From Apus apus (lineage: Eukaryota): a stretch of DNA of 64,000 nucleotides. Below are positions 1-64,000 of the stretch, piece after piece. The notes under the pieces are model-generated. The model was given only the letters and a program-made list of their open reading frames with translations, was not told where the DNA came from and ran no database searches. The number at the start of each line of letters is the position of its first letter. Within the stretch, counting starts at the first letter, position 1. Location of the stretch: the NCBI RefSeq assembly GCF_020740795.1, contig NC_067310.1:493940-557939 (forward strand). The letters are read 5' to 3'. The translations under genes were made by a program, and so were the position numbers.

Positions 1-486
1 GCTTTGTGGCAGACGGGGAGCACATTGTAGCAACCTCAGCTTTAGTGTGGGTGTGCCAAAATTCCAGTAGCGACCGTTCTCATCTCTCCACGCTCGGCCC
101 AAGAGAACTTCCATTCCTAACAAATTGTAAGGAATGTCACCCACAATCATTTCAGTCCGAATCGGTTCTTCCTCTCCTGGTAGATTTAAAGTGACTTTAG
201 CTGTTTTTTGTAAAGCAGAGTTACCAAATGCTCCACTTACATATATTGGCTTTTTAGCTGGTTTAATACCACATTGTTCAGCTACATCAGCTTTTAGCGT
301 GGAAATCTGTGCTCCTGTGTCCACCACAAATGTTACAGGATAGCGTCTTGGCCCAACAGCACAAGTAAGCTCCAAGTCCCCATTTTTGTTTTGAACTAAT
401 CGTAGTACATTCTGCCAATCTTTTGGAGGGTTGGGAGCTTTAGGGCCTGATTGTTTGTCATTTTCCTGTTGATCATTTTCATTTCC
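1..486 (-). CDS. Retroviral aspartic protease (pro) fragment. The reading frame stays open to the window edge.
   Basis: Manual minus-strand translation gives ...RYPVTFVVDTGAQISTLKADVAEQCGIKPAKKPIYVSGAFGNSALQKTAKVTLNLPGEEEPIRTEMIVGDIPYNLLGMEVLLGRAW... The DTGA codons are at 310-321. The frame opens after the stop at 487-489. It is not in the gag frame: gag uses frame -3, and this frame opens 81 nt after the gag stop at 573-575 with no overlap. Confidence 0.7.
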
Positions 487-572
487 TATGTCAAAATGTT
501 GGTTTTCCTCTCCCCCCCCCTGTCTCTTTTTCTTTCTTTTTGATTTCTTTTTCTTGGCAGAAGGAGGGCTAT

Positions 573-1577
573 TTAGTTTCCCGACTTGTTGGGTTTTTCC
601 CTGGATCTGTCTCTTGAATTAGACCTTGAGCTGGGCCGTGTAGGCCAACTTTCTACCAGGTCTTTCAGAAGCTGATAAGAATAATCCTGAGACAAAAGCT
701 TCGATGGGATACCTTTACGTCTGGCTTCCTCCTTAAGCTTAGCGTAGGGCCCTTTGTCATCACCTCGAGATGAAGCACTTTTGTTTTCAGGGTACTGGCT
801 TTTATGGGTGCTGTTTAGCTTTCTGTTGTTTTTAGATCTATCCACGACTGTCCAGTCACCCCGTGATTTCTCCCGCTGCTTAGGAGGATCCCGGGGTGAC
901 CTGGCAGCCACATCAGCATAGGAGGGTCGAGTCTTTTGTCTGGCTGCAGAAGGCTTGGGAACATCTTCAGAATCAGATGTATCCTCATATTCCTTGCCGT
1001 ATTTTATCAATTCTTTGGCCAAATCAGACCATGTAAATCCTCGCAGATCTCCATTTTCGAGTTTATATTTGATTTGCATGGCTACAGCTTTACATGACCA
1101 AGGGAGCCCCCTGATTAAAACCTTCATTCTTTCTGGTTTCACTCGAAGATTCATAGGACTTTCTTGACCTGGTATTAAATCATGGTCATAAATCATTTGA
1201 ATTACAGCAGCCTTTTGGACATTGTCCAAAAGGTTAGAATAGCCCCCCCGCAGGGCCCTCGGCTCTCCTCTGCTAAGGGGATCACTTGAGCCAACACAGA
1301 AAGCTGCTCGCTGGGTTAGGGACCAGGGGTGTCCCCCTTCTCCAGTCGTTAGAATAATTCCAGATCCCCAGTACCCTCTAGCTTCTTGTTCACTTAATCT
1401 GATCTCGTCTCCTCCTGTGAGGGACACTCTCATTACATATTCAGCTTCTGTCTCAGATGGGCGCCTGCTGTATTGTTTTCTAATTTGTGCCAATTCTAAT
1501 GGTGTGTAAGCTATTTCCTTGACTACCTTATCTTTCTTCCTACCAGTATCTTCATCAAGAGCAAAAGTCGTTCTCAT
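573..1577 (-). CDS. ERV gag-like ORF with capsid-like character, 334 aa, no Cys-His zinc knuckle.
   Basis: Long open frame lying between the gag N-terminal ORF and the protease. The C-terminus is basic and R/S/K-rich with no CCHC motif. That is consistent with class III (ERV-L/spuma-like) Gag. Confidence 0.5.
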   Translation of the reverse strand: MRTTFALDEDTGRKKDKVVKEIAYTPLELAQIRKQYSRRPSETEAEYVMRVSLTGGDEIRLSEQEARGYWGSGIILTTGEGGHPWSLTQRAAFCVGSSDPLSRGEPRALRGGYSNLLDNVQKAAVIQMIYDHDLIPGQESPMNLRVKPERMKVLIRGLPWSCKAVAMQIKYKLENGDLRGFTWSDLAKELIKYGKEYEDTSDSEDVPKPSAARQKTRPSYADVAARSPRDPPKQREKSRGDWTVVDRSKNNRKLNSTHKSQYPENKSASSRGDDKGPYAKLKEEARRKGIPSKLLSQDYSYQLLKDLVESWPTRPSSRSNSRDRSREKPNKSGN

Positions 1578-1682
1578 AACCGGGCGCAGTTGTTTATGGT
1601 CTATTCTCTCCTCCTCCTCATCTTCAGAACCGGTATAGTGAGAAGGTAAATTAGTTGGGACTTTGTCCCTATTTATGGGAAG

Positions 1683-2765
1683 TCAGTGGACATATTTCTC
1701 CAATTCACCAATCCTTCGAATGCTATGGTGAATATCCATCTCCAAATCACTAAACCTATTGTCCACAATCGTGGAACCTTTATGGACATTTATCTCCAAA
1801 TTGCTAATTCTTTGAGTGTTATGTGTCATGAAGTCCTTAACTGCCTCGTGTAATATCCTAAAATCTGCCCTTAGTCCCTCCTCCTGCTCCCTGGAGAGGG
1901 GGGGCTGCAGCTGTGCGGGGGCTTGCTGCTCTTGCGGCTGTGGCTTTGATTCCAAAATCGGGCGCTGCTTTTCCGTCCCGAAATGAAAACTCACACTTTT
2001 CCTATTTGATTGCTCAGAGTTTACGGGCTTACATTTCTTTAGTGTGTTAAAGTCATCCAAGACCTCAGTATCCTGACTACCAGAGCCTGAGGAATCCTCG
2101 CAATTAGCAAGTTCCCCACATTTATCACCTAAGTGAGACAGGGTGGCACCAGTTCTCTCCTTTCCCTGCTTTCTTAACCCTTCAATTTCTCGCTGTAACC
2201 CTTCAATTCTTTGCTGCAACTTTATATTCTCTTGCTGCAACCCTTCAATCTCTTGCTGCAACCATTCAATCTCTTGCTGCAACTCTTCGGGTTTTTGCTG
2301 CAACCCTTCAATTCTTTGCTGCAAGTCTTTATTCTCTCGCTGTAACCCTTCAGTTCTTTGCTGTAATCCCTCCTTTGGTTGCTGCACCACCATGGCCAGG
2401 ATAAAGAAATTTCGGGCATTAATGAAATCAAGCCCATGTTTCTTAATCTCCTTTTTCAGCTCTTTAGACAGAGGAGTACCATCTTCCAAAGTCATGATGT
2501 AATTTGCGAGTCTACTGAGGTCTCCCCCCATGTAGGCATCATGAATAATTTTGTACTGCCCCCTCCGTATAGCGTACCCGGGCCTCTTAAGGTGCTCCCA
2601 GAAGGGACGCACAAATGCCCATTTCTGCAATTCCTCCTCAAAACTAGAGGGAGATGAAAATGGCGCCTCCTGAACTTCAGTGCTTTCCTCACTAATTTCA
2701 TTTTCTACATTTTCTGCATCAGCACTTACAGCATCTGCATCACCTATATCCCCCTTGGTAGCCAT
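1683..2765 (-). CDS. ERV gag N-terminal ORF of 360 aa carrying an LQQxIEGLQQ heptad coiled-coil repeat.
   Basis: It starts about 100 nt downstream of the PBS on the minus strand. Residues 130-210 form a strongly heptad coiled coil. Confidence 0.45.
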   Translation of the reverse strand: MATKGDIGDADAVSADAENVENEISEESTEVQEAPFSSPSSFEEELQKWAFVRPFWEHLKRPGYAIRRGQYKIIHDAYMGGDLSRLANYIMTLEDGTPLSKELKKEIKKHGLDFINARNFFILAMVVQQPKEGLQQRTEGLQRENKDLQQRIEGLQQKPEELQQEIEWLQQEIEGLQQENIKLQQRIEGLQREIEGLRKQGKERTGATLSHLGDKCGELANCEDSSGSGSQDTEVLDDFNTLKKCKPVNSEQSNRKSVSFHFGTEKQRPILESKPQPQEQQAPAQLQPPLSREQEEGLRADFRILHEAVKDFMTHNTQRISNLEINVHKGSTIVDNRFSDLEMDIHHSIRRIGELEKYVH

Positions 2766-2855
2766 TTTCTTTTATATAATTAAATTTTTTTTTTTTTTTT
2801 TTTTTAACTAGTTAAGCAATTTCAGAGCGTGGGGGGGCTTCTAACGACCCCCGTT

Positions 2856-2873
2856 ATCCCACTTCTGACACCA
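2856..2873 (-). other. Primer-binding site complementary to the tRNA-Leu(CAA) 3' end.
   Basis: The minus strand reads TGGTGTCAGAAGTGGGAT, starting 2 nt after the LTR terminal CA. As I recall, its complement is the ...ATCCCACTTCTGACACCA 3' end of vertebrate tRNA-Leu(CAA). A Leu PBS is the hallmark of ERV-L. Confidence 0.65.
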
Positions 2874-2875
2874 GA

Positions 2876-3737
2876 TGTCGCAAGCCGGTACCGGGGGCTC
2901 CCGGCTGTCAGGATCCTTTTGCGACTGCCCCTCCGATGTGGAGGGGTTTGTGAATGAGCCCGAGGGTCACACGCGGCGCTGCCTCTCACGGAGGAACGGC
3001 CACCGTGGGACCGTATTTCAGGGGGGGAGTTAGAAAGCACCCCCACCCCACCACGCTCAGAGATTGCCTCTAAAGCCAAGGTTTGCTCCACAAACTAATA
3101 GGTTTATTAAGGGTTAACACAAACCGAGGGGTGATGTTCGGGGACAATACAGGTGTGAATGGCTACCAGGGATATCAATATGTATGTGGTGAGAAAGTGT
3201 CCTTTAGGGAGGCAATGCAAAGGTGCTTTTAAGGGAGAGGATTAAGGACCAAAGGGAGGAGGGAAGGAAACCCGACGCCGGTCCTCCTTAAGAGGTCGCA
3301 CTGTGTGTGCAAGTATGAGGGGAAAGGAATATGTGTGTGTGTGTGTGTGTGTGTGAGGTGATGTTCCCCTCCGGCTTGTCCAGCGTCGTTTGGTGGCCGG
3401 AAGGCAGGACGGCAGGTCCGTGGTGTCGGAGGGGCAGCCTCTCGGCAGCGGGTGCAGCGGCCGCTGGTTTCCCCTCCAGCGGCAGCAACACGGGGAGGGG
3501 GCTCCGGCCCCGACCCCAGGGCTTGGGACCCCGGCACGCTCGGCGCTGAGGCTCAGGCTGGACCCGGGGCAGGCAGGCAGGCAGGGTCCCAGCACCAGTG
3601 TCCGCAGCAGGGGGGTGTCCCAGGCAGAAAGCGTCCGAACGGGCCTCAGGGAGGAGGGAAGGGCCCACCTGCTGCCCTCGCCCCTTTGATACCCCCTGAC
3701 CCACCTGTCCAGTCAGTGTCACTGTCCAGGGCCAACG
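2876..3737 (-). mobile_element. 5' LTR of the provirus. It is 5'-truncated in U3 by about 220 bp relative to the full copies elsewhere.
   Basis: Homologous to the LTR copies at 27368-28479 and 47909-49015. It contains TTAATAAACC and the (GT)n. Homology stops at about 3737 where the block A junction begins. Confidence 0.75.
3331..3356. repeat. (GT)n microsatellite inside the LTR.
   Basis: Reads gtgtgtgtgtgtgtgtgtgtgtgtg. The same tract is seen in other LTR copies at about 27990, about 48530 and 49803. Confidence 0.95.
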
Positions 3738-6533
3738 AGCATCCATGACCCCTTGCTGCTTCCTTTACCTTTTCCCCAGCGTTGCCCTGTGGAACACAGC
3801 CCTGGAGCCGGGCGGCACAGGGACCTTGACCCCGAGGGGCAGCTTCAGCAGCTCCGGGTCCATCAGCCCAGCAGCTCCTAGTCCTGCTGCTGCCTTCTGT
3901 GCCCGGCCGAGGAAGAGAGAGACACTCGAGGCGCCAGCTCCTCAGCCTCCTGCCCGACAGGGGCAGGACAGGGCAGGTCCCACAGCAGCCCCCGCCATGT
4001 CCCAGGCTCCCCGGCTGAGCCCTCTCCCTCCCTGCTCACCTCTCTCCTCTGTCCTGCTCCACTCGCTGGGTCACCCTTGGGGACACCAGCAGGGAGACAG
4101 TGCTCCATGGCTCCTTCCAGAGCTCTGGCACAGCTGCCCCCCTGCACTGCAGGCCCAGGCTGACAGCTCCCCTTTCATCAGGACTCCAGGAGAAGGGTCG
4201 AGCTGCCGAGGACTTCCGTGCCTCTCTTACCACACAGGCCTCCCCAGCACATGGTCCCAGCCCCCCAGCTCACCCCCTCTTTTCTGACAGGGGCTGCTGG
4301 GGCTGGCCATGGAGAAGCTCAAAGCAGCATCACCCTGTGCCGTGCTCCTGCCTGGGCAGGGGGCTTCGGAGCCGCCGGAGGGACAGGCTGCCTGGAAAAC
4401 CCTGGGCACATGGAGAGGAGGCTGATCTCAGTGTCCCGTCTCTCCTGCCTGTTCCATGGGGTGGGTGCTCTTGGGACAGGCCTTCCTGAAGGCTCTTTGG
4501 GGGTCAGTGGAGGCCCAGGCTGACAGATCCACTTTAATGTGTACTCAACGATCCGTCTTGCAATGGTCCTTAGAGGCGAACCCTGGTCCAAGGCTGCTGC
4601 TGGCTTTGGCTGCCTTCCTCCCTCAGACTTTGCCTCTGCTGCTCCAGGAATCTCCGGGAGAAAGGTTCTGGCCTGGCAGGCTCTGCTCTGTCTTCACTGG
4701 GCAGCCCAGGAAAGCTGCCCCAGGGCCATTGTCACTCAGCAGCCAGAACAACCACCCTCCCCAGCACTGGCCTCTCACCACGGCTCACAGAGATTGCTTG
4801 TCCCTCCCACAGGGACACATTGTCAGCAAGGGCAGGAGTCCATGTTTGCCCTGTGCAGACAAGACCTGAGCATGAGCATCATGTGCGGGTGGTGAGATGA
4901 ACCCCAGAGAGCACAACCCCCCAGCTCTTCCTGGGGGGCTGTGAGGGTCTGTAGGACAGACAGTGTCTCCAGGTCACTCCACGTTGACAGCAATGTCCCC
5001 TGGAAACCACCTGGATGCAGCTCCGGGATGTGCTTCCTTGAACCAAGGGCCACCAGCCTGTCCCAGCTGCTGGCCACCATCTCTGCCCACAGGGCTGTGA
5101 GTCCTATTTTGTCAACCTGTTGCACCTTGGAGTGTTTCCTGCTGGTGGCCACAGCCTGCCTTTAGGGCCGGGCTTGCTGTCACCTGCCTCTGTCTGCAGG
5201 ATTCATGGGCTGGAAGGTCGGTATTGAGCAGGCAATGGCACCTGGGTCAGGGGTGTTTAGGTTTGAGTGATTCTGGCCTGGTGTTGAGCACCTGTAAGAG
5301 GAACTAGAGAGAGGGTCCTTAACTCCCTGAAAGACCCAGGAGGGTCGGAACAGGGATGGGTCAATATTCCCCCTGTTCCTGCCATACTCTACAAAAGCAG
5401 GAGAACCAGAAGCTCAGGCCCTTTCCTTCCTCTGCCTCCTTCCTTTCTGCTGCTGCTGCTGCCTGGGGATTCTTCAGTTCACCAGGTGCTCTCTGGAATC
5501 CAACTCCACCAGGTGCTGGGAGGAGCTGTGGACCCCTCTCCTGAAGTGGCCTTGCTGCAAGGGACCCTCACCCACCCATTCCTGCCATCAGCGAGATGGG
5601 GTTTGTATGTGTTTGTGTATCAGTGCAGAGACCTGTTCTCCCCCCCAACCTGTTCCTCCCTTCCCAGTGTTAGAGTGAATTCCTTCCTGTTTCCATTTCC
5701 AGCCCTTCAGTCTCTCTTCCTTATTCCACTTCTGTTTTCCCTTGGGAGGCTGGAGAAGGGTAATAGGGAGCAATTCTGCCTTCTGTGGTTCACCCTGTCT
5801 GTTTAAACCAAGACACAAGGTAAGAATTGATTCAACACATAGGATGTCAGGCTCAGCATATCAGCTCAGGGGTTGCTGGGGTGGGGAATTGTCGCTCGGA
5901 AGAATCACGTGCACGGTGTCCCAGGAGATGAGCAAGTGTCTTGTGCAGCACTCTGTCTTGTCTTCTATTAGTATCACTGGTATTGCTGTTTCTTCAGGCC
6001 TTCTCTTGTCGAGGGAGGTGACTCTCCCCCTCTGCTCTGCTGTGGGAAGACCGTAACTGCAGTGCTGTGTTCAGTTCTGGGGTGCCCAAGACCAGAATGG
6101 CATGGAGCTCCTGGAGGGAGTCCAGAGGAGGCCACAAGGATCATTGAAGGGCTGAGAGAGTCCTGGTTAATATCTGTATCAATGACCTAGAGAGCTGAGT
6201 GGTGCAAGTGACATGGCTGGGGGCCAGGATGCCATGCAGAGCAGCTAATTTGGGTTACTGGACAGCCAAGGACTCAGAGCAAGTGTTAGAAACTTTTATA
6301 ATGGATCAAGAGGAAACAAATCAGGTCTGTGTCTCAGTTGTAGCGACACAAGTGCAAACATCTTTGCAGGAACAAAACCAAGCATGACAATAACAACAGC
6401 AGTAATGAGATATAAAATAATAATATTAACAATAAATAAAACAACAACAAACCCCAACAGAGTACAATACCAAAAAAATCTAAAAACAAAAACCAAAAAA
6501 TAAACAAAAAGGGTGCAATGACATAAAGTGGAA

Positions 6534-7490
6534 TCACTTCTGTAAAGAGGCTTTAAATCTCTCACTCTTGACCAATGAAGAAATCACTTTCCTGAGGGCG
6601 TCCTTGAGCTCCTGGTTCCTCATGCTGTAGATGAGGGGGTTCACTGCTGGAGGCACCACTGAGTACAGAACTGCCACCACCAGGTCCAGGGATGGGGAGG
6701 AGATGGAGGGGGGCTTCAGGTAGGCAAACATGGCAGTGCTGGTGACCAGAGAGACCACAGCCAGGTGAGGGAGGCAGGTGGAGAAGGCTTTGTGCCTTCC
6801 CTGCTGAGAGGGGATCCTCAGCACGGCCCTGAAGATCTGCACATAGGACACCACCATGAAGACAAAACAGCCAAATGATAAGGAGACACTGAACACAAGG
6901 ATCCCCACTTCCCTGAGGTAGGAGTGTGAGCAGGAGAGCTTGAGGATCTGGGGGATTTCACAGAAGAACTGTCCCAGGGCATTGCCCTGGCAGAGGGGCA
7001 GTGAAAATGTACTGGCTGTGTGCAGCAGAGCACTGAGAAACCCAGAGGCCCAGGCAGCTGCTGCCATGTGGACACAAGCTCTGCTGCCCAGGAGGGTCCC
7101 GTAGTGCAGGGGTCTGCAGATGGCCACGTAGCGGTCATAGCACATGATGGTGAGAAGGGACCACTCTGCCCCAAGGAAGACTAAAAAGAAAAAGAGCTGT
7201 GCAGCACATGCTGAGTAGGAGATGGCCCTGGTGTCCCAGAGGGAATTGGCCATGGCTTTGGGGAGGGTGGTGGAGATGCAGCCCAGGTCGAGGAGGGAGA
7301 GGTTGAGCAGGAAGAAGTACATGGGGGTGTGGAGGTGGTGGTCCCAGGCGATGGTGGTGATGATGAGGCCGTTGCCCAGGAGGGCAGCCAGGTAGATGCC
7401 CAGGAAGAGCCATAAGTGCAGGAGCTGCAGCTCCCGCCTGTCTGCGAATGCCAGGAGGAGGAACTGGCTGATGGAGCTGCTGTTGGACAT
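6534..7490 (-). CDS. Olfactory receptor of the OR14-like avian-expanded clade. Intact, 318 aa.
   Basis: Protein begins MSNSSSISQFLLLAFADRRELQ and includes GNGLIITT, PMYFFLLNLSLLD, MCYDRYVAICRPLHY, KAFSTCLPHL and PAVNPLIYSMRN. Single exon. I chose the in-frame Met at 7490 as the start. Confidence 0.9.
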   Translation of the reverse strand: MSNSSSISQFLLLAFADRRELQLLHLWLFLGIYLAALLGNGLIITTIAWDHHLHTPMYFFLLNLSLLDLGCISTTLPKAMANSLWDTRAISYSACAAQLFFFLVFLGAEWSLLTIMCYDRYVAICRPLHYGTLLGSRACVHMAAAAWASGFLSALLHTASTFSLPLCQGNALGQFFCEIPQILKLSCSHSYLREVGILVFSVSLSFGCFVFMVVSYVQIFRAVLRIPSQQGRHKAFSTCLPHLAVVSLVTSTAMFAYLKPPSISSPSLDLVVAVLYSVVPPAVNPLIYSMRNQELKDALRKVISSLVKSERFKASLQK

Positions 7491-10194
7491 CTGCTGCCTC
7501 TGGGCATGGAGACCTCTCCATGGAAGAAAAGACAGGTAGAATTTAGAGCAGACTTCACACAAAAATATGTACTTAATTGCTGTTAGAGACGCTCAAACTG
7601 CCTCTTGTCTTTCACAAAATACTTTTGCAGGTCCTTTTTTCTGCAGTCTGGTTGTTGCTGGATTTTGATCCCCGAGTGAGCTGTGAGCTCTGGAGGAGTC
7701 AGTCCTGCCCTGCAGCAAGAGGTTGAAAGGAAGAGGGGGTGACCTCAGACTAAATCTGTTTGAGATATCAAAGAACTTTTCAGCATTTCTCCTCCAGACT
7801 CACCCAACTGCAGAACAGAGCTGAGGGGATTTTGGTTTGTGTCTTCTGCTCTAGTTTCCCCACCACACCTGAGGAAAGTTTTTAAGGCAGAAGCCTTGGC
7901 CTTTCCACTGCTCTCCAAGTGAAACCTTGAAGGTGCTGAGAAGCAGAGGGACTGTGCCTTAGTGCAGAGTGAGGACAGCTGCTCTGTGCATCAGTCCTGC
8001 TCTCAGCTGCCCTGAGCTGGCACCTCTTTCAGCTGCAGGACCCATCACACACAGATGTTCTCCTGAGGAGAAACTGAACATGGCTGAGAGCAGAGCAGTC
8101 AGATTGTCCAGTGCAGCTCTCCCAGCCCCTCAGCCCATCTCATTCTCCCTGAGCAGGATCTCAGCTCTGCCCTCCCAGCCAGGGACACACAGGGCTCACT
8201 GCAGCTGCCCACAGACAGACCAGGAGCAGCATTTCCATGGCCTTGGCATGGACATGTCTTCTCCATGGGGCTCCCAGAAAACACAGAGGTGCCACAGGAG
8301 AGCTGTGCCCTTCTGGAGGGCAGCGTGCCACTCAGCAGGACCCTGCAGGGGAAGAGCCCAGTATCTCAAAGATGGGGTATCCTGACAGGAGGGTCAGCTC
8401 AGCCCCAGCCCCACACCCTGCAGTCCTCACAGCCCCAGATATCAGGCCATTTGGATGCTTTTCCTCCATGGACACAATGGCAGGACAGGACACCCAGCAT
8501 CAGTGTCTGAGCGGCACCCAAATCATCACCCCCCACCCCAAGGAGAAGAAGGAGAAGAACAAGGGCAGCAGGGGCAGGAGGGGAACATGCCAAAGTGCTG
8601 CTGCTGAGAGAGTTGGGACAGGGACACAAAGTCAGAGACTCGAGCATTTCTGCTCTGTGGTGCTGGGGTGTCTGGGAAGGGAACTCAGGACTAAGTCCCC
8701 GTGATATGAAGGGGTGGGAGTTCTACAGAGGGGGAGAGGAGAGCAGGGAGTTGCTCTTGGGAAGGCATCAGCCCTGCAGGGATGGCAGGAAGGTGTCCAG
8801 ATCCCCCTTCCCATGACTTGCAGGCAGCAGCTCCCTCTCCCTCGCTGCCCATGTCTGTGCTCTCTGGAGTTGTCTCTGCTGGGAGCTGCTTCTCTGTCTC
8901 CATGTGCCCTCCTTAGCAGGGCTCCCAGAGCCCATCCCACCCGCCGGGTGCTCAGCTCTGCCTGGAAGACACCCCTTGTAGCAGGGACCTGCCAGGGGCA
9001 GGTCTGGGTGTGCAGGGGCTCAGCAGCAGCTCAGACAAGTCCCCACTAGCTCTGGGGTCTCAGTGCCTTCTCCAGAGGGGAAAGCTCAATTCTCATCTCC
9101 CACTGCCCACCCAGCTCACCAAGAGTACAGAACTCAAAGCACAGACTCCTTTTCTTCCAGGTAAATTCTGTCTCTCTGTGCTGCTTCAGAAGGAACATCT
9201 GCAAATGCCCTGGGGGTGATCTGGAGCTGTGAGGAGTCCTGACCCACACAGCACCCTCTCAGAAGCAGAAGAACCCATCCTTGCCCTGCCAGGGACTACT
9301 AATTCTGCACAGAGCTTCTCCCCACAGTCCTTGAAGAGCTCCCCGGGCAGGCTGAGAGCTGCCCCTGGCAGGCAGCACAGCCCCTGCCCCAGCACACAGC
9401 CCCTCAGCTGCAGGACCCTGCTCTGACAACAGCCCTGGGCACCCCTGCCTGCACCCCTGCCTTCACCAAGATCCAAAATGGCACAACAAGAGCCACCCAC
9501 ACCAAACCTCTGACACACCTCACACACCCCATAAGCTGTGGCTGTGCCAGCTGCAGGAGATGCCTCCAGGAACTGCACCCACCTTGCCCTGCACCCACAG
9601 ACTCACCGTGCCAAGGGCTGCACAGATGTCTCCTCCACTCAGCTCTCACTCACCCCCAGTCCTGAGCACCTTTAAGCTCTCTCTGCCTTGCCCATCTCCC
9701 TCAGACCCCCTGGCAGTGTCCTTCTCCCTGCTGGGCCAAGCAGAGGAGCTGCTCCTGGGCAGAGCTGTCTCTCTGCAGCACTGCCCACTTGCCAGCAGCT
9801 CTCTCCATCCCAGGAGCCCAGCTCAGAACCTTAATGAGCCCTCTGGTGGCTTTGCTGCTGAGCCCATGAAGCTAAGACAGGGGGAGGAAGCTGATGAAAC
9901 CTCTGCAGAAGTCAGAGCCCAAGTGCAAAGTTTCTGTCAGTGTTGATGGGTCCCAGTGAGGGACAGGAGTGAGGAAGCGTCCCCAGGGTGTGGGTAGAGC
10001 AGGAAAGAGGAGGCAGGGATGGCAGGTGGGGAAGAGGAGGGTCAAGGTGGCTCTGGAGCTGAGTGACCCTGGGTGTGTTTCATGACTGCAGAGGACCAAG
10101 CCCTGTCCCCCTTCACCAAAGGTGCCAGCCCCTGGGAAGGGAGATCCTGTCCCTCACTCACTAACTTTTCAGGCTCTCCCTGGGACACTGGGAT

Positions 10195-10530
10195 AATAGA
10201 ATCATAGAATCATAGAATCCTAGGGGTTGGAAGGGACCTCGAAAGATCATCTAGTCCAACCCCCCTGCCAGAGCAGGGTCACCTAGAGTACATCACACAG
10301 GAAGGCATCCAGGCGGGTTTCGAATGTCTCCAGTGAAGAAGACTCCACAACCTCTCTGGGCAGCCTGTTCCAGTGCTCTGTCACTCTCACAGTAAAAAAA
10401 AATTTTCTGATATTCACCTTAAACCTCCTATGCTCCAATTTGTATCCATTACTCCTTGTCCTATCACTGGTCATCACTGAAAAAAGCTTAACTCCATCTT
10501 CTTGACATTCACCCTTTACCCTTTGTGGAG
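10195..10530 (-). mobile_element. CR1 LINE 3' fragment.
   Basis: A (TAGAATCA)n tail at 10198-10222 is the reverse complement of the CR1 ATTCTRTG 3' repeat. The 10283-10477(-) ORF matches the CR1 ORF2 C-terminus ([16 protein letters not shown]). Confidence 0.85.
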
Positions 10531-11224
10531 CTGTGCAATGCCAAGGGCAGGACTATGGCTCAACACGTCCCCAGCCCATTCACATGGACAAGGAGGCTCT
10601 GAGACCCCAGTGCTGGGCGTTGCAGTTTCTCCCCATGGGCAGCAGTGGCAGAGATAGATGTCTTCAGCAAATCATGAAGAGCTTGGCTCTGGCAGGGGGC
10701 TTCCCTCTTTTCCACATCCCTCTGTCATCTTGACCAGGGCCTGTCCTACACTTTCCTCTCCTCTCTACCTTTTGCCCTCTTGTCCCTGTTCCTCTACCCA
10801 GCTTCCCCACCTTGCTGTCCCCTTCCTTTCCTGACATCTTTATGTCCTCCCTGCACTAAGCCTTGGGCTGACCCAGGCTCCTGCTGGGTGATGTGGTGCA
10901 CCACAGCACTGCCCCTGAGTGATATTTCTTTCTCCTGCTGTCCTCTCTGGACTTGCCTAGCTCCACTTGAGGCACTGTTTCTTGCACAAGGTGTTTCTGT
11001 GGTGGAGAAAAGCTCCAGTATGTCTCAACTCAGCCCTCAGTCCCTCCCAGGCCACTCCTCTCCTGTCCAGTCTGCAGAGCCCTGCGCCCAGGGTCCTCAG
11101 CCTCTGCAGACTGGACAAGGGGTTGAGTTCTCCAAAGCCCACTTTGGGAGATCTCTGGGCTCTCTGCACGCTTGTCACAGATGAAGACATGGTGGTCATA
11201 TGGTAAGAATCACAGAGTCACCTC

Positions 11225-11560
11225 CCTTGGTAATGACCTGAAAGATTCACAGAGTCCAACCGTCCATGAAGAAAGAGGGAGTGAGGCTCTTTACCAAGGC
11301 CTGCAGTGGCAGGACAAGGGATCATGGCTTTAAACTGAAAGAGGGGAGATTGGGAGTTGATAGAAGGAAGAAATATTTTAGGATAAGGGTGGCAAGAGAC
11401 TGGAATATGTTGCCCAGGGAAGTGGTTGCCCCATCCCTGGAGGTGTTCCTGTTCAAAGTTTTGAGCAACCTGAACTTGTGTGAGACGTTCCTGCCCATGG
11501 CAGGGGCTTTGCATTAGATGCACTTTTAGGTCCCTTCCAACCCAAACTGTTCCAGGAGTC
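11225..11560 (+). mobile_element. CR1 LINE 3' fragment.
   Basis: The 11266-11517 ORF contains FKLKEGRLGVDRRKKYFRIRVARDWNMLPREVV. The fragment ends with the ...gtcccttccaaccc terminus. Confidence 0.85.
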
Positions 11561-12039
11561 TTTCAATCCAGTGTTCCCAACTCCTCCACAGGGCTGCCAA
11601 TACCCACATACACCTTAGGGGCATTTTAACCTGACCTGGTTGTCCTGGTTTGAGCCAGGATGAAGGCAATTTTCCTTTTACTGGTCTTTTTTCTTCAGTG
11701 ATCACCCTTTTAACTAGCAGCAAGTTCTCCAGCCAGTGAATTGATAGTGCTGGAATGTTTATGTTACTGCTGAGATGCCAAGGTCACTTTGCTCTCCTTG
11801 TTGAATCCATGGCCTCAGATGCCAGAGGACGAAAAGAGTCACATCTGTAACCCTCCCATGGGTGGAGTGGACTAGATGGGCAGCAAAACTGACCAAAGTG
11901 TTCCATTCGATCTATCTGTGTAAGCTCAGTATAAGGTCAGAGAAGACAAGTCCCTTCCTGGGGACACCACTCGTGACTGGCCACCAACTGGACTGAACTC
12001 CATGGAATGCAGCTCTTTGGGACTGCCCATCCTACCAGC

Positions 12040-13450
12040 TCTTTATCCAGCAAAGCCTGTGCACAGCCAGGCCACGAGCAGCCAGCTTCTCCAGGAGAAT
12101 GCTGTGGGAAACCTGCTCAAAGGCTTTGCTAGAGCCGAGGCAGACAACATCCACAGCCTTTCCCTCCTCCAGTGAACAGGGCACCTATCACAGAAGGAGA
12201 TGAGCTTAGTCAAACAGGACCTGCCCTTCATGAACCCACTCTGACTGGGCCCCATCCCCTGGTTGTTCTCCATGTACTGCAGATGATCTGGTACTCAGGC
12301 ACTGTGGATGATCTGCCCCACCAGCTTCCCTGGCACTGAAGTCAGACTAACAGGCCTGGAATTTCCTGGATCACCCTTCCAGCCCTTCTTGTATGTGGGG
12401 ATAATATTGGCTGATTTCCAGCCTGCTGGTCCCTCCCCAGTCAGCCAGCACTGCTGGTAAATGATAGAAAGTGGCTTGGTGAGCACCCCTGCCAGCTCTT
12501 TCAGCACTCTTGGCTGCATCCCATCTGGCCCCATACATTTGTGCACATCTACACGAGTGAGCAGGTCACTGACCATCTCCTCCTGGATTTGGGGGGATTG
12601 CTCTGCTCCTGGTCCCTGTCCCCTGGCTTAGGGAGGCATTCCCTCAACATGATTGGTCCTGATACTAAACACTGAGGCAAAAAAAAGTCATTTAGCACCT
12701 CAGCCTTTTCCTCCTCATTGATTATGATGTTTCCTCTTGCATCTCATAGGGGATGGAGGGTCTCCCTGTTCTTTCTTTTGCCATTAATATATTCATAGAA
12801 CCTTTCCTTGTTATCCTTTACCATAGAGGCCAGATGAACTTCTAGCTGGGCCTTGGACCTTCTAATTCCCTCCCTGCAGATCCTCACAGCATTTTTGTAG
12901 TCACCATCAGTGCCCTGCCCCTTCCTCCAAAGGCCACAGATTCTCTTTTTCTCCCTGAGCTCCAGCCAAAGCTCCCCGTTCAGCCAGGCTTGTCTCCTCT
13001 GCTGCAGGCTTGCCTTGGAGCACATGGGGATGAGCTGCTCCTGTGCCTTCAAGACTTCCTCCTTGAAGAGCATCCAGATTTCCTGGACTCCTAAACCCTT
13101 CAGAACAGATTCCCAAGGGACTCTGGCAATCAGGGTGTTGAACAAGGTAAAGTTTGCCCTTTGGAAATCAAGGGTGGCAGTTTTGCTGCCCCCCCCTCCT
13201 GGCATCTCTAAGAAGAGAGAACTTCAAACCTTTGTGGTCACTATGCCCAAGGTGGCCTCCAACTCTCACATCTCCTACCAGCCTTTTCCTGCTCACAAAG
13301 AGCAGGTCTAGCAGGGCACCTTGCCTGGTTGGTTCACTCACCAGCTGTGTCTGGAAGTTCTGTTCGACACATTCCAGGAACCTGCGGGACTGTTCCCTCT
13401 CTGCTGTGTTGTAGTTCCAGCAGACATCAGGGAAGTTGAAGTCCCCCACG
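12040..13450 (-). mobile_element. CR1 LINE internal fragment covering the endonuclease C-terminus to mid-RT. Truncated at both ends.
   Basis: ORFs contain GDFNFPDVCW...SDHKGLKF (endonuclease), PGNSRPVSLTSVPGKLV and GFMKGRSCLTKLISFCD (RT). Confidence 0.85.
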
Positions 13451-13462
13451 AGAATGTTATAG

Positions 13463-13680
13463 GTGAATCATGAAATCAATTTGCTGATCAAATGTGAATG
13501 TATATGGTTGAATGTTAAAATGCAATGTTTATTAAAATGCTGGAAGTTAAGTTTGTTATATGTTGGAAATTATGTTAAATGCTGGTTGTTAAATGTTAGA
13601 AGTTATGTTCATGAATGTTATGGTTATGTGAGGGTTAATGTTGGAAGCTATACCCTGTCATGTATCAAACCTTAAGTTAT
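13463..13680. repeat. AT-rich tandem repeat with a unit of about 20 bp (aatgttagaagttatgtt-like).
   Basis: Visible periodic atgtt / aaatg / ctgg units. Confidence 0.6.
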
Positions 13681-13734
13681 ATGACATTTTGAGTGACTGC
13701 GCATGTCCTGAAGAACGGCAATCACCAGGCAGAA

Positions 13735-13850
13735 GATGGAATTTTCCAAGAAGGGGCAGAGCTTTGCAACGGCGGGAAAAAGGATGCAGAGTATGGAATT
13801 TTCCAAGGAGAGGCGGAGCCTTGCACCGGCGGGAAAAAGAACTCTATAAG
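13735..13850 (+). repeat. Direct repeat of about 57 bp, two copies.
   Basis: ggaattttccaag(a/g)aggggc(a/g)gagc(t/c)ttgca(a/c)cggcgggaaaaag occurs twice back to back. Confidence 0.8.
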
Positions 13851-15029
13851 AAAGGACCCCGCGAGGACCCGGGCGCGCGTCTTGGTGGAGCGGTGACTCC
13901 TGACGTGCCCAGCGCTGTTTGCTCACTTACCTCAAATAAATAAATTAATTCTAAAATTTTTCTGGCTGTTTATTAGCCTATTACACTGGGCATGGTGAGT
14001 GGCTCTTTTCATGCCCCTCTGTGCAGGGGGGGAGGAACCAGTCCTGGAGCTGCTGGCTTGGACAGGAGACCCAGACTCCTGCAGCTTTGCAGGGAGAGAG
14101 GAACAGGTTTGTCAAGGCCCCTGAGAAAGTGCCTTCAGCCTTTCCTCTGCCTGCAGGAAGCACTGCCCTCAGCTCTGTGCTCTCCCCAGGGCTGATCTGG
14201 TCTCCTCTTCAGGAGTGGCCAGCACAGAGCTGCCCCTGGGCAGGGTCCTGCTGCCAGGAGGGCTCTGCAGGGCAGAGCTGAGCACAGGCTGGGTGGGATG
14301 GGGCTGTGAGCAGGGCCAGGGAGGAGAGGTGGGGACAGCTTCCAGCAGGAGCAGCTGCAGTCAGGTCCCTTCCCCGCAGCAAGCCCTTGGTCTCCTCTGC
14401 TCCACAGCAGAGCTCCTGGCTCCTGTTGTCATTTCAGTCTAGTTCTAGACACTCACAATAATTCCTAAAACACAGGGCCACCCCACCACCTTGTCTCCTT
14501 CCTTGTCTGTCTCTCCTGAAGAGCTGGCAGCCCTCAGCAGTGGCACTACAGCCCTGTGAGGGATCCCACCACGTTTCTGTGGAGCCACTGGGGCACAGTT
14601 TCCCTGCTGCATCAAGGCTTCCAGCTCTCCTTGTTTGTTGCCCAGGCTGCGTGGGTTGGTACAGATGCACTTCAGGTGGGTTCATGATCTTGACACCTTT
14701 TTGTGGGCACAGGCCCTAATTCCTGCCTGACCCTTCTCAGGTGTTTCCATGGCTGCTGGACCATCCATAACCCTTGCCTTTTGGCTTCCCATTCTATCTC
14801 TATCCCCCATCTCAACTCAGGTGGCAGGGCAAGAGTCTTGTCTCATTCCTACAAACCCCAGCACGCATCCCCTGGGCTCATTGAGAGGCTCAGTTTTATC
14901 CCCTTCCCCCTTCAAATCTCGTGTGAAGCTCTGTCCATGAGCCCTGCTAACTCCTGCCTGGGATCCTGTTCGCCCTCTGGGACAGCTGCATGCCATTTGT
15001 TGCCAGGCCTGGTGTCTTGTAGAGTAACC

Positions 15030-15600
15030 CATGATCAAAGAACCCAAAGCCCTGCCAATGACACCAGTGCATGGTGTGCCCAGCAGGACCAGGGAGGGGA
15101 TCCTGCCCCTCAACTTGACCTTGGTGAGGCTGCACCTCGAGCACTGGGGGCAGTTCTGGGCACCTCAGGATAGGAAGGACATGGAGGTGCTGGAGAGGGT
15201 GCAGAGAAGGGCAACGAGACTGATGAGGGGTCTGGAGAACAGGTCTTGTGAGGAAAGGCTGAGGGAGCTGGGGCTGTTCAGCCTGGAGAAGAGGTTGTAG
15301 TGCAGGGGCTGTTGGCCTCTTTTCCCTAGGGACTAGTGACAGGACAAGAGGAAATGGGATCAAGATGAGCCAGAAGAGGTTCACATGTGATATTAGGAAA
15401 CATTTATTCACAGAAGGAGTGGTGAGGCCTTGGAACAGGCTGCCCAGGGTGGTGGTGGAGGCACCATCCCTGGAGATGTTGAAAAAATGAGTGCAGGTGG
15501 TGTTACAGGAGATGGTTTAGTGATTAGGGTTTGTAGAGCTCATGGTTGGACTTGATGATCCTGAAGGTCTTTTTGAACTTTGATGATTCTCTGATTCTAT
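15030..15600 (+). mobile_element. CR1 LINE 3' part covering the RT C-terminus.
   Basis: The 15031-15300 ORF contains [53 protein letters not shown]. Confidence 0.85.
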
Positions 15601-15851
15601 AACATGGCAGTGCTGATGACCAGGGAGACCACGGCCAGGTGAGGGAGGCAAGTGGAAAAGGCTTTGTGCCTTCCCTGCTGAGAGGGGATGCTCAGCACGG
15701 CCCTGAAGATCTGCACATAGGACACCACCATGAAGACAAAGCATGAACAACTAAAAGAGGCACAGAATATGAGAAATCCAACTTCCCTGAGGTAGTCTGA
15801 GTGTGAGCAGGAGAGCTTGAGAATCTGGACGATGCCACACAAGAAGCTCAC
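15600..15851 (-). pseudogene. Olfactory receptor fragment covering TM5-TM6 only.
   Basis: Contains ILKLSCSHSDYLREVGFLIF...MVVSYVQIFRAVLSIPSQQGRHKAFSTCLPHLAVVSL. It is abutted by CR1 at 15600 and lacks both the N- and C-terminus. Confidence 0.85.
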
Positions 15852-16469
15852 AGCTCCTATCTATAGAAGGACTCTTCTCTCAGTCTTCCTGCTCTAGTGA
15901 GCTGTAGCAGACCTCCACTGAGACGCCTCCTGCCCCTGCCTTCCCTTTAACCCTGACCCATAAGCTCTGGGTCAGCTCCTCCTCCATCCCTAGGCAGAGC
16001 CCCATGGACTCCAACTGGTTACTGATGACACCCTCACCTCTCCTCCCCTGCCTGTCCTTCCTGAAGTTCTACCCATCCATTCCCGCGCTATAGTCCTAGG
16101 AGTCATCCCACCAGGAATCCCTTCTCAACCATCCCTGATGAATGTCCAGCAGCACCAGAAGGGTCTTAGCCCCAGCTGCCCAGCCTTGGCCTTGGCTGGT
16201 GAGCAGCCCCTGGTCCTGGCTGTAGAAGCCCTGCAGCAACCTGGCAGTGCCTGGGCCCCTGTCTATCAGCTGAGACCTTGAGCACTCCATGAGGAGGTCA
16301 TCTGCTCTCTCCTCTGTGTTTTTACACCACCTGCACCTGACTCTTCATCTTCTATGTTTGAGAGAACCAAGAAATAAACCTCAGAGAATCAAGCCTGGCA
16401 GATCTGAGAGAAGTGCTGGCAGGTGCAGCCACTTTTTGAGACCAAAGACATAATAGCCAGGAAAGAACT

Positions 16470-16855
16470 CATTATTCTCACAGGCTGAGAGAGTTGGGGT
16501 TGTTCATCCTGGAGAAGAGAAGGCTCATAGCACCTTCCCATGCCCGAAGGGGGCCTACAGGAAAGCTGGGGAGGGACTTTTGACAGGGCTTTGTAGTAAA
16601 AGGGCAAGAGGTAATGGATCCAAACTGGAAGAGGGGAGATGGAGGCGACACATCAGGAGGAAATTCTTCCCTGTGAGCCTGGTGAGACCCTGGCCCAGGT
16701 TGCCCAGGGAAGCTGTGGCTGCCCCATCCCTGGCAGTGTTGAAGGGCAGGTTGGATGGGGCTTGGAGCAGCCTGGAATGGTGGGAGGTGTCCCTGTGCAT
16801 GCAGAAGGTTGGATCTAGATGATCTTAAAGGTCCCTTCCAGCTGCTGTTGTTCCT
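16470..16855 (+). mobile_element. CR1 LINE 3' fragment.
   Basis: Encodes ...LGLFILEKRRL..., then RRKFFPVSLVRPWPRLPREAVAAPSLAVLKGRLDGAWSSLEW, and ends with a ggtcccttccagc terminus. Confidence 0.85.
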
Positions 16856-17838
16856 CATCATGAAGAAGAGGCACATCCCATTGTTGCTCTTGGTAGTGAT
16901 GGCAGCACCAGCTCTAACAGCTCTCTGAGAACTTTTTAATCTTTCCTCTGCTCCACAGCTCATGCTGCTCAGGCCCTGTGTGAGTCACCCTGAGCCTCTC
17001 CAACCATCATTCCTCCCAGCACCTTCCACAGATGGAAGCAGATCTCAGTGTCAATGTGTCCATGCAGGAAAGTTTCTGCAATCCAAGTGTGGAATGAGGA
17101 GAAATCCCTACCGACAGGGAAGGAGAGAAAGTGTCATCACATTTCCCACCCATGCCCAGGAACTCTGAACAACAAAATCCTGAGCATTTCTAGAAAACTA
17201 TACAAAAGCCTTGTTAAGCTCCTTGGTAAATAAGGAGAGAAACTGCACTGTGCATTTACTGGACAAGGATTTTTGCTCTTTAAAGGCATTTTTAATTTAA
17301 TTTTTGTTCCCAAAGAAGAGGTGACAGCAGCATTTCCCAGCTCAGATGGATCCAGATGGTCAGCAAAGGAGGTCTGGGCAGGTAGGAAAAGCAGTCTCCT
17401 TCATGGCCTACACTGCATGGACAACATTTCTCCTCTCCTCCCCAACCCCACCATGTCCCTTATCGCCCTCCTGGGACTTGCATAACTTCTCCTGACATCA
17501 GACTTCTCCACTGAACTGTGCAGCTGGATAGGACAGCTCCTTCACACCAGCTCCCACCTGCTTTCCTCCCAGTACTGCCTGCTCACAGACACAGGAGGAT
17601 TTCTCTCCATTGCCCACAAACACAGTCCTACCCATTATTTCATTCAGGAACCCTTGAACAACACACCTCAACTGAACGCTGAGTGTGAGCCAGACCTGCT
17701 GAGGTTGGTCTGGCACAGGACCATCCTCCAGGAGCTCTTTGAGACAGAGAGGTGGGGAAGGAGAGATAGAAACACAATGGCAGAGTTGGCTACAGAGACA
17801 CTGAGACAGACTACGGGGAGAAGAGAGATTTTAACTGT

Positions 17839-18708
17839 CTAAAGCTCAGAGTTGCAGCTCCTGAGCATCTTCAGCTTCTTCAGACAGTCTTGGAGCTCCT
17901 GGTTCCTCATGCCGTAGATGAGGGGGTTCACTGCTGGAGGCACCACTGAGTACAGAACTGGCACCACCAGGTCCAGGGATGGGGAGGAGATGGAGGGGGG
18001 CTTCAGGTAGGCAAACATGGCAGTGCTGATGACCAGAGAGACCACGGCCAGGTGAGGGAGGCAGATGGAAAAGGCTTTGTGCCTTCCCTGCTGAGAGGGG
18101 ATCCTCAGCACAGCCCTGAAGATCTGCACATAGGACACCACCATGAAGACAAAGAAGCCAAATCCTAAAAAGGCACCAAACACAAGGATCCCAACTTCCC
18201 TGAGGTAGGAGTGTGAGCAGGAGAGTTTGAGGATCTGGGGGATTTCACAGAAGAACTGTCCCAGGGCATTGCCCTGGCAGAGGGGCAGTGAAAATGTACT
18301 GGCTGTGTGCAGCAGAGCAGTGAGAAACCCAGAGGCCCAGGCAGCTGCTGCCATGTGGACACAAGCTCTGCTGCCCAGGAGGGTCCCGTAGTGCAGGGGT
18401 CTGCAGAACAAGACCTGTGCACCACATGCTGAGTAGGAGATGGCCCTGGTGTCCCAGAGGGAATTGGCCATGGCTTTGGGGAGGGTGGTGGAGATGCAGC
18501 CCAGGTCGAGGAGGGAGAGGTTGAGCAGGAAGAAGTACATGGGGGTGTGGAGGTGGTGGTCCCAGGCGATGGTGGTGATGATGAGGCCGTTGCCCAGGAG
18601 GGCAGCCAGGTAGATGCCCAGGAAGAGCCATAAGTGCAGGAGCTGCAGCTCCCGCCTGTCTGCGAATGCCAGGAGGAGGAACTGGCTGATGGAGCTGCTG
18701 TTGGACAT
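17839..18708 (-). pseudogene. OR14-like olfactory receptor with an in-frame deletion of about 28 aa that removes TM3 and the DRY motif.
   Basis: Otherwise nearly identical to OR1 and OR3. The protein reads YSACGAQVLF|CRPLHYGT, and FFLVFLGAEWSLLTIMCYDRYVAI is missing. In DNA this is an 84-bp gap at about 18415 compared with 7110-7210. Confidence 0.8.
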
Positions 18709-20639
18709 CCCAGCCCTTTCCTTATGAGGTGCTGCCAGAGGAGGAAAGCACATTCACAAGTCAGGACAGCCCTGAGGAAATCTCTTCCCATTCCCTCCCT
18801 TCACACCCCACCCTCTGAAAACAGACATTGTCTCCTTCTTACAGAACCTTCTTGGATCTCCCTGGCTGGAGCTCTGGACATGTGGGTCAAGTGTGCTGTG
18901 AGGAGCTGAGCTCCCAAGGAGCTCTCCCTGCTCCACAGCAGGGGGGAGCTGGGAAAAGTATGTCAGCTTCAAAAATACCCTCTTTTCCTCATCTGTGATC
19001 CACATGTGCATATTCCTGTAGGAGAACCTCCACGAAACTCCTACAGCTGTGGTGCCACCAGCAGAGCTGGCTGGTCCCAAGCCCTCCAGCCCAGCATGTC
19101 CAGAGAACCTCAGCTGGGCTGGGCCCAGCGGTTTTGCTGCCCTGGCCACAGCTGCCTGAGAGCTCCTGCAGAATCGGTGTCTGAGCTGCACCTTAGACAC
19201 CCTTGTCCTTAGGGAGCCTGAGGGGAAGGGCAAGGACAGCACAGGCAGCAGGGCCAGATGGAGAAATGCCCCGATGCTCCCAGTGAGGGAGGACAGGCAC
19301 CCTGAGGTGGCACTTGGACACTTCTCCTCCGCAGGGATCAAGCTGCTGAGCAGGTGACTCAGGCTGAGATCCCAGTGCCTTGGAGCCAGGAGCTCTGCTG
19401 TGGAGCAGAGGAGACCAAGGGCTTGCTGCGGGGAAGGGACCTGACTGCAGCTGCTCCTGCTGGAAGCTGTCCCCACCTCTCCTCCCTGGCCCTGCTCACA
19501 GCCCCATCCCACCCAGCCTGTGCTCAGCTCTGCCCTGCAGAGCCCTCCTGGCAGCAGGACCCTGCCCAGGGGCAGCTCTGTGCTGGCCACTCCTAAAGAG
19601 GAGACCAGATCAGCCCTGGGGAGAGCACAGAGCTGAGGGCAGTGCTTCCTGCAGGCAGAGGAAAGGCTGAAGGGACTTTCTCAGGGGCCTTGACAAACCT
19701 GTTCCTCTCTCCCTGCAAAGCTGCATGAGTCTGGGTCTCCTGTCCAAGCCAGCAGCTCCAGGACTGGTTCCTCCCCCCCTGCACAGAGGGGCATGCAAAG
19801 AGACACTCACCATGCCCAGGGCTGTGAAGATGTCTCCTTCAGTAGCTCTCAGCCGTCCTGCCCCTCCTGCCTGCCTTTATCCTCTCTCCCTGCCTGGCTC
19901 CTCTCCCCTGCTGCCTGCAGGCAGTGCCCTCAGCCCCTGCTGGGGCTCCTCTCCACAAGGCAGGCTCAGCTGCACACTCCAAACTTTCTGCAGCATTAAT
20001 GGGTCCCAGGGAGGACCATTACCAGGAAAGGCTGCACAGGGGCTGGTTAGAGCAGGAACCTGGAAGCACTCATGGCAGGCAGATAAAGGCCATGGCAAGG
20101 TGGCTCTGATGAGGCGTGAAGCTGAAGAAACCTCTCCAGAAGTCAGAGTCAGGTGCAAACTCCAGAGTTTCTTGCAGTCTGAAGGGGTCCCACTGAGGGA
20201 CATCCCTGACAAAGCTGCCTGGGCTCTGGTGAGAGCAGGAACCTGGAGGCCCTGCTGACAGGCAGGCAAAGGCAAGGACAAGATGGCTCTGAGGTGGAGT
20301 CAGCCTGGCTGGGTGAGATGATTCCAAGGTCTAAGCCCTGACCCAAAGGCCGTGGGAGAAGAGATCCTGCCCCTCACACGTTGCTCAGGGCTCTGCCCGG
20401 GCTCTGGGATGTGGGGATGTGCAGTGCCTGGAGCAGGACTAGGATACACTCTTTCTCAGGCTCACAGGCTGTGATGAGGAGCCCATGGAGTCCTTCTGCT
20501 CTCATGAGAAGGTGTCTCCTCGTAGGCAGCAGCTGCAGAGAGAAGCTCCACAGCCCAGGAGATCAAGACCTGGGCTGTCCCCACCACAGGATGTCCTACA
20601 GTGTCTGACTCCTGCAGCTCTTTCCCTGCAGGCTGTGGA

Positions 20640-20790
20640 CATCACCCTGCTTCCCAAACTGGCCACCCATTGTGATGTCATGGCCATACATCCCATTTAA
20701 GGCTCTACTGCCCCATGGTGATGTCATGGCCATACATCCCATTTAAGGCTCTACTGCCCCATTGTGATGTCATGGCCATACATGCCATAC
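20640..20790. repeat. Tandem repeat of about 45 bp, roughly 3 copies.
   Basis: ggctctactgccccat(t/g)gtgatgtcatggccatacatcccatttaa repeated. Other arrays of it are at 27110-27260, 40620-40830 and 47680-47800. Confidence 0.85.
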
Positions 20791-23205
20791 AAGGCCATAT
20801 AAAGACCTGAGGCCTGAACCAAAGAGGACCTCTAGAGGAATCTCACAACCCAGCTCTCTCTCTCTCTATATATATATTTTGATGACAATCTCTAAACACC
20901 TGGTGCAACACTTACTGTGTAGCTGTAACCAGCAGACAGATCTCTCTTTATTTAGAGGCACGCTGCAAGGACATGAAACCAGACATCTGGCCCTGAGGAG
21001 ACAGATGTAGATCAAGCCAAAATAGAGAGAAATACCACCCACCCACCCCCCTTTGGCCCAGCCAGTCACTAGACTGGTTTTGAAATGAGTCCCATTGTTT
21101 GACTCAAGTCTTCCTGGAAGGACCATCTCCTTCATTCCTTCTATTTAGCAGCCCTTGTACATGTCTCAGGAGAATAGCAGTGGGTTTATTGTCTCACGTT
21201 CTCATGTCCTCTTTGTAAGATCATACTAGAGAGACCACAGGTGGCATCCAAGTGGGTCCTGCCTCTCTTGCTGCTGTCTCCTAGCACGACGTGTCCCCTT
21301 CATGGCTGCAGCACCAGCCTTCCCATCTGTCAGGCATCTTATTCCTTCCCTTAGTCATTTCTTCCATGGCTGAGGTGTGGAACTGATGGGGATCAGAGAT
21401 CATGTCTCCATACTGTCGTGCTTTGAAAGCCACTTCACTCACAGTTGGTCTTTTGTAGTCACCAAATCATCCCCTGAAGGAGAACATCTGGGCACGTGCT
21501 GCTGGCACAGCCTGCACAGACCTCTGGAGCATTTGTGTGTGGCACAGAACGTCACCAGGATCTGTAACCCTTTGTTATCATAGATCACCTCTGGCACAGC
21601 CAGTTCTCTCAAACACGTGATGTCTCTCTCAAGAGTGGCTGTTCTGCTTCGGCGCCAGTCGATGTCACCCTTGTGGGGGTATCTCTGCCTCACAGCTGAA
21701 AGAAGTTGGCTCCACAGGCTGGTCGTTCCTGCCTTACTGCCAGCATCTCTGGCCAAGGGTCCCAACTGCCTGCCTTCTCTTTCGTCCATGTCAGAGATTT
21801 CAGCCCCACTATCAAAGCAGCAGAGCAACCAAGGCAGAAGTGGCTCCTCTTCATGGAGGGTCAAGTCCTTTCTCATGAGGTGCAGTTCCTTTAGAGAGAA
21901 AGGTTGGACAAGGTCATTGTTGTCATCTGCTTGAGAAGGGCCTGCTTGTCCATCTGCTTGAGAAGAATCTTCTCCATCACTCTCTTCCTGGTCCTGTGGA
22001 AGCTGTGGAGATTTCAGACAGGGATAAGGTCTGGGACCAGTTGTCTTTGCCTTTCCCTTGATGACAGGATGAACCTTTACTCACTGGATGAAGTGCAAGT
22101 GGCCTTGGTCTTTGCAGCAGCAGCAGCGGTGGCAGCAGCCTTGCCTGTGGGGGAGTGGCAGTGAGTGGAACAACATCTTGTTCTACCATCCACAGAACAT
22201 TCTAAACGTTCAGCAGAAGAATCCCTACTGAAACCTGCCATTCAGATCCAGAGCTGGGAGCTGGGAGAGGTAAAGCTGACCCTGCCATTACCAACATGGA
22301 CCTTTCTGTTCACATCAAAGCCCTTACTACACACTGCCACCCTATAGATCAGTATCAAAACCCCTGTGAGCACTAAATATCATCTCACAGGAGAGATTAT
22401 GGCTTTGGCTACAATCTTATAAATAAAAAACAATCATATACATAAACCAATCTTATATACATAAAAGAATCAGCAGGGCAGCTCCACAGAGTAGGATGAT
22501 CCCAGCTGCACATCACATGTACAACTGCATCTTGGGAAAAAGCTGCAGCAGAAACTTTGCCGGAAGTGTCTGTTCCGTTTTCAACCCATCAGTAGATTCA
22601 GCAGAAGTGCAGCCCGTTGCTACCTGAGGGATTCCTGCCATCAGAGCTGGAATTTTCAATATTCAGCAATTACTTTTGAGCCTGGGATACAGATTCAGCC
22701 CCACGTTTGGCACCAATAATTGCTGTCACGGTTTGACTCAGGATGGGAATGGAAATGGCCTTTGTCTAGACAGTCTGCACCTGGAAGGACAGCTTTAGAA
22801 AGGCCCCTTGTCTCATGACCACCAGGCAAAAATTTGTGTTGAGGCTCTGGACTTGGTTTCTTCCTTGTCCCTTCTTGAGGTAGCCAGGAGGTGTTGCAGA
22901 GTTTTCCTACAGTTGGTGTTGCTCATCCTCCCACCCACCCCCAAGAAGAGTCCTGACCCACAAGTGAGGGGTAGGATCTGCCTTCCTATTGCCTGGGGCT
23001 CAGAGTTTGGCCTCACTGCTTCATAGAATAAAGACATACTAAGAATTCTTAGCTTCAGAGCCACCTGCACAGGGACTTTGCCTCCCTGCAATCATAGCCT
23101 CCAATTACTTGCTCTAACGAGTCCCTGGGGAGGCTTTGTCAGCAATAGCCCTCAGTGGGGCCAATCACTGCTTCAAGGTATTTTCAGTTTTGCTTCTGGC
23201 TTCTT

Positions 23206-23262
23206 GAAACCATTCATTCATTCATTCATTCACTCATTCATTCATTCAGTCATTCATCCATC
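23206..23262. repeat. (CATT)n microsatellite.
   Basis: Reads cattcattcattcattcattcactcattcattcattcagtcattcatcc. Confidence 0.95.
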
Positions 23263-26200
23263 TCTCAGCACCTGGGGCTCATGGACTCAGCACCAAATAC
23301 ACTGTGGGGCTCATTAAAATACAACAACCCTAACGAGCTGTGACTTTTCCTGTCATGATCTTCAGGTCCTCAAGACTTGAACAGCTAATTGGAGTCTTTT
23401 CATCATGTAGTTAAGGAGGAATGTTTCATCATGTGCCTAATGAAAATGGCTTGGTTTTCCTTATTTGAAAGGCTCTCTTTTGTGGCTTCTCACCTTAGAG
23501 GAGAGATAAAGGCAACTCAATACAAGATGAAAAACTAACAATGAGATAAAGACAAATAAATAATTTGTCAGACTTGTTCTAAAATTGATGTTAAACAAAT
23601 GCAAGTACAACATTAAAATATTTTTTCTGCTTCACATCTGTTTCAGAGCTGTATCTTCCTTTACAACTGCTTTAAAAATATTTGAAACATTCTATTTTTC
23701 AGTGATATCTGTATTGTAGATATTTTGTGATGTTATACTTCATTATGCTATATTTCTTGATGTATTTTTATCTTAGATGTTGCATAATTGCATTTGCTTA
23801 GCATACATTTTAAAACTCTTCTGTTATTAAATGTCTTAAAACAGTATTTAAAAAATAATAAAGTGTTTAAAAAGACACCCTAGACCAATATCACTTGGAA
23901 AATGCTTCTATCAGCTCTTCTCTCAACTGAAAATCATCCAAAATACCCTTTGAAATAACCCCCCATTTTTGAGGTACTGTCTGAAATCTTCCTCCTGAAC
24001 TACATGATGAAAATGCTCCCAATGAGCTGTAAGGGTCTTGAAGACCTGAAGAGACAGGGAGACAAAAGGCTTGTTAGGGCTCTCTGTATTTTAATGACTC
24101 CCAGGGTGTGTTTGGTGCTGAGTCCATGATCCTCAGGTGCTGAGGGAAGAGTGAACAAAGTGCTCAGGAAGCCAGAAGCAAAACTGAAAGTGCCTTGAAG
24201 CAGTGATTGGCCCCACTGAGGGCTATTGCTGACAAAGCCTCCCCAGGGACTCATTAGAGCAAGTAATTGGAGGCCACTGTAAAAGTAATTAAAAAAAAAC
24301 TTAAACAAATAAAAAAGCTTGTTAGTGCTTTGTAATACTTGCTTGTTAGTATGAGGATGATCTAGGTCGTTAGGGCTAATGAAGTGAACCTCAGATATTG
24401 AGAGAAAACTGAACAAAAGGAAGGACCCTGAAGCACTAAGGGGTCCCCCTGAGCCTGACAAAGCCTCCCCAGGGCCTCGCTAGAGCAGATCATGGGAGGC
24501 CATGAGTGCAGGGAGGCAAAGGCCCTGGGCAGGTGCTTGTCCTGCTGAGAAACCTTTTGCTTTGTTGGATGGAGCAGAAAGGCCAAGCCCTGAGCCCAGG
24601 CCCTGGGAAGGCAGATCCTGTCCCTCTCACAGGGCTCAGGGCTCTTCCTGGGGGCAGTGGGGGGTGAGGGGGAGCAATGACAAGGGAAAGGAAATTCTGT
24701 GACACCTTCCAGCTTCCCCAGGAAGGGGCAAGGATGAAACAGAGCCCAGAGCCTCAAAATACAATTGCTGCTGGTGGGGCTTGGTGCCCAAGGCAGCTGT
24801 CATGGCCAAGAGGACAAAGCCCTCAGTTCTACTGAGCCCTTTGGCCCTGCCAGAGCCCTTGGCCATCTCTACTGCAGACTGTCTTTTAGTGTCTGTGCCT
24901 GCAGCAGCCTGGAGACATCCATCTAATTTTCTCATCTAGACCTCACCCTGGCATTTCTGCACCTTCACTGATGTCTTTCTGCTCTCACTGCTTGTTCATT
25001 TAAACAGAGCCAGGGGCTGATCCAGAACCTTCTCCAGTTGACCTGTTGCACCACAAGGTTATACTTCAGGTGATATCTCTTTTTCTTGACCTCCAGTCTG
25101 AACCTTCCAAGCTGCACTTAGTGCAGCTTTTCTTCTCTTCCCACTACCAAGAAAAGCTGCATCATCTCTGGAACCTCCATTCAAGCAGTTCCATGCTACT
25201 GCTGTAGTGCCATGAGCCTCCACTTCTCCTCACTAAAAAGCCCAGGTCCCTCAGCCTGTTTGGGTTTGTGCTGACACCAATGTTGGTAACACAGGGATGT
25301 CTGAGTTGCTGCCAAGCCGTGCTGACATGAAGCCAAGGACTTGTCCACCTTCTCACACTGCCCCTGTCCTGCCAGCTGCTGCTCTGCAAGGAGCTGGAGG
25401 ATGCAGAGCCAGGACAGCTGACCCAGAGTGGCCACTGGGATGTTCCATGAGATGTCATGTTAGTATTGAAGCTGGGGGGAGTTATCTAGGGGAGTGTGAT
25501 GGCTGCTCAGGAACTAACTGAGCATCAGTCTGTGGGTGGGAGTGGTTGCATCACAATTTGTTTCCCTCGTGTTTTGTTTTTAATCTCTTTTCTTTGACGG
25601 TTTGGTTTTGGGTTTTTTATTCTTTTTGGTCATACAAATGTATTATATTTTTAATATTAGGATTAGGATTCTGTTTTGTTTGAATCATTAAGAAATTCTC
25701 AACTCATCCCACAGAAGATGTTTTCTTTTTCCCCCCAGTTCTCCTTCCTGTCCCACTGGGAGGAGGCCACGTGAGCGAGGGGCTGTGTCTTGCTGAGTTG
25801 CTGGCTGGGGTTAAACATGAACAGTCCTTTTGATTTCTGACGCCCAACGTGGGGCTGGAAGGGTTCAGATAAGGACAGCTCTGATCAGAGCATGGTAAAA
25901 TGAAGCAGTTATAATTGTTCATTGTATTGTTTTCACAGTCACTGGGCACCATGTTGGTTGCTTTGCTCTCTGAGCTGTTATGAGAGGTGTGGGATGTCAC
26001 ACCTTCCATGCTTCTGGAGGTGCTGGTGGTCACCTCTGGAGCCTGGCTCAAGGACATCACTGGGCTGGGCTGTGTGACCCTGATGGTGAGACTGACCCAG
26101 GATCCAGAGTCAGCACTTCTGTCACCTCTGTCCTTCAGCTGCAACCTCCTGGAGACTGTTAGCAATGACAGTCCTCACCATTTCTCCCCGCTGAACCCAT

Positions 26201-26289
26201 CGATGGAACAGACATCTCTGGTATTCAGGGGCCCTGAAACACCTGCTGCAATCAAACAAGCCCAGCAGTTCCAGCCTCCCTGCTTTGGA

Positions 26290-26526
26290 GGACAATGGCT
26301 GAAAGAGAACTCTGGGGAGGTCTGGCACATGGATCATATCACACTGCCACCAACCCACCAAGGCAAGTGCCATGTGCTCACCAAGGTGGAAGAAACCACC
26401 GGATGGCTGGAAACATCTGCTGTGTCCCCTGCCACCACCCACACACTGTCCTGGCCTTTGGAAAACAAGTCCTATGTGACATGGTACCCAGCAAGGATGG
26501 AGTCAGACTGGGCCAAAGGGCCCTGA
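26290..26526 (+). pseudogene. Degenerate retroviral integrase core-like fragment.
   Basis: WHMDHITLPPTHQGKCHVLTKVEETTGWLETSAV...MESDWAKGP resembles the integrase core pattern W-D-T...GKKYLLV-VDTFSGW-EA...SDNGPAF, but with substitutions at the catalytic positions. Confidence 0.35.
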
Positions 26527-27109
26527 GTGGGTGTATCACAGCCCCCAGAGGTGCCAGAGGTGATCTATGATAACAAGGGGTTACAGATCCTGGTGACGTT
26601 CTGGGCGACACACAAATGCTCCAGAGGTCTGTGCAGGCTGTGCCAGCAGCACATGCCCAGGTGTTCTCCTTCAGGGGATGATTTGATGACTGCAAAAGAC
26701 CAACTGTGAGTGAAGTGGCTTTCAAAGCACGACAGTATGGAGACATGATCTCTGATCCTCATCAGTTCCACACCTCAGCCATGGAAGAAATGACTGAGCG
26801 AAGGAATAACATGCCTGACAGATGGGAAGGCTGGTGCTGCAGCCATGAAGGGGACACGTCGTGCTAGGAGACAGCAGCAAGAGAGGCAGGACCCACTTGG
26901 ATGCCACCTGTGGTCTCTCTAGTGTGATCTTACAAAGAGGACATGAGAATGTGAGACAATAAACCCACTGCTATTCTCCTGAGACATGTACAAGGGCTGC
27001 TAAATAGAAGGAATGAAGGAGATGGTCCTTCCAGGAAGACTTGAGTCAAACAATGGGACTCATTTCAAAACTAGTCTAGTGACTGGTCCTCGTTGGTTCA
27101 GGCTTCAGT

Positions 27110-27260
27110 ACTTCATATGGCCTTGTATGGCATGGATGGCTATGACATCACAATGGGCAGTAGTGCCTTAAATGGGATGTATGGCTATGACATCACAATG
27201 GGCAGTAGTGCCTTAAATGGGATGTATGGCCATGACATCACAATGGGTGGCCAGTTTGGG
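27110..27260. repeat. Tandem repeat of about 45 bp. It is the inverted counterpart of the array at 20640-20790.
   Basis: catgacatcacaatgggcagtagtgccttaaatgggatgtatggc occurs three times. Confidence 0.85.
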
Positions 27261-27367
27261 AAGCAGGGTGATGTCCACAGCCTGCAGGGAAAGAGCTGCA
27301 GGAGTCAGACACTGTAGGACATCCTGTGGTGGGGACAGCTGGGGGCACAGCCATGGCTGAGAGCCCC

Positions 27368-28479
27368 TGTGGGAAACTGTTCTTTTCTTCCCCACATCAG
27401 TCTAAACAAAATGCCTTTTCAGCCAGCGAAGGCCTCTCCTGATTATCCCCAGCTAACGGACTAAAACAGACTTGCTTCTCAAGGACAACTGAACCCAAAA
27501 CAACAGATGTGGTCCGGGACAGAAAGGATGGGTGACAAGCCATCCTGTGCCCCTGGCAGTCACCGCCCTAACGTGGGGCTCATGGACGCTCGTTGGCTCT
27601 GGACAGTGACACTGACTGGACAGGTGGGTCAGGGGGTATCAAAGGGGCGAGGGCAGCAGGTGGGCCCTTCCCTCCTCCCTGAGGCCCGTTCGGACGCTTT
27701 CTGCCTGGGACACCCCCCTGCTGCGGACACTGGTGCTGGGACCCTGCCTGCCTGCCTGCCCCGGGTCCAGCCTGAGCCTCAGCGCCGAGCGTGCCGGGGT
27801 CCCGAGCCCTGGGGTCGGGGCCGGAGCCCCCTCCCCGTGTTGCTGCCCTGGAGGGGAAACCAGCGGCCGCTGCACCCGCTGCCGAGAGGCTGCCCCTCCG
27901 ACACCACGGACCTGCCGTCCTGCCTGGCCAGAAGGGGCCACCGACCAACCCTGCCGCTGGGAACGGAGCCTGGGGACAGGCTGGGGGTGACACCACCTCA
28001 CACACACACACACACACTCCTCTCCTCACACTTGCACACTCAGCGCGACCTCTCCAGCAGGACTGACATTGGGTTTCCTTCCCTCCTTCTTCCTCCCTTT
28101 GATCCTTAACCCTCTCTCTCAAAAGCTCAGGACCTCTTGCATCTCCCTATAGGACACTTGCTCACTCCATACATATTGATATCCCTGGTAGCCATTCACA
28201 CCTGCATTGTCCCTAAACATCATCCCTCGGTTTCTGTTAACCCTTAATAAACCGATCAGTTTGTGGAGCAAACCTTGGCTTCAGAGGCAATTTCTGAGCG
28301 TGGTGGGGTGGGGGGGCTTTCTAACTCCCCCCCTGAAACACGGTCCCGCGGTGGCCGTTCCTCCGTGAGAGGCAGCGCCGCGTGTGACCCTCGGGGTCAT
28401 TCACAAACCCCTCCACATTGAGAGGAGGAGTCGCAAAAGGATCCTGACAGCCGGGAGCCCCCGGTACCGGCTCGTGACA
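27368..28479 (+). mobile_element. Full-length solo-type LTR of about 1.1 kb, the same family as the provirus LTR.
   Basis: Starts TGTGGGAAACTG and ends GTGACA. It contains TTAATAAACC and (CA)n. The 15-bp satellite, not an internal proviral region, follows directly. Confidence 0.8.
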
Positions 28480-29206
28480 ATGTCATCCATTATGACATCA
28501 CCAACTATGACGTCACCAACTATGACATTACCTATTATTATGTCACCCATTATGATGTCATCCATTATGATGTCACCAACTATGCCACCTATTATGACAT
28601 CATCCATTATGATGTCACTAACTATGATGTCACCAACTATGACATCACCTATTATGATGTCATCCATTATGACGTCACCCATTATGATGTCACCAAGTAT
28701 TACGTCTTTTATTATGATGTCACCTATTATAATGTCACCCATTGTCACGTCTTTCATTATGATGTCACTGTCATCCCCCATCTGTCCTCCATAATGACAT
28801 CACACATGATGAAATCACCCATTATGATGCCACCCATTATGACGTCATCCATTAGGACACCACTCATTATAAGGTCATCCGTTATTACGTCACCCATGAT
28901 GACATCAACAACTATGACTTCACCCATTATGACGTCAGCCATTATAATGTCATCCGTTATGACATCACCAACTATCATATCACCCATTATGATGCCACCC
29001 ATTATGACAGCATCCATGATGACATCACCAACTATGATGTCACCCACTATGATGATGTCACCCATCATGATGTCACCCGTTACGATGCCACCCATTATGA
29101 CGTCACAATCTATGACATCACCCATTATGATGTCACCAACTATGACATCACCCATCATGACATCATCCATTATGACATCATCAACTATGATGTCAACCAT
29201 TATGAT
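28480..29206. repeat. 15-bp satellite array of about 48 units, consensus CCATTATGACGTCAC.
   Basis: Strict 15-bp periodicity. Units contain TGACGTCA or TGATGTCA. This gives the MTSPI/IMMSP pentapeptide ORFs seen on both strands. Confidence 0.95.
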
Positions 29207-29515
29207 GTGCAGATCTTCAGGGCTGTGCTGAGGATCCCCTCTCAGCATGGAAGGCACAAAGCCTTCTCCACCTGCCTCCCTCACCTGGCCGTGGTCTCTC
29301 TGGTCACCAGCACTGCCATGTTTGCCTACCTGAAGCCCCCCTCCATCTCCTCCCCATCCCTGGACCTGGTGGTGGCAGTTCTGTACTCAGTGGTGCCTCC
29401 AGCAGTGAACCCCCTCATCTACAGCATGAGGAACCAGGAGCTCAAGGACGCCCTCAGGAAAGTGATTTCTTCATTGGTCAAGAGTGAGAGATTTAAAGCC
29501 TCTTTCCACAAATGA
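29207..29515 (+). pseudogene. Olfactory receptor 3' fragment (TM6-TM7 to C-terminus) fused directly to the satellite.
   Basis: Reads IFRAVLRIPSQHGRHKAFSTCLPHL...PAVNPLIYSMRNQELKDALRKVISSLVKSERFKA. The 3' flank at 29520-29760 is homologous to the OR1 and OR3 3' flanks. Confidence 0.85.
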
Positions 29516-30530
29516 CTCCACTTTATGTCATTGCATTGTTTTTGTTTGTTTGTTTATTTGGGTTTTTTTTTTTGTTCTTTTGGTATTCTGTTCTGTTTTT
29601 TTTTTTCTTTATAATTAATTTATTTCTATTTTAAAAATTTTATTTATCATTACTGCTGTTGTTATTGTCATGCTTGGTTTTGTTCCTGCAAAGATGTTTG
29701 CACTTGTGTCGCTACAACTCAGACACGGACCTGATTTGTTTCCTTTGATCCATTATAAAAGTTTCTAACACTTGCTCTGAGTCCTTGGCTGTCCAGTAAC
29801 CCAAATTAGCTGCTCTGCATGGCATCCTGGCCCCAGCCATGTCACTTGCACCACTCAGCTCTCTAGGTCATTAATACAGATATTAACCAGGACTGGTCCC
29901 AGGACGGACCCCTGAGGGACACTTGTCACCATCTCCATCTGGACACTGAGCCATTCACCACTGCCCTCTGGATCTGACCTTCTCACCCATTCCTCATCCC
30001 CTGAGCAGTCCACACATCAAATCCTTCTCTCTCCAGGTTAGAGAGAAGGATGTTTTGAGGTGCCACGTCAAGGGCCTCACACAATCCAGGGAGGTGACAC
30101 CCATGGCTCTTCCCTTCCCAATGATGCAGTCACTCTGCCGCCCTATTTGCAACTGGCCTTATAACTCTGAGCACACACCACTGGCTCCTGGGACACTCCT
30201 TGAACGCCCAGGCCGTTCTTCTCAGGGTCACTGCTGAGTTGCTCAGCTCTCAGCCAGCCCTCATTCTGGGGATGATTCTGCCCCTGGCAAAGGACTGACT
30301 GCTTCTCTGTGTAAAACTCTGTGACGTTTCTTCTGACTAAATTCCAGAGTTTTCTGAAGAATCGAGGAAACAAGGCAGAGAGGTGCTGTGCTGGACCTTG
30401 TTCTCACCAACAAGGAAGGGCTGGTGAGGGATGCCAAGCTCAAGGGCAGCCATGGTTGTAGCGACCATGAAATGGTGGAGTTCAAGATCCTTAGGGCAAC
30501 AAAGAGGGCTCACAGTAAGCTTACTATCCT

Positions 30531-31845
30531 TAGAATCATAGAATCATAGAATCATCCTGGTTGGAAGGGACCTTGTAGATCATCAAGTCCAACCATAACC
30601 TAAATCCCCCTGCCATAACCTAATTTACCTGTTCAGTCCTTAAATCATGTTGCTAAGCACTATATCTACATTTCTTTTAAGCACTTCCAGGGATGGTGAC
30701 TCCACCACCTCCCTGGGCAGCCTGTTCCACTGCTCAATCACTCTTTCGGTAAAGAAATTCTTTCTAATACCCAGTCTAACCCTCCCCTGGTGCAGCTTCA
30801 GGCAATTTCCTCTTGTCCTGTCATTATTCACTTGAGAGAAGAGGCCAATCCCAGTTCCCTACAGCCTCCTTTCACAACTCGGTAGCTCCTCTGGACACAC
30901 TCCAGCAGCTCGACATCCTTCTTGCAATGAGGGGCCCAGAACTGCATCCAGTGCTCAAGCTGTGGCCTCACCAGGGCTGAGTTCAGGAGCACCATCACCT
31001 CTCTGCTCCTGCTGGCCACACCATCCCTGATACAAGCCAGGATGCCCTTGGCCTTCTTGGCCACCTGGGCACACTTCTGGCTCATGTTAAGTCAGCTGTC
31101 AACCAGCACCCCCAGCTCCTTCTCCACCATGGAGCTTCCCAACCACTCTTCCTCAAGCCTGTGGCTTTGCATGGGGTTGTTATGACCAAAGTGCAGGACC
31201 CGGCACTTGGCCTTGTTGAACCTCATCCCATTGGCCTCAGCCCATCCATCCATCCATCCAGTCTGTCCAGGTCTCTCTGCAGAGCCTTCCTACCCTCCAG
31301 CAAATCAACCCTTCCTCCCAGCTTTGTGTCATCTGCACACTTCCTTAGGAAGCACTCCGGCCCCTCATCTAGGTCATTAATCAAGACATTGAACAGGACT
31401 GGCCGCCAGCCCCATTCACCACAACTCTCTGGGCTGGGCCAGCCAGCCAGGTTTGTACCCAGCAGAGAGTGCAGCTGTCTATGCCCTGAGCCACCAGCTT
31501 CTCGAGGAGAGGCTGTGGGAGATGGTGTCAAAGGCCCTTCCAAAGTCCAGAGACACAACGTCCACAGCTCTTCCCTCATCCCGCAGGCGGGTCACCTGAG
31601 CATAGAAGGAGATCAGGTTAGTCAAGCAGGACCTGCCTGTCCTGAACCCCTGCTTGCTGGGCCTGATCCCATGGCTGTCTTGCACTTGCCATGTGAGCAC
31701 ACTAAGGATGAGCCTCTCCAGGATTTTCCCTGGTCCTGAGGTCAGGTTGACAGGATCCTTCTTCGGGCCCTTCCTCTAGATGGGGTCACATTGACAAGTC
31801 TCCAGTCGTCTGGGACCTCCCCTGTTATCCAGGACTGTTGAGAAG
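30531..31845 (-). mobile_element. CR1 LINE 3' part of about 1.3 kb.
   Basis: A (TAGAATCA)n tail at 30531-30555. ORFs contain [46 protein letters not shown] and FRTGRSCLTNLISFYAQV. Confidence 0.85.
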
Positions 31846-31846
31846 T

Positions 31847-32536
31847 TGTGAGAAACTGCTCTTTTCTTCCCCACATCAGTCTAAACAAAATGCCTTTTCA
31901 GCCAGCGAAGGCCTCTCCTGATTATCCCCAGCTAACGAACTAAAACAGACTTGCTTTTCAAGGACAACTGAACCCAAAACAACAGCTGTGGCCCGGGACA
32001 GAAAGGATGGGCGACAAGCCATCCTGTGCCCCTGGCAGTCACCGCCTTAAAGTGGGGCTGATGGACGCTCGTTGGCTCTGGACAGTGACACTGACTGGAC
32101 AGGTGGGTCAGGGGGTATCAAAGGGGCGAGGGCAGCAGGTGGGCCCTTCCCTCCTCCCTGAGGCCCGTTCAGACGCTTTCTGCGTGGGACACCCCCCTGC
32201 TGCGGACACTGGTGCTGGGACCCTGCCTGCCTGCCTGCCCCGGGTCCAGCCTGAGCCTCAGCGCCGAGCGTGCCGGGGTCCCGAGCCCTGGGGTTAATCC
32301 TTAATAAACCGATCAGTTTGTGGAGCAAACCTTGGCTTTAGAGGCAATTTCTGAGCGTGGTGGGGTGGGGGTGCTTTCTAACTCCCCCCCTGAAATACGG
32401 CCCCGCGGTGGCCGTTCCTCTGTGAGAGGCAGCACCGCGTGTGACCCTCGGGCTCATTCACAAACCCCTCCACATTGGGAGGGGCAGTTGCAAAAGGATC
32501 CTGACAGCCGGGAGCCCTCGGTACCAGCTCGCGACA
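31847..32536 (+). mobile_element. LTR copy with an internal deletion of about 590 bp.
   Basis: The 5' 450 bp and the 3' 240 bp are homologous to the LTR at 27368-28479. The breakpoint is at about 32295 (gccctggggt|taatccttaataaacc). Confidence 0.8.
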
Positions 32537-33110
32537 GTGATGCCCCCATTATGATGTCAAATTATTGATGTCATACATTGGGATGTCACCCGTAATGGCA
32601 TCACCCATTATGACATCATCCATTATGACATCACCCATTTTGACGTCACCCATTAGGACATAATCCATTATGACGTCACCAACTATGACATCACCCATTA
32701 TGATGTCACCCATTATGATGTCATCTATTATGATGTCACCCATTGTGACATCCCCCATTATGACGTCACCCATTATGATGTCATCCATTATGACATCACC
32801 AACTATGACATCACCCATTATGACATAATCGATGATGACGTCACCAACTATGATGCCACCCATCATGACATCAACCCTTATGATGTCACCAACTATGACA
32901 TCACCCATCATGACATCAACCCTTATGATGTCAACCATTATGACATCATCAACTATGACGTCACCCATTATGCCATCACCATGGTGACATCCGCTATGAC
33001 ATCACCCCTTATTACGTCATTCATTATGATGTCACCAACTATGATGTCACCAACTATGATGTCACTAACTATGACGTCACCCATTATGACGTCACCCATT
33101 ACGTCATCCA
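32537..33110. repeat. 15-bp satellite array, second copy.
   Basis: Same unit as above. The junction (gcgacaGTGATGCCCCCATTATGATGTCAAATTATTGATGTCATACATTGGG) is nearly identical to the junction at 49015. Confidence 0.95.
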
Positions 33111-34970
33111 GCACCAGCTGACACTGCCCGTGGGGCACTAGTTGGGACCCACAACCCCTTCCAGCCACTCCAACGTGTCCTGTTTGCCTGTGGCAGCCTT
33201 CAGGATTTTCCTGCCTGTGATCTCTGGCTGGTGCAGGTTCAAGCTCGCCTTGCAGGCTTGGAAGGAGAGCATAGGAACGATGGTAAAGGCAGCCTGGCTC
33301 CCACCACCAGATGCCTGCTGGGGACCTGCCAGCAGTGGCTGCTGGGGCAGGGATGCAGGAGATGATGGGGCTGCAGCTCTGCAGAGCAGCAGCTGACTCC
33401 AGGCAGAGGGAGGCTCCATCACCCTCCCCTGCCCCCACTCGTGTCCTCCTTGGCACCCACCTGCTTGGATCTGACATTGAGCTGCACAGGCTGCACCAGG
33501 GAGAAATGCCACTTCTCACCCTTCTGCTGAAGCTGCCTCTCCTCGAGGATGTCCTGCTGCTGGAGCAGGGTGGCTCTGCTGGGATGCTCCAGGCTCTGCT
33601 CTCTGGAGGCCCCACGGCTCCTCTGCTGCACCTCCAGTTGCACCATCTGGACAGGCAGATGTTCCCCAGCAGCTCCAGGACCCACCCGCTGCTCTTGGAT
33701 GCTGGGCTGGCCCATGGTGCATGTCAACTGGTGCTCTGCCCCTGCTCGCCGGCCTCCTGCCCCTGCCTCCCTGCCCAGGGCAGCTGGCACGGGGGCCCTG
33801 TGGGCAGCTCTTGTGGTCCAAGGAGCACGGGGGGCAGCGGGCAGGGGCCGAGCCCCAGGGGCCCATCCACCCTCGGCTGCCCTGGCCGAGCTGCCCGCCC
33901 GGTCCCGCGATGCCACCGGCTGCTGGACGGGTCCCCAGCGCCCGCTGACAACCCTGCCAATGGCCTCCTGGGCTGGGGCCCAGGCTGTGTCCTGCCCGGC
34001 TGGGGCAGAGGCTGCAGGGCTGGACAGGACAGGTCTCCAGCTCTGGGCCCTGGGGCGTCTGCCCCGCTCAGCCCAGATGCCCCCAGCAGACGGGACGGGC
34101 TGTCGGTCGCTGCTGGATGTGCCCCTGGCAGGGGGTGCAGGGGGCAGAGGGGGCAGCCTGGGGGAGGTGGTGGCAGCTCTTGGGTGCCAAGCTGCAGGTG
34201 CCTGCCCTGGTGCTGCTGCCTCGCTGAGGAGCAGTGGCAGGGATGGCTGATGGGCCATCCCCTCCTGCAGGGCCAGCCTGCCCGGCTGCAAGAGGAGCCG
34301 AGGAGAGAGGCCGTGGGAGCGGGACCTCTGTGCCCGCAGCCCCCGTGTCCCCGCTGGGACGGCTCCTGTGCCCGGGCTCCCCTCTCCTCCTGCCCTGCTC
34401 CTCTTCTGCCGCCTCTGCTGCAGGCCTGGCAGCTCTTTGCTGAGCTGAGAACGGGCCTTCTCCTTCTCCATGGACATCTTGGCTGTCCTCTGCTGGAGAC
34501 GTGCCACGGGTGTCCAGGGGAGCTGCTGCCTCCTGAGGGAGATGCTCTCCTGGGAGTGGGCACCCCACGGCTTGGGTTCCTTAGATACCCCCTGGTCCCC
34601 ATGCAGACCCATCACAGCAGTGTCCGGGCAACAGGCAGTGCATCACAGAGGCCTGGGGGTGGCTGTGGAGACGCCCACCCCTCACCTGCTGGGACCAGCT
34701 GGACCCACCTGATGGGAAGGCGCGCGGCGCGGCCAGGAGCCGCTCCCCTTCCTGCACACAGCGACCTCCTGCCCTTGGGGCAGGAAATCCGCACCTGGAA
34801 AAGGGCTCCACAGGAGCAGCTCCTCCTCCTCCCAGCAAGCAGTAATCCAGCTGAATTAGAGACTTCAGGGTTAAACTGGCCAAACCCAGATGGTGCTGAA
34901 TAGTAGAATCTGTTCCTGCTGGTCACAAGTGCTGTGCTGAACTGGGCTGTGTCTCCCGCAGAGCCCAAGC
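33110..34970. other. Very GC-rich block with long overlapping ORFs on both strands, which I take to be compositional artefacts. It could be a CpG island or an unidentified GC-rich exon.
   Basis: A 530-aa (+) ORF and a 398-aa (-) ORF overlap. Their translations are P/G/A/R-rich low-complexity sequence with no recognisable domain. Confidence 0.5.
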
Positions 34971-35234
34971 AGCAGGATTCACTGGTACATCAGCCAGCCT
35001 GTCAGCATGAGGAACAACAGGACCCAGCTCAGCAAAGAAGACCACGAGCCTTCCTCCCAGAGACCCCTGCCCACGACCCCCGAGAGGCAGTGCACATGGG
35101 GGAGGGGGTGTAGCTTGATGTTAATGACTTCGGGGAAATGATTTAAATATCATCATGAATTCAGGGAATTACTCTGTATAATCCTGTCCACCTTTCAGAA
35201 AAGAAATACATATGTATGTTTTAAGTGAATAAAC

Positions 35235-35540
35235 GTGTGTTGCTCTTCCCTGCTGTGCTGTGTTTGCAGGACTGATCCCCAGCACTGCAATAAAGAACCC
35301 GCTTTAGAGCTTCTCAGGGCTAGAAAGTCTCTTCCCTCACGTCACCAGGACCCCTCACAGCCCCCCCAGGGACCCATCAGGAACCCCAAGGGCCTATTTA
35401 GAGCCCCCAAGAACTCTCAAGGACCCACCCAGAACGCCCCGCAACACCTCAGTGGACCCTGCAACTCCAGAACTCCCCGGGATCCCTTAGAGCCACTGGG
35501 TCCCCTCAGAGCCCCTCAGGGACACCCAGAGTCCTAGCTG
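35235..35540. repeat. Tandem repeat of about 21-24 bp (ggacccctcagagcccctcag-like).
   Basis: Repeated cccctcag and ggacccacc units, which translate as PLRAPQ/GPLR iterations. Confidence 0.7.
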
Positions 35541-35869
35541 GGATCCCCTGGAACCCCTCAGAGACCCCTGGGGCCCCTCCAACCTTCCCCCCATCATTTT
35601 AGGATGACACTGCAACCTCCCACCATGGAGGACCCCCCACCTCATCTGTGGGTGCCCAGTGGAGAGCTCTGAGGGGTGAGTGAGGGGCAGGATCTCCCTT
35701 CCCAGGGGCTGGGGGTCAGGGCTGGCACCTCAGAGGTTCTTGTGATGAGCCTCAAATGCCCTAACAAGCTGCTTATCTTTTTGTGCTTTCCTTCAAGTCC
35801 TCAAGCTCACTGGAGCTGTTCCCCAGTGCAGTTAAGGAGGAAGATTTCAATGTGCACTTAATAAAAGAG

Positions 35870-36531
35870 ATCCATGGGGGGGCTTCCCGGGAACCGGGGC
35901 GACCCCTCCCAGCAGCAGCAGCTGCGGCAAGCACGGCTCTAGTCCCGAAGCAGATGACAAACGCAGGCTGGGCAAGCTCCTACTTTGGTCTGGTTTGGTT
36001 CAGGCTGGGCAGGCAGGGTCCCCGGGGAGCGGGCACAGGTGCCCCCCTTTCCCCTTCTCCAGGCAGCGGTCGTGGGGCAGCCCCCCCTTCCCTCTCGGCT
36101 CCTCTGGACAGTGGGGCTGGCGTTCCAGGGGCTTCTGGTGCTGCAGCAGGGTCTCCTGCAGGTTCCCATGGCTTCTGGTGCTGCAGCAGGGTCTCCTCCT
36201 GGGCAGGCAGAGAGCACCGGCCTGCAGATCTTGCCCTCTTTTATAGATCAGAAATCACTGTTTGACAAAGTACCTCTGTTCAAATTAGCCAATTAGCACT
36301 GGCCAGGTATGTCCTCTGTTAGAGGCATCTTTAACCTATTGTCCATTCTTCTGCCAGTTATCAGAACTCTTATGCTCTTTTCTTGCTGTGGACTTATCTG
36401 CTAGAGCAAGGGGCCTGTTCCAGTCTATCCTAGGATAAATCAGCAAAAAGACACCACTCTTGCTTTGCTGGCTTGAAAGGCATTTTATTTAGTCGGATGT
36501 GCGGGGAGAGAAAATGGACCGTTCCCCACCA
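35870..36531 (-). mobile_element. U3 fragment of a diverged LTR subfamily, the same subfamily as 49517-50484.
   Basis: Homologous to 49860-50470. The reverse complement of its end (TGGTGGGGAACGG...CCGACTAAATAAAATGCCTTTCAAGCCAGCAAAG) aligns with the canonical LTR 5' start TGTGGGAAACTGTTC...CAGTCTAAACAAAATGCCTTTTCAGCCAGCGAAG. Confidence 0.6.
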
Positions 36532-38311
36532 TATGTCCTTTGGAAAAAGAGGCAGGCCACTCAGGGTGAATATAAGGATATTCTGAGGCTATGCGGGGAG
36601 AAAATCAGAAGGGCCAAATCCCAATTTGAAATCAACCTGGCTGCAGCTGTCAAAGCTGAAAAGAAACACGTCTATAAATTATATCGCCCCAGAAGAAGTC
36701 AAGATAAAGGACGAGTTTGCTAAGGTAGATGAGGATTGGGTTAGGGATCAGTTGAGTAGTCTGGACATCCATAAATTGATGGGTCCAGATGGAATGCATC
36801 CAAGGGTGCTGAGGGAGCTGGCAGAGGTCATTGCTAGTCCACTCTCCATCATCTTCGGTAAGTCATGGGTAACAGGAGAGGTGCCTGAGGACTGGAGGAT
36901 AGCAAACGTCACTCCAGTCTACAAGAAGGGCAAGAAGGAGGACCCGGGTAACTATAGACCGGTCAGCCTCACCTCCATCCCTGGAAAGGTGATGGAACAA
37001 CTTGTCCTTGGCACTATCTCTAGGCATATCAAGGACATGGGGGTCATCAAGAGCAGTCAACATGGTTTTACCAAGGGTAAGTCATGTTTGACTAACCTTA
37101 TAGCCTTCTATGAGGAAATTACTAGGTGGATAGATGATGGTAGAGCGGTGGATGTGGTCTATCTTGATTTCAGTCAAGCATTTGACACCGTCTCCCACAG
37201 CATCCTTGTAGATAAGTTGATCAAGTATGGGTTTGATGATCAGGCAGTGAGGTGGATCAAGAACTGGTTGAAAGGAAGAAGTCAGAGAGTTGTAGTCAAT
37301 GGGGCAGAATCTAGTTGGAGGCCTGTGACTAGTGGAGTCCCTCAGGGGTCGGTACTGGGACCGGTGTTGTTCAACATCTTCATCAACGACCTGGATGAGG
37401 GTACAGAATGTACCCTCAGCAAGTTTGCTGATGACACCAAGCTGGGAGGAGTTGCTGACACACCAGAAGGCTGTGCTGCCATTCAGAGAGACTTAGACAG
37501 GCTGGAGACTTGGGCGGGGAAAAACCTGATGAAGTTCAACAAGGGCAAGTGTAGAGTTTTGCATTTGGGGAAGAAAAATGTCATGCACCAGTACAGGTTG
37601 GGGGCTGACCTGCTGGAGAGCAGTGTAGGTGAAAGGGATCTGGGGGTCCTGGTGGACAGGAGGATGACCATGAGCCAGCAATGTGCCCTTGTGGCTAAGA
37701 AGGCCAATGGCATCCTGGGGTGCATTAGAAGGGGTGTGGTTAGTAGGTCAAGAGAGGTTCTCCTCCCCCTCTGTTCTGCATTGGTGAAGCCGCATCTGGA
37801 ATATTGTGTCCAGTTCTGGGCCCCTCAGTTCAAGAAGGACAGGGAACTGCTTGAAAGAGTCCAGCGCAGAGCCACAAAGATGATTAAGGGAGTGGAACAT
37901 CTGCCTTATGAGGAAAGGTTGAGGGAGCTGGGTCTCTTTAGTTTGGAGAAAAGGAGACTGAGGGGGTGACCTCATCAATGTTTACAAATACGTAAAGGGT
38001 GAGTGTCAAGAAGATGGAGTTAAGCTTTTTTCAGTGATGACCAGTGATAGGACAAGGAGTAATGGATACTGATTGGAGCATAGGAGGTTTAAGGTGAATA
38101 TCAGAAAATTTTTTTTTACTGTGAGAGTGACAGAGCACTGGAACAGGCTGCCCAGAGAGGTTGTGGAGTCTTCTTCACTGGAGACATTCGAAACCCGCCT
38201 GGACGCATTCCTGTGTGATGTACTATAGGTGACCCTGCTCTGGCAGGGGGGTTGGACTAGATGATCTTTCGAGGTCCCTTCCAACCCCTAGGATTCTATG
38301 ATTCTATGATC
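36532..38311 (+). mobile_element. CR1 LINE, 5'-truncated at about 1.8 kb, with an open RT ORF and the 3' (ATTCTATG)n tail.
   Basis: The ORF at 36626-37969 contains [66 protein letters not shown] and [10 protein letters not shown]. It ends ccttccaaccccctaggATTCTATGATTCTATG. Confidence 0.92.
36626..37969 (+). CDS. CR1 ORF2 reverse-transcriptase domain. 447 aa open, N-terminally truncated.
   Basis: Carries the RT motifs listed for the CR1 copy at 36532-38311, including the FADD box. Confidence 0.85.
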
Positions 38312-38329
38312 TATCAACAAAAGGAGGGG

Positions 38330-38600
38330 TAAGGAGAACTTCTATCCCTTATTAGATGCAGCTGGACCAGGGAGGAGGAGAAGGCTGAGGTGCTTCATGC
38401 CTTCTTTGCCTCAGCCTTTAGCAGCAGGACCAGTTGCTCACTGAGTACGCAGCCCCCTGAGCTGGAAGGCAGGGATGGGGAGCAGAATGGAGCCCTCATC
38501 ATCCCAGAGGAGATGGTCAGTGACCTGCTGCACCACTTGGACACACACAAAGCTATGGGGCCAGATGGACCCACCCAAGGGGGCTGAGGGAGCAGGCAGA
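38330..38600 (+). mobile_element. Short CR1 fragment from the pre-RT region of ORF2.
   Basis: Contains AFFASAFSSRT and LLHHLDTHKAMGPDG, similar to 55481-55762(-). Confidence 0.6.
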
Positions 38601-38949
38601 AGTGTCATGCCCTGATCCTGCCCTTGGCATTGCACAGCTCCACATCCCAGTGCCCTGTGGAGAGCTCTGAGGGGTGAGTGAGGGACAGGATCTCCCTTCC
38701 CAGGGGCTGGGGGTCAGGGCTGGCACCTTTGGTGAAGGGGGACAGGGCTTGGTCCTCTGCAGTCATGAAACACACGCAGGGTCACTCAGACCCAGAGCCA
38801 CCTTCATCTTCCTCCTCCCCACATGCCATCCCTGCCTCCTCTTCCCTGCTCTGCCCACACCCTGGGGACGCTTCCTCACTCGTACTGGAGCCGCTTGGGA
38901 AGTGATGGGCACTGAAGCTCCTCCTGGCGCCCAGATTCCCAGTGCTGAG

Positions 38950-39480
38950 CTCCATGTGCCAGAGTCACCTTTCTCCTGCCCATCATGCCACCCGTGTGAC
39001 TGGCAGGACATGGACTGCTTTAATCACCCAGCAAGCTCCAATAGGAAGGCCTAATCATCCAGGTATTGTGGAAGCAATTCCAGACTGGCCAGAAGGCACA
39101 GACTTTGGAATGCCAGCACAAGAAGTGGTGAGACGGGCTCAAGAAGCTCTACCATGTGATCATCTCCCAGAGACTGAGGAACACTTTGCTCTTGTCACCG
39201 ATGGCTCCTGTCGTCTTGTAGGGAGCTGCCGGCAGTGGAAAGCTGCCCTGTGGAGTCCTGCACCAGCAGTTGCACAAGAGCTGAAGGAGAAGGTGAATGG
39301 AGTCAGTTTGCAGAGGTCAAAGCCATCCACCTGGCTCTGGACATTGCTGAGTCAGAGGGGTGGCCCAGGCTCTATCTCTAAACTGACTAGTGGGTGGCAG
39401 CAAGTGCCTTGTGGGGTTGGCTAAAGCAGGGGCAGCAGAACAACTGGAGTGAAAAGGTCAAGTTCTCTGGGTTGTGTCAC
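38950..39480 (+). pseudogene. ERV pol fragment covering the RT tether and RNase H. It is frameshifted.
   Basis: One frame reads FALVTDGSCRLVGSCRQWKAALWSPA. The next frame reads EWSQFAEVKAIHLALDIAESEGWPRLYL*TDSWVAASALWGWLKQ. Together these give the RNase H pattern TDGS...A(E/Q)xKAIxLAL...YTDS. Confidence 0.6.
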
Positions 39481-40619
39481 TGTTTGACTCAGGTCTGACA
39501 ACAACTCTCCTGATCCCCTTCCCCTCCCACCCAGGTAGGGAAAGAGAGAGAGAAAAAGAGAGAGACTTGGCTGGATTGAAAACTAAACTACACAACGTTA
39601 ATTAAACACTAATGAGAAAAGAAAATATATACAATTACATATGTTTAGTTATCTGCAAAAGCCTCTCTCCTCCCCGCACCCCAGCAACTCCCACAGCATC
39701 TCCTGAGCTGGAACAGTCCCGAGAAATCCCAAAGGGCTGCTGGAGAAAGCGGAGAGTGATGAGGGTCAGGAGAGCTGGAGCCTGGGGGTCCACGGGGAGG
39801 GAGGGACGGAGTCCTCCCCGGACGCTGGCCACAGGTGGAGAAGGGAAGAAGAAGCAGGAAGGAAGTTGTCTTGTGTGATTTCTGTGCTTCCCCTGAGCTC
39901 ACGTAGCTCTCTGGAATGGAAGATCTCAGGCCAGTTTTGCTGTCTGTCTCACTCAGCCTCCTCCGGGGGGGTCAGAGATCTCCCTGTACCGTCTGAGCCG
40001 GCAGAGTGAAGGTGCAACCTTGAAGCCCCAGCAGTTAGAGAAACATTGCACTGTTGTCAGTGCTAGTTGGAACACTCTGCTGCTAGTTAAAAGAACGCTT
40101 CCTGAAGGGGAAAAAAAAAGAGTAAAAGGAAAATTGCCCTAATCCTGGTTCAAACCAGGGCTATCTCCCAGCTCTGGATCTGAATGGCAGGTTTCAGTAG
40201 GGATGCTTCTGCTGAATGTTTAGAATGTTCTGTGGATGGTAGAACAAGATGTTGTTCCACTCACTGCCACTCCCCCACAGGCAAGGCTGCTGCCACCGCT
40301 GCTGCTGCTGCAAAGACCAAGGCCACTTGCACTCCATCCAGTGAGTAAAGGTTCATCCTGTCATCAAGGGAAAGGCAAAGACAACTGGTCCCAGACCTTA
40401 TCCCTGTCTGAAATCTCCACAGCTTCCACAGGACCAGGAAGAGAGTGATGGAGAAAATACTTCTCAAGCAGATGGAGGAGCAGGCCCTTCTCAAGCAGAT
40501 GACAATGATGACCTTGTCCAACCTTTCTCTCTAAAGGAACTGCACCTCATGAGAAAGGACTTCACCCTCCATGAAGATGAGCCACTTAGTTGGTTTCTCA
40601 GACCTCAGTACCTCAGTAC

Positions 40620-40830
40620 CTCAGACATCACAATGGGGCAGTAGAGCCTTAAATGGGATCTATGGCCATGACATCACAATGGGGCAGTAGAGCTTTAAAT
40701 GGGATGTATGGCCAAGACATCACAATGGGGCAGTAGAGCCTTAAATGGGATGTATGGCCATGACATCACAATGGGAGCAGTAGAGCCTTAAATGGGATGT
40801 ATGGCCGTGACATCACAATGGGTGGCCAGT
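40620..40830. repeat. Tandem repeat of about 45 bp, roughly 5 copies.
   Basis: catcacaatggggcagtagagccttaaatgggatgtatggccatgaca repeated. Confidence 0.85.
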
Positions 40831-42715
40831 TTGGGAAGCAGGGTGATGTCCACAGCCTGCAGGGAAAGAGCTGCAGGAGTCAGACACTGTAGGACATCCT
40901 GTGGTGGGGACAGCTGGGGGCAGAGCCATGGCTGAGAGCCCCCAGCCCAGGTCTTGATCTCCTGGGCTGTGGAGCTTCTCTCTGCAGCTGCCTACGAGGA
41001 GACACCTTCTCATGAGAGCAGAAGGACTCCATGGGCTCCTCATCACAGCCTGTGAGCCTGAGAAAGAGTGTATCCCAGTCCTGCTCCAGGCACTGCACAT
41101 CCCCACACCCCAGTGCCCGGGCAGAGCCCTGAGCAATGTGTGAGGGGCAGGATCTCTTCTCCCACGGCCTTTGGGTCAGGGCTTGGACCTTGGAATCATC
41201 TCACCCAGCCAGGCTGACTCCACCTCAGAGCCATCTTGTCCTTGCCTTTGCCTGCCTGTCAGCAGTTTGCACCTGACTCTGGCTTCTGGAGAGGTTTCTT
41301 CAGCTTCACTCCTCATCAGAGCCACCTTGCCATGGCCTTTCTCTGCCTGCCATGAGTGCTTCCAGGTTCCTGCTCTAAGCAGCCCCTGTGCAGCCTTTCC
41401 TGGTAATGGTCCTCCCTGGGACCCATTAATGCTGCAGAAAGTTGGGAGTGTGCAGCTGAGCCTGCCTTGTGGAGAGGAGCCCCAGCAGGGGCTGAGGGCA
41501 CTGCCTGCAGGCAGCAGGGGAGAGGAGCCAGGCAGGGAGAGAGGATAAAGGCAGGCAGGAGGGGCAGGACGGCTGAGAGCTACTGAAGGAGACATCTTCA
41601 CAGCCCTGGGCATGGTGAGTGTCTCTTTCCATGCCCCTCTGTGCGGGGAAGAGGAACCAGTCCTGGAGCTGCTGGCTTGGACAGGAGACCCAGACTCCTG
41701 CAGCTTTCCAGGGAGAGAGGAACAGGTTTGTCAAGGCCCCTGAGAAAGTGCCTTCAGCCTTTCCTCTGCCTGCAGGAAGCACTGCCCTCAGCTCTGTGCT
41801 CTCCCCAGGGCTGATCTGGTCTCCTCTTCAGGAGTGGCCAGCACAGAGCTGCCCCTGGGCAGGGTCCTGCTGCCAGGAGGGCTCTGCAGGGCAGAGCTGA
41901 GCACAGGCTGGGTGGGATGGGGCTGTGAGCAGGGCCAGGGAGGAGAGGTGGGGACAGTTTCCAGCAGGAGCAGCTGCAGTCAGGTCCCTTCCCCGCAGCA
42001 AGCCCTTGGTCTCCTCTGCTCCACAGCAGAGCTCCTGGCTCCAAGGCACTGGGATCTCAGCCTGAGTCACCTGCTCAGCAGCTTGATCCCTGCGGAGGAG
42101 AAGTGTCCAAGTGCCACCTCAGGGTGCCTGTCCTCCCTCACTGGGAGCATCAGGGCATTTCTCCATCTGGCCCTCCTGCCTCTGCTGTCCTTGCCCTTTC
42201 CCTCAGGCTCCCTAAGGACAAGGGTGTCTAAGGTGCAGCTCAGACACCGATTCTGCAGGAGCTCTCAGGCAGCTGTGGCCAGGGCAGCAAAACCGCTGGG
42301 CCCAGCCCAGCTGAGGTTCTCTGGACATGCTGGGCTGGAGGGCTTGGGACCAGCCAGCTCTGCTGGTGGCACCACAGCTGTAGGAATTTCGTGGAGGTTC
42401 TCCTACAGGAATATGCACAAGTGGATCACAGATGAGGAAAAGAGGGTATTTTTGAAGCTGACATACTTTTCCCAGCTCCCCCCTGCTGTGGAGCAGGGAC
42501 AACTCCTTGGGAGCTCAGCTCCTCACAGCACACTTGACCCACATGTCCAGAGCTCCAGCCAGGGAGATCCAAGAAGGTTCTGTAAGAAGGAGACAATGTC
42601 TGTTTTCAGAGGGTGGGGTGTGAAGGGAGGGAATGGGAAGAGATTTCCTCAGGGCTGTCCTGACTTGTGAATGTGCTTTCCTCCTCTGGCAGCACCTCAT
42701 AAGGAAAGGGCTGGG

Positions 42716-43630
42716 ATGTCCAACAGCAGCTCCATCAGCCAGTTCCTCCTCCTGGCATTCGCAGACAGGCGGGAGCTGCAGCTCCTGCACTTATGGCTCT
42801 TCCTGGGCATCTACCTGGCTGCCCTCCTGGGCAACGGCCTCATCATCACCACCATCGCCTGGGACCACCACCTCCACACCCCCATGTACTTCTTCCTGCT
42901 CAACCTCTCCCTCCTTGACCTGGGCTGCATCTCCACCACCCTCCCCAAAGCCATGGCCAATTCCCTCTGGAACACCAAGGCCATCTCCTATTCAGCATGT
43001 GCTGCACAGGTCTTGTTCTTTTTATTCTTCATCATAGCAGAGTGGTATCTTCTCACCATCATGTGCTATGACCGCTACGTGGCCATCTGCAGACCCCTGC
43101 ATTACGGGACCCTCCTGGGCAGCAGAGCTTGTGTCCACATGGCAGCAGCTGCCTGGGCCTCTGGGTTTCTCAATGCTCTGCTGCACACAGCCAGTACATT
43201 TTCACTGCCCCTCTGCCAGGGCAATGCCCTGGGACAGTTCTTCTGTGAAATCCCCCAGATTCTCAAGCTCTCCTGCTCACACTCCTACCTCAGGGAAGTT
43301 GGGATTCTTGTGGTTAGTCTCTTTTTAGGTTTTGGCTGTTTTGTCTTCATGGTGGTGTCCTATGTGCAGATCTTCAGGGCCGTACTGAGGATCCCCTCTC
43401 AGCAGGGAAGGCACAAATCCTTCTCCACCTGCCTCCCTCACCTGGCCGTGGTCTCCCTGGTCACCAGCACTGTCCTGTTTGCCTACCTGAAGCCCCCCTC
43501 CATCTCCTCCCCATCCCTGGACCTGGTGGTGGCAGTTCTGTACTCAGTGGTGCCTCCAGCAGTGAACCCCCTCATCTACAGCATGAGGAACCAGGTGCTC
43601 AAGGATGCCCTCAGGAAAGTGATTTCTTAA
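42716..43630 (+). CDS. Olfactory receptor of the OR14-like avian-expanded clade. Intact, 304 aa.
   Basis: Paralogue of OR1 with all motifs present: MCYDRYVAICRPLHY, KSFSTCLPHL and PAVNPLIYSMRNQ. The stop is at 43628-43630. The upstream region is the same as for OR2. The downstream region is the same as for OR1. Confidence 0.9.
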   Translation: MSNSSSISQFLLLAFADRRELQLLHLWLFLGIYLAALLGNGLIITTIAWDHHLHTPMYFFLLNLSLLDLGCISTTLPKAMANSLWNTKAISYSACAAQVLFFLFFIIAEWYLLTIMCYDRYVAICRPLHYGTLLGSRACVHMAAAAWASGFLNALLHTASTFSLPLCQGNALGQFFCEIPQILKLSCSHSYLREVGILVVSLFLGFGCFVFMVVSYVQIFRAVLRIPSQQGRHKSFSTCLPHLAVVSLVTSTVLFAYLKPPSISSPSLDLVVAVLYSVVPPAVNPLIYSMRNQVLKDALRKVIS

Positions 43631-43989
43631 TTGTTTAAGAGTGAGAGATTTAAAGCCTCTTTACAGAAGTGATTGCACTTTATGTCATTGCACCCTTTTT
43701 GTGTGTTTATTTTTTTGTTTTGTTTTTAGATTTTTTGGGTATTGTACTCTGTTGGGGTTTGTTGTTGTTTTATTTATTGTTAATATTATTATTTTATATC
43801 TCATTACTGCTGTTGTTATTGTCATGCTTGGTTTTGTTCCTGCAAAGATGTTTGCACTTGTGTCGCTACAACTCAGACATGGACCTGATTTGTTTCCTTT
43901 GATCCATTATTAAAGTTTCTAACACTTGCTCTGTGTCCTCGGCTGTCCAGTAACCCAAATTAGCTGCTCTGCATGGCATCCTGGCCCCC

Positions 43990-44200
43990 AGCCATGTCAC
44001 TTGCACCACTCAGCTCTCTAGGTCATTAATACAGATATTAACCAGGACTGGTCCCAGGACGGACCCCTGAGGGACACTTGTCACCATCTCCATCTGGACA
44101 CTGAGCCATTCACCACTGCCCTCTGGATCTGACCTTCTCACCCATTCCTCATCCCCTGAGCAGTCCACACATCAAATCCTTCTCTCTCCAGGTTAGAGAG
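43990..44200 (-). mobile_element. Old diverged CR1 RT fragment in the OR 3' flank.
   Basis: gtcattaatacagatattaaccaggactggtcccaggacggacccctgagggacacttgtcacc is similar to the reverse complement of the CR1 FINDLD region at 54830-54900. It is also copied at 29870-29940. Confidence 0.5.
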
Positions 44201-47200
44201 AAGGATGTTTTGAGGGACCACGTCAAGGGCCTCACACAATCCAGGGAGGTGACACCCATGGCTCTTCCCTTCCCAATGATGCAGTCACTCTGCCTCCCTA
44301 TTTGCAACTGGCCTTATAACTTTGAGCACACACCACTGGCTCCTGGGACACTCCTTGAACACCCAGGCCGTTCTTCTCAGGGTCACTGCTGAGTTGCTCA
44401 GCTCTCAGCCAGCCCTCATTCTGGGGATGATTTTGCCCCTGGCAAAGGACTGACTGCTTCTCTGTGTAAAACTCTGTGAGGTTTCTTCTGACTGAATCCC
44501 AGAGTTTAAGAATCGAGAAAACAACACGGAGAGGTGCTGTGCTGGACCTTGATCTCACCTGCAAGGAAGGGCTGGTGAGGGATGCCAAGCTCAAGGGCAG
44601 CCTTGGTTGTAGCCAATATCGACTTGCGACACCAGGTTAACCCCATTGCTCCTCACTCCATGACTCCATTATAGAAGTTTCTAACACTTGCTCTGAGTCC
44701 TTGGCTGTCCAGTAACCCAAATTAGCTGCTCTGCATGGCATCCTGGCCCCCAGCCATGTCACTTGCACCACTCAGCTCTCTAGGTCATTGATACAGATAT
44801 TAACCAGGACTCTCTCAGCCCTTCAATGATCCTTGTGGCCTCCTCTGGGCTCCCTCCAGAAGCTCCATGCCATTCTGGTCTTGGGCACCCCAGAACTGAA
44901 CACAGCACTGCAGTTACGGTCTTCCCACAGCAGAGCAGAGGGGGAGAGTCACCTCCCTCGACAAGAGAAGGCCTGAAGAAACAGCAATACCAGTGATACT
45001 AATAGAAGACAAGACAGAGTGCTGCACAAGACACTTGCTCATCTCCTGGGACACCGTGCACGTGATTCTTCCGAGCGACAATTCCCCACCCCAGCAACCC
45101 CTGAGCTGATATGCTGAGCCTGACATCCTATGTGTTGAATCAATTCTTACCTTGTGTCTTGGTTTAAACAGACAGGGTGAACCACAGAAGGCAGAATTGC
45201 TCCCTATTACCCTTCTCCAGCCTCCCAAGGGAAAACAGAAGTGGAATAAGGAAGAGAGACTGAAGGGCTGGAAATGGAAACAGGAAGGAATTCACTCTAA
45301 CACTGGGAAGGGAGGAACAGGTTGGGGGGGAGAACAGGTCTCTGCACTGATACACAAACACATACAAACCCCATCTCGCTGATGGCAGGAATGGGTGGGT
45401 GAGGGTCCCTTGCAGCAAGGCCACTTCAGGAGAGGGGTCCACAGCTCCTCCCAGCACCTGGTGGAGTTGGATTCCAGAGAGCACCTGGTGAACTGAAGAA
45501 TCCCCAGGCAGCAGCAGCAGCAGAAAGGAAGGAGGCAGAGGAAGGAAAGGGCCTGAGCTTCTGGTTCTCCTGCTTTTGTAGAGTATGGCAGGAACAGGGG
45601 GAATATTGACCCATCCCTGTTCCGACCCTCCTGGGTCTTTCAGGGAGTTAAGGACCCTCTCTCTAGTTCCTCTTACAGGTGTTCAACACCAGGCCAGAAT
45701 CACTCAAACCTAAACACCCCTGACCCAGGTGCCATTGCCTGCTCAATACCGACCTTCCAGCCCATGAATCCTGCAGACAGAGGCAGGTGACAGCAAGCCC
45801 GGCCCTAAAGGCAGGCTGTGGCCACCAGCAGGAAACACTCCAAGGTGCAACAGGTTGACAAAATAGGACTCACAGCCCTGTGGGCAGAGATGGTGGCCAG
45901 CAGCTGGGACAGGCTGGTGGCCCTTGGTTCAAGGTAGCACATCCCGGAGCTGCATCCAGGTGGTTTCCAGGGGACATTGCTGTCAACGTGGAGTGACCTG
46001 GAGACACTGTCTGTCCTACAGACCCTCACAGCTCCCCCAGGAAGAGCTGGGGGGGTTGTGCTCTCTGGGGTTCATCTCACCACCTGCACATGATGCTCAT
46101 GCTCAGGTCTTGTCTACACAGGGCAAACATGGACTCCTGCCCTTGCTGACAATGTGTCCCTGTGGGAGGGACAAGCAATCTCTGTCAGCTGTGGTGAGAG
46201 GCCAGTGCTGGGGAGGGTGGTTGTTCTGGCTGCTGAGTGACAATGGCCCTGGGGCAGCTTTCCTGGGCTGCCCAGTGAAGACAGAGCAGAGCCTGCCAGG
46301 CCAGGACCTTTCTCCCAGAGATTCCTGGAGCAGCAGAGGCAAAGTCTGAGGGAGGAAGGCAGCCAAAGCCAGCAGCAGCCTTGGACCAGGGTTCGCCTCT
46401 AAGGACCATTGCAAGACGGATCGTTGAGTACACATTAAAGTGGATCTGTCAGCCTGGGCCTCCACCGACCCCCAAAGAGCCTTCAGGAAGGCCTGTCCCA
46501 AGAGCACCCACCCCGTGGAACAGGCAGGAGAGACGGGACACTGAGATCAGCCTCCTCTCCATGTGCCCAGGGTTTTCCAGGCAGCCTGTCCCTCCGGTGG
46601 CTCCGAAGCCCCCTGCCCAGGCAGGAGCACGGCGCAGGGTGATGCTGCTTTGAGCTTCTCCATGGCCAGCCCCAGCAGCCCCTGTCAGAAAAGAGGGGGT
46701 GAGCTGGGGGGCTGGGACCATGTGCTGGGGAGGCCTGTGTGGTAAGAGAGGCACGGAAGTCCTCGGCAGCTCGACCCTTCTCCTGGAGTCCTGATGAAAG
46801 GGGAGCTGTCAGCCTGGGCCTGCAGTGCAGGGGGGGCAGCTGTGCCAGAGCTCTGGAAGGAGCCATGGAGCACTGTCTCCCTGCTGGTGTCCCCAAGGGT
46901 GACCCAGCGAGTGGAGCAGGACAGAGGAGAGAGGTGAGCAGGGAGGGAGAGGGCTCAGCTGGGGAGCCTGGGACATGGCGGGGGCTGCTGTGGGACCTGC
47001 CCTGTCCTGCCCCTGTCGGGCAGGAGGCTGAGGAGCTGGCGCCTCGAGTGTCTCTCTCTTCCTCGGCCGGGCACAGAAGGCAGCAGCAGGACTAGGAGCT
47101 GCTGGGCTGATGGACCCGGAGCTGCTGAAGCTGCCCCTCGGGGTCAAGGTCCCTGTGCCGCCCGGCTCCAGGGCTGTGTTCCACAGGGCAACGCTGGGGA

Positions 47201-47226
47201 AAAGGTAAAGGAAGCAGCAAGGGGTC

Positions 47227-47560
47227 ATGGATGCTCGTTGGCTCTGGACAGTGACACTGACTGGACAGGTGGGTCAGGGGGTATCAAAGGGGCGAGGGCA
47301 GCAGGTGGGCCCTTCCCTCCTCCCTGAGGCCCGTTCGGACGCTTTCTGCCTGGGACACCCCCCTGCTGCGGACACTGGTGCTGGGACCCTGCCTGCCTGC
47401 CTGCCCCGGGTCCAGCCTGAGCCTCAGCGCCGAGCGTGCCGGGGTCCCGAGCCCTGGGGTCGGGGCCGGAGCCCCCTCCCCGTGTTGCTGCCCCTGGAGG
47501 GGAGACCAGCGGCCGCTGCACCCGCTGCCGAGAGGCTGCCCCTCCGACACCATGGACCTG
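47227..47560 (+). mobile_element. LTR fragment that forms part of block A'. It is truncated at 47560, where the flank of the 45-bp repeat begins.
   Basis: Homologous to the reverse complement of 3400-3737. It carries the same 5' breakpoint (ggggtcatggatgctcg) as the provirus LTR. Confidence 0.8.
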
Positions 47561-47908
47561 CCGTCCTTCCAGGAAGACTTGAGTCAGACAGTGGGACTCT
47601 TTTCAAAACTAGTCTAGTGACTGGTCCTCGTTGGTTCAGGCTTCAGTACTTCATATGGCCTTGTGTGGCATGGATGGCTATGACATCACAATGGGGCAGT
47701 AGTGCCTTAAATGGGATGTATGGCCATGACATCACAATGGGAGCAGTAGAGCCTTAAATGGGATGTATGGCCATGACATCACAATGGGTGGCCAGTTTGG
47801 GAAGCAGGGTGATGTCCACAGCCTGCAGGGAAAGAGCTGCAGGAGTCAGACACTGTAGGACATCCTGTGGTGGGGACAGCTGGGGGCACAGCCATGGCTG
47901 AGAGCCCC

Positions 47909-48525
47909 TGTGGGAAACTGTTCTTTTCTTCCCCACATCAGTCTAAACAAAATGCCTTTTCAGCCAGCGAAGGCCTCTCCTGATTATCCCCAGCTAACGG
48001 ACTAAAACAGACTTGCTTCTCAAGGACAACTGAACCCAAAACAACAGATGTGGTCCGGGACAGAAAGGATGGGTGACAAGCCATCCTGTGCCCCTGGCAG
48101 TCACCGCCCTAACGTGGGGCTCATGGACGCTCGTTGGCTCTGGACAGTGACACTGACTGGACAGGTGGGTCAGGGGGTATCAAAGGGGCGAGGGCAGCAG
48201 GTGGGCCCTTCCCTCCTCCCTGAGGCCTGTTTGGATGCTTTCTGTGTGGGACATCCCCTGCTGTGGACACTGGTGCTGGGACCCTGCCTGCCCCGGGTCC
48301 AGCCTGAGCCTCAGCGCCGAGTGTGCCGGGGTCCCGAGCCCTGGGGTCGGGGCCGGAGCCCCCTCCCCGTGTTGCTGCCGCTGGAGGGGAAACCAGCGGC
48401 CGCTGCACCCGCTGCTGAGAGGCTGCCCCTCCGACACCACGGACCTACCGTCCTGCCTGGCAAGAAGAGGCCACCGACCAACCCTGCTGCTGGGAATGGA
48501 GCCTGGGGACAGGCTGGGGGTGACA

Positions 48526-48558
<33 letters not shown>

Positions 48559-49015
48559 TCCTCTCCTCACACTCACACACACAGCGTGACCTCTCCAGCA
48601 GGACTGACGTCGGGTTTCCTTCCCTCCTCCCTTTGGTCCTTAACCCTCTCCCTCAAAAGCTCAGGACCTCTTGCATTGCCTCCCTAAAGGACACTTGCTC
48701 ACTCCATACATATTGATATCCCTGGTAGCCATTCACACCTGCATTGTCCCTAAACATCATCCCTTGGTTTCTGTTAACCCTTAATAAACCGATCAGTTTG
48801 TGGAGCAAACCTTGGCTTCAGAGGCAATTTCTGAGCGTGGTGGGGTGGGGGTCTTTCTAACTCCCCCCCTGAAATACGGCCCCGCGGTGGCTGTTCCTCC
48901 GTGAGAGGCAGCGCCGCGTGTGACCCTCGGGCTCATTCACAAACCCCTCCACATTGAGAGGAGGAGTCGCAAAAGGATCCTGACAGCCGGGAGCCCTCGG
49001 TACCGGCTTGCGACA
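47909..49015 (+). mobile_element. Full-length LTR of about 1.1 kb, followed by the 15-bp satellite.
   Basis: Runs from TGTGGGAAACTG to GCGACA. It is nearly identical to 27368-28479. Confidence 0.8.
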
Positions 49016-49445
49016 GTGATGCCCCCATTATGATGTCAAGTTATTGATGTCATACATTGGGATGTCACCCATAATGGCATCACCCATGATGACATCTATT
49101 ATGACATCACCCATTATGACATCACGCATTATGACGTCACCCGTTATGACGTCACCAAGTATGATGTCTTTTATTATGATGTCACCTCTTATAATGTCAC
49201 CCATTGTCACATCTTTCATTATGATGTCACCCAGTATGATGTAAACACTTAGGACATCCCCCATCTGTCCTCAATTATGACGGAACACATGATGAAATCA
49301 CCCATTATGACGCCACCCGTTATGATGTTATCCATGACGACATCACCAACTATGATGTCACCCATTATTATGTTACCCATTATGACACCACCAACTATGA
49401 CGTCACCCATTATGGCATCATCCATTATGACGTCACCCATTATGG
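49016..49445. repeat. 15-bp satellite array, third copy.
   Basis: Same junction and unit as at 32537. At about 49446-49500 it passes into a few units of the 14-bp satellite. Confidence 0.95.
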
Positions 49446-49516
49446 TTCCGCTGTCTATGGTTAAGGGTCTAGGATTAAGGGTCTAGGGTTAAGGGTCTAA
49501 GTTCAACTCTCTAGGG

Positions 49517-50484
49517 TGTCGCGGGCCGGTACCAAGGGCTACCGGCTGTCAGGATATTTTCGCGACTTCCCCCCGCAATGTGGAGAGGTTCATAAATGAG
49601 CCCTGAGTGTGGGATCGTTTCTTAGAGGGTAGATTAAAGTACCCCCCCCCCCACCACGCTCAGAAATTGTTACTGAGACCAATGTTTAGTTTGTAAATTA
49701 ATCAGTTTATTAAGGGATAACACACACTAAGGGATCAAGGTTCAGGAGAGGTGCAAACCAATGGAGTGAAAGGGTAGGAGTTGAGCCCTGTAAGAAGGTA
49801 AAAGTATGTGTGTGTGTGCGTGTGTGCCTGTATATTTACCTTCCTTCCTTAATTTGATCGTCCGAAGTGCTGGCAGGCTCAATTGGAGATCTGCAAGGGG
49901 GCCGGCGTCCCAGTAACCGGGGTGACCCCTTCCTGCTACTGGCGGGCAAGGCTCCGGTCCCGTGGCAAGTGGCAGACGCAGGCTGGGCTGGCTTCTTTGG
50001 TCCGATTCGGTCCGGGCCAGGCAGGCAGAGTTCCAGGGAGCGGGCACAACCCCCGCGGGGCGAGCACAGGCGGCGCCCCCCTTTCTCCGTCCCTCCGAGC
50101 GCGGGAGTGGCGTCCAAGCAGGTCCGGGTGCTGCAGCGGGGTCTGTCCAAAGCAGGCAGAGAGGGCGAGCAGAGTCCTAAAACCCCCCCACAGATTTTTC
50201 TCTTTCTTCTTTTTTTATAGACCAAAGACCATTGTTCCAAAAGATACCACTGTCTGAATTAGCCAATCACCATTGGCCATGTATATTTATGTTTTTAATC
50301 TACTGTTTTTTCTTCTGCCAGTCATCATAACCTTTATGTTGTTCCTTTGCTATGCACCTATCTTGCAGGGCAAGAGGCCTGCTCATTCTGTCCTTGAGTG
50401 AAGGCGTCACTCCTGTTTTGCTGGCTTGAAAGGCATCTTTTGTTTAGTCTTATGTGGGGTAAAGAAGATAGGGCGTTCCCCACA
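49517..50484 (-). mobile_element. Diverged LTR, about 80 percent similar to the main family, on the minus strand.
   Basis: The reverse complement aligns end to end with the canonical LTR. This includes TTAATAAAC, the G-run, (GT)n at 49803, and the 5' start ATGTGGGGAACG...GACTAAACAAAAGATGCCTTTCAAGCCAGC. Confidence 0.7.
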
Positions 50485-50486
50485 TA

Positions 50487-53400
50487 GGGTTAATGGGTTA
50501 GGGTTAAGGTTCTAGGGTCTTCTGCCTACGGTTAAGGGTCTAGGGGCCGCTGTCTAGGGTCCGCTGTGTAGGGTTAAGGGTCTAGGCTTACGGGTCTGGG
50601 GTTAAGGGTCTAGATTCCTCTGTCTATTGTTAAGGGTATAGGGTTAAGGGTATAGGCTTAAGGGTCTAGGGTTCGCTGTCTAGGGTTAAGGGTCTAGAGT
50701 CTACTGTCTAGGGTTAAGGGTCTAGGGTTAAGGATCTAGGGTTCTCTGTATAGGGTTAAGGGTCTAGGGTTAAGGGTCTAGGGTTAAGGGTCTAGTCTTA
50801 AGGGTCTAGGATCAACGGTGTAAGGTTAAGGGTCTAGGGTTATGGGTCTGGGGTCTGCTGTCTAGGGTTAAGGGTCTAGGGTCTGCTGTCTACAGATAAG
50901 GGTCTAGGGTTAAGGGTCTAGGGTTAAGGATCTAGGGTCCTCTGTATAGGGTTAAGGGTCTAGGGTTAAGGGTCTAGGGTCCTATGTCTAGGGTTAAGGG
51001 TCTAGATTTAAGGCTCTAGGGTCCGCTGTCTATGGTGAAGGTTCTAGGGTTACGGGTCTAAGGTCCGCTGTCTAGGGTTAAGGGTCTAGGGTCCGCTGTC
51101 TAGGGTTAAGATTCTAGGGTCCCCTGTCTAGGATTAAGGGTCCAGGGCACGCTGTCTAGGGCGAAAGGTCTAGGGTTAAGGGTCTAGGGTCCGCTGCCTA
51201 AGGTTATGGGTCTAGGTTTAATGGTCTAGGTTAAGGGTCTAGGGTCTGCTGTCTAGGGTCCGCTGTGTAGGTTTAAGTGTCTAGGGTTATGGGTATAGGG
51301 TTATGGGTATAGTGTCTGGTGTCTAAGGTAAAGGGTATAGGGTTAACGGTCTAGGGACTGCTGTCTACGGTTAAGGTTCTGGGGTCTGCTGTCTACGGTT
51401 AAGGGTCTAGGGTTAAGGGTCTAGGTTCCACTGTCTAGGGTTAAGGGTCTAGGGTTAAGTGTTCAGGGTTAAGGGTCTAGGGTCCTATGTCTAGGGTTAA
51501 GGGTCTAGGGTTAAGGGTCTAGGGTTAAGGGTCTAGTGATTGCTGCCTAGAATAAGCTTCTAGGGTTAAGGGTCTAGGTTTAAGGGTCTAGAGTCCGCTG
51601 TCCAGGGTTAAGGGTCTAGGTTTAAGGGTCTAGGGTACGCTGTCTAGGGTTAAGTCTAGGGTTAAGGGTCAAGGGTTAAGGGTCTAGGATCCACTGTCTA
51701 GGGTTAAAGGTCTAGGGTTGAGGGTCTAGGGTCCACTGTCTACGGTTAAGGTTCTAGGGTCTGCTGTCTACAGTTAAGGGTCTAGGATTAAGGGTCTAGG
51801 GTTAAGGGTCTAAGTTCAACTGTCTAGGGTTAAGGGTTTAGGGTTAAGGGTCTAGGGTCATCTGTCTACGTTTTAGGTTCTAGGGTCTGCTGTATACGAT
51901 TAAGGTCTAGGGTTAAGGGTCTAGTGTTAAGGATCTAGGTTCCGCTGTCTAGGGTTAAGGGTCTAGGGTCCCCTGTCTAGGATTAAGGGTCTAGGGCATG
52001 CTGTCTAGGGTGAAAGGTCTAGGCTTAAGAGTCTAGTGTCCGCTGCTTAAGGTTATGGGTCTAGGCTTAATGGTCTAGGTTAAGGGTCCGCTGTCTAGGG
52101 TCCGCTATGTAGGTTTAAGTGTCTAGGGTTCTGGGTATAGGGTTATGGGTCTAGTGTATGCTGTCTAGGGTTAAGGGTATAGGTTTAAGGGTCTAGAGTC
52201 CGCTGTCTAGGGTTAAGGGTCTAGGGTTTTGGGTCTAGGGTACGCTGTCTACGGTTAAGGGTTTAGGGTTAAGGGTCTAGGGTCCTCTGTCTAGGGTTAA
52301 GGGTTTAGGGTTAAGGGTCTAGAGTCCGCTGTCTAGGGTAAAAGGGTCTAGGGTACGCTGTCTAGGGTTAAGGGTCTATGGTTAAGGGTCTAGATTCCGC
52401 TGGCTAGGGTTAAGGGTCTAGGGTTAAGTGTCTAGGGTTAAGCGTCTAGGGTCTGCTGTGTAGGGTTAAGGGTCTAGAGTCCGCTGTCTACGGATAAGAG
52501 TCTAGGGTTAAGGGGCTAGGGTTAAGGGTCTAGGGTCCACTGCCTATGGTAAAAGGGTCTAGGGTTAACGGTATAGGGTTAACGGTCTAGCGTCCGCTGC
52601 CTATGGTAAAAGGGTCTAGGGTTAAGGGTCTAGGGTCCGCTGTGTAGTGTTAACCGTCTAGGGATAAGGGTCTAGGGGTAAGGGTCTAGGGTCCGCTGTC
52701 TACAGTTAAGGGTCTAGGGTTACGGGTCTAGGGTCTGCTGTCTAGGGTTAAGGGTCTAGGTTTAAGGCTCTAGGGTCCACTGTCTATTGTTAAGGTTCTA
52801 GGGTCTGCTGTCTACGGTTAAGGGTCTAGGGTTAAGGGTCTAGGGTTAAGGGTCTAGGGTCCGCTGTGTAGGGTTATGGGTCTAGGGTCTGCTGTCTAGG
52901 GTTAAGGGTCTAGGGTTATGGGTCTATGGTCTGCTGTCTAGGGTTAAGGGTCTAGGGTTAAGGGTCTAGGATCCGCTGTCTACGATTAAGGGTCTAGGGT
53001 CCGCTGTCTAGGTTCTGCTGTGTAGGGTTAAGGGTCTAGTGTTATGGGTATAGGGTTATGGGTCTAGGGTCTGCTGTCTACGGTTAAGGGTCTAGGGTTA
53101 AGGGTCTAGGGTTAAGGATCTAGGGTCCTCTGTCTAGGGTTAAGGGCCTAGGGTTAAGGGTCTAGGGTCCACTGTCTAGGGTTAAGCTTCTAGGGTTAAG
53201 CTTCTAGGGTTAAGGAACTAGGGTCCGCTGTCTAGGGTTTAGGGTGTAGGGTTAAGGGTCTAGGATTAAGGGTCTAGGGTCTGCTGTCTATGTTTAAGGG
53301 TCTAGGGTTATGGGTCTAGGGTCCGCTGTCTACGGTCAAGGGTCTAGGGTTAAAAGTCTACAGTCCGCTGTCTACGGTTAAGGTTCTAGAGTCTGTTTCC

Positions 53401-54174
53401 TACGGATAACGGTCTAGGGTTAAGGGTCTAGCGTTAAGGATCTAGGTTCCGCTGTCTAGGGTTTAGGGTCTAGGGTCCTCTGTCTAGGGATAATGGTCTA
53501 TGGTCTGCTGTCTAGGGTTAAGGGCGTATGGTTAAGGATCTAGGGTTAAGGATCTAGGGTCATCTGTCTAGAGTTAAGGGTATAGTGTTAATGGTCTAGG
53601 GTACGCTGTCTAGTGTTAAGGATCTAGGGTACGCTGTCTAGTGTTAAGGATCTAGGGTTATGGCTATAGGGTTATGGGTTTAGGGACGGCTGTCTAGGGT
53701 TAAGGGTCTAGGGTCCTCTGTCTAGGGTTAAGGTTCTAGGGTCTGCTGTCTAGGGTTAAGGGACTAGTGTTAAGGGACTAGTGTTAAGGGTCTAGGGTTA
53801 AGGGTCTAGGGTCCGCGATCTAAGATTAAGGGTCTAAGGTCTGCGGTGTAGGGTTAAGGGTCTATGGTCCGCAGTCTAGGGTCCGCCGTCTAGGATTAAG
53901 GTTCTAGGGTTAAGGGTCTAGGGTCTGTGGCATAGGGCCCACGGTCTAGTGTTAAGTGTCTAGGGTTAAGGGTCTAGGGTTTAGGGTCTAGGGTCTGCTG
54001 TCTAGGGTTAAGGGTCTATGTGTAAGGGTCTAGGGTTGAAGGTCTAGGTTCTGCGGTCTAGGGTTAAGGGTCTAGTGTCCGCGGTATAGGGTTAAGCATC
54101 TAGAGTTAAGGTTCCAGGGTCTGTGGTCAAGTATTAAGGGTCTAGGGTTAAGGGTCTAGGGTCCACGATCTAGG
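50487..54174. repeat. Tandem satellite with a 14-bp sub-unit. CTAGGGTTAAGGGT alternates with CTAGGGTCCGCTGT, giving 28- and 42-bp higher-order units.
   Basis: About 3.7 kb of near-perfect periodicity. It contains the telomere-like TAGGGTTAAGGG. Confidence 0.95.
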
Positions 54175-56187
54175 GTTACTCCTTGTCCTATCACTGGTCA
54201 TCACTGAAAAAAGCTTAACTCCATCTTCTTGACACTCACCCTTTACGTATTTGTAAACATTGATGAGGTCACCCCTCAGTCTCCTTTTCTCCAAACTAAA
54301 GAGACCCAGCTCCCTCAGCCTTTCCTCATAAGGCAGATGTCCCACTCCCTTCATCATCTTTGTGGCTCTGCGCTGGACTCTTTCAAGCAGTTCCCTGTCC
54401 TTCTTGAACTGAGGGGTCCAGAACTGGACACAATACTCCAGATGCGGCCTCACCAATGCAGAATAGAGGGGGAGGAGAACCTCTCTTGACCTACTAACCA
54501 CACCCTTTCTAATGCACCCCAGGATGCCATTGGCCTTCTTAGCCACAAGGGCACATTGCTGGCTCATGGTCATCCTCCTGTCTACCAGGACCCCCAGATC
54601 CCTTTCACCTACACTGCTCTCCAGCAGGTCAGCCCCCAACCTGTACTGGTGCATTTTTCTTCCCCAAATGCAAAACTCTACACTTGCCCTTGTTAAACTT
54701 CATCAGCTTTTTCCCCACCCAAGTCTCCAGCCTGTCTAAGTCTCTCTGAATGGCAGCACAGCCTTCTGGTGTGTCAGCAACTCCTCCCAGCTTGGTGTCA
54801 TCAGCAAACTTGCTGAGGGTACATTCTGTACCCTCATCCAGGTCGTTGATGAAGATGTTGAACAACACCGGTCCCAGTACCGACCCCTGAGGGACTCCAC
54901 TAGTCACAGGCCTCCAACTAGATTCTGCCCCATTGACTACAACTCTCTGACTTCTTCCTTTCAACCAGTTCTTGATCCACCTCACTGCCTGATCATCAAA
55001 CCCATACTTGATCAACTTATCTACAAGGATGCTGTGGGAGACGGTGTCAAATGCTTGACTGAAATCAAGATAGACCACATCCACCGCTCTACCATCATCT
55101 ATCCACCTAGTAATTTCCTCATAGAAGGCTATAAGGTTAGTCAAACATGACTTACCCTTGGTAAAACCATGTTGACTGCTCTTGATGACCCCCATGTCCT
55201 TGATATGCCTAGAGATAGTGCCAAGGACAAGTTGTTCCATCACCTTTCCAGGGATGGAGGTGAGGCTGACCGGTCTATAGTTACCCGGGTCCTCCTTCTT
55301 GCCCTTCTTGTAGACTGGAGTGACGTTTGCTATCCTCCAGTCCTCAGGCACCTCTCCGGTTACCCATGACTTACCGAAGATGATGGAGAGTGGACTAGCA
55401 ATGACCTCCGCCAGCTCCCTCAGCACCCTTGGATGCATTTCATCTGGACCCATCGATTTATGGATGTCCAGATTACGTACCTAATCCCTAACCCAATCCT
55501 CATCTACCTTAGTAAACTCCTCCTTTTTCTTGACTTCTACTGGGGCTATATGAAACTGGGGCTCATGGGGAAAGCCTGCAGGAGTAAAGACAGAGGCAAA
55601 GAAGGCATTCAGCACCTCTGCCTTCTTTAAATCCTCTGTCACCAGGGCACCCACCTCATTCAGCAGTGGGCCTATATTGCCTCTGGTATTAGTTTTGTTG
55701 GCTATGTATTTGAAAAAGCCCTTTCTATTGTCCTTAACCCGACTTGCAAGGTTAAGTTCCAAGGAGGCCTTAGCTTTCCTAGTTGCCTCCCTACATTCTC
55801 TGACAACAGTCCTATATTCCTCCCAAGTTACCAGCCCCTCCTTCCATGATCTATAGATTTTCCTTTTCCACTTGAGTTTGCCCAGAAGTTCCTTTTTTAA
55901 CCATGCTGGTCTCCTAGCTCCCTTACTAGATTTTCTACCCTTTGGGACACACTAATCCTGTGCTTGCAAGAAGTGGTCCTTGAATGTTGTCCAGCTATCT
56001 TGAGCCCCTTTACCTTCTAGCACTCTGTCCCATGAGACTTCCCTTAACAATTGATTGAGGAGGCCGAAGTTTGCTCTGTGGAAGTCCAGGGTTCTGGTCC
56101 TGCTGGGTATTCTGTTCCTCCCACACAGGATCCTGAACTCCACCATCTTGTGGTCACTGCAGCCAAGGCTGCCATTGACCACCACTG
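54175..56187 (-). mobile_element. CR1 LINE fragment of about 2 kb embedded in the satellite. It is truncated at both the 5' and 3' ends.
   Basis: RT ORFs at 54148-54654(-) and 54629-55453(-), with upstream ORFs to 56185. The 3' end stops at the ...ggacaaggagtaatgg position, about 250 bp short of the CR1 terminus. Satellite flanks it directly on both sides. Confidence 0.9.
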
Positions 56188-57300
56188 CTTCTAGGGTCCA
56201 CAGTCTAGGGTTAAAGATGTAGGGTTAAGTGTCTAGGGTCCACAGTCTACGAATAACAGTCTAGGGTTGAAGATCTAGGGTTGAAGATCTAGGGTTAAGG
56301 GTCTATGTTTAAGGGTCTAGGATCCGCGGTCTAGTGTTAAGTGTCTAGGGTTAAGGGTCTAGCGTTCGTAGTCTAGGGTTAAGGGACTAGGGACCGCAGT
56401 GTAGGGTCCGCGGTGTAGGGTTAAAGATATAGGGTTAAGGGTCTAGGGTCTGCGGTCTATGTTTAAGGGTCTAAGGTCCGCCGTCTAGGGTTAAGGGTCT
56501 AGGGTTAAGGGTCTGGGGATAAGGGTCTAGGGTTAAGGTTCAAGGGTCTGTGGTTTAGACTGAAGGGTTTAGTGCTAACTGTCTAGGGTCCACGGTCTAG
56601 GGTTAAGGGTCTAGGGTCCGCGGTCTATGAATAAGGGTCTAGGGTTAAGGTTCTAGGGTTACGGGTCTAGGGTTAAGGGTCTAGGGTCTGCGGTCTGGCG
56701 TTAAGGGTCTAGGGATAAGGGTCTAGCTTTAAGGGTCTAGGGTTAAGGGTCTAGGGTCTGTGGTCTAGGGTTAAGGATCTAGGGTTAAGGATCTAGGGTC
56801 TGCGGAGTAGCGTTAAGGATCTAGAGTTAAGGGTCTAGGATCCGCAGTCTAGGGTTAATGATCTAGGGTTAAGTGTCTAGCGTCCATAGTCTAGGGTAAA
56901 GGGTCTAGGGTCCGCAGTCTAGGGTCCATGGTCTAGGGTTAAGGGTCTAGGGTCTGCGGTCTATGGTTAAGAGTCTAAGGTCCGCGGTCTAGGGTTAAGG
57001 GTCTAGGGTTAAGGGTCTAGGGTCCACGGTCTCGAGTTAAGGGTCTAGGGTCCGTGGTCTAGGTTTAAGGGTCTAGTGTTAAGGTTCTATGGTCCAAGGT
57101 CTAGGGTTAAGGGTCTGGGATTCAGGCTCTTGGGTCCACGGTCTAAGATTAAGGGTCTAGGGTCTGCGGTCTTGAATTAAGGGTCTAGGGTTAAAGGTCT
57201 AGGGTCCGCGGCATAGGGTCTACGGTCTAGAGTTAAGAGTCTAGTTTTAACGTTCTAGGGTAAAAGGTCTAGTGTCCGCTGTGTAGGCTTAAGGGTCTAG
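56188..57300. repeat. The same 14-bp satellite, but with the variant sub-unit CTAGGGTCCGCGGT / TCCACGGT / TCTGCGGT replacing TCCGCTGT.
   Basis: A consistent CGCTGT to CGCGGT or CACGGT substitution. The variant already appears at about 53800-54147. Confidence 0.9.
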
Positions 57301-57900
57301 GGTTAAGCGTCTGGGGTCCGTGGTCTAGGGTTTATGACGTAGGCTTAAGGGTCTAGGGTCTGAAGTTAAGTGCCCAGGGTCAAGGGTCTACCATCTACGG
57401 TTTGGTATCTAGGATTAAGGCTCTGGGGTCCAGTGTCTAGTGTCCAGTACCTAGAGTCTAGTGTCTAGGTTATAGGCTGTAGGCTTGAAGGTCTAGACTT
57501 AAGGTTCTAGCGTCTGGAGTTCAGGGCCCAGGGTCAAGGGTCTAGCATCTAGGGTTTAGTATCTAGTATTAAGGTTCCAGTGTCTAGGGTTTAGGCTGTA
57601 GGCTTGAGGGTCTAGGGTTAAGGGTTTCGAGTCTGGAGTTAAGTGATCAGGGTCAACGGTCCAGTGTCTATGGTCCAGTGTCTAGGGTATAGTGTCTAGG
57701 GTTTAAACCGTAGCCTTAAGTGTCTAGAGTTTGGCATCTGGGGTCTGGAGTTCAGTGCCCAGGCTCAAGCCTCCAGTGTCTAGGGTTTAGTATCTAGGAT
57801 TAAGGGTCCAGTGTCTAGGGTTTATGACGTAGGGTCTAGGGTTAGTGGTCTAGGGCCTGGAGTTAAGCGCCCAGGGTCAAGAACCCTACAGCGCCCAGCC
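57300..57900. repeat. Second satellite family (GTCTAGGGTTTAGGCTGTAGGCTTAAGGGT...CTGGAGTTAAGTGCCCAGGGTCAAGG) with a higher-order period of about 85-140 bp.
   Basis: Recurrent gtttaggctgtaggcttaagg and ggagttaagtgcccagggtcaag motifs. The same family is at 59100-59470 and 60490-63820. Confidence 0.85.
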
Positions 57901-58342
57901 AAGAACCACAGGATGTGCAGCCTTGCTGAACATTTCTAAGCTCTCTTACCTCAAACATCTCTTGTTCCTTCTGTCGCTGATCATCCAGGAGCTGCCCCGT
58001 GTAGGTCAGATTCCGGAATTTTTCCAGCTAAGTGCTGTAGTGTTTCTGCAGCTGCTCCTCAATCTTCTCATACTCATCTATAAAAGCAGGACTGGAGAGA
58101 AAAAGCACAAAACTACTCAGAGAAATATTGAGCTATAGATGCAGAATTCTGAAATCAGCATGTTGGGCTTTGCAGTTGCCTTTCAATGTCTGCTCAACTA
58201 AAAGCACCTTTTGTTTTTCAGGTTCCACACTTCAGAGACTACAAGTGTCAGACAAAAAACCTCATCAAACTCTGCTGCAAAAACTCCATAGAGCAAAGGA
58301 AAACTTTCTATGTATCCACTATCATGCCTTTCCAAACAGAAT

Positions 58343-58970
58343 CCCAGAGTGCTGGGGTTGGAAGGGACCTCTAGAGATCATGCAGTCCAAACCCCTGCTA
58401 GAGCAGGATCCCCTACAGTAGGTTCCACAGGAACACGTCCAGCTGGCTTTGGAATGTCTCCAAAGAAGGAGACTCCACAACCTCTCTGGGCAGCCTGTCC
58501 CAGGCCTCTGTCACCCTCACAGGAAAGAAGTTGTTCCTCATGTTCAGTTTGACTCTCCTGAGCTCCAGCTTGTGCCCATTGTCCCTTATCCTGTCACTGG
58601 ACAGCACTGAGAAGAGTCTGGTCCCCCCCCTCCTCCCACCCCCTCTAGATATTGACCAGCACTCATGAGATCCCCACTCAGTCTCCTCCTTTCTACATGA
58701 ACAGCCCCAGCTCTCCCAGCCTTTCCTCACCAGCAGATGCTCCAGTCCCTTCAGCATCTCTGCGCACCTGGGCTGGACTCTCTCCAGTAGCTCCTTGTCC
58801 CTCCTGAACTGGGAGCCCAGAAACACACATGGTTCTCCAGATGGGGCCTCACCAGGGCAGAGGGGCAGAACAACCTCCCTGACCTGCTGGCCACACTCTT
58901 CTTCATGCCCTCAGGATGGCACTGGTCTGGAGGCCAGAAAGGCAGCCTTTTCACCTTTTTAGCAGGCAAA
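58343..58970 (-). mobile_element. CR1 LINE 3' fragment.
   Basis: The ORF at 58413-58826(-) contains [39 protein letters not shown]. It ends ...ggtcccttccaaccccagcactctggg. Confidence 0.85.
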
Positions 58971-59099
58971 TCTAAGTTTAGCAGGTGAGGTGCTGCTCAG
59001 CTGTAATCAATCATTTCATTAACAGGTCCAGAACTAACCCAGCTGAGTTTGGACTTACTGGTCTTTCCCAATTAGCCAATTGCTCTGCTGGTCCCAGTT

Positions 59100-59470
59100 T
59101 ATCAGTTTAAGGGTCTACGCTTAAGGGTCTAGATTCTGGACTTAAGCACTCAGGGTCTAGGGTCAAGAATCTAAGATCTACGATCTACGAATAAGGGCCA
59201 AGCAAGAGAGTAGGGTTAATTTTCTCGAGTAAGATGTCTAGAGTAAAAGGTCTAGGATTAAGGCTCCAGAGTCTAGGGTTTAGTATCTAGGGTTAATGGT
59301 CTAAGGTCTAGTGTCTAGGATCTAGTGTCTAGGGTTTTGGCTGTAGGCTAAGTGTCTAGAGATAGGGGTCTAGGGTCTGGCGTGAAGTGTCCAGGGTCAA
59401 GGCTCTAGGGTCTAGGGTTCAGTGTCTAGGGTTTAGGCTGTAGGCTTAAGGGTCTAGCATTACCAGTCGA
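59100..59470. repeat. Second satellite family.
   Basis: Same motifs as the array at 57300-57900. Confidence 0.8.
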
Positions 59471-59939
59471 GGGTCTGAAGAACTACGACAACATTAACCT
59501 ATTTTAAAAAACACGTGTAAGCCATGTTTACCTGGGGGCAGAAACCAGGGGAAACCAGGGTAAAGATTATCAAATTAATAAATGTAAAACACTCATAACT
59601 ATTAAAACATTGACAATTTAAGGAGGCATTTAGACTGATGACTACTGCTTTTTAGATTCTTAATACCTAAAATTTCTTGATAACAACATAAAAAAATTAG
59701 CCAGGTATTCACTAAATATTTATCCTTACCCATTAAAAAAGTTCTGTTCCTACATGAAACAAAATGGGGACAGAGCCACATGACCACGTGCCAGCCACGC
59801 TCCAACTGGAAATAAATGCAAAACAAATCGAGTTGAATGGAAAGTATTTGGAACTAGACAATCTTTAAAGTCCCTTCCCACCCAACCCATCCTATCTGGA
59901 TGAAACACCAGCTGCCGCTGCGCCGCCCAACAGCCCTGG

Positions 59940-60200
59940 GCCTCTTCCACCTCCCCCCACTTTAGCAGCTCTTGGAGCAGGGGGCAGGGGCGGGGGGCAG
60001 GGATCAGCGCTCGGGGGTGCGGCGATCACGGGTGGGGGGCAGCCCTTGGCTGGGGGGACAGTGCCCGTGGTCGGGGGGGCAGTGCTCGTGGTTCGGGGGG
60101 TGTCCGCATCCCGGCGTTCTCACCCGCGTTCCTCCCTGCGTTCCCCACCCACACCCTGGTCCCTTCTCTTGCTGTGTCCCCCCACCCCCCACCATTCCCA
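59940..60200. other. G-run-rich block: (GGGG...)n with more than 12 runs of G3-7.
   Basis: Reads gggggcaggggcggggggcagggatc...ggtggggggcagcccttggctggggggacagtgcccgtggtcgggggggcag. Confidence 0.7.
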
Positions 60201-60489
60201 CCACACACCGACTGCCCCTTACCAGCACTCCCATCCCTTGCAGCTTCTCCCCAGAGCTAGAAACCGCCGGTGGCAGAACCTGCCCTGGCCCCAAGCTCCC
60301 TCACTGACTCCTCACCCGTCCCATGGACCCTCGGCCATGACTTCCACCTGGCACCGCATGGCCGCGCTGGCCCCGCCCTGCGTGGCAGCACAGGAAATGG
60401 CTGCCGCTCCTCCGGCCCCGCCCACCTGGCATTCACCAATCAGTGGGCAGCAGAACACTGCCCTGGCCACACCCACAAAGGGCGACCGA

Positions 60490-63400
60490 GTGTCTAGGGT
60501 TTAGGCTGTGGGTTTAAGGGACCAGGGTTAAGGGTATAGGGTCTGGAGTTAAGTACCCAGGGTCAAGGCTCTAGGGTCTAGTATTTAGTAACTAGGGTTA
60601 AGGATCTAGTGTCCACTGTCTAGATTGTAGTGTCTAGGGTTTAAGCTGTAAGCTTAAAGGTCTAGGGTCTGGAGTTCCATGCCCAGGGTTATGGGTCCAG
60701 TGTCTAGGGTCCAGTGTCTAGGCTTTAGGCTGTATGCTTAAGGGTCTAGAATTACAGGTCTAGGGTCTGGAGTTCAGTACCCAGGATTAAGGGTCTAGGG
60801 TCCAGTGTCTAGGCTCCAGTGTCTAGAGTCTAGTGTCTAGGGTTTAGGCTGTGGGATTAAGGGTCTAGGGTTAAAGATGTTGTGTCTGCAGTTAAATGCC
60901 CAGGGTCTATGGTTTAGTAAGTAGGATCCAACATCCAGGGTCCAGTGTCTAGGGTCTAGGCTGTAAGGTTAAGGGTCTAGAGTCCCGTGTCTCCGGTCTA
61001 GTGCCTAGGTTTTAGGCTGTAGGATTAAGGGTCTAGGGTCTGGAATTAAGTGACCAGGGTCAAGGGTCTAGCACCTAGGGTCCAGTGTCTAAAGGTTAGG
61101 CTGTATTCTTAAAGGTCCAGGGTTTGTCGTTAAGTGCCCAGGGTCTAGAGTTTGGTATCTAGCATGCAGTGTGTAGGAAGGTCTAAAGTTTACACTGTAG
61201 GCTTAAGGGTTATAGGAGTAGGGTCTGGAGTTATGTGCCCAGGATCAAGTGTCCAGTGTCTGGGGTCCAGTGTCTCGGGTTTAGGCTGTAGGCTTAAGGA
61301 CCTAGAGTTACAGTTCTAGGGTCTGGAATTCACTGCCCAGGATTAAGGGTCTAGAGACCAGTGTGTAGGGTCCAGTGTCTAGGCTTTAGCCTCTAGGCTT
61401 AAGGGTGTAGAGTTACGGATCTGGGGTCTGGAGTTAAGTGCTGAGGCTCAAGGGTCTAGCATCTAGGGTCCAGTGTCTAGGCTTTAGGCTGTAGGCTTAA
61501 GGGTGTAGGGTTACACATCTAGGGGCTGGAGTTAAGTCCACTAGGGTCCAGTGTCTAAGGTTTAGGCTGTAGGCTTAAGGGTCTAGAGTTAGGCGTCTGT
61601 GGTCTGGAGTTAATTCACCAGGGTCAAGGGTGTAGGGTTTAGAATCTAGGGTAAAGACTTGAGATTATAGGGTTTAGTGTCTAGGGTTTAGGCTGTGGGC
61701 TTAAGGGTCTAGAGTTACGGGTATAGGGTCTGGAGTTAAGTGCGCATGGTCAAGGCTCTAGGGTCTAGCGTTTATCTAGGGTTAAGGGTCTAGATTCCAG
61801 TGTCTAGGGTTTAGGCTGTAGGCTTAAGGGTCTAGAGTAACAGGTCTAGGGTTAAGGGTCTAAGGCTCTGGAGTTAAGTGCCCAGGCTCAAGGCTCTAGG
61901 GTCTAGCATCCAGTTTATAGGGTGCAGTGTATAGGGTTTAGGCTGTAGGCTTCATCATCTACAGTTACTGGTCTTGGGTCTTGATTTAAGTCAGAAGGGT
62001 CAAGGCTCAAGGGTCGAGCCTTTAGTATCTAGGCTTAAGGGTAGAGGGTCCAGTGTGTTGGGTCTAGGGTATAGGCTGTAGGCTTAAGTGTCTAGAGTTA
62101 CAGGTCTAGGGTCTGGCTTTAAGTGACCAGGGTCAAGAGGATAGGGTCTAGGGTCCAGTGTCTAGGGTTTAGGCTGTGGGCTTAGGGGTGAAGAGTTACA
62201 GGTGTAGGGTCTGGATTTAAGTCACCAGGGTCAAGGCTCTAGGGTTTACTATCTATGGTTAAGGGTCTAGGGTCCAGTGTCTAGGGTTTAGAATCTAGGG
62301 TAAACACTTGAGGTTATAGGATTTAGTGTCTAGGGTTCAGGCTGTAGGCTTAATGGTCTAGGGTTAAGTGTCCAGGGTGCAGAGTTAAGTGCCTAGGGTC
62401 AAGGGTCAAGTATGTAGGGTCCAATGTCTAATGTTTAGGGCTTAGGATGTAGCCTTAAGTGTCTAGAGTCTAGCATTTTTTGTCTAGGGTTAAGGGCCCA
62501 GGGTCCAGTGTCTAGGTTCTAGAGTTTATGCTATAGGCTTAAGCATGTAAAGGTACAGGTCTATGGTCTGGAGTTTAGTGCCCGGTGTCTAGGGTTTAGC
62601 TTTTAGTGTCTAGGGTTATGTGTGTAGGGTGTAGTGTCTAGGTTTTAGGCTGTGAGCTTCAGTGTGTGCGGTTTGGAGTTAAGTGCCCAGGGTCAATGCT
62701 GTAGGGTCTAGGGTTTAGGCTGTAGCCTTAACATTCTAGAGTTACGGGTTCAGGGTCTGGAGTTGAGTATCCAGGTTTAAGGGTCTAGGGTATAGTACCT
62801 AGTTTTAAAAGTCTAGGATTCAGTGTCTAGGGTCTACTGTCTAATGTTTAGGCTGTAGACTTAAGGGTCTAGGGTTAAGTGTCTAGGTCCTGGAGTTAAG
62901 TGCCCAGGATCTAGTGTCTAGAGTCTAGGGTTTATCTATAGGCTTAAGAGTCTATTGTTAAGGGTCTAGGGTGTGGCATTAAGTGCCCAAGATCAAGGGT
63001 GTATGATCTAGCGTCCAGTGTCTATGGTCCAGTTTCTAGGGTCAAGTGTCTAGGCTTTAGGCTGTAGGCTTAAGGGCCTAGGGCCTAGAGTTAAGTGCCC
63101 AGGATTAAGGGTCCAGTGTCAAGGCTCCACTGTCTAGGGTTTAGGCTGTAGGGTTAAGAGTCTAGAGTTATGCGTCTAGGGTATCGAATTAAGTGTCCAG
63201 GGTCAAGTCTCTAGTGTCTACGGTCCAGTGTCTAGGGTCCAGTTTCTAGGCTTTAGGCTGTAGGCTAAAGGGTGTAGAGTTACGGATCTAGGGTCTGGAA
63301 TTAAGTGCTGAGGCTCAAGGGTCTAGCGTCTAGGGTCCAGTGTCTAGGTTGTAGGCTGTAGGCTTAAGGGTCTAGGGATTAGTATCTAGGATTAAGGGTC

Positions 63401-63820
63401 TAGTGTCCATTGTCTCCAGTCTAGTGTCTAGGTTTTAGGCTGTAGGCTTAAGGATATAGAGTTACGGATCTCGGGTGTGGAGTTAAGTTCCCAGGGTCAA
63501 GGGTGGAGGGACTAGGGTTTAGTATCTAGGGTCGAGTGTCTGGGGTCTTGGATCTAGTATCTAGGGTTTATGCTGTAGGCTTAAGGGTCTAGGCTTAAGG
63601 GTCTAGGGTCTGGAGTTCAGTGGCCAGGGTTTAGGGACTAGGGTTTAGTATCCAATTCCGAGGGTCCAGGTTTTAGGCTGTAGACTTAAGAGTTCAGGGT
63701 CTAGGACTTAGTATCTAGGATTAATGGTCTAGTGTCCAATATCTCCAGTCTAGTGTCTAGGTTTTAGGCTGTAGGCTTAAGGATGTAGAGTTACGGGTCT
63801 AGGGTCTGGAGGATCCCCTA
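60490..63820. repeat. Second satellite family, 3.3 kb.
   Basis: Same motifs as 57300-57900, with an irregular 85-140-bp periodicity. Confidence 0.9.
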
Positions 63821-64000
63821 CAGTAGGTTCCACAGGAACACGTCCAGCTGGCTTTGGAATGTCTCCAAAGAAGGAGACTCCACAACCTCTCTGGGCAGCC
63901 TGTCCCAGGCCTCTGTCACCCTCACAGGAAAGAAGTTGTTCCTCATGTTCAGTTTGACTCTCCTGGGCTCCAGCTTGTGCCCATTGTCCCTTATCCTGTC
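63821..64000 (-). mobile_element. CR1 fragment duplicating 58413-58600. It is joined directly to the second satellite.
   Basis: gatcccctacagtaggttccacaggaacacgtccagctggctttggaatgtctccaaag... is identical to 58413 onward. Confidence 0.85.

Follow-up and report, generated by a model that had tools for sequence, protein, structure and literature searches.

We wondered how three closely related olfactory receptor (OR) genes of the swift Apus apus came to lie in two mutually inverted blocks of DNA, with one of them, OR3, flanked upstream and downstream by sequence from two different relatives. The window, that is, the whole stretch of 64,000 nucleotides that we analysed (NC_067310.1, positions 493,940 to 557,939; coordinates below count from its first letter), had been described in a first-pass annotation as an imperfect palindrome reshaped by unequal exchange after an inversion-duplication. 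On the evidence below, the right arm and its cluster are probably a real but ordinary multi-step mosaic of segmental duplications, not a special palindrome.

Three OR14-like receptors in inverted blocks

The three receptors are as follows.

6534-7562, minus strand: OR1 open reading frame (ORF), Pfam 7tm_4 with E 1.5e-50
6534-7490, minus strand: OR1 gene, intact and OR14-like, 318 aa from an MSNSSS start, Pfam 7tm_4
17839-18753, minus strand: OR2 ORF, Pfam 7tm_4 with E 3.5e-37, the match split into two stretches
17839-18708, minus strand: OR2, OR14-like, probable pseudogene
42671-43630, plus strand: OR3 ORF, Pfam 7tm_4 with E 1.8e-48
42716-43630, plus strand: OR3 gene, intact and OR14-like, 304 aa, Pfam 7tm_4

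All three ORFs are uninterrupted, as in class-A GPCRs of olfactory-receptor type with their single coding exon of ~310 aa. The nearest full-length proteins are OR14J1-, OR14A16- and OR14C36-like proteins of Apus apus (90-93%), with those of other birds next (83-87%); the names of these best matches suggest that OR1, OR2 and OR3 belong to the OR14, or avian gamma-c, clade. The MAYDRYVAICxPLxY-type motif at the TM3/IC2 boundary, which functional members conserve, is found as MCYDRYVAICRPLHY in OR1 and OR3 and is absent from OR2, whose alignment has a 69-bp in-frame gap opposite OR3 43017-43085; because this deletion removes the DRY motif, together with the end of TM3, we class OR2 as a probable pseudogene. 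OR2 also has private changes (T238I, A273P and S289G) at columns invariant in 20 Apus paralogues; the private states of OR1 are confined to hypervariable columns.

Indeed, variation among the three receptors is concentrated in the Apus-hypervariable columns, of which 14 of 23 vary, against 10 of 272 others (Fisher p = 4e-12), and the hypervariable columns at which they differ fall in TM3, TM5 and TM6, while nucleotides 1-300 of the coding sequence (CDS) are almost identical. The partition of gamma-c ORFs into homogenised and diverse parts (TM3, TM5, TM6) is therefore present in these copies; gamma-c ORs have been described as mosaics of such subregions, clustered on dot chromosomes and attributed to gene conversion (Driver et al., bioRxiv 10.1101/2025.11.14.688425), and OR amplicons sit in repeat-rich dot-chromosome heterochromatin, for example on chicken chr29 (PMC9974502). 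The setting here is likewise an avian OR14 cluster in repeat-rich, CpG-depleted DNA adjoining satellite arrays.

Around the receptors, self-comparison resolved these blocks.

3403-6305: young core of arm A (repeat search)
6009-6158: CR1 RT fragment in arm A (tblastn)
6159-6305: 147-bp unit in arm A (self-match)
18709-22260: arm B (matches to B'), made of the OR2 upstream core (18709-20161), a 46-bp minisatellite (20666-20795), the B-only segment (20789-21837) and a distal piece (21838-22260)
22261-40164: spacer between the arms, 17.9 kb, with copies C and D, CR1 elements and a GC-rich block
40165-42715: arm B', upstream of OR3, lacking the 1049-bp B-only segment (inverted matches to B)
40624-40822: 46-bp minisatellite in B' (repeat search)
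43264-44664: older middle block, ~4-6% from the OR1 side, non-coding DNA included; it holds the 3' part of OR3, downstream sequence, a proximal 147-bp unit (43903-44049) and a CR1-derived segment X (44050-44664)
44665-47567: young core of arm A', from a distal 147-bp unit to a truncated LTR (47221-47567; LTR alignment)
47563-49444, plus strand: right extension, paralogous to copy C 27025-29208 (self-matches), made of a 46-bp minisatellite module, a 208-bp piece, a full LTR (48117-49015) and a 15-bp minisatellite

The long inverted diagonals expected of the proposed duplications were recovered by self-BLAST and by an independent repeat search, in agreement with each other. A matches A' over 2906 bp at 99.14% (3403-6305 against 47570-44665), continuing as 6159-7491 against 44049-42715 at 95.96%. 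B matches B' at 17893-18407 against 43600-43086 (95.3%), over 1757 bp at 18405-20161 against 43019-41264 (98.46%), at 20252-20788 against 41265-40699 (92%, with gaps falling in the 46-bp minisatellite) and distally at 21838-22260 against 40587-40165 (97.4%). The block edges first proposed (3290-7490, 17839-22190 and 40236-47720) lie ~50-150 bp from these matches, the largest offsets being 110 bp at the start of A and 150 bp at the end of A'. As a chance baseline we scored the best non-self match in five first-order Markov resamples of positions 1-50300; it reached at most 30 bp and 39 bits, against 2906 bp and 5118 bits in the real sequence, in which 47% of these positions recur elsewhere in the window at ≥85% identity. 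At 99.1% over 2906 bp and 98.5% over 1757 bp, the arms are segmental duplications in the usual sense (≥1 kb, ≥90%, not a single transposable element), and their content is composite: the A core joins a CR1 fragment, unique sequence and a host-to-LTR junction common to both copies, and the B core holds OR upstream sequence and the 5' part of the CDS, not one mobile element.

What the first-pass annotation called a palindrome is thus correctly a pair of inverted segmental duplications carrying OR14-like paralogues, but its arms are non-collinear, 95-99% identical and shorter than their spacer (17,904 bp against ~7.4 kb for the right arm). Four large indels separate them: 10,395 bp, 1049 bp, 762 bp (X plus one 147-bp unit) and ~896 bp. 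The ampliconic palindromes of sex chromosomes (primate Y and X, bird Z and W) are similarly inverted repeats with multi-copy genes and possible arm-to-arm conversion; their arms, however, are collinear and at least ~99.9% identical, with spacers much shorter than the arms. With arms at 95-99.2%, four large indels and the longer spacer, this locus has neither the collinearity, nor the ~99.9% identity, nor the short spacer, and we rejected a palindrome of the ampliconic type.

Bird microchromosomes are difficult to assemble in their repeat-rich OR and satellite regions, and the arms might stem from a single locus that was mis-joined or falsely duplicated because of haplotypes or chimeric long reads. 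We consider this extremely improbable: nothing in the sequence itself points to it, the arms differ by 0.8-1.5% with private indels and have a distinct unique flank each, and the copies are inverted 18 kb apart instead of forming a zero-spacer foldback. Divergence is moreover graded among five LTR copies and among C, D and the right-extension copies, and the junction signatures (microhomology, repeat-bounded indels) are biologically typical.

OR3 and the flank switch

As had been claimed, the upstream region of OR3 is that of OR2 (96-100%) and its downstream region that of OR1 (~96%); the opposite comparisons fall to ~40%, a random level, for OR1 upstream and ~35-40% for OR2 downstream. Three-way homology is limited to the CDS, from the ATG to ~30 bp short of the stop. 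With flanks from two parents and the switch within shared homology, OR3 is, as read from its sequence, a probable hybrid gene.

On the left, the gap of ~10 kb with CR1 sequence that was reported between OR1 and OR2 is indeed there, with the following content.

7492-17886: left-only interval, 10,395 bp (self-match profile)
9967-10519, 11921-13205 and 15073-15485: CR1 fragments (tblastn; ORF 12744-13205)
13986-14423: inverted 438-bp copy of OR2 upstream sequence, 98.9% to 19819-19382
15603-15845, minus strand: OR fragment (OR similarity)

At ≥85% identity, this interval has no right-arm match except repeats. OR1 and OR2 share only their ~886-bp CDS, in direct orientation, which is the arrangement required if unequal exchange is to delete the 10.4 kb between them. 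The simplest history would accordingly have the entire left side (A-OR1-10 kb-OR2-B) duplicated once in inverted orientation, after which a single unequal crossover on the right arm, between the CDS of OR1' and that of OR2', deleted 10.4 kb and created a chimeric OR3. This accounts for the OR2-type upstream and OR1-type downstream of OR3 and for the direct repeats limited to the CDS, and it sits well with a right arm that is derived in two further respects, having a truncated LTR and having lost the B-only segment.

It also predicts a single breakpoint within the CDS. The best one, at 43329/43338, is weakly positive (max-chi-square p = 0.044): 8 of the 12 informative sites before it are OR2-like and 8 of the 9 after it OR1-like, leaving 5 of 21 discordant. 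Overall the CDS is a mosaic of 12 OR1-like, 9 OR2-like and 16 OR3-private sites, and the 16 private sites in 816 bp, like the CDS divergence of 3.6-3.8% (dS 0.06-0.07), count against this history, as does the 5' part of the CDS, in which OR2 resembles OR1 more than it does OR3. Mismatches between OR3 and OR2 are sparse up to ~43263 and reach 18 per 250 bp beyond; the first ~550 bp of the OR3 CDS are thus near OR2, and its 3' part belongs to the older middle block. That 3' part and 420 bp of non-coding downstream sequence lie ~4% from OR1, while the contiguous A core lies 0.76% from its counterpart, and X and the second 147-bp unit occur on the right arm and not on the left. Since at least one extra conversion or insertion is needed, the two-event history becomes a multi-step one, and as it stands we regard it as unlikely.

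Age classes and junctions of the right arm

Divergence between the arms is strongly block-dependent, from 0.76% to 4.4%, and divides the right arm into three age classes: B', 1.5% from B; the older middle block; and A', 0.76% from A (21 substitutions in 2756 bp). The B core differs by 1.45% (18709-20161 against 42715-41264) and its distal piece by 2.6%, and the non-coding OR downstream sequence by 4.4% between the OR3 and OR1 sides; the change points at ~43263 and 44665 are sharp. The A and B cores differ in divergence by only ~2 standard errors, so A' and B' could both stem from one event.

Further copies of the same modules lie in the spacer.

26551-30462, plus strand: partial copy C (self-matches), made of a B-only-like piece, a 46-bp minisatellite, an LTR (27576-28479), a 15-bp minisatellite (28480-29208), an OR 3' fragment (29207-29515), downstream sequence, a 147-bp unit (29749-29894) and X (29895-30462)
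31847-33108, plus strand: partial copy D (self-match, LTR alignment), made of a 208-bp piece, an LTR with an internal deletion and a 15-bp minisatellite
36626-37969: CR1 RT ORF (Pfam)

C and D are in right-arm orientation. C differs by 2.6% from the right extension (27025-28479 against 47563-49015) and, over its 147-bp unit and X, by ~2% from the right arm; D 31847-32294 is 97.3% identical to C 27368-27815. Counting partial as well as full copies, the OR unit (upstream block, CDS, downstream block, LTR, minisatellites) occurs at least five or six times, and the OR copies point leftward in three cases and rightward in two.

Copy C bears on two of the indels. The 615-bp X and the second 147-bp unit, missing from the left arm, are both present in C, and the junction between the 147-bp unit and X is common to C and the middle block, with 111 of 111 bases identical across it; because the CR1 RT fragment runs contiguously across this junction, the adjacency is probably the older state. 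The segment of ~1.1 kb said to be missing from B' measures 1049 bp (20789-21837), but the third copy claimed for it does not cover it all, being limited to 21062-21597, which recurs inverted at 26551-27086 with 97.4% identity; a further partial copy lies at 47563-47624. As C partly retains the segment, its absence from B' points to a loss in B'.

The outer end of A' is a truncated copy of an LTR whose element lies just outside the left arm.

573-2765, minus strand: two gag-like ORFs of an endogenous-retrovirus (ERV)-like element (ORF list)
2876-3752, minus strand: LTR of the ERV-like element; aligned copies begin and end alike (TGGGG...GCGACA) and carry an AATAAA signal

The proteins homologous to 573-1577 occur in birds in multiple copies, are labelled 'uncharacterized' and in some cases include a fused rve or RVT_1 domain; a Pfam search of 1683-2765 returned only coiled-coil noise. 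A PBS-like 18-mer, TGGTGTCAGAAGTGGGAT, lies at 2858-2875, 2 nt past the terminal CA of the LTR. The LTR is a five-copy module, and arm A ends with the outer 350 bp of the copy at 2876-3752. The host-to-LTR junction is the same in A and A'; A' stops 347 bp into the LTR, where 5 bp of microhomology (GTCCT, 47563-47567) join it to the next module. This junction within a truncated LTR suggests non-homologous joining at the outer end of A'.

The sharply block-wise divergence (0.8-1.5% against 4-6%) might instead reflect old inverted paralogous units, ~4-6% apart, whose A and B cores were recently homogenised by conversion tracts of 2-3 kb, and gene conversion is pervasive in gamma-c OR clusters (bioRxiv 10.1101/2025.11.14.688425). 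Conversion tracts, however, must end in homology, and the borders of A' have no counterpart beside A: on one side X and a 51-bp filler, on the other the minisatellite module at the 5-bp microhomology. The single LTR insertion site shared by A and A', with the LTR truncated in A', marks a duplication breakpoint and not a conversion boundary; we find this origin decidedly doubtful.

A multi-step duplication mosaic thus remains our preferred reading; its order and mechanism we infer from the blocks and junctions. Unequal exchange after an inversion-duplication captured the geometry of OR1 and OR2 and the flank switch of OR3, but it does not explain the block divergences, X with the second 147-bp unit, the CDS mosaic or the microhomology junction. 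In the proposed sequence, a recent inverted copy of the OR2 upstream region and the first ~550 bp of its CDS would have given B'. This would have met an older block, already in place and built like copy C (3' part of an OR, downstream sequence, 147-bp unit, CR1-derived X), and the switch between the two probably arose by homologous exchange or gene conversion, giving the hybrid OR3, because it lies inside the CDS, the sole sequence common to all units. A recent inverted copy of the block distal to OR1 would have given A', which non-homologous, microhomology-mediated joining would have placed between X and the neighbouring unit, cut off inside the LTR. The polarity of the 10.4-kb difference is likewise a matter of interpretation, and the middle block may be a resident paralogue or a later conversion from an unseen donor.

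Relation to known OR clusters

The locus closely resembles known avian gamma-c clusters (Steiger et al. 2009, PMC2758906; bioRxiv 10.1101/2025.11.14.688425; PMC9974502): its proteins are OR14-like, its paralogues are near-identical outside the TM3, TM5 and TM6 patches, its units are homologous to one another in the CDS only, the genes are embedded in CR1s, ERVs and satellites, and the CDS mosaic is consistent with gene conversion. There is no essential difference; what the window adds is one orientation switch, with its junctions, seen at base level.

In human, the OR low-copy repeats REPD and REPP at 8p23.1 (Giglio et al. 2001, as cited in PMC9199198) are also inverted OR-containing segmental duplications, which form hybrid genes by exchange within shared sequence and are NAHR substrates for inversion and inverted-duplication/deletion. 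Those repeats measure hundreds of kb and lie ~5 Mb apart; here the scale is far smaller, the arms spanning 3-7 kb and the spacer 18 kb, and any rearrangement polymorphism would be putative.

Complex duplications of the FoSTeS/MMBIR, DUP-TRP/INV-DUP type arise by microhomology-mediated template switching or end joining. The inverted duplicated segment inserted at a 5-bp microhomology beside pre-existing repeats resembles them, but only one clear microhomology junction is present, the other boundaries lying in repeats (the 147-bp unit and the OR CDS).

By analogy with what is established for low-copy repeats, the inverted arms can allow spacer inversion and arm-to-arm conversion, and the direct OR repeats unequal exchange, as part of the usual birth-and-death and concerted evolution of ORs. 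That OR amplicons undergo gene conversion and copy-number change, as the first-pass annotation stated, is established knowledge and no new inference; published work already covers gene conversion and amplification among the gamma-c ORs of bird dot chromosomes, as well as NAHR at OR repeats.

The broken copies (OR2, 15603-15845 and 29207-29515) might also be kept as donors for the intact genes, their TM3, TM5 and TM6 patches being copied through short gene-conversion tracts, much as chicken immunoglobulin genes are diversified by pseudogene V segments. Such a cassette system, which we think very unlikely, would yield new ligand-pocket combinations, with the inverted arms protecting or renewing the donors.

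Beyond documentation the locus matters little and opens no new question. Annotation calls for caution, because the promoter-side block of OR3 is also that of OR2, and the pairs A/A' and B/B' will mislead both the mapping of reads and the calling of copy number. The locus could be used for testing inversion polymorphism in swifts, and it is a clean base-level example of how an OR14/gamma-c cluster grows and is reshuffled, with segmental duplications in both inverted and direct orientation, a probable hybrid receptor gene, a receptor probably inactivated by an in-frame deletion, repeat-bounded indels and a microhomology junction within an LTR.

Inverted arms and their receptor genes

The window shows an orientation switch within an OR14 (avian gamma-c) olfactory-receptor array. 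Its inverted feature is real, and the first-pass annotation, which had proposed a palindrome with a later unequal exchange, observed it accurately; the interpretation is correct in kind and over-simplified. Comparing the window with itself, we found long inverted diagonals joining the left arm, made of blocks A (3403-6305) and B (18709-22260), to the right arm, made of B' (40165-42715) and A' (44665-47567); the block edges first proposed were off by only ~50-150 bp. A second, independent repeat tool recovered the same arms, which lie far over a baseline obtained by resampling positions 1-50300 five times with a first-order Markov model; there, the top non-self match was at most 30 bp and 39 bits, against 5118 bits in the real sequence. 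Across these positions, 47% have a second copy in the window (≥85% identity). An assembly artefact is unlikely, since divergence is graded and the arms have private indels and flanks of their own.

Inverted matches in the self-comparison of the window
3403-6305 and 47570-44665, A/A', 2906 bp, 99.14%
6159-7491 and 44049-42715, 95.96%
17893-18407 and 43600-43086, 95.3%
18405-20161 and 43019-41264, 98.46%
20252-20788 and 41265-40699, 92%, with gaps within a 46-bp minisatellite
21838-22260 and 40587-40165, 97.4%

The name palindrome does not fit: judged against the ampliconic type, the arms lack collinearity, fall short of 99.9% identity and are separated by a spacer longer than themselves, at 17.9 kb. 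This spacer is more than neutral filler, as it holds two partial units in right-arm orientation, copies C (26551-30462) and D (31847-33108).

Olfactory-receptor genes and fragments
6534-7562, (-), OR1 (A side), Pfam 7tm_4
17839-18753, (-), OR2 (B side), Pfam 7tm_4
42671-43630, (+), OR3 (at B'/A'), Pfam 7tm_4
15603-15845, (-), OR fragment, tblastn
29207-29515, (+), OR fragment in copy C, tblastn

The OR14-like identity given earlier to the three genes is upheld by their Pfam 7tm_4 matches (E-values 1e-37 to 1e-50) and by the names of their nearest relatives among 5.8 billion proteins searched, which are Apus apus 'olfactory receptor 14J1/14A16/14C36-like' (90-93% identity), followed by proteins of hummingbirds, chimney swift and other birds (83-87%). 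These relatives point to a swift-like bird as the source; looking up five variants of the OR proteins for exact matches retrieved no record.

A right arm of unequal ages

Aligning the three OR loci together with 0.8 kb of flanking sequence at either end bears out the claim that OR3 combines an OR2-type upstream with an OR1-type downstream region: its upstream flank is 96-100% identical to that of OR2 and unrelated to that of OR1, whereas its downstream flank is ~96% identical to that of OR1 and unrelated to that of OR2. Homology among all three begins within 1 bp of the ATG and stops ~30 bp short of the OR3 stop; this restriction to the CDS makes OR1 and OR2 direct repeats of ~886 bp. They lie 10,395 bp apart (7492-17886), matching the ~10 kb of CR1-bearing sequence first described; the interval contains at least three CR1 fragments, one OR fragment and, in inverted orientation, a 438-bp copy from the OR2/OR3 upstream region (13986-14423; counterparts at 19382-19819 and 41606-42042; 98.9%). 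This copy may represent a small, recent duplication or else a repeat, or an upstream element, common to OR units; 1.4 kb upstream of OR1, at 8894-9006, lies an older 75% fragment of it. No Pfam match was obtained for the 278-aa ORFs upstream of OR2 and OR3, and we set them aside as GC-rich chance ORFs.

Divergence between the arms is block-wise: 0.76% in the A core (21/2756), 1.45% in the B core (21/1452), 2.6% in the distal piece of B, 4.4% in non-coding DNA downstream of the OR, and 3.8% and 3.6% in the CDS of OR1/OR3 and OR2/OR3. Against the OR2 side, right-arm mismatches are sparse to ~43263 and then rise to 18 in 250 bp. Compared with the OR1 side, the arm shows an even 4-6% divergence over 42966-43965, non-coding sequence included, and is young again exactly from 44665.

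Segment X of the right arm and its bracketing units
44050-44664, X, CR1-derived, 615 bp, absent from the left arm
43903-44049 and 44665-44811, two copies of a 147-bp unit bracketing X

The order 147-bp unit then X recurs in copy C (29749-30462), with 111/111 bases identical over the junction and ~2% divergence from the right arm. A CR1 reverse-transcriptase fragment runs continuously through this boundary, so the adjacency is the older state, and the junction of the 147-bp unit with the A core (left arm and distal right arm) is derived. The right arm resembles C in this part only. We rejected copy C as donor of the 3' part of OR3: it is no nearer than OR1 over 43400-43600 and far more distant over 43600-43800.

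Of the segment of B said to lack a counterpart in B', with a further copy elsewhere, 1049 bp are indeed missing from B'; copy C holds part of it, as does 47563-47624. This partial retention indicates a loss in B', at a site adjoining a 46-bp minisatellite.

ERV-like element at the outer end of A
573-3752, (-), ERV-like element, extending past the left window edge
2876-3752, (-), its LTR
2765 to 1683 and 1577 to 573, (-), gag-like ORFs, the former coiled-coil

A and A' have an identical host-to-LTR junction; this and their composite content rule out A and B as transposable-element copies. The left arm runs on through the full ~877-bp LTR (TGGGG...GCGACA termini, AATAAA signal), a PBS-like 18-mer and the gag-like ORFs. 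The PBS-like TGGTGTCAGAAGTGGGAT, 2 nt past the terminal CA of the LTR, presumably is complementary to the 3' end of tRNA-Leu; homologues of the gag-like ORFs are multi-copy uncharacterised bird proteins, some with a fused integrase or RT domain. A' ends 347 bp into the LTR and joins a different module via a 5-bp microhomology, GTCCT (47563-47567), which indicates a non-homologous junction. An old inverted repeat with pure arm-to-arm conversion is disfavoured, as non-homology bounds A' on both sides.

A palindrome followed by one unequal exchange, for which the flanks of OR3, the direct repeats and a single CDS breakpoint at 43329/43338 (p = 0.044) speak, is unlikely: it has to contend with the block-wise divergence (0.76% to 4-6%), the presence of X and its bracketing units in the right arm only, the non-homologous A' end and the mosaic CDS, and is viable only if the middle block was afterwards overwritten by conversion or insertion. 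We favour reading the right arm as a patchwork of three pieces: B' (40165 to ~43263), copied recently; an older, C-type middle block (~43264-44664); and A' (44665-47567), again a recent copy. Since the first switch falls inside the CDS, the sole homology between units, it would be a boundary of homologous exchange or conversion, making OR3 a hybrid gene; A' would have been put in by non-homologous or microhomology-mediated joining, and the middle block may be either a resident paralogue or an import from some unseen donor. The readable polarity (LTR truncation, loss of the B-only segment) points to the right-arm copy as derived.

Coding sequences of the three receptors

Informative CDS sites are a mosaic: 12 are OR1-like, 9 OR2-like and 16 private to OR3. 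A clean single-crossover chimera draws weak support from the breakpoint above and is contradicted by the block ages. With a CDS dS of 0.06-0.07 (4-9x flank divergence) and dN/dS of 0.42-0.58, the surplus CDS divergence does not reflect amino-acid selection; positive selection is ruled out by these values and by equally diverged non-coding DNA downstream.

OR1 is intact, as is OR3. In OR2, a 69-bp in-frame deletion opposite 43017-43085 of OR3 takes out the MCYDRYVAI motif along with the end of TM3, and private changes (T238I, A273P, S289G) occur at columns invariant in 20 Apus paralogues; OR2 is probably a pseudogene although its frame is open.

Columns variable among the three genes fall at 14/23 of those hypervariable among the 20 Apus paralogues (TM3/TM5/TM6), against 10/272 of the others (p = 4e-12), and over its first 300 bp the CDS is nearly identical in all three copies. 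In a patch-by-patch search of 99 OR14 proteins, the nearest paralogue changes from patch to patch, suggestive of a mosaic; the OR2 TM6 patch matches P0038 exactly, and none of the 99 is an exact donor for the TM3/TM5 patches of any copy or the OR3 TM6 patch. All three genes (6537-7490, 17842-18708, 42716-43630) encode LLHLWLF, in contrast to LLHFWLF in 20/20 of the Apus apus paralogues examined; such a fixed, lineage-wide difference within the homogenised N-terminal region is what concerted evolution would predict.

Repeats and genomic setting

A 15-bp minisatellite, (ATGTCACCCATTATG)n, immediately follows three LTR copies (28480-29208, 32538-33108, 49017-49444) and in copy C abuts the truncated OR fragment; it contains 16/16 window occurrences of the CRE-like palindrome TGACGTCA, and many TGATGTCA/TGACATCA variants too. 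The 46-bp minisatellite (2.6-4.3 copies; 20666-20795, 27120-27247, 40624-40822, 47666-47788) lies at four block boundaries, including the 1049-bp gap in B', and may be a preferred breakpoint.

Satellites occupy 50.5-64 kb in three large arrays (50485-54178, 56190-57881, 60489-63811) of 7/14-bp units (TAGGGTTAAGGGTC), telomere-like and not canonical TTAGGG; the arrays show higher-order periodicity at 98-126 bp and a strong skew of G over C, and a young CR1 (54176-55551; 98% to 36681-38062) interrupts them. CpG observed/expected is 0.03-0.3 over most of the spacer, and at most 0.57 in LTR/minisatellite kilobases. At 33000-35000 (64-66% GC, CpG o/e 0.29), both strands carry long, overlapping ORFs (up to 530 aa), which had no Pfam match and are probably compositional, not a gene or CpG island. 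An old inverted repeat in an AT-rich spacer stretch (22819-23428/23982-24777; 73-75%; arms ~350-600 bp, ~550 bp apart) represents a pair of old TE copies or else what is left of an earlier inversion junction close to the unit-orientation switch. Rfam and tRNA scans gave no matches.

In the complete chicken genome, OR amplicons occur in hundreds of copies in repeat-rich dot-chromosome heterochromatin (PMC9974502); this window likewise has satellites, young CR1s, an ERV and low CpG. Human 8p23.1 REPD/REPP, in the account of Giglio et al. 2001 cited in PMC9199198, are OR-containing inverted low-copy repeats and classical NAHR substrates. Avian gamma-c ORs have a mosaic make-up, with homogenised and diverse subregions that gene conversion has shaped, and lie in clusters that are often on dot chromosomes (bioRxiv 10.1101/2025.11.14.688425; earlier PMC2758906); OR1-OR3 show the same TM3/TM5/TM6 variability and homogenised CDS start, and the mosaic is ordinary for the OR gene family.

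Follow-up and report, generated by a model that had tools for sequence, protein, structure and literature searches.

Three LTR-linked 15-bp tandem arrays in an olfactory-receptor block of Apus apus: a probable minisatellite/LTR mosaic

Tandem repeats arise inside or beside LTR retrotransposons, for example in plant Ty3 elements. In the LTRs of HTLV-1 and BLV, CRE-containing 21-bp repeats are the Tax-responsive elements; there are three of them, imperfect but conserved, and they lie within U3, upstream of the promoter. Minisatellites of the VNTR type have units of 11-60 bp and occur in subtelomeric or duplication-rich DNA. A centromeric satellite seeded by a transposable element has been proposed in the snowy owl (bioRxiv 10.1101/2024.07.05.602039; PMC13625412). 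The gamma-c olfactory-receptor (OR) blocks of birds are described as rich in repeats and LTRs, built by duplication and probably heterochromatic, and also as hard to assemble (bioRxiv 10.64898/2026.05.04.721007).

Here we describe a locus in which an LTR runs directly into a tandem array, in a 64-kb stretch of Apus apus DNA (the window), a duplication-rich gamma-c (OR14) block adjoining a large 14-mer satellite. When compared at the protein level, the OR14 genes of the window found their best matches in Apus apus. Our preferred reading, to which we assign a probability of roughly 0.6, is that a 15-bp minisatellite was joined once to an LTR, was multiplied at the DNA level, underwent CpG decay and has no function.

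The provirus and the LTR copies

The window's only provirus belongs to the family that we call LTR-A. In its 5' LTR, delimited by LTR alignment (2876..3752, minus strand), the initial 207 bp of LTR-A are either missing or different. As the initial annotation of this DNA had stated, the LTR end is followed 2 nt later by a primer-binding site (PBS), a unique and perfect 18-nt match (2856..2873, minus strand) whose sequence, TGGTGTCAGAAGTGGGAT, we take to be the complement of the tRNA-Leu(CAA) 3' end of vertebrates. By this putative tRNA-Leu PBS, the provirus, whose pol falls beyond the window, is provisionally classed as ERV-L-like (class III). In the predicted fold, the PBS is enclosed by a long U5-leader stem (MFE -127.6 kcal/mol, z -5.3). 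We rejected an identification of the provirus as chicken ENS-1/ERNI with its Soprano LTR: the published ENS-1 primers were absent even at 3 mismatches, the coiled-coil ORF found no homologs in the protein database, and the OR genes, being closest to Apus apus (Apodiformes, not Galliformes), also speak against it.

Three LTR-A copies, all on the same strand, end in ...GYGACA at 28479, 32536 and 49015, and a 15-mer array begins immediately after each; the junctions between LTR and array that had been annotated are thus real. The LTR extent implied by that annotation was too short, as the true 5' end, TGTGGG, lies at 27368, 31847 and 47909. The first copy, c1 (27368..28479, plus strand; alignment of LTR copies), is 1112 bp long and runs TGTG...GACA; an AATAAA signal lies near 28247 and the 3' end motif at 28463-28479. 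The second, c2 (31847..32536, plus strand; LTR alignment), has an internal deletion of ~420 bp; the third, c3, occupies 47909..49015 (plus strand; LTR alignment and 3' end motif). A partial LTR-A of 347 bp (47221..47567, plus strand; LTR alignment) is broken and is joined to the left flank of c3 via GTCCT microhomology. The window contains five instances of GGTACCRGCYYGYGACA, the 3' end motif, where 0.11 would be expected: it stands three times directly before the arrays, once before the PBS (2876-2892, minus strand) and once in LTR-B, a related solo LTR to whose start the 5' end of LTR-A is homologous. A reading of the 207 bp upstream of 27574 as a shared host flank, which would have proved segmental duplication, was rejected: their homology to the beginning of LTR-B identifies them as the genuine 5' portion of the LTR.

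LTR-B (49517..50484, minus strand), recognized by its end motif and target-site duplication (TSD), lies inside the 14-mer satellite and served as a control for ordinary integration. Its CA end stands directly against the satellite, and its 5-bp TSD, CCCTA, lies in sequence where CCCTA recurs every 7 bp. Ordinary integration thus produces the same appearance. The identical short TSD on both sides that marks a simple solo LTR is present at LTR-B and absent from c1, c2 and c3: around c1 and c3 a left GCCCC faces ATGTC or GTGAT on the right, and around c2 a left GAAGT faces GTGAT. We also rejected a supposed remnant, TSD or GCCCCCA, where c2 and c3 meet their arrays, its 7-bp likeness to the empty site described below being explained by the unit sequence itself.

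The left flanks of the copies are of two unlike kinds, and both stop precisely where the LTR begins: an integrase-like/46-bp-repeat flank at c1 and c3, and an old CR1 fragment at c2. Homology comparison revealed an LTR-free paralog of the c1/c3 flank (40823..40962, plus strand), an "empty site" whose homology to c1 stops at 40942/40943, the exact LTR start in c1. A second LTR-free paralog has its breakpoint at 20577/20578, and in the window the left-target continuation CAGCCCAGGTCTTGATCTCC occurs only at these two paralogs. Two flanks meeting the LTR at its exact start count against an account by duplication, and they are also expected if LTR and array transposed together. On the latter explanation, the composite would represent the 5' portion of an ERV derivative, mobile but non-autonomous, whose internal or leader sequence is the array and which was retrotransposed into at least two sites; the two LTR-free paralogs fit such an element, and a 5' LTR would not be expected to have a TSD right after it. 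However, a search of the window allowing up to 3 mismatches found no PBS besides that at 2856-2873, the composites carrying array sequence in its place; in the fold, the composites are also without a 3' arm for the U5-leader stem. No 3' LTR or TSD follows any of the three arrays, and their right flanks differ (an OR fragment, unique GC-rich DNA and the 14-mer satellite, respectively). Moreover, the sole LTR-A provirus of the window has no array and has a normal PBS instead. Lacking PBS, U5-pairing leader arm and TSD, the composites do not qualify as functional 5' ends of a provirus, and the lack of PBS, TSD and 3' LTR argues against retrotransposition. The identity mosaic among the LTRs, which reflects DNA-level exchange among these very copies, weighs in the same direction. 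We thus regard a mobile ERV derivative as unlikely, if the least unlikely of the alternatives.

The arrays, their common descent and their relatives

Array A1 (28480..29208, plus strand) has 49 units in 729 bp, A2 (32537..33108, plus strand) 39 units in 572 bp, and A3 (49016..49444, plus strand), whose right end adjoins the 14-mer satellite, 30 units in 429 bp. All were delimited with TRF and unit alignment (cyclic for A1, with octamer counts); TRF itself called 28480-29208, 32545-33101 and 49065-49444, and the full spans given here add degenerate first units. The lengths annotated earlier were 727, 574 and 430 bp. The ancestral 15-bp unit, CCCATTATGACGTCA, contains a perfect CRE palindrome, TGACGTCA, and an ATGACGT heptamer. 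At 0.4-0.7 kb, the arrays are minisatellite-sized, and the label "satellite" given to them initially does not suit: a period of 15 falls in the 11-60 bp range, and the units stand head-to-tail, 49, 39 and 30 of them in paralogous arrays, whereas satellite DNA of centromeric or pericentromeric type is abundant in the genome and forms arrays of tens of kb to Mb, and these span 429-729 bp.

A dimer of the unit had no matches among viral contigs and a single two-unit match, by chance, among metagenome contigs; no relevant report of the 15-mer or 14-mer strings was found in the literature. The arrays have open frames on both strands. As the unit length is a multiple of 3 and stop codons are few, these frames are not evidence of coding; the array ORFs had no Pfam matches and no protein homologs. 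A signal from a bacterial promoter scan over the array was set aside as irrelevant in a bird.

The three arrays descend from one ancestral LTR/array junction, as the ordered, position-specific unit variants that they have in common demonstrate. In the unit alignment, A2 and A3 share five aberrant first units, such that the junctions at 32536 and 49015 are nearly identical (2 differences in 67 bp), as had been noted initially. A block of idiosyncratic units at 28693-28830 in A1 matches 49155-49315 in A3; its first five units show 4 differences in 75 bp (hand count), approximately the c1-c3 LTR identity of 96-97%. The same variants uphold the earlier proposal that LTR and array were copied as a unit and that the array length changed later. 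The LTR site pattern fits the tree ((c1,c3),c2), from which it follows that the junction of the c2/c3 type is ancestral and that the first units were lost in c1. The initial annotation had named one duplicated accident as the case that would overturn its own reading, and that case matches what the 64-kb window shows.

The LTRs themselves are mosaic in their identity. Between c1 and c3 there are no differences over 477 bp spanning the junction of left flank and LTR, and about one per 20 bp elsewhere; c1-c2 identity is discordant by segment, at 98.8% in the second U3 segment (27574-27815) and 93.9% in the last 244 bp. This mosaic, with its 477-bp perfect tract, indicates segmental duplication and gene conversion between LTRs. 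Could the pattern be in part an assembly artefact, with repeats mis-joined or collapsed? A perfect tract within sequence that is otherwise ~96% identical, numerous microhomology junctions and the difficulty of assembling OR blocks would all be in keeping with one. Yet the composites differ in flanks, LTR substitutions, the internal LTR deletion and array content, and they form a coherent tree; such graded divergence is not expected from an artefact, which we consider the least probable explanation of all.

One of the microhomology junctions lies at the right end of A1, where ATGT joins the array to the 3' fragment of an OR14-type olfactory receptor (29205..29515, plus strand; alignment with three paralogous OR genes). 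The fragment is cut off near codon 230 and holds an ORF (29207-29515) whose paralog has a Pfam 7tm_4 match.

From what sequence did the unit come? A 45/46-bp tandem repeat lies 120 bp upstream of c1 (27120..27247, plus strand; TRF and unit scan), with paralogs at 20666-20795, 40624-40822 and 47666-47788. The initial annotation had noted that this repeat shares the core of the 15-mer; the match in fact extends over the full unit, in inverse orientation, as the repeat contains TGACATCACAATGGG, which is identical at 14 of 15 positions to the inverse of the unit (17 of 18 at the edge of the repeat). All near-matches to the unit that a scan of the window returned outside the arrays were this repeat. 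Beside it lies a degraded integrase-like ORF (rve E values of 2.7e-3 and 7.2e-4, both below Pfam's cut-off). The suggestion, also made at the outset, that the array was seeded from the proviral leader by tandem amplification of the PBS region fared less well. The array does begin 1 nt, and the PBS 2 nt, past the LTR end, and the PBS start, TGGTGTCA, matches the common unit variant TGATGTCA at 7 of 8 positions. The ancestral core, however, matches it at 6 of 8 only, by direct reading just one of the unit's other 7 nt agrees with the PBS, and the dinucleotide past the LTR end was not retained, which makes both PBS microhomology and PBS seeding weak candidates; the unit resembles the segment of the 46-bp repeat, its best match in the window, more than it does the PBS or leader. 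Diversity among units also exceeds that among LTRs: units diverge from their consensus by ~9-13% at non-CpG positions, and LTR copies from one another by 2-9%, which puts the age of the array at no less than that of the LTR copies. We accordingly hold an origin from the PBS or leader to be very improbable. The array would instead have pre-dated the LTR as host DNA, or as DNA of an old ERV fragment, related to the 46-bp repeat. We infer this pre-existence rather than see it, since the 64-kb window contains no 15-mer array that is free of an LTR.

CpG decay in the units

The initial annotation held that each unit carries an ATF/CREB-type octamer, for some 120 CRE-like sites. Our counts are lower: among ~118 units, the full palindrome TGACGTCA occurs in 16, TGATGTCA in 29 and TGACATCA in 23, the latter two together accounting for 52. 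The central dinucleotide of the 100 gap-free units is CG in 21, TG in 40, CA in 34 and TA in 1, the last against 14.9 expected under independence (Fisher p 2.5e-10). Hence, ~79% of the gap-free units lack the central CpG, and the losses to TG and to CA are mutually exclusive. This exclusivity bespeaks decay of methylated CpG and long-term methylation in the germ line, and the pattern identifies TGACGTCA as the ancestral core.

CpG methylation of a CRE blocks CREB binding. This bears on the explanation that the arrays are functional clusters for ATF/CREB (bZIP) factors, whether by enhancing the LTR or OR genes or by nucleating heterochromatin or recombination. The ancestral unit, with its palindrome and heptamer, would suit such a role; OR genes are found within 21 kb of the three arrays; and the non-CpG positions of the octamer are conserved at 0.89-0.95 (~0.92 versus ~0.82 for the spacer, both hand averages), the spacer variation being largely structured into unit subtypes. 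But the palindrome survives in few units, its mode of loss is that of long germ-line methylation, the arrays lie downstream of U5 and not in the promoter-bearing U3, and neither copy number nor sequence is conserved among the paralogs. With the CpG lost from ~79% of gap-free units in this manner, the notion of a working array of CRE sites is not supported. These features suggest that the arrays are not being preserved as platforms for CREB/ATF binding and are probably without function; we deem functional clusters quite improbable. Equally improbable, in our estimation, is the broader proposal of a mobile or recombinogenic LTR-A/15-mer composite that spreads CRE/ATGACGT palindromes across the swift OR block, where its arrays would serve as bZIP-bound enhancers or promote recombination and so drive OR cluster turnover.

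A proposed history and comparison with known systems

In the history that we favour, a single event would have joined a 15-bp minisatellite with the ancestral unit given above to the U5 end of an ERV-L-like LTR, inside the gamma-c OR block bordering the 14-mer satellite. Segmental duplication, together with ectopic recombination or gene conversion between LTRs, would then have turned the single junction into three copies, not retrotransposition; LTR-LTR recombination is needed to account for the two left flanks that end at the first base of the LTR. Afterwards, units would have been gained and lost via slippage or unequal exchange, and a microhomology of 4 bp would have linked A1 to a broken OR gene. 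Germ-line methylation of the arrays would have caused the CpG at the palindrome centre to decay to TG or CA in most units.

On this reading the composites are an ordinary minisatellite/LTR mosaic, not a regulatory device, and as they stand they matter little. They exemplify the shuffling of LTRs with minisatellites and satellites that duplication, gene conversion and joining at microhomologies bring about in a bird gamma-c OR block. They also illustrate that a conspicuous transcription-factor palindrome is no proof of function in a repeat unit, and that a count of CG, TG, CA and TA is a quick test of function versus decay in such a palindrome. Their importance would be greater if LTR and array travelled together to loci unrelated to one another, or if unmethylated arrays were bound by factors.

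The 21-bp repeats of HTLV-1 and BLV resemble the present arrays in that tandem CRE-like motifs are tied to a retroviral LTR; here, however, 30-49 units lie outside the LTR, downstream of U5, and their CpGs have mostly decayed. As in the satellites tied to retroelements in plants (Ty3) and, as proposed, in the snowy owl, a tandem array is physically joined to a retroelement, and the 15-mer unit may likewise come from a degraded ERV fragment, given the 46-bp repeat beside an integrase-like ORF. Unlike those satellites, the arrays here are shorter than 1 kb, the sole provirus is array-free and genome-wide amplification is not in evidence. LTRs that have lost their TSDs through inter-element recombination offer another parallel: complete TG...CA LTRs, flanks from different targets and conversion mosaics. 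Here the recombination event itself is deduced.

Every 15-mer array in the window is attached to an LTR end, which is not typical of minisatellites. In other respects the arrays comport with those of the VNTR type, having a 15-bp unit, 30-49 units head-to-tail, unit subtypes in loose higher-order patterns and lengths that differ between paralogs. The setting recalls the MARB block of willow warblers (bioRxiv 10.64898/2026.05.04.721007); the bird lineage is a different one, and the 15-mer is not reported for MARB. The two blocks have in common a GC content of ~50%, dense OR14-type genes, LTR elements, growth by successive duplication and a proposed heterochromatic state.

LTR ends and the 15-bp arrays

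The motif GGTACCRGCYYGYGACA, which marks the 3' end of the LTR, occurs five times in the window, vs. 0.11 expected. In the single provirus of LTR-A, an ERV-L-like family (minus strand, 5' LTR 2876-3752), it lies at 2876-2892 (-), and the primer-binding site (PBS) begins 2 nt beyond. This PBS (TGGTGTCAGAAGTGGGAT) is 18 nt long, perfect and unique, and we take it to be the complement of the tRNA-Leu(CAA) 3' end. At 28479, 32536 and 49015, by contrast, the ends of three LTR copies (c1, c2 and c3) run directly into 15-bp arrays, as the initial annotation had described. An LTR 3' end at 49517 (-) belongs to a related LTR that abuts a 14-mer satellite.

Tandem Repeats Finder (TRF) called arrays of period 15 bp at 28480-29208, 32545-33101 and 49065-49444. 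Their limits and units were set by direct reading and alignment to a cyclic consensus, which yielded A1 next to c1 (28480-29208, 49 units), A2 next to c2 (32537-33108, 39 units) and A3 next to c3 (49016-49444, 30 units).

The related solo LTR, LTR-B (49517-50484, -), served as a control. It begins TGTGGGGAAC..., immediately after satellite DNA. Because a start of this type, TGTG[GA]G[GA]AAC, recurs at 27368, 31847 and 47909, LTR-A can be assigned to 27368-28479 (1112 bp); the LTR extent implied earlier was thus too short. Copy c2 has lost ~420 bp internally. LTR-B is a normal solo LTR within the 14-mer satellite, with a 5-bp target-site duplication (CCCTA) on both sides, and its CA end likewise abuts satellite directly. 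Contact between an LTR end and a tandem repeat therefore has the look of ordinary integration beside repeats. A2 is followed, 2.8 kb downstream, by a third, older and truncated LTR of a related family (35870-36529, -), oriented the other way and 65% identical to LTR-B.

In the provirus, a long-range stem (2795-3075, -; MFE -127.6 kcal/mol, z -5.3) surrounds U5 and the PBS. In this stem, GGCAAUCUCUGAGCGUGG in R/U5 pairs with its complement just 3' of the PBS; it resembles the U5-leader stem of retroviruses. In the first proviral ORF (1683-2765, -; 360 aa), a 21/42-bp tandem repeat (2176-2371) codes for a heptad coiled-coil; the second ORF (573-1577, -) encodes 334 aa. Neither matched a Pfam family above the cut-off, and the 360-aa product, the sole proviral ORF queried, had no homologs in the protein database. 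Identity with chicken ENS-1/Soprano was rejected, as the window lacks the ENS-1 primers and the bird is no galliform.

Descent and copying of the composites

The claim that junctions are near-identical was borne out for A2 and A3, whose five opening, somewhat atypical units (GTGATG-CC, CCCATTATGATGTCA, A[A/G]TTATTGATGTCA, TACATTGGGATGTCA, CCC[G/A]TAATGGCATCA) differ at 2 positions in 67 bp. A1 (28693-28830) and A3 (49155-49315) in turn have in common an ordered block of idiosyncratic units, e.g. ...GTCT TTTATTATGATGTCA CCT[A/C]TTATAATGTCA CCCATTGTCAC[G/A]TCT TTCATTATGATGTCA and CACATGATGAAATCA. Its first five units alone, counted by hand, show 4 differences in 75 bp, a divergence about equal to that of the adjoining LTRs (96–97% identity). 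Three separate origins of the arrays are ruled out: there was one junction, and it has three descendants. Over the final 244 bp of the LTR, the informative sites agree with the tree ((c1,c3),c2), so that the ancestral junction is of the c2/c3 type and the opening units were later lost from c1.

How, then, was the junction copied? One explanation is that the LTR and array transposed as a single unit; two different left flanks, one common to c1 and c3 and the other belonging to c2, do stop exactly at the first LTR base. This explanation is disfavoured because the composites (LTR copy plus array) have no PBS, even with up to 3 mismatches allowed. Also missing from them is the 3' arm of the U5-leader stem, and none of the three arrays is followed by a 3' LTR or a target-site duplication. 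The composites thus lack everything needed 3' of U5 for transposition. Their right flanks are mutually unrelated: an OR gene fragment, joined via ATGT microhomology, follows A1; unique GC-rich DNA follows A2; and the 14-mer satellite follows A3.

The left flank of c1 and c3 consists of a degraded integrase-like fragment and a 45/46-bp tandem repeat (the 46-bp repeat), and that of c2 is an old CR1. LTR-free paralogs of the c1/c3 flank exist and continue with CAGCCCAGGTCTTGATCTCC, a stretch that follows none of the LTRs or arrays. The differing flanks probably reflect recombination of an array-bearing LTR with independently inserted LTRs. Copies c1 and c3 show no differences over 477 bp (27210-27686 = 47751-48227) and about 1 per 20 bp elsewhere; this tract is a recent gene-conversion patch that spans the flank/LTR junction. 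Copies c1 and c2 are 98.8% identical in one U3 segment and 93.9% identical in the last 244 bp. Together, these mosaic identities are direct evidence of gene conversion or ectopic recombination among the LTR copies. Separately, seven C-to-T changes private to c3 lie within 100 bp (48228-48322), mostly at CpG sites, which indicates heavy local CpG decay.

CpG decay and origin of the unit

Each unit had been said to carry an ATF/CREB-type octamer (a CRE palindrome or its variant), for about 120 CRE-like sites. That figure is an overcount: over ~118 units, the intact TGACGTCA occurs only 16 times, TGATGTCA 29 times and TGACATCA 23 times. In 100 units free of gaps, the octamer is centred on CG in 21, on TG in 40, on CA in 34 and on TA in 1; were the two central positions independent, 14.9 TA would be expected (Fisher p 2.5e-10). 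TG and CA, the two deamination products of methylated CpG, are thus mutually exclusive, a pattern that points to CCCATTATGACGTCA as the ancestral unit and to long-term methylation of the arrays in the germ line. Because CREB cannot bind a CRE whose CpG is methylated and so few palindromes survive, the sequence argues against a maintained ATF/CREB platform.

Conservation is 0.89–0.95 at the remaining octamer positions and 0.68–0.91 in the spacer, where variation follows largely the unit subtype (CCCATTA, TCCATTA, CCAACTA, CCTATTA); subtypes alternate in loose 3–4-unit patterns. Since non-CpG divergence of the units from consensus (~9–13%) exceeds that between LTR copies (2–9%), the array is at least as old as those copies. 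The array ORF had no protein homologs in a database search. A bacterial sigma-70 promoter scan returned 27 sites vs. 2.1 expected, nearly all in A1 (28480-29208), because its tandem units mimic TTGACA-16 nt-TATAAT; this is an artefact, meaningless in a bird genome.

The window outside the arrays was scanned with every rotation of the unit at ≤2 mismatches. All matches fell in four paralogous 45/46-bp repeats (20666-20795, 27120-27247, 40624-40822, 47666-47788), where CCCATTGTGATGTCA matches 14/15, or 17/18 in an edge copy. Five shuffled sequences gave 2, 0, 0, 0 and 0 hits at 14/15; because a single such hit is not rare, kinship with the 46-bp repeat is suggestive, not proven. The match runs opposite in orientation to the 46-bp repeat 120 bp upstream of c1 and c3. 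Next to that repeat is a degraded ORF resembling an integrase (Pfam rve, E 2.7e-3 and 7.2e-4, neither of which reaches the curated cut-off). Seeding of the array from the proviral leader or PBS, raised earlier, found no support: the PBS begins TGGTGTCA, which agrees with the ancestral core at only 6/8 positions, and the rest of the unit is unmatched. A unit dimer had no matches in viral contigs and one, judged to be chance, in metagenome contigs; a literature search for the 15-mer and 14-mer strings returned nothing relevant.

Genomic setting

Several OR14-type olfactory receptor genes (Pfam 7tm_4, E 1.8e-48) lie in the window; in the database, they most closely match proteins of Apus apus (90–93% identity). 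Paralogous OR14 genes lie in the arms of a large inverted duplication (3406-22260 vs. 40165-47567, 95–99% identity), the left of which has an additional 11-kb insert bearing another OR gene. The 14-mer satellite, (TAGGGTTAAGGGTC)n, extends from 49453 to the window end (64000) and runs past it; its unit comprises two telomere-like heptamers, with higher-order periods of 98/112/126 bp, and the block is broken by LTR-B and a CR1 copy. CR1 reverse-transcriptase ORFs are also present. Two of them (36626-37969, +, and 54148-55453, -) have nearly identical protein sequences, which suggests recently active CR1 or another duplication. The segment at 33311-34903 is GC-rich, has long reading frames open in either direction (≤530 aa) and lacks a paralog elsewhere in the window; it may represent a CpG island or a host exon region.

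As the more likely account, we propose that a lineage-specific 15-bp minisatellite became joined a single time to an ERV-L-like LTR end, and that duplication, gene conversion and microhomology joins then multiplied and rearranged this junction within a heterochromatin-like OR block. The CRE palindrome of the minisatellite has mostly decayed. A mobile or recombinogenic LTR/CRE-array composite with a role in the regulation or turnover of the OR cluster is, in our estimation, highly improbable (somewhat under one chance in ten). The setting agrees with what has been published on the gamma-c OR blocks of birds, which are reported to be repeat-rich, ~50% GC and LTR-dense, to have arisen by successive duplication and probably to be heterochromatic (bioRxiv 10.64898/2026.05.04.721007).
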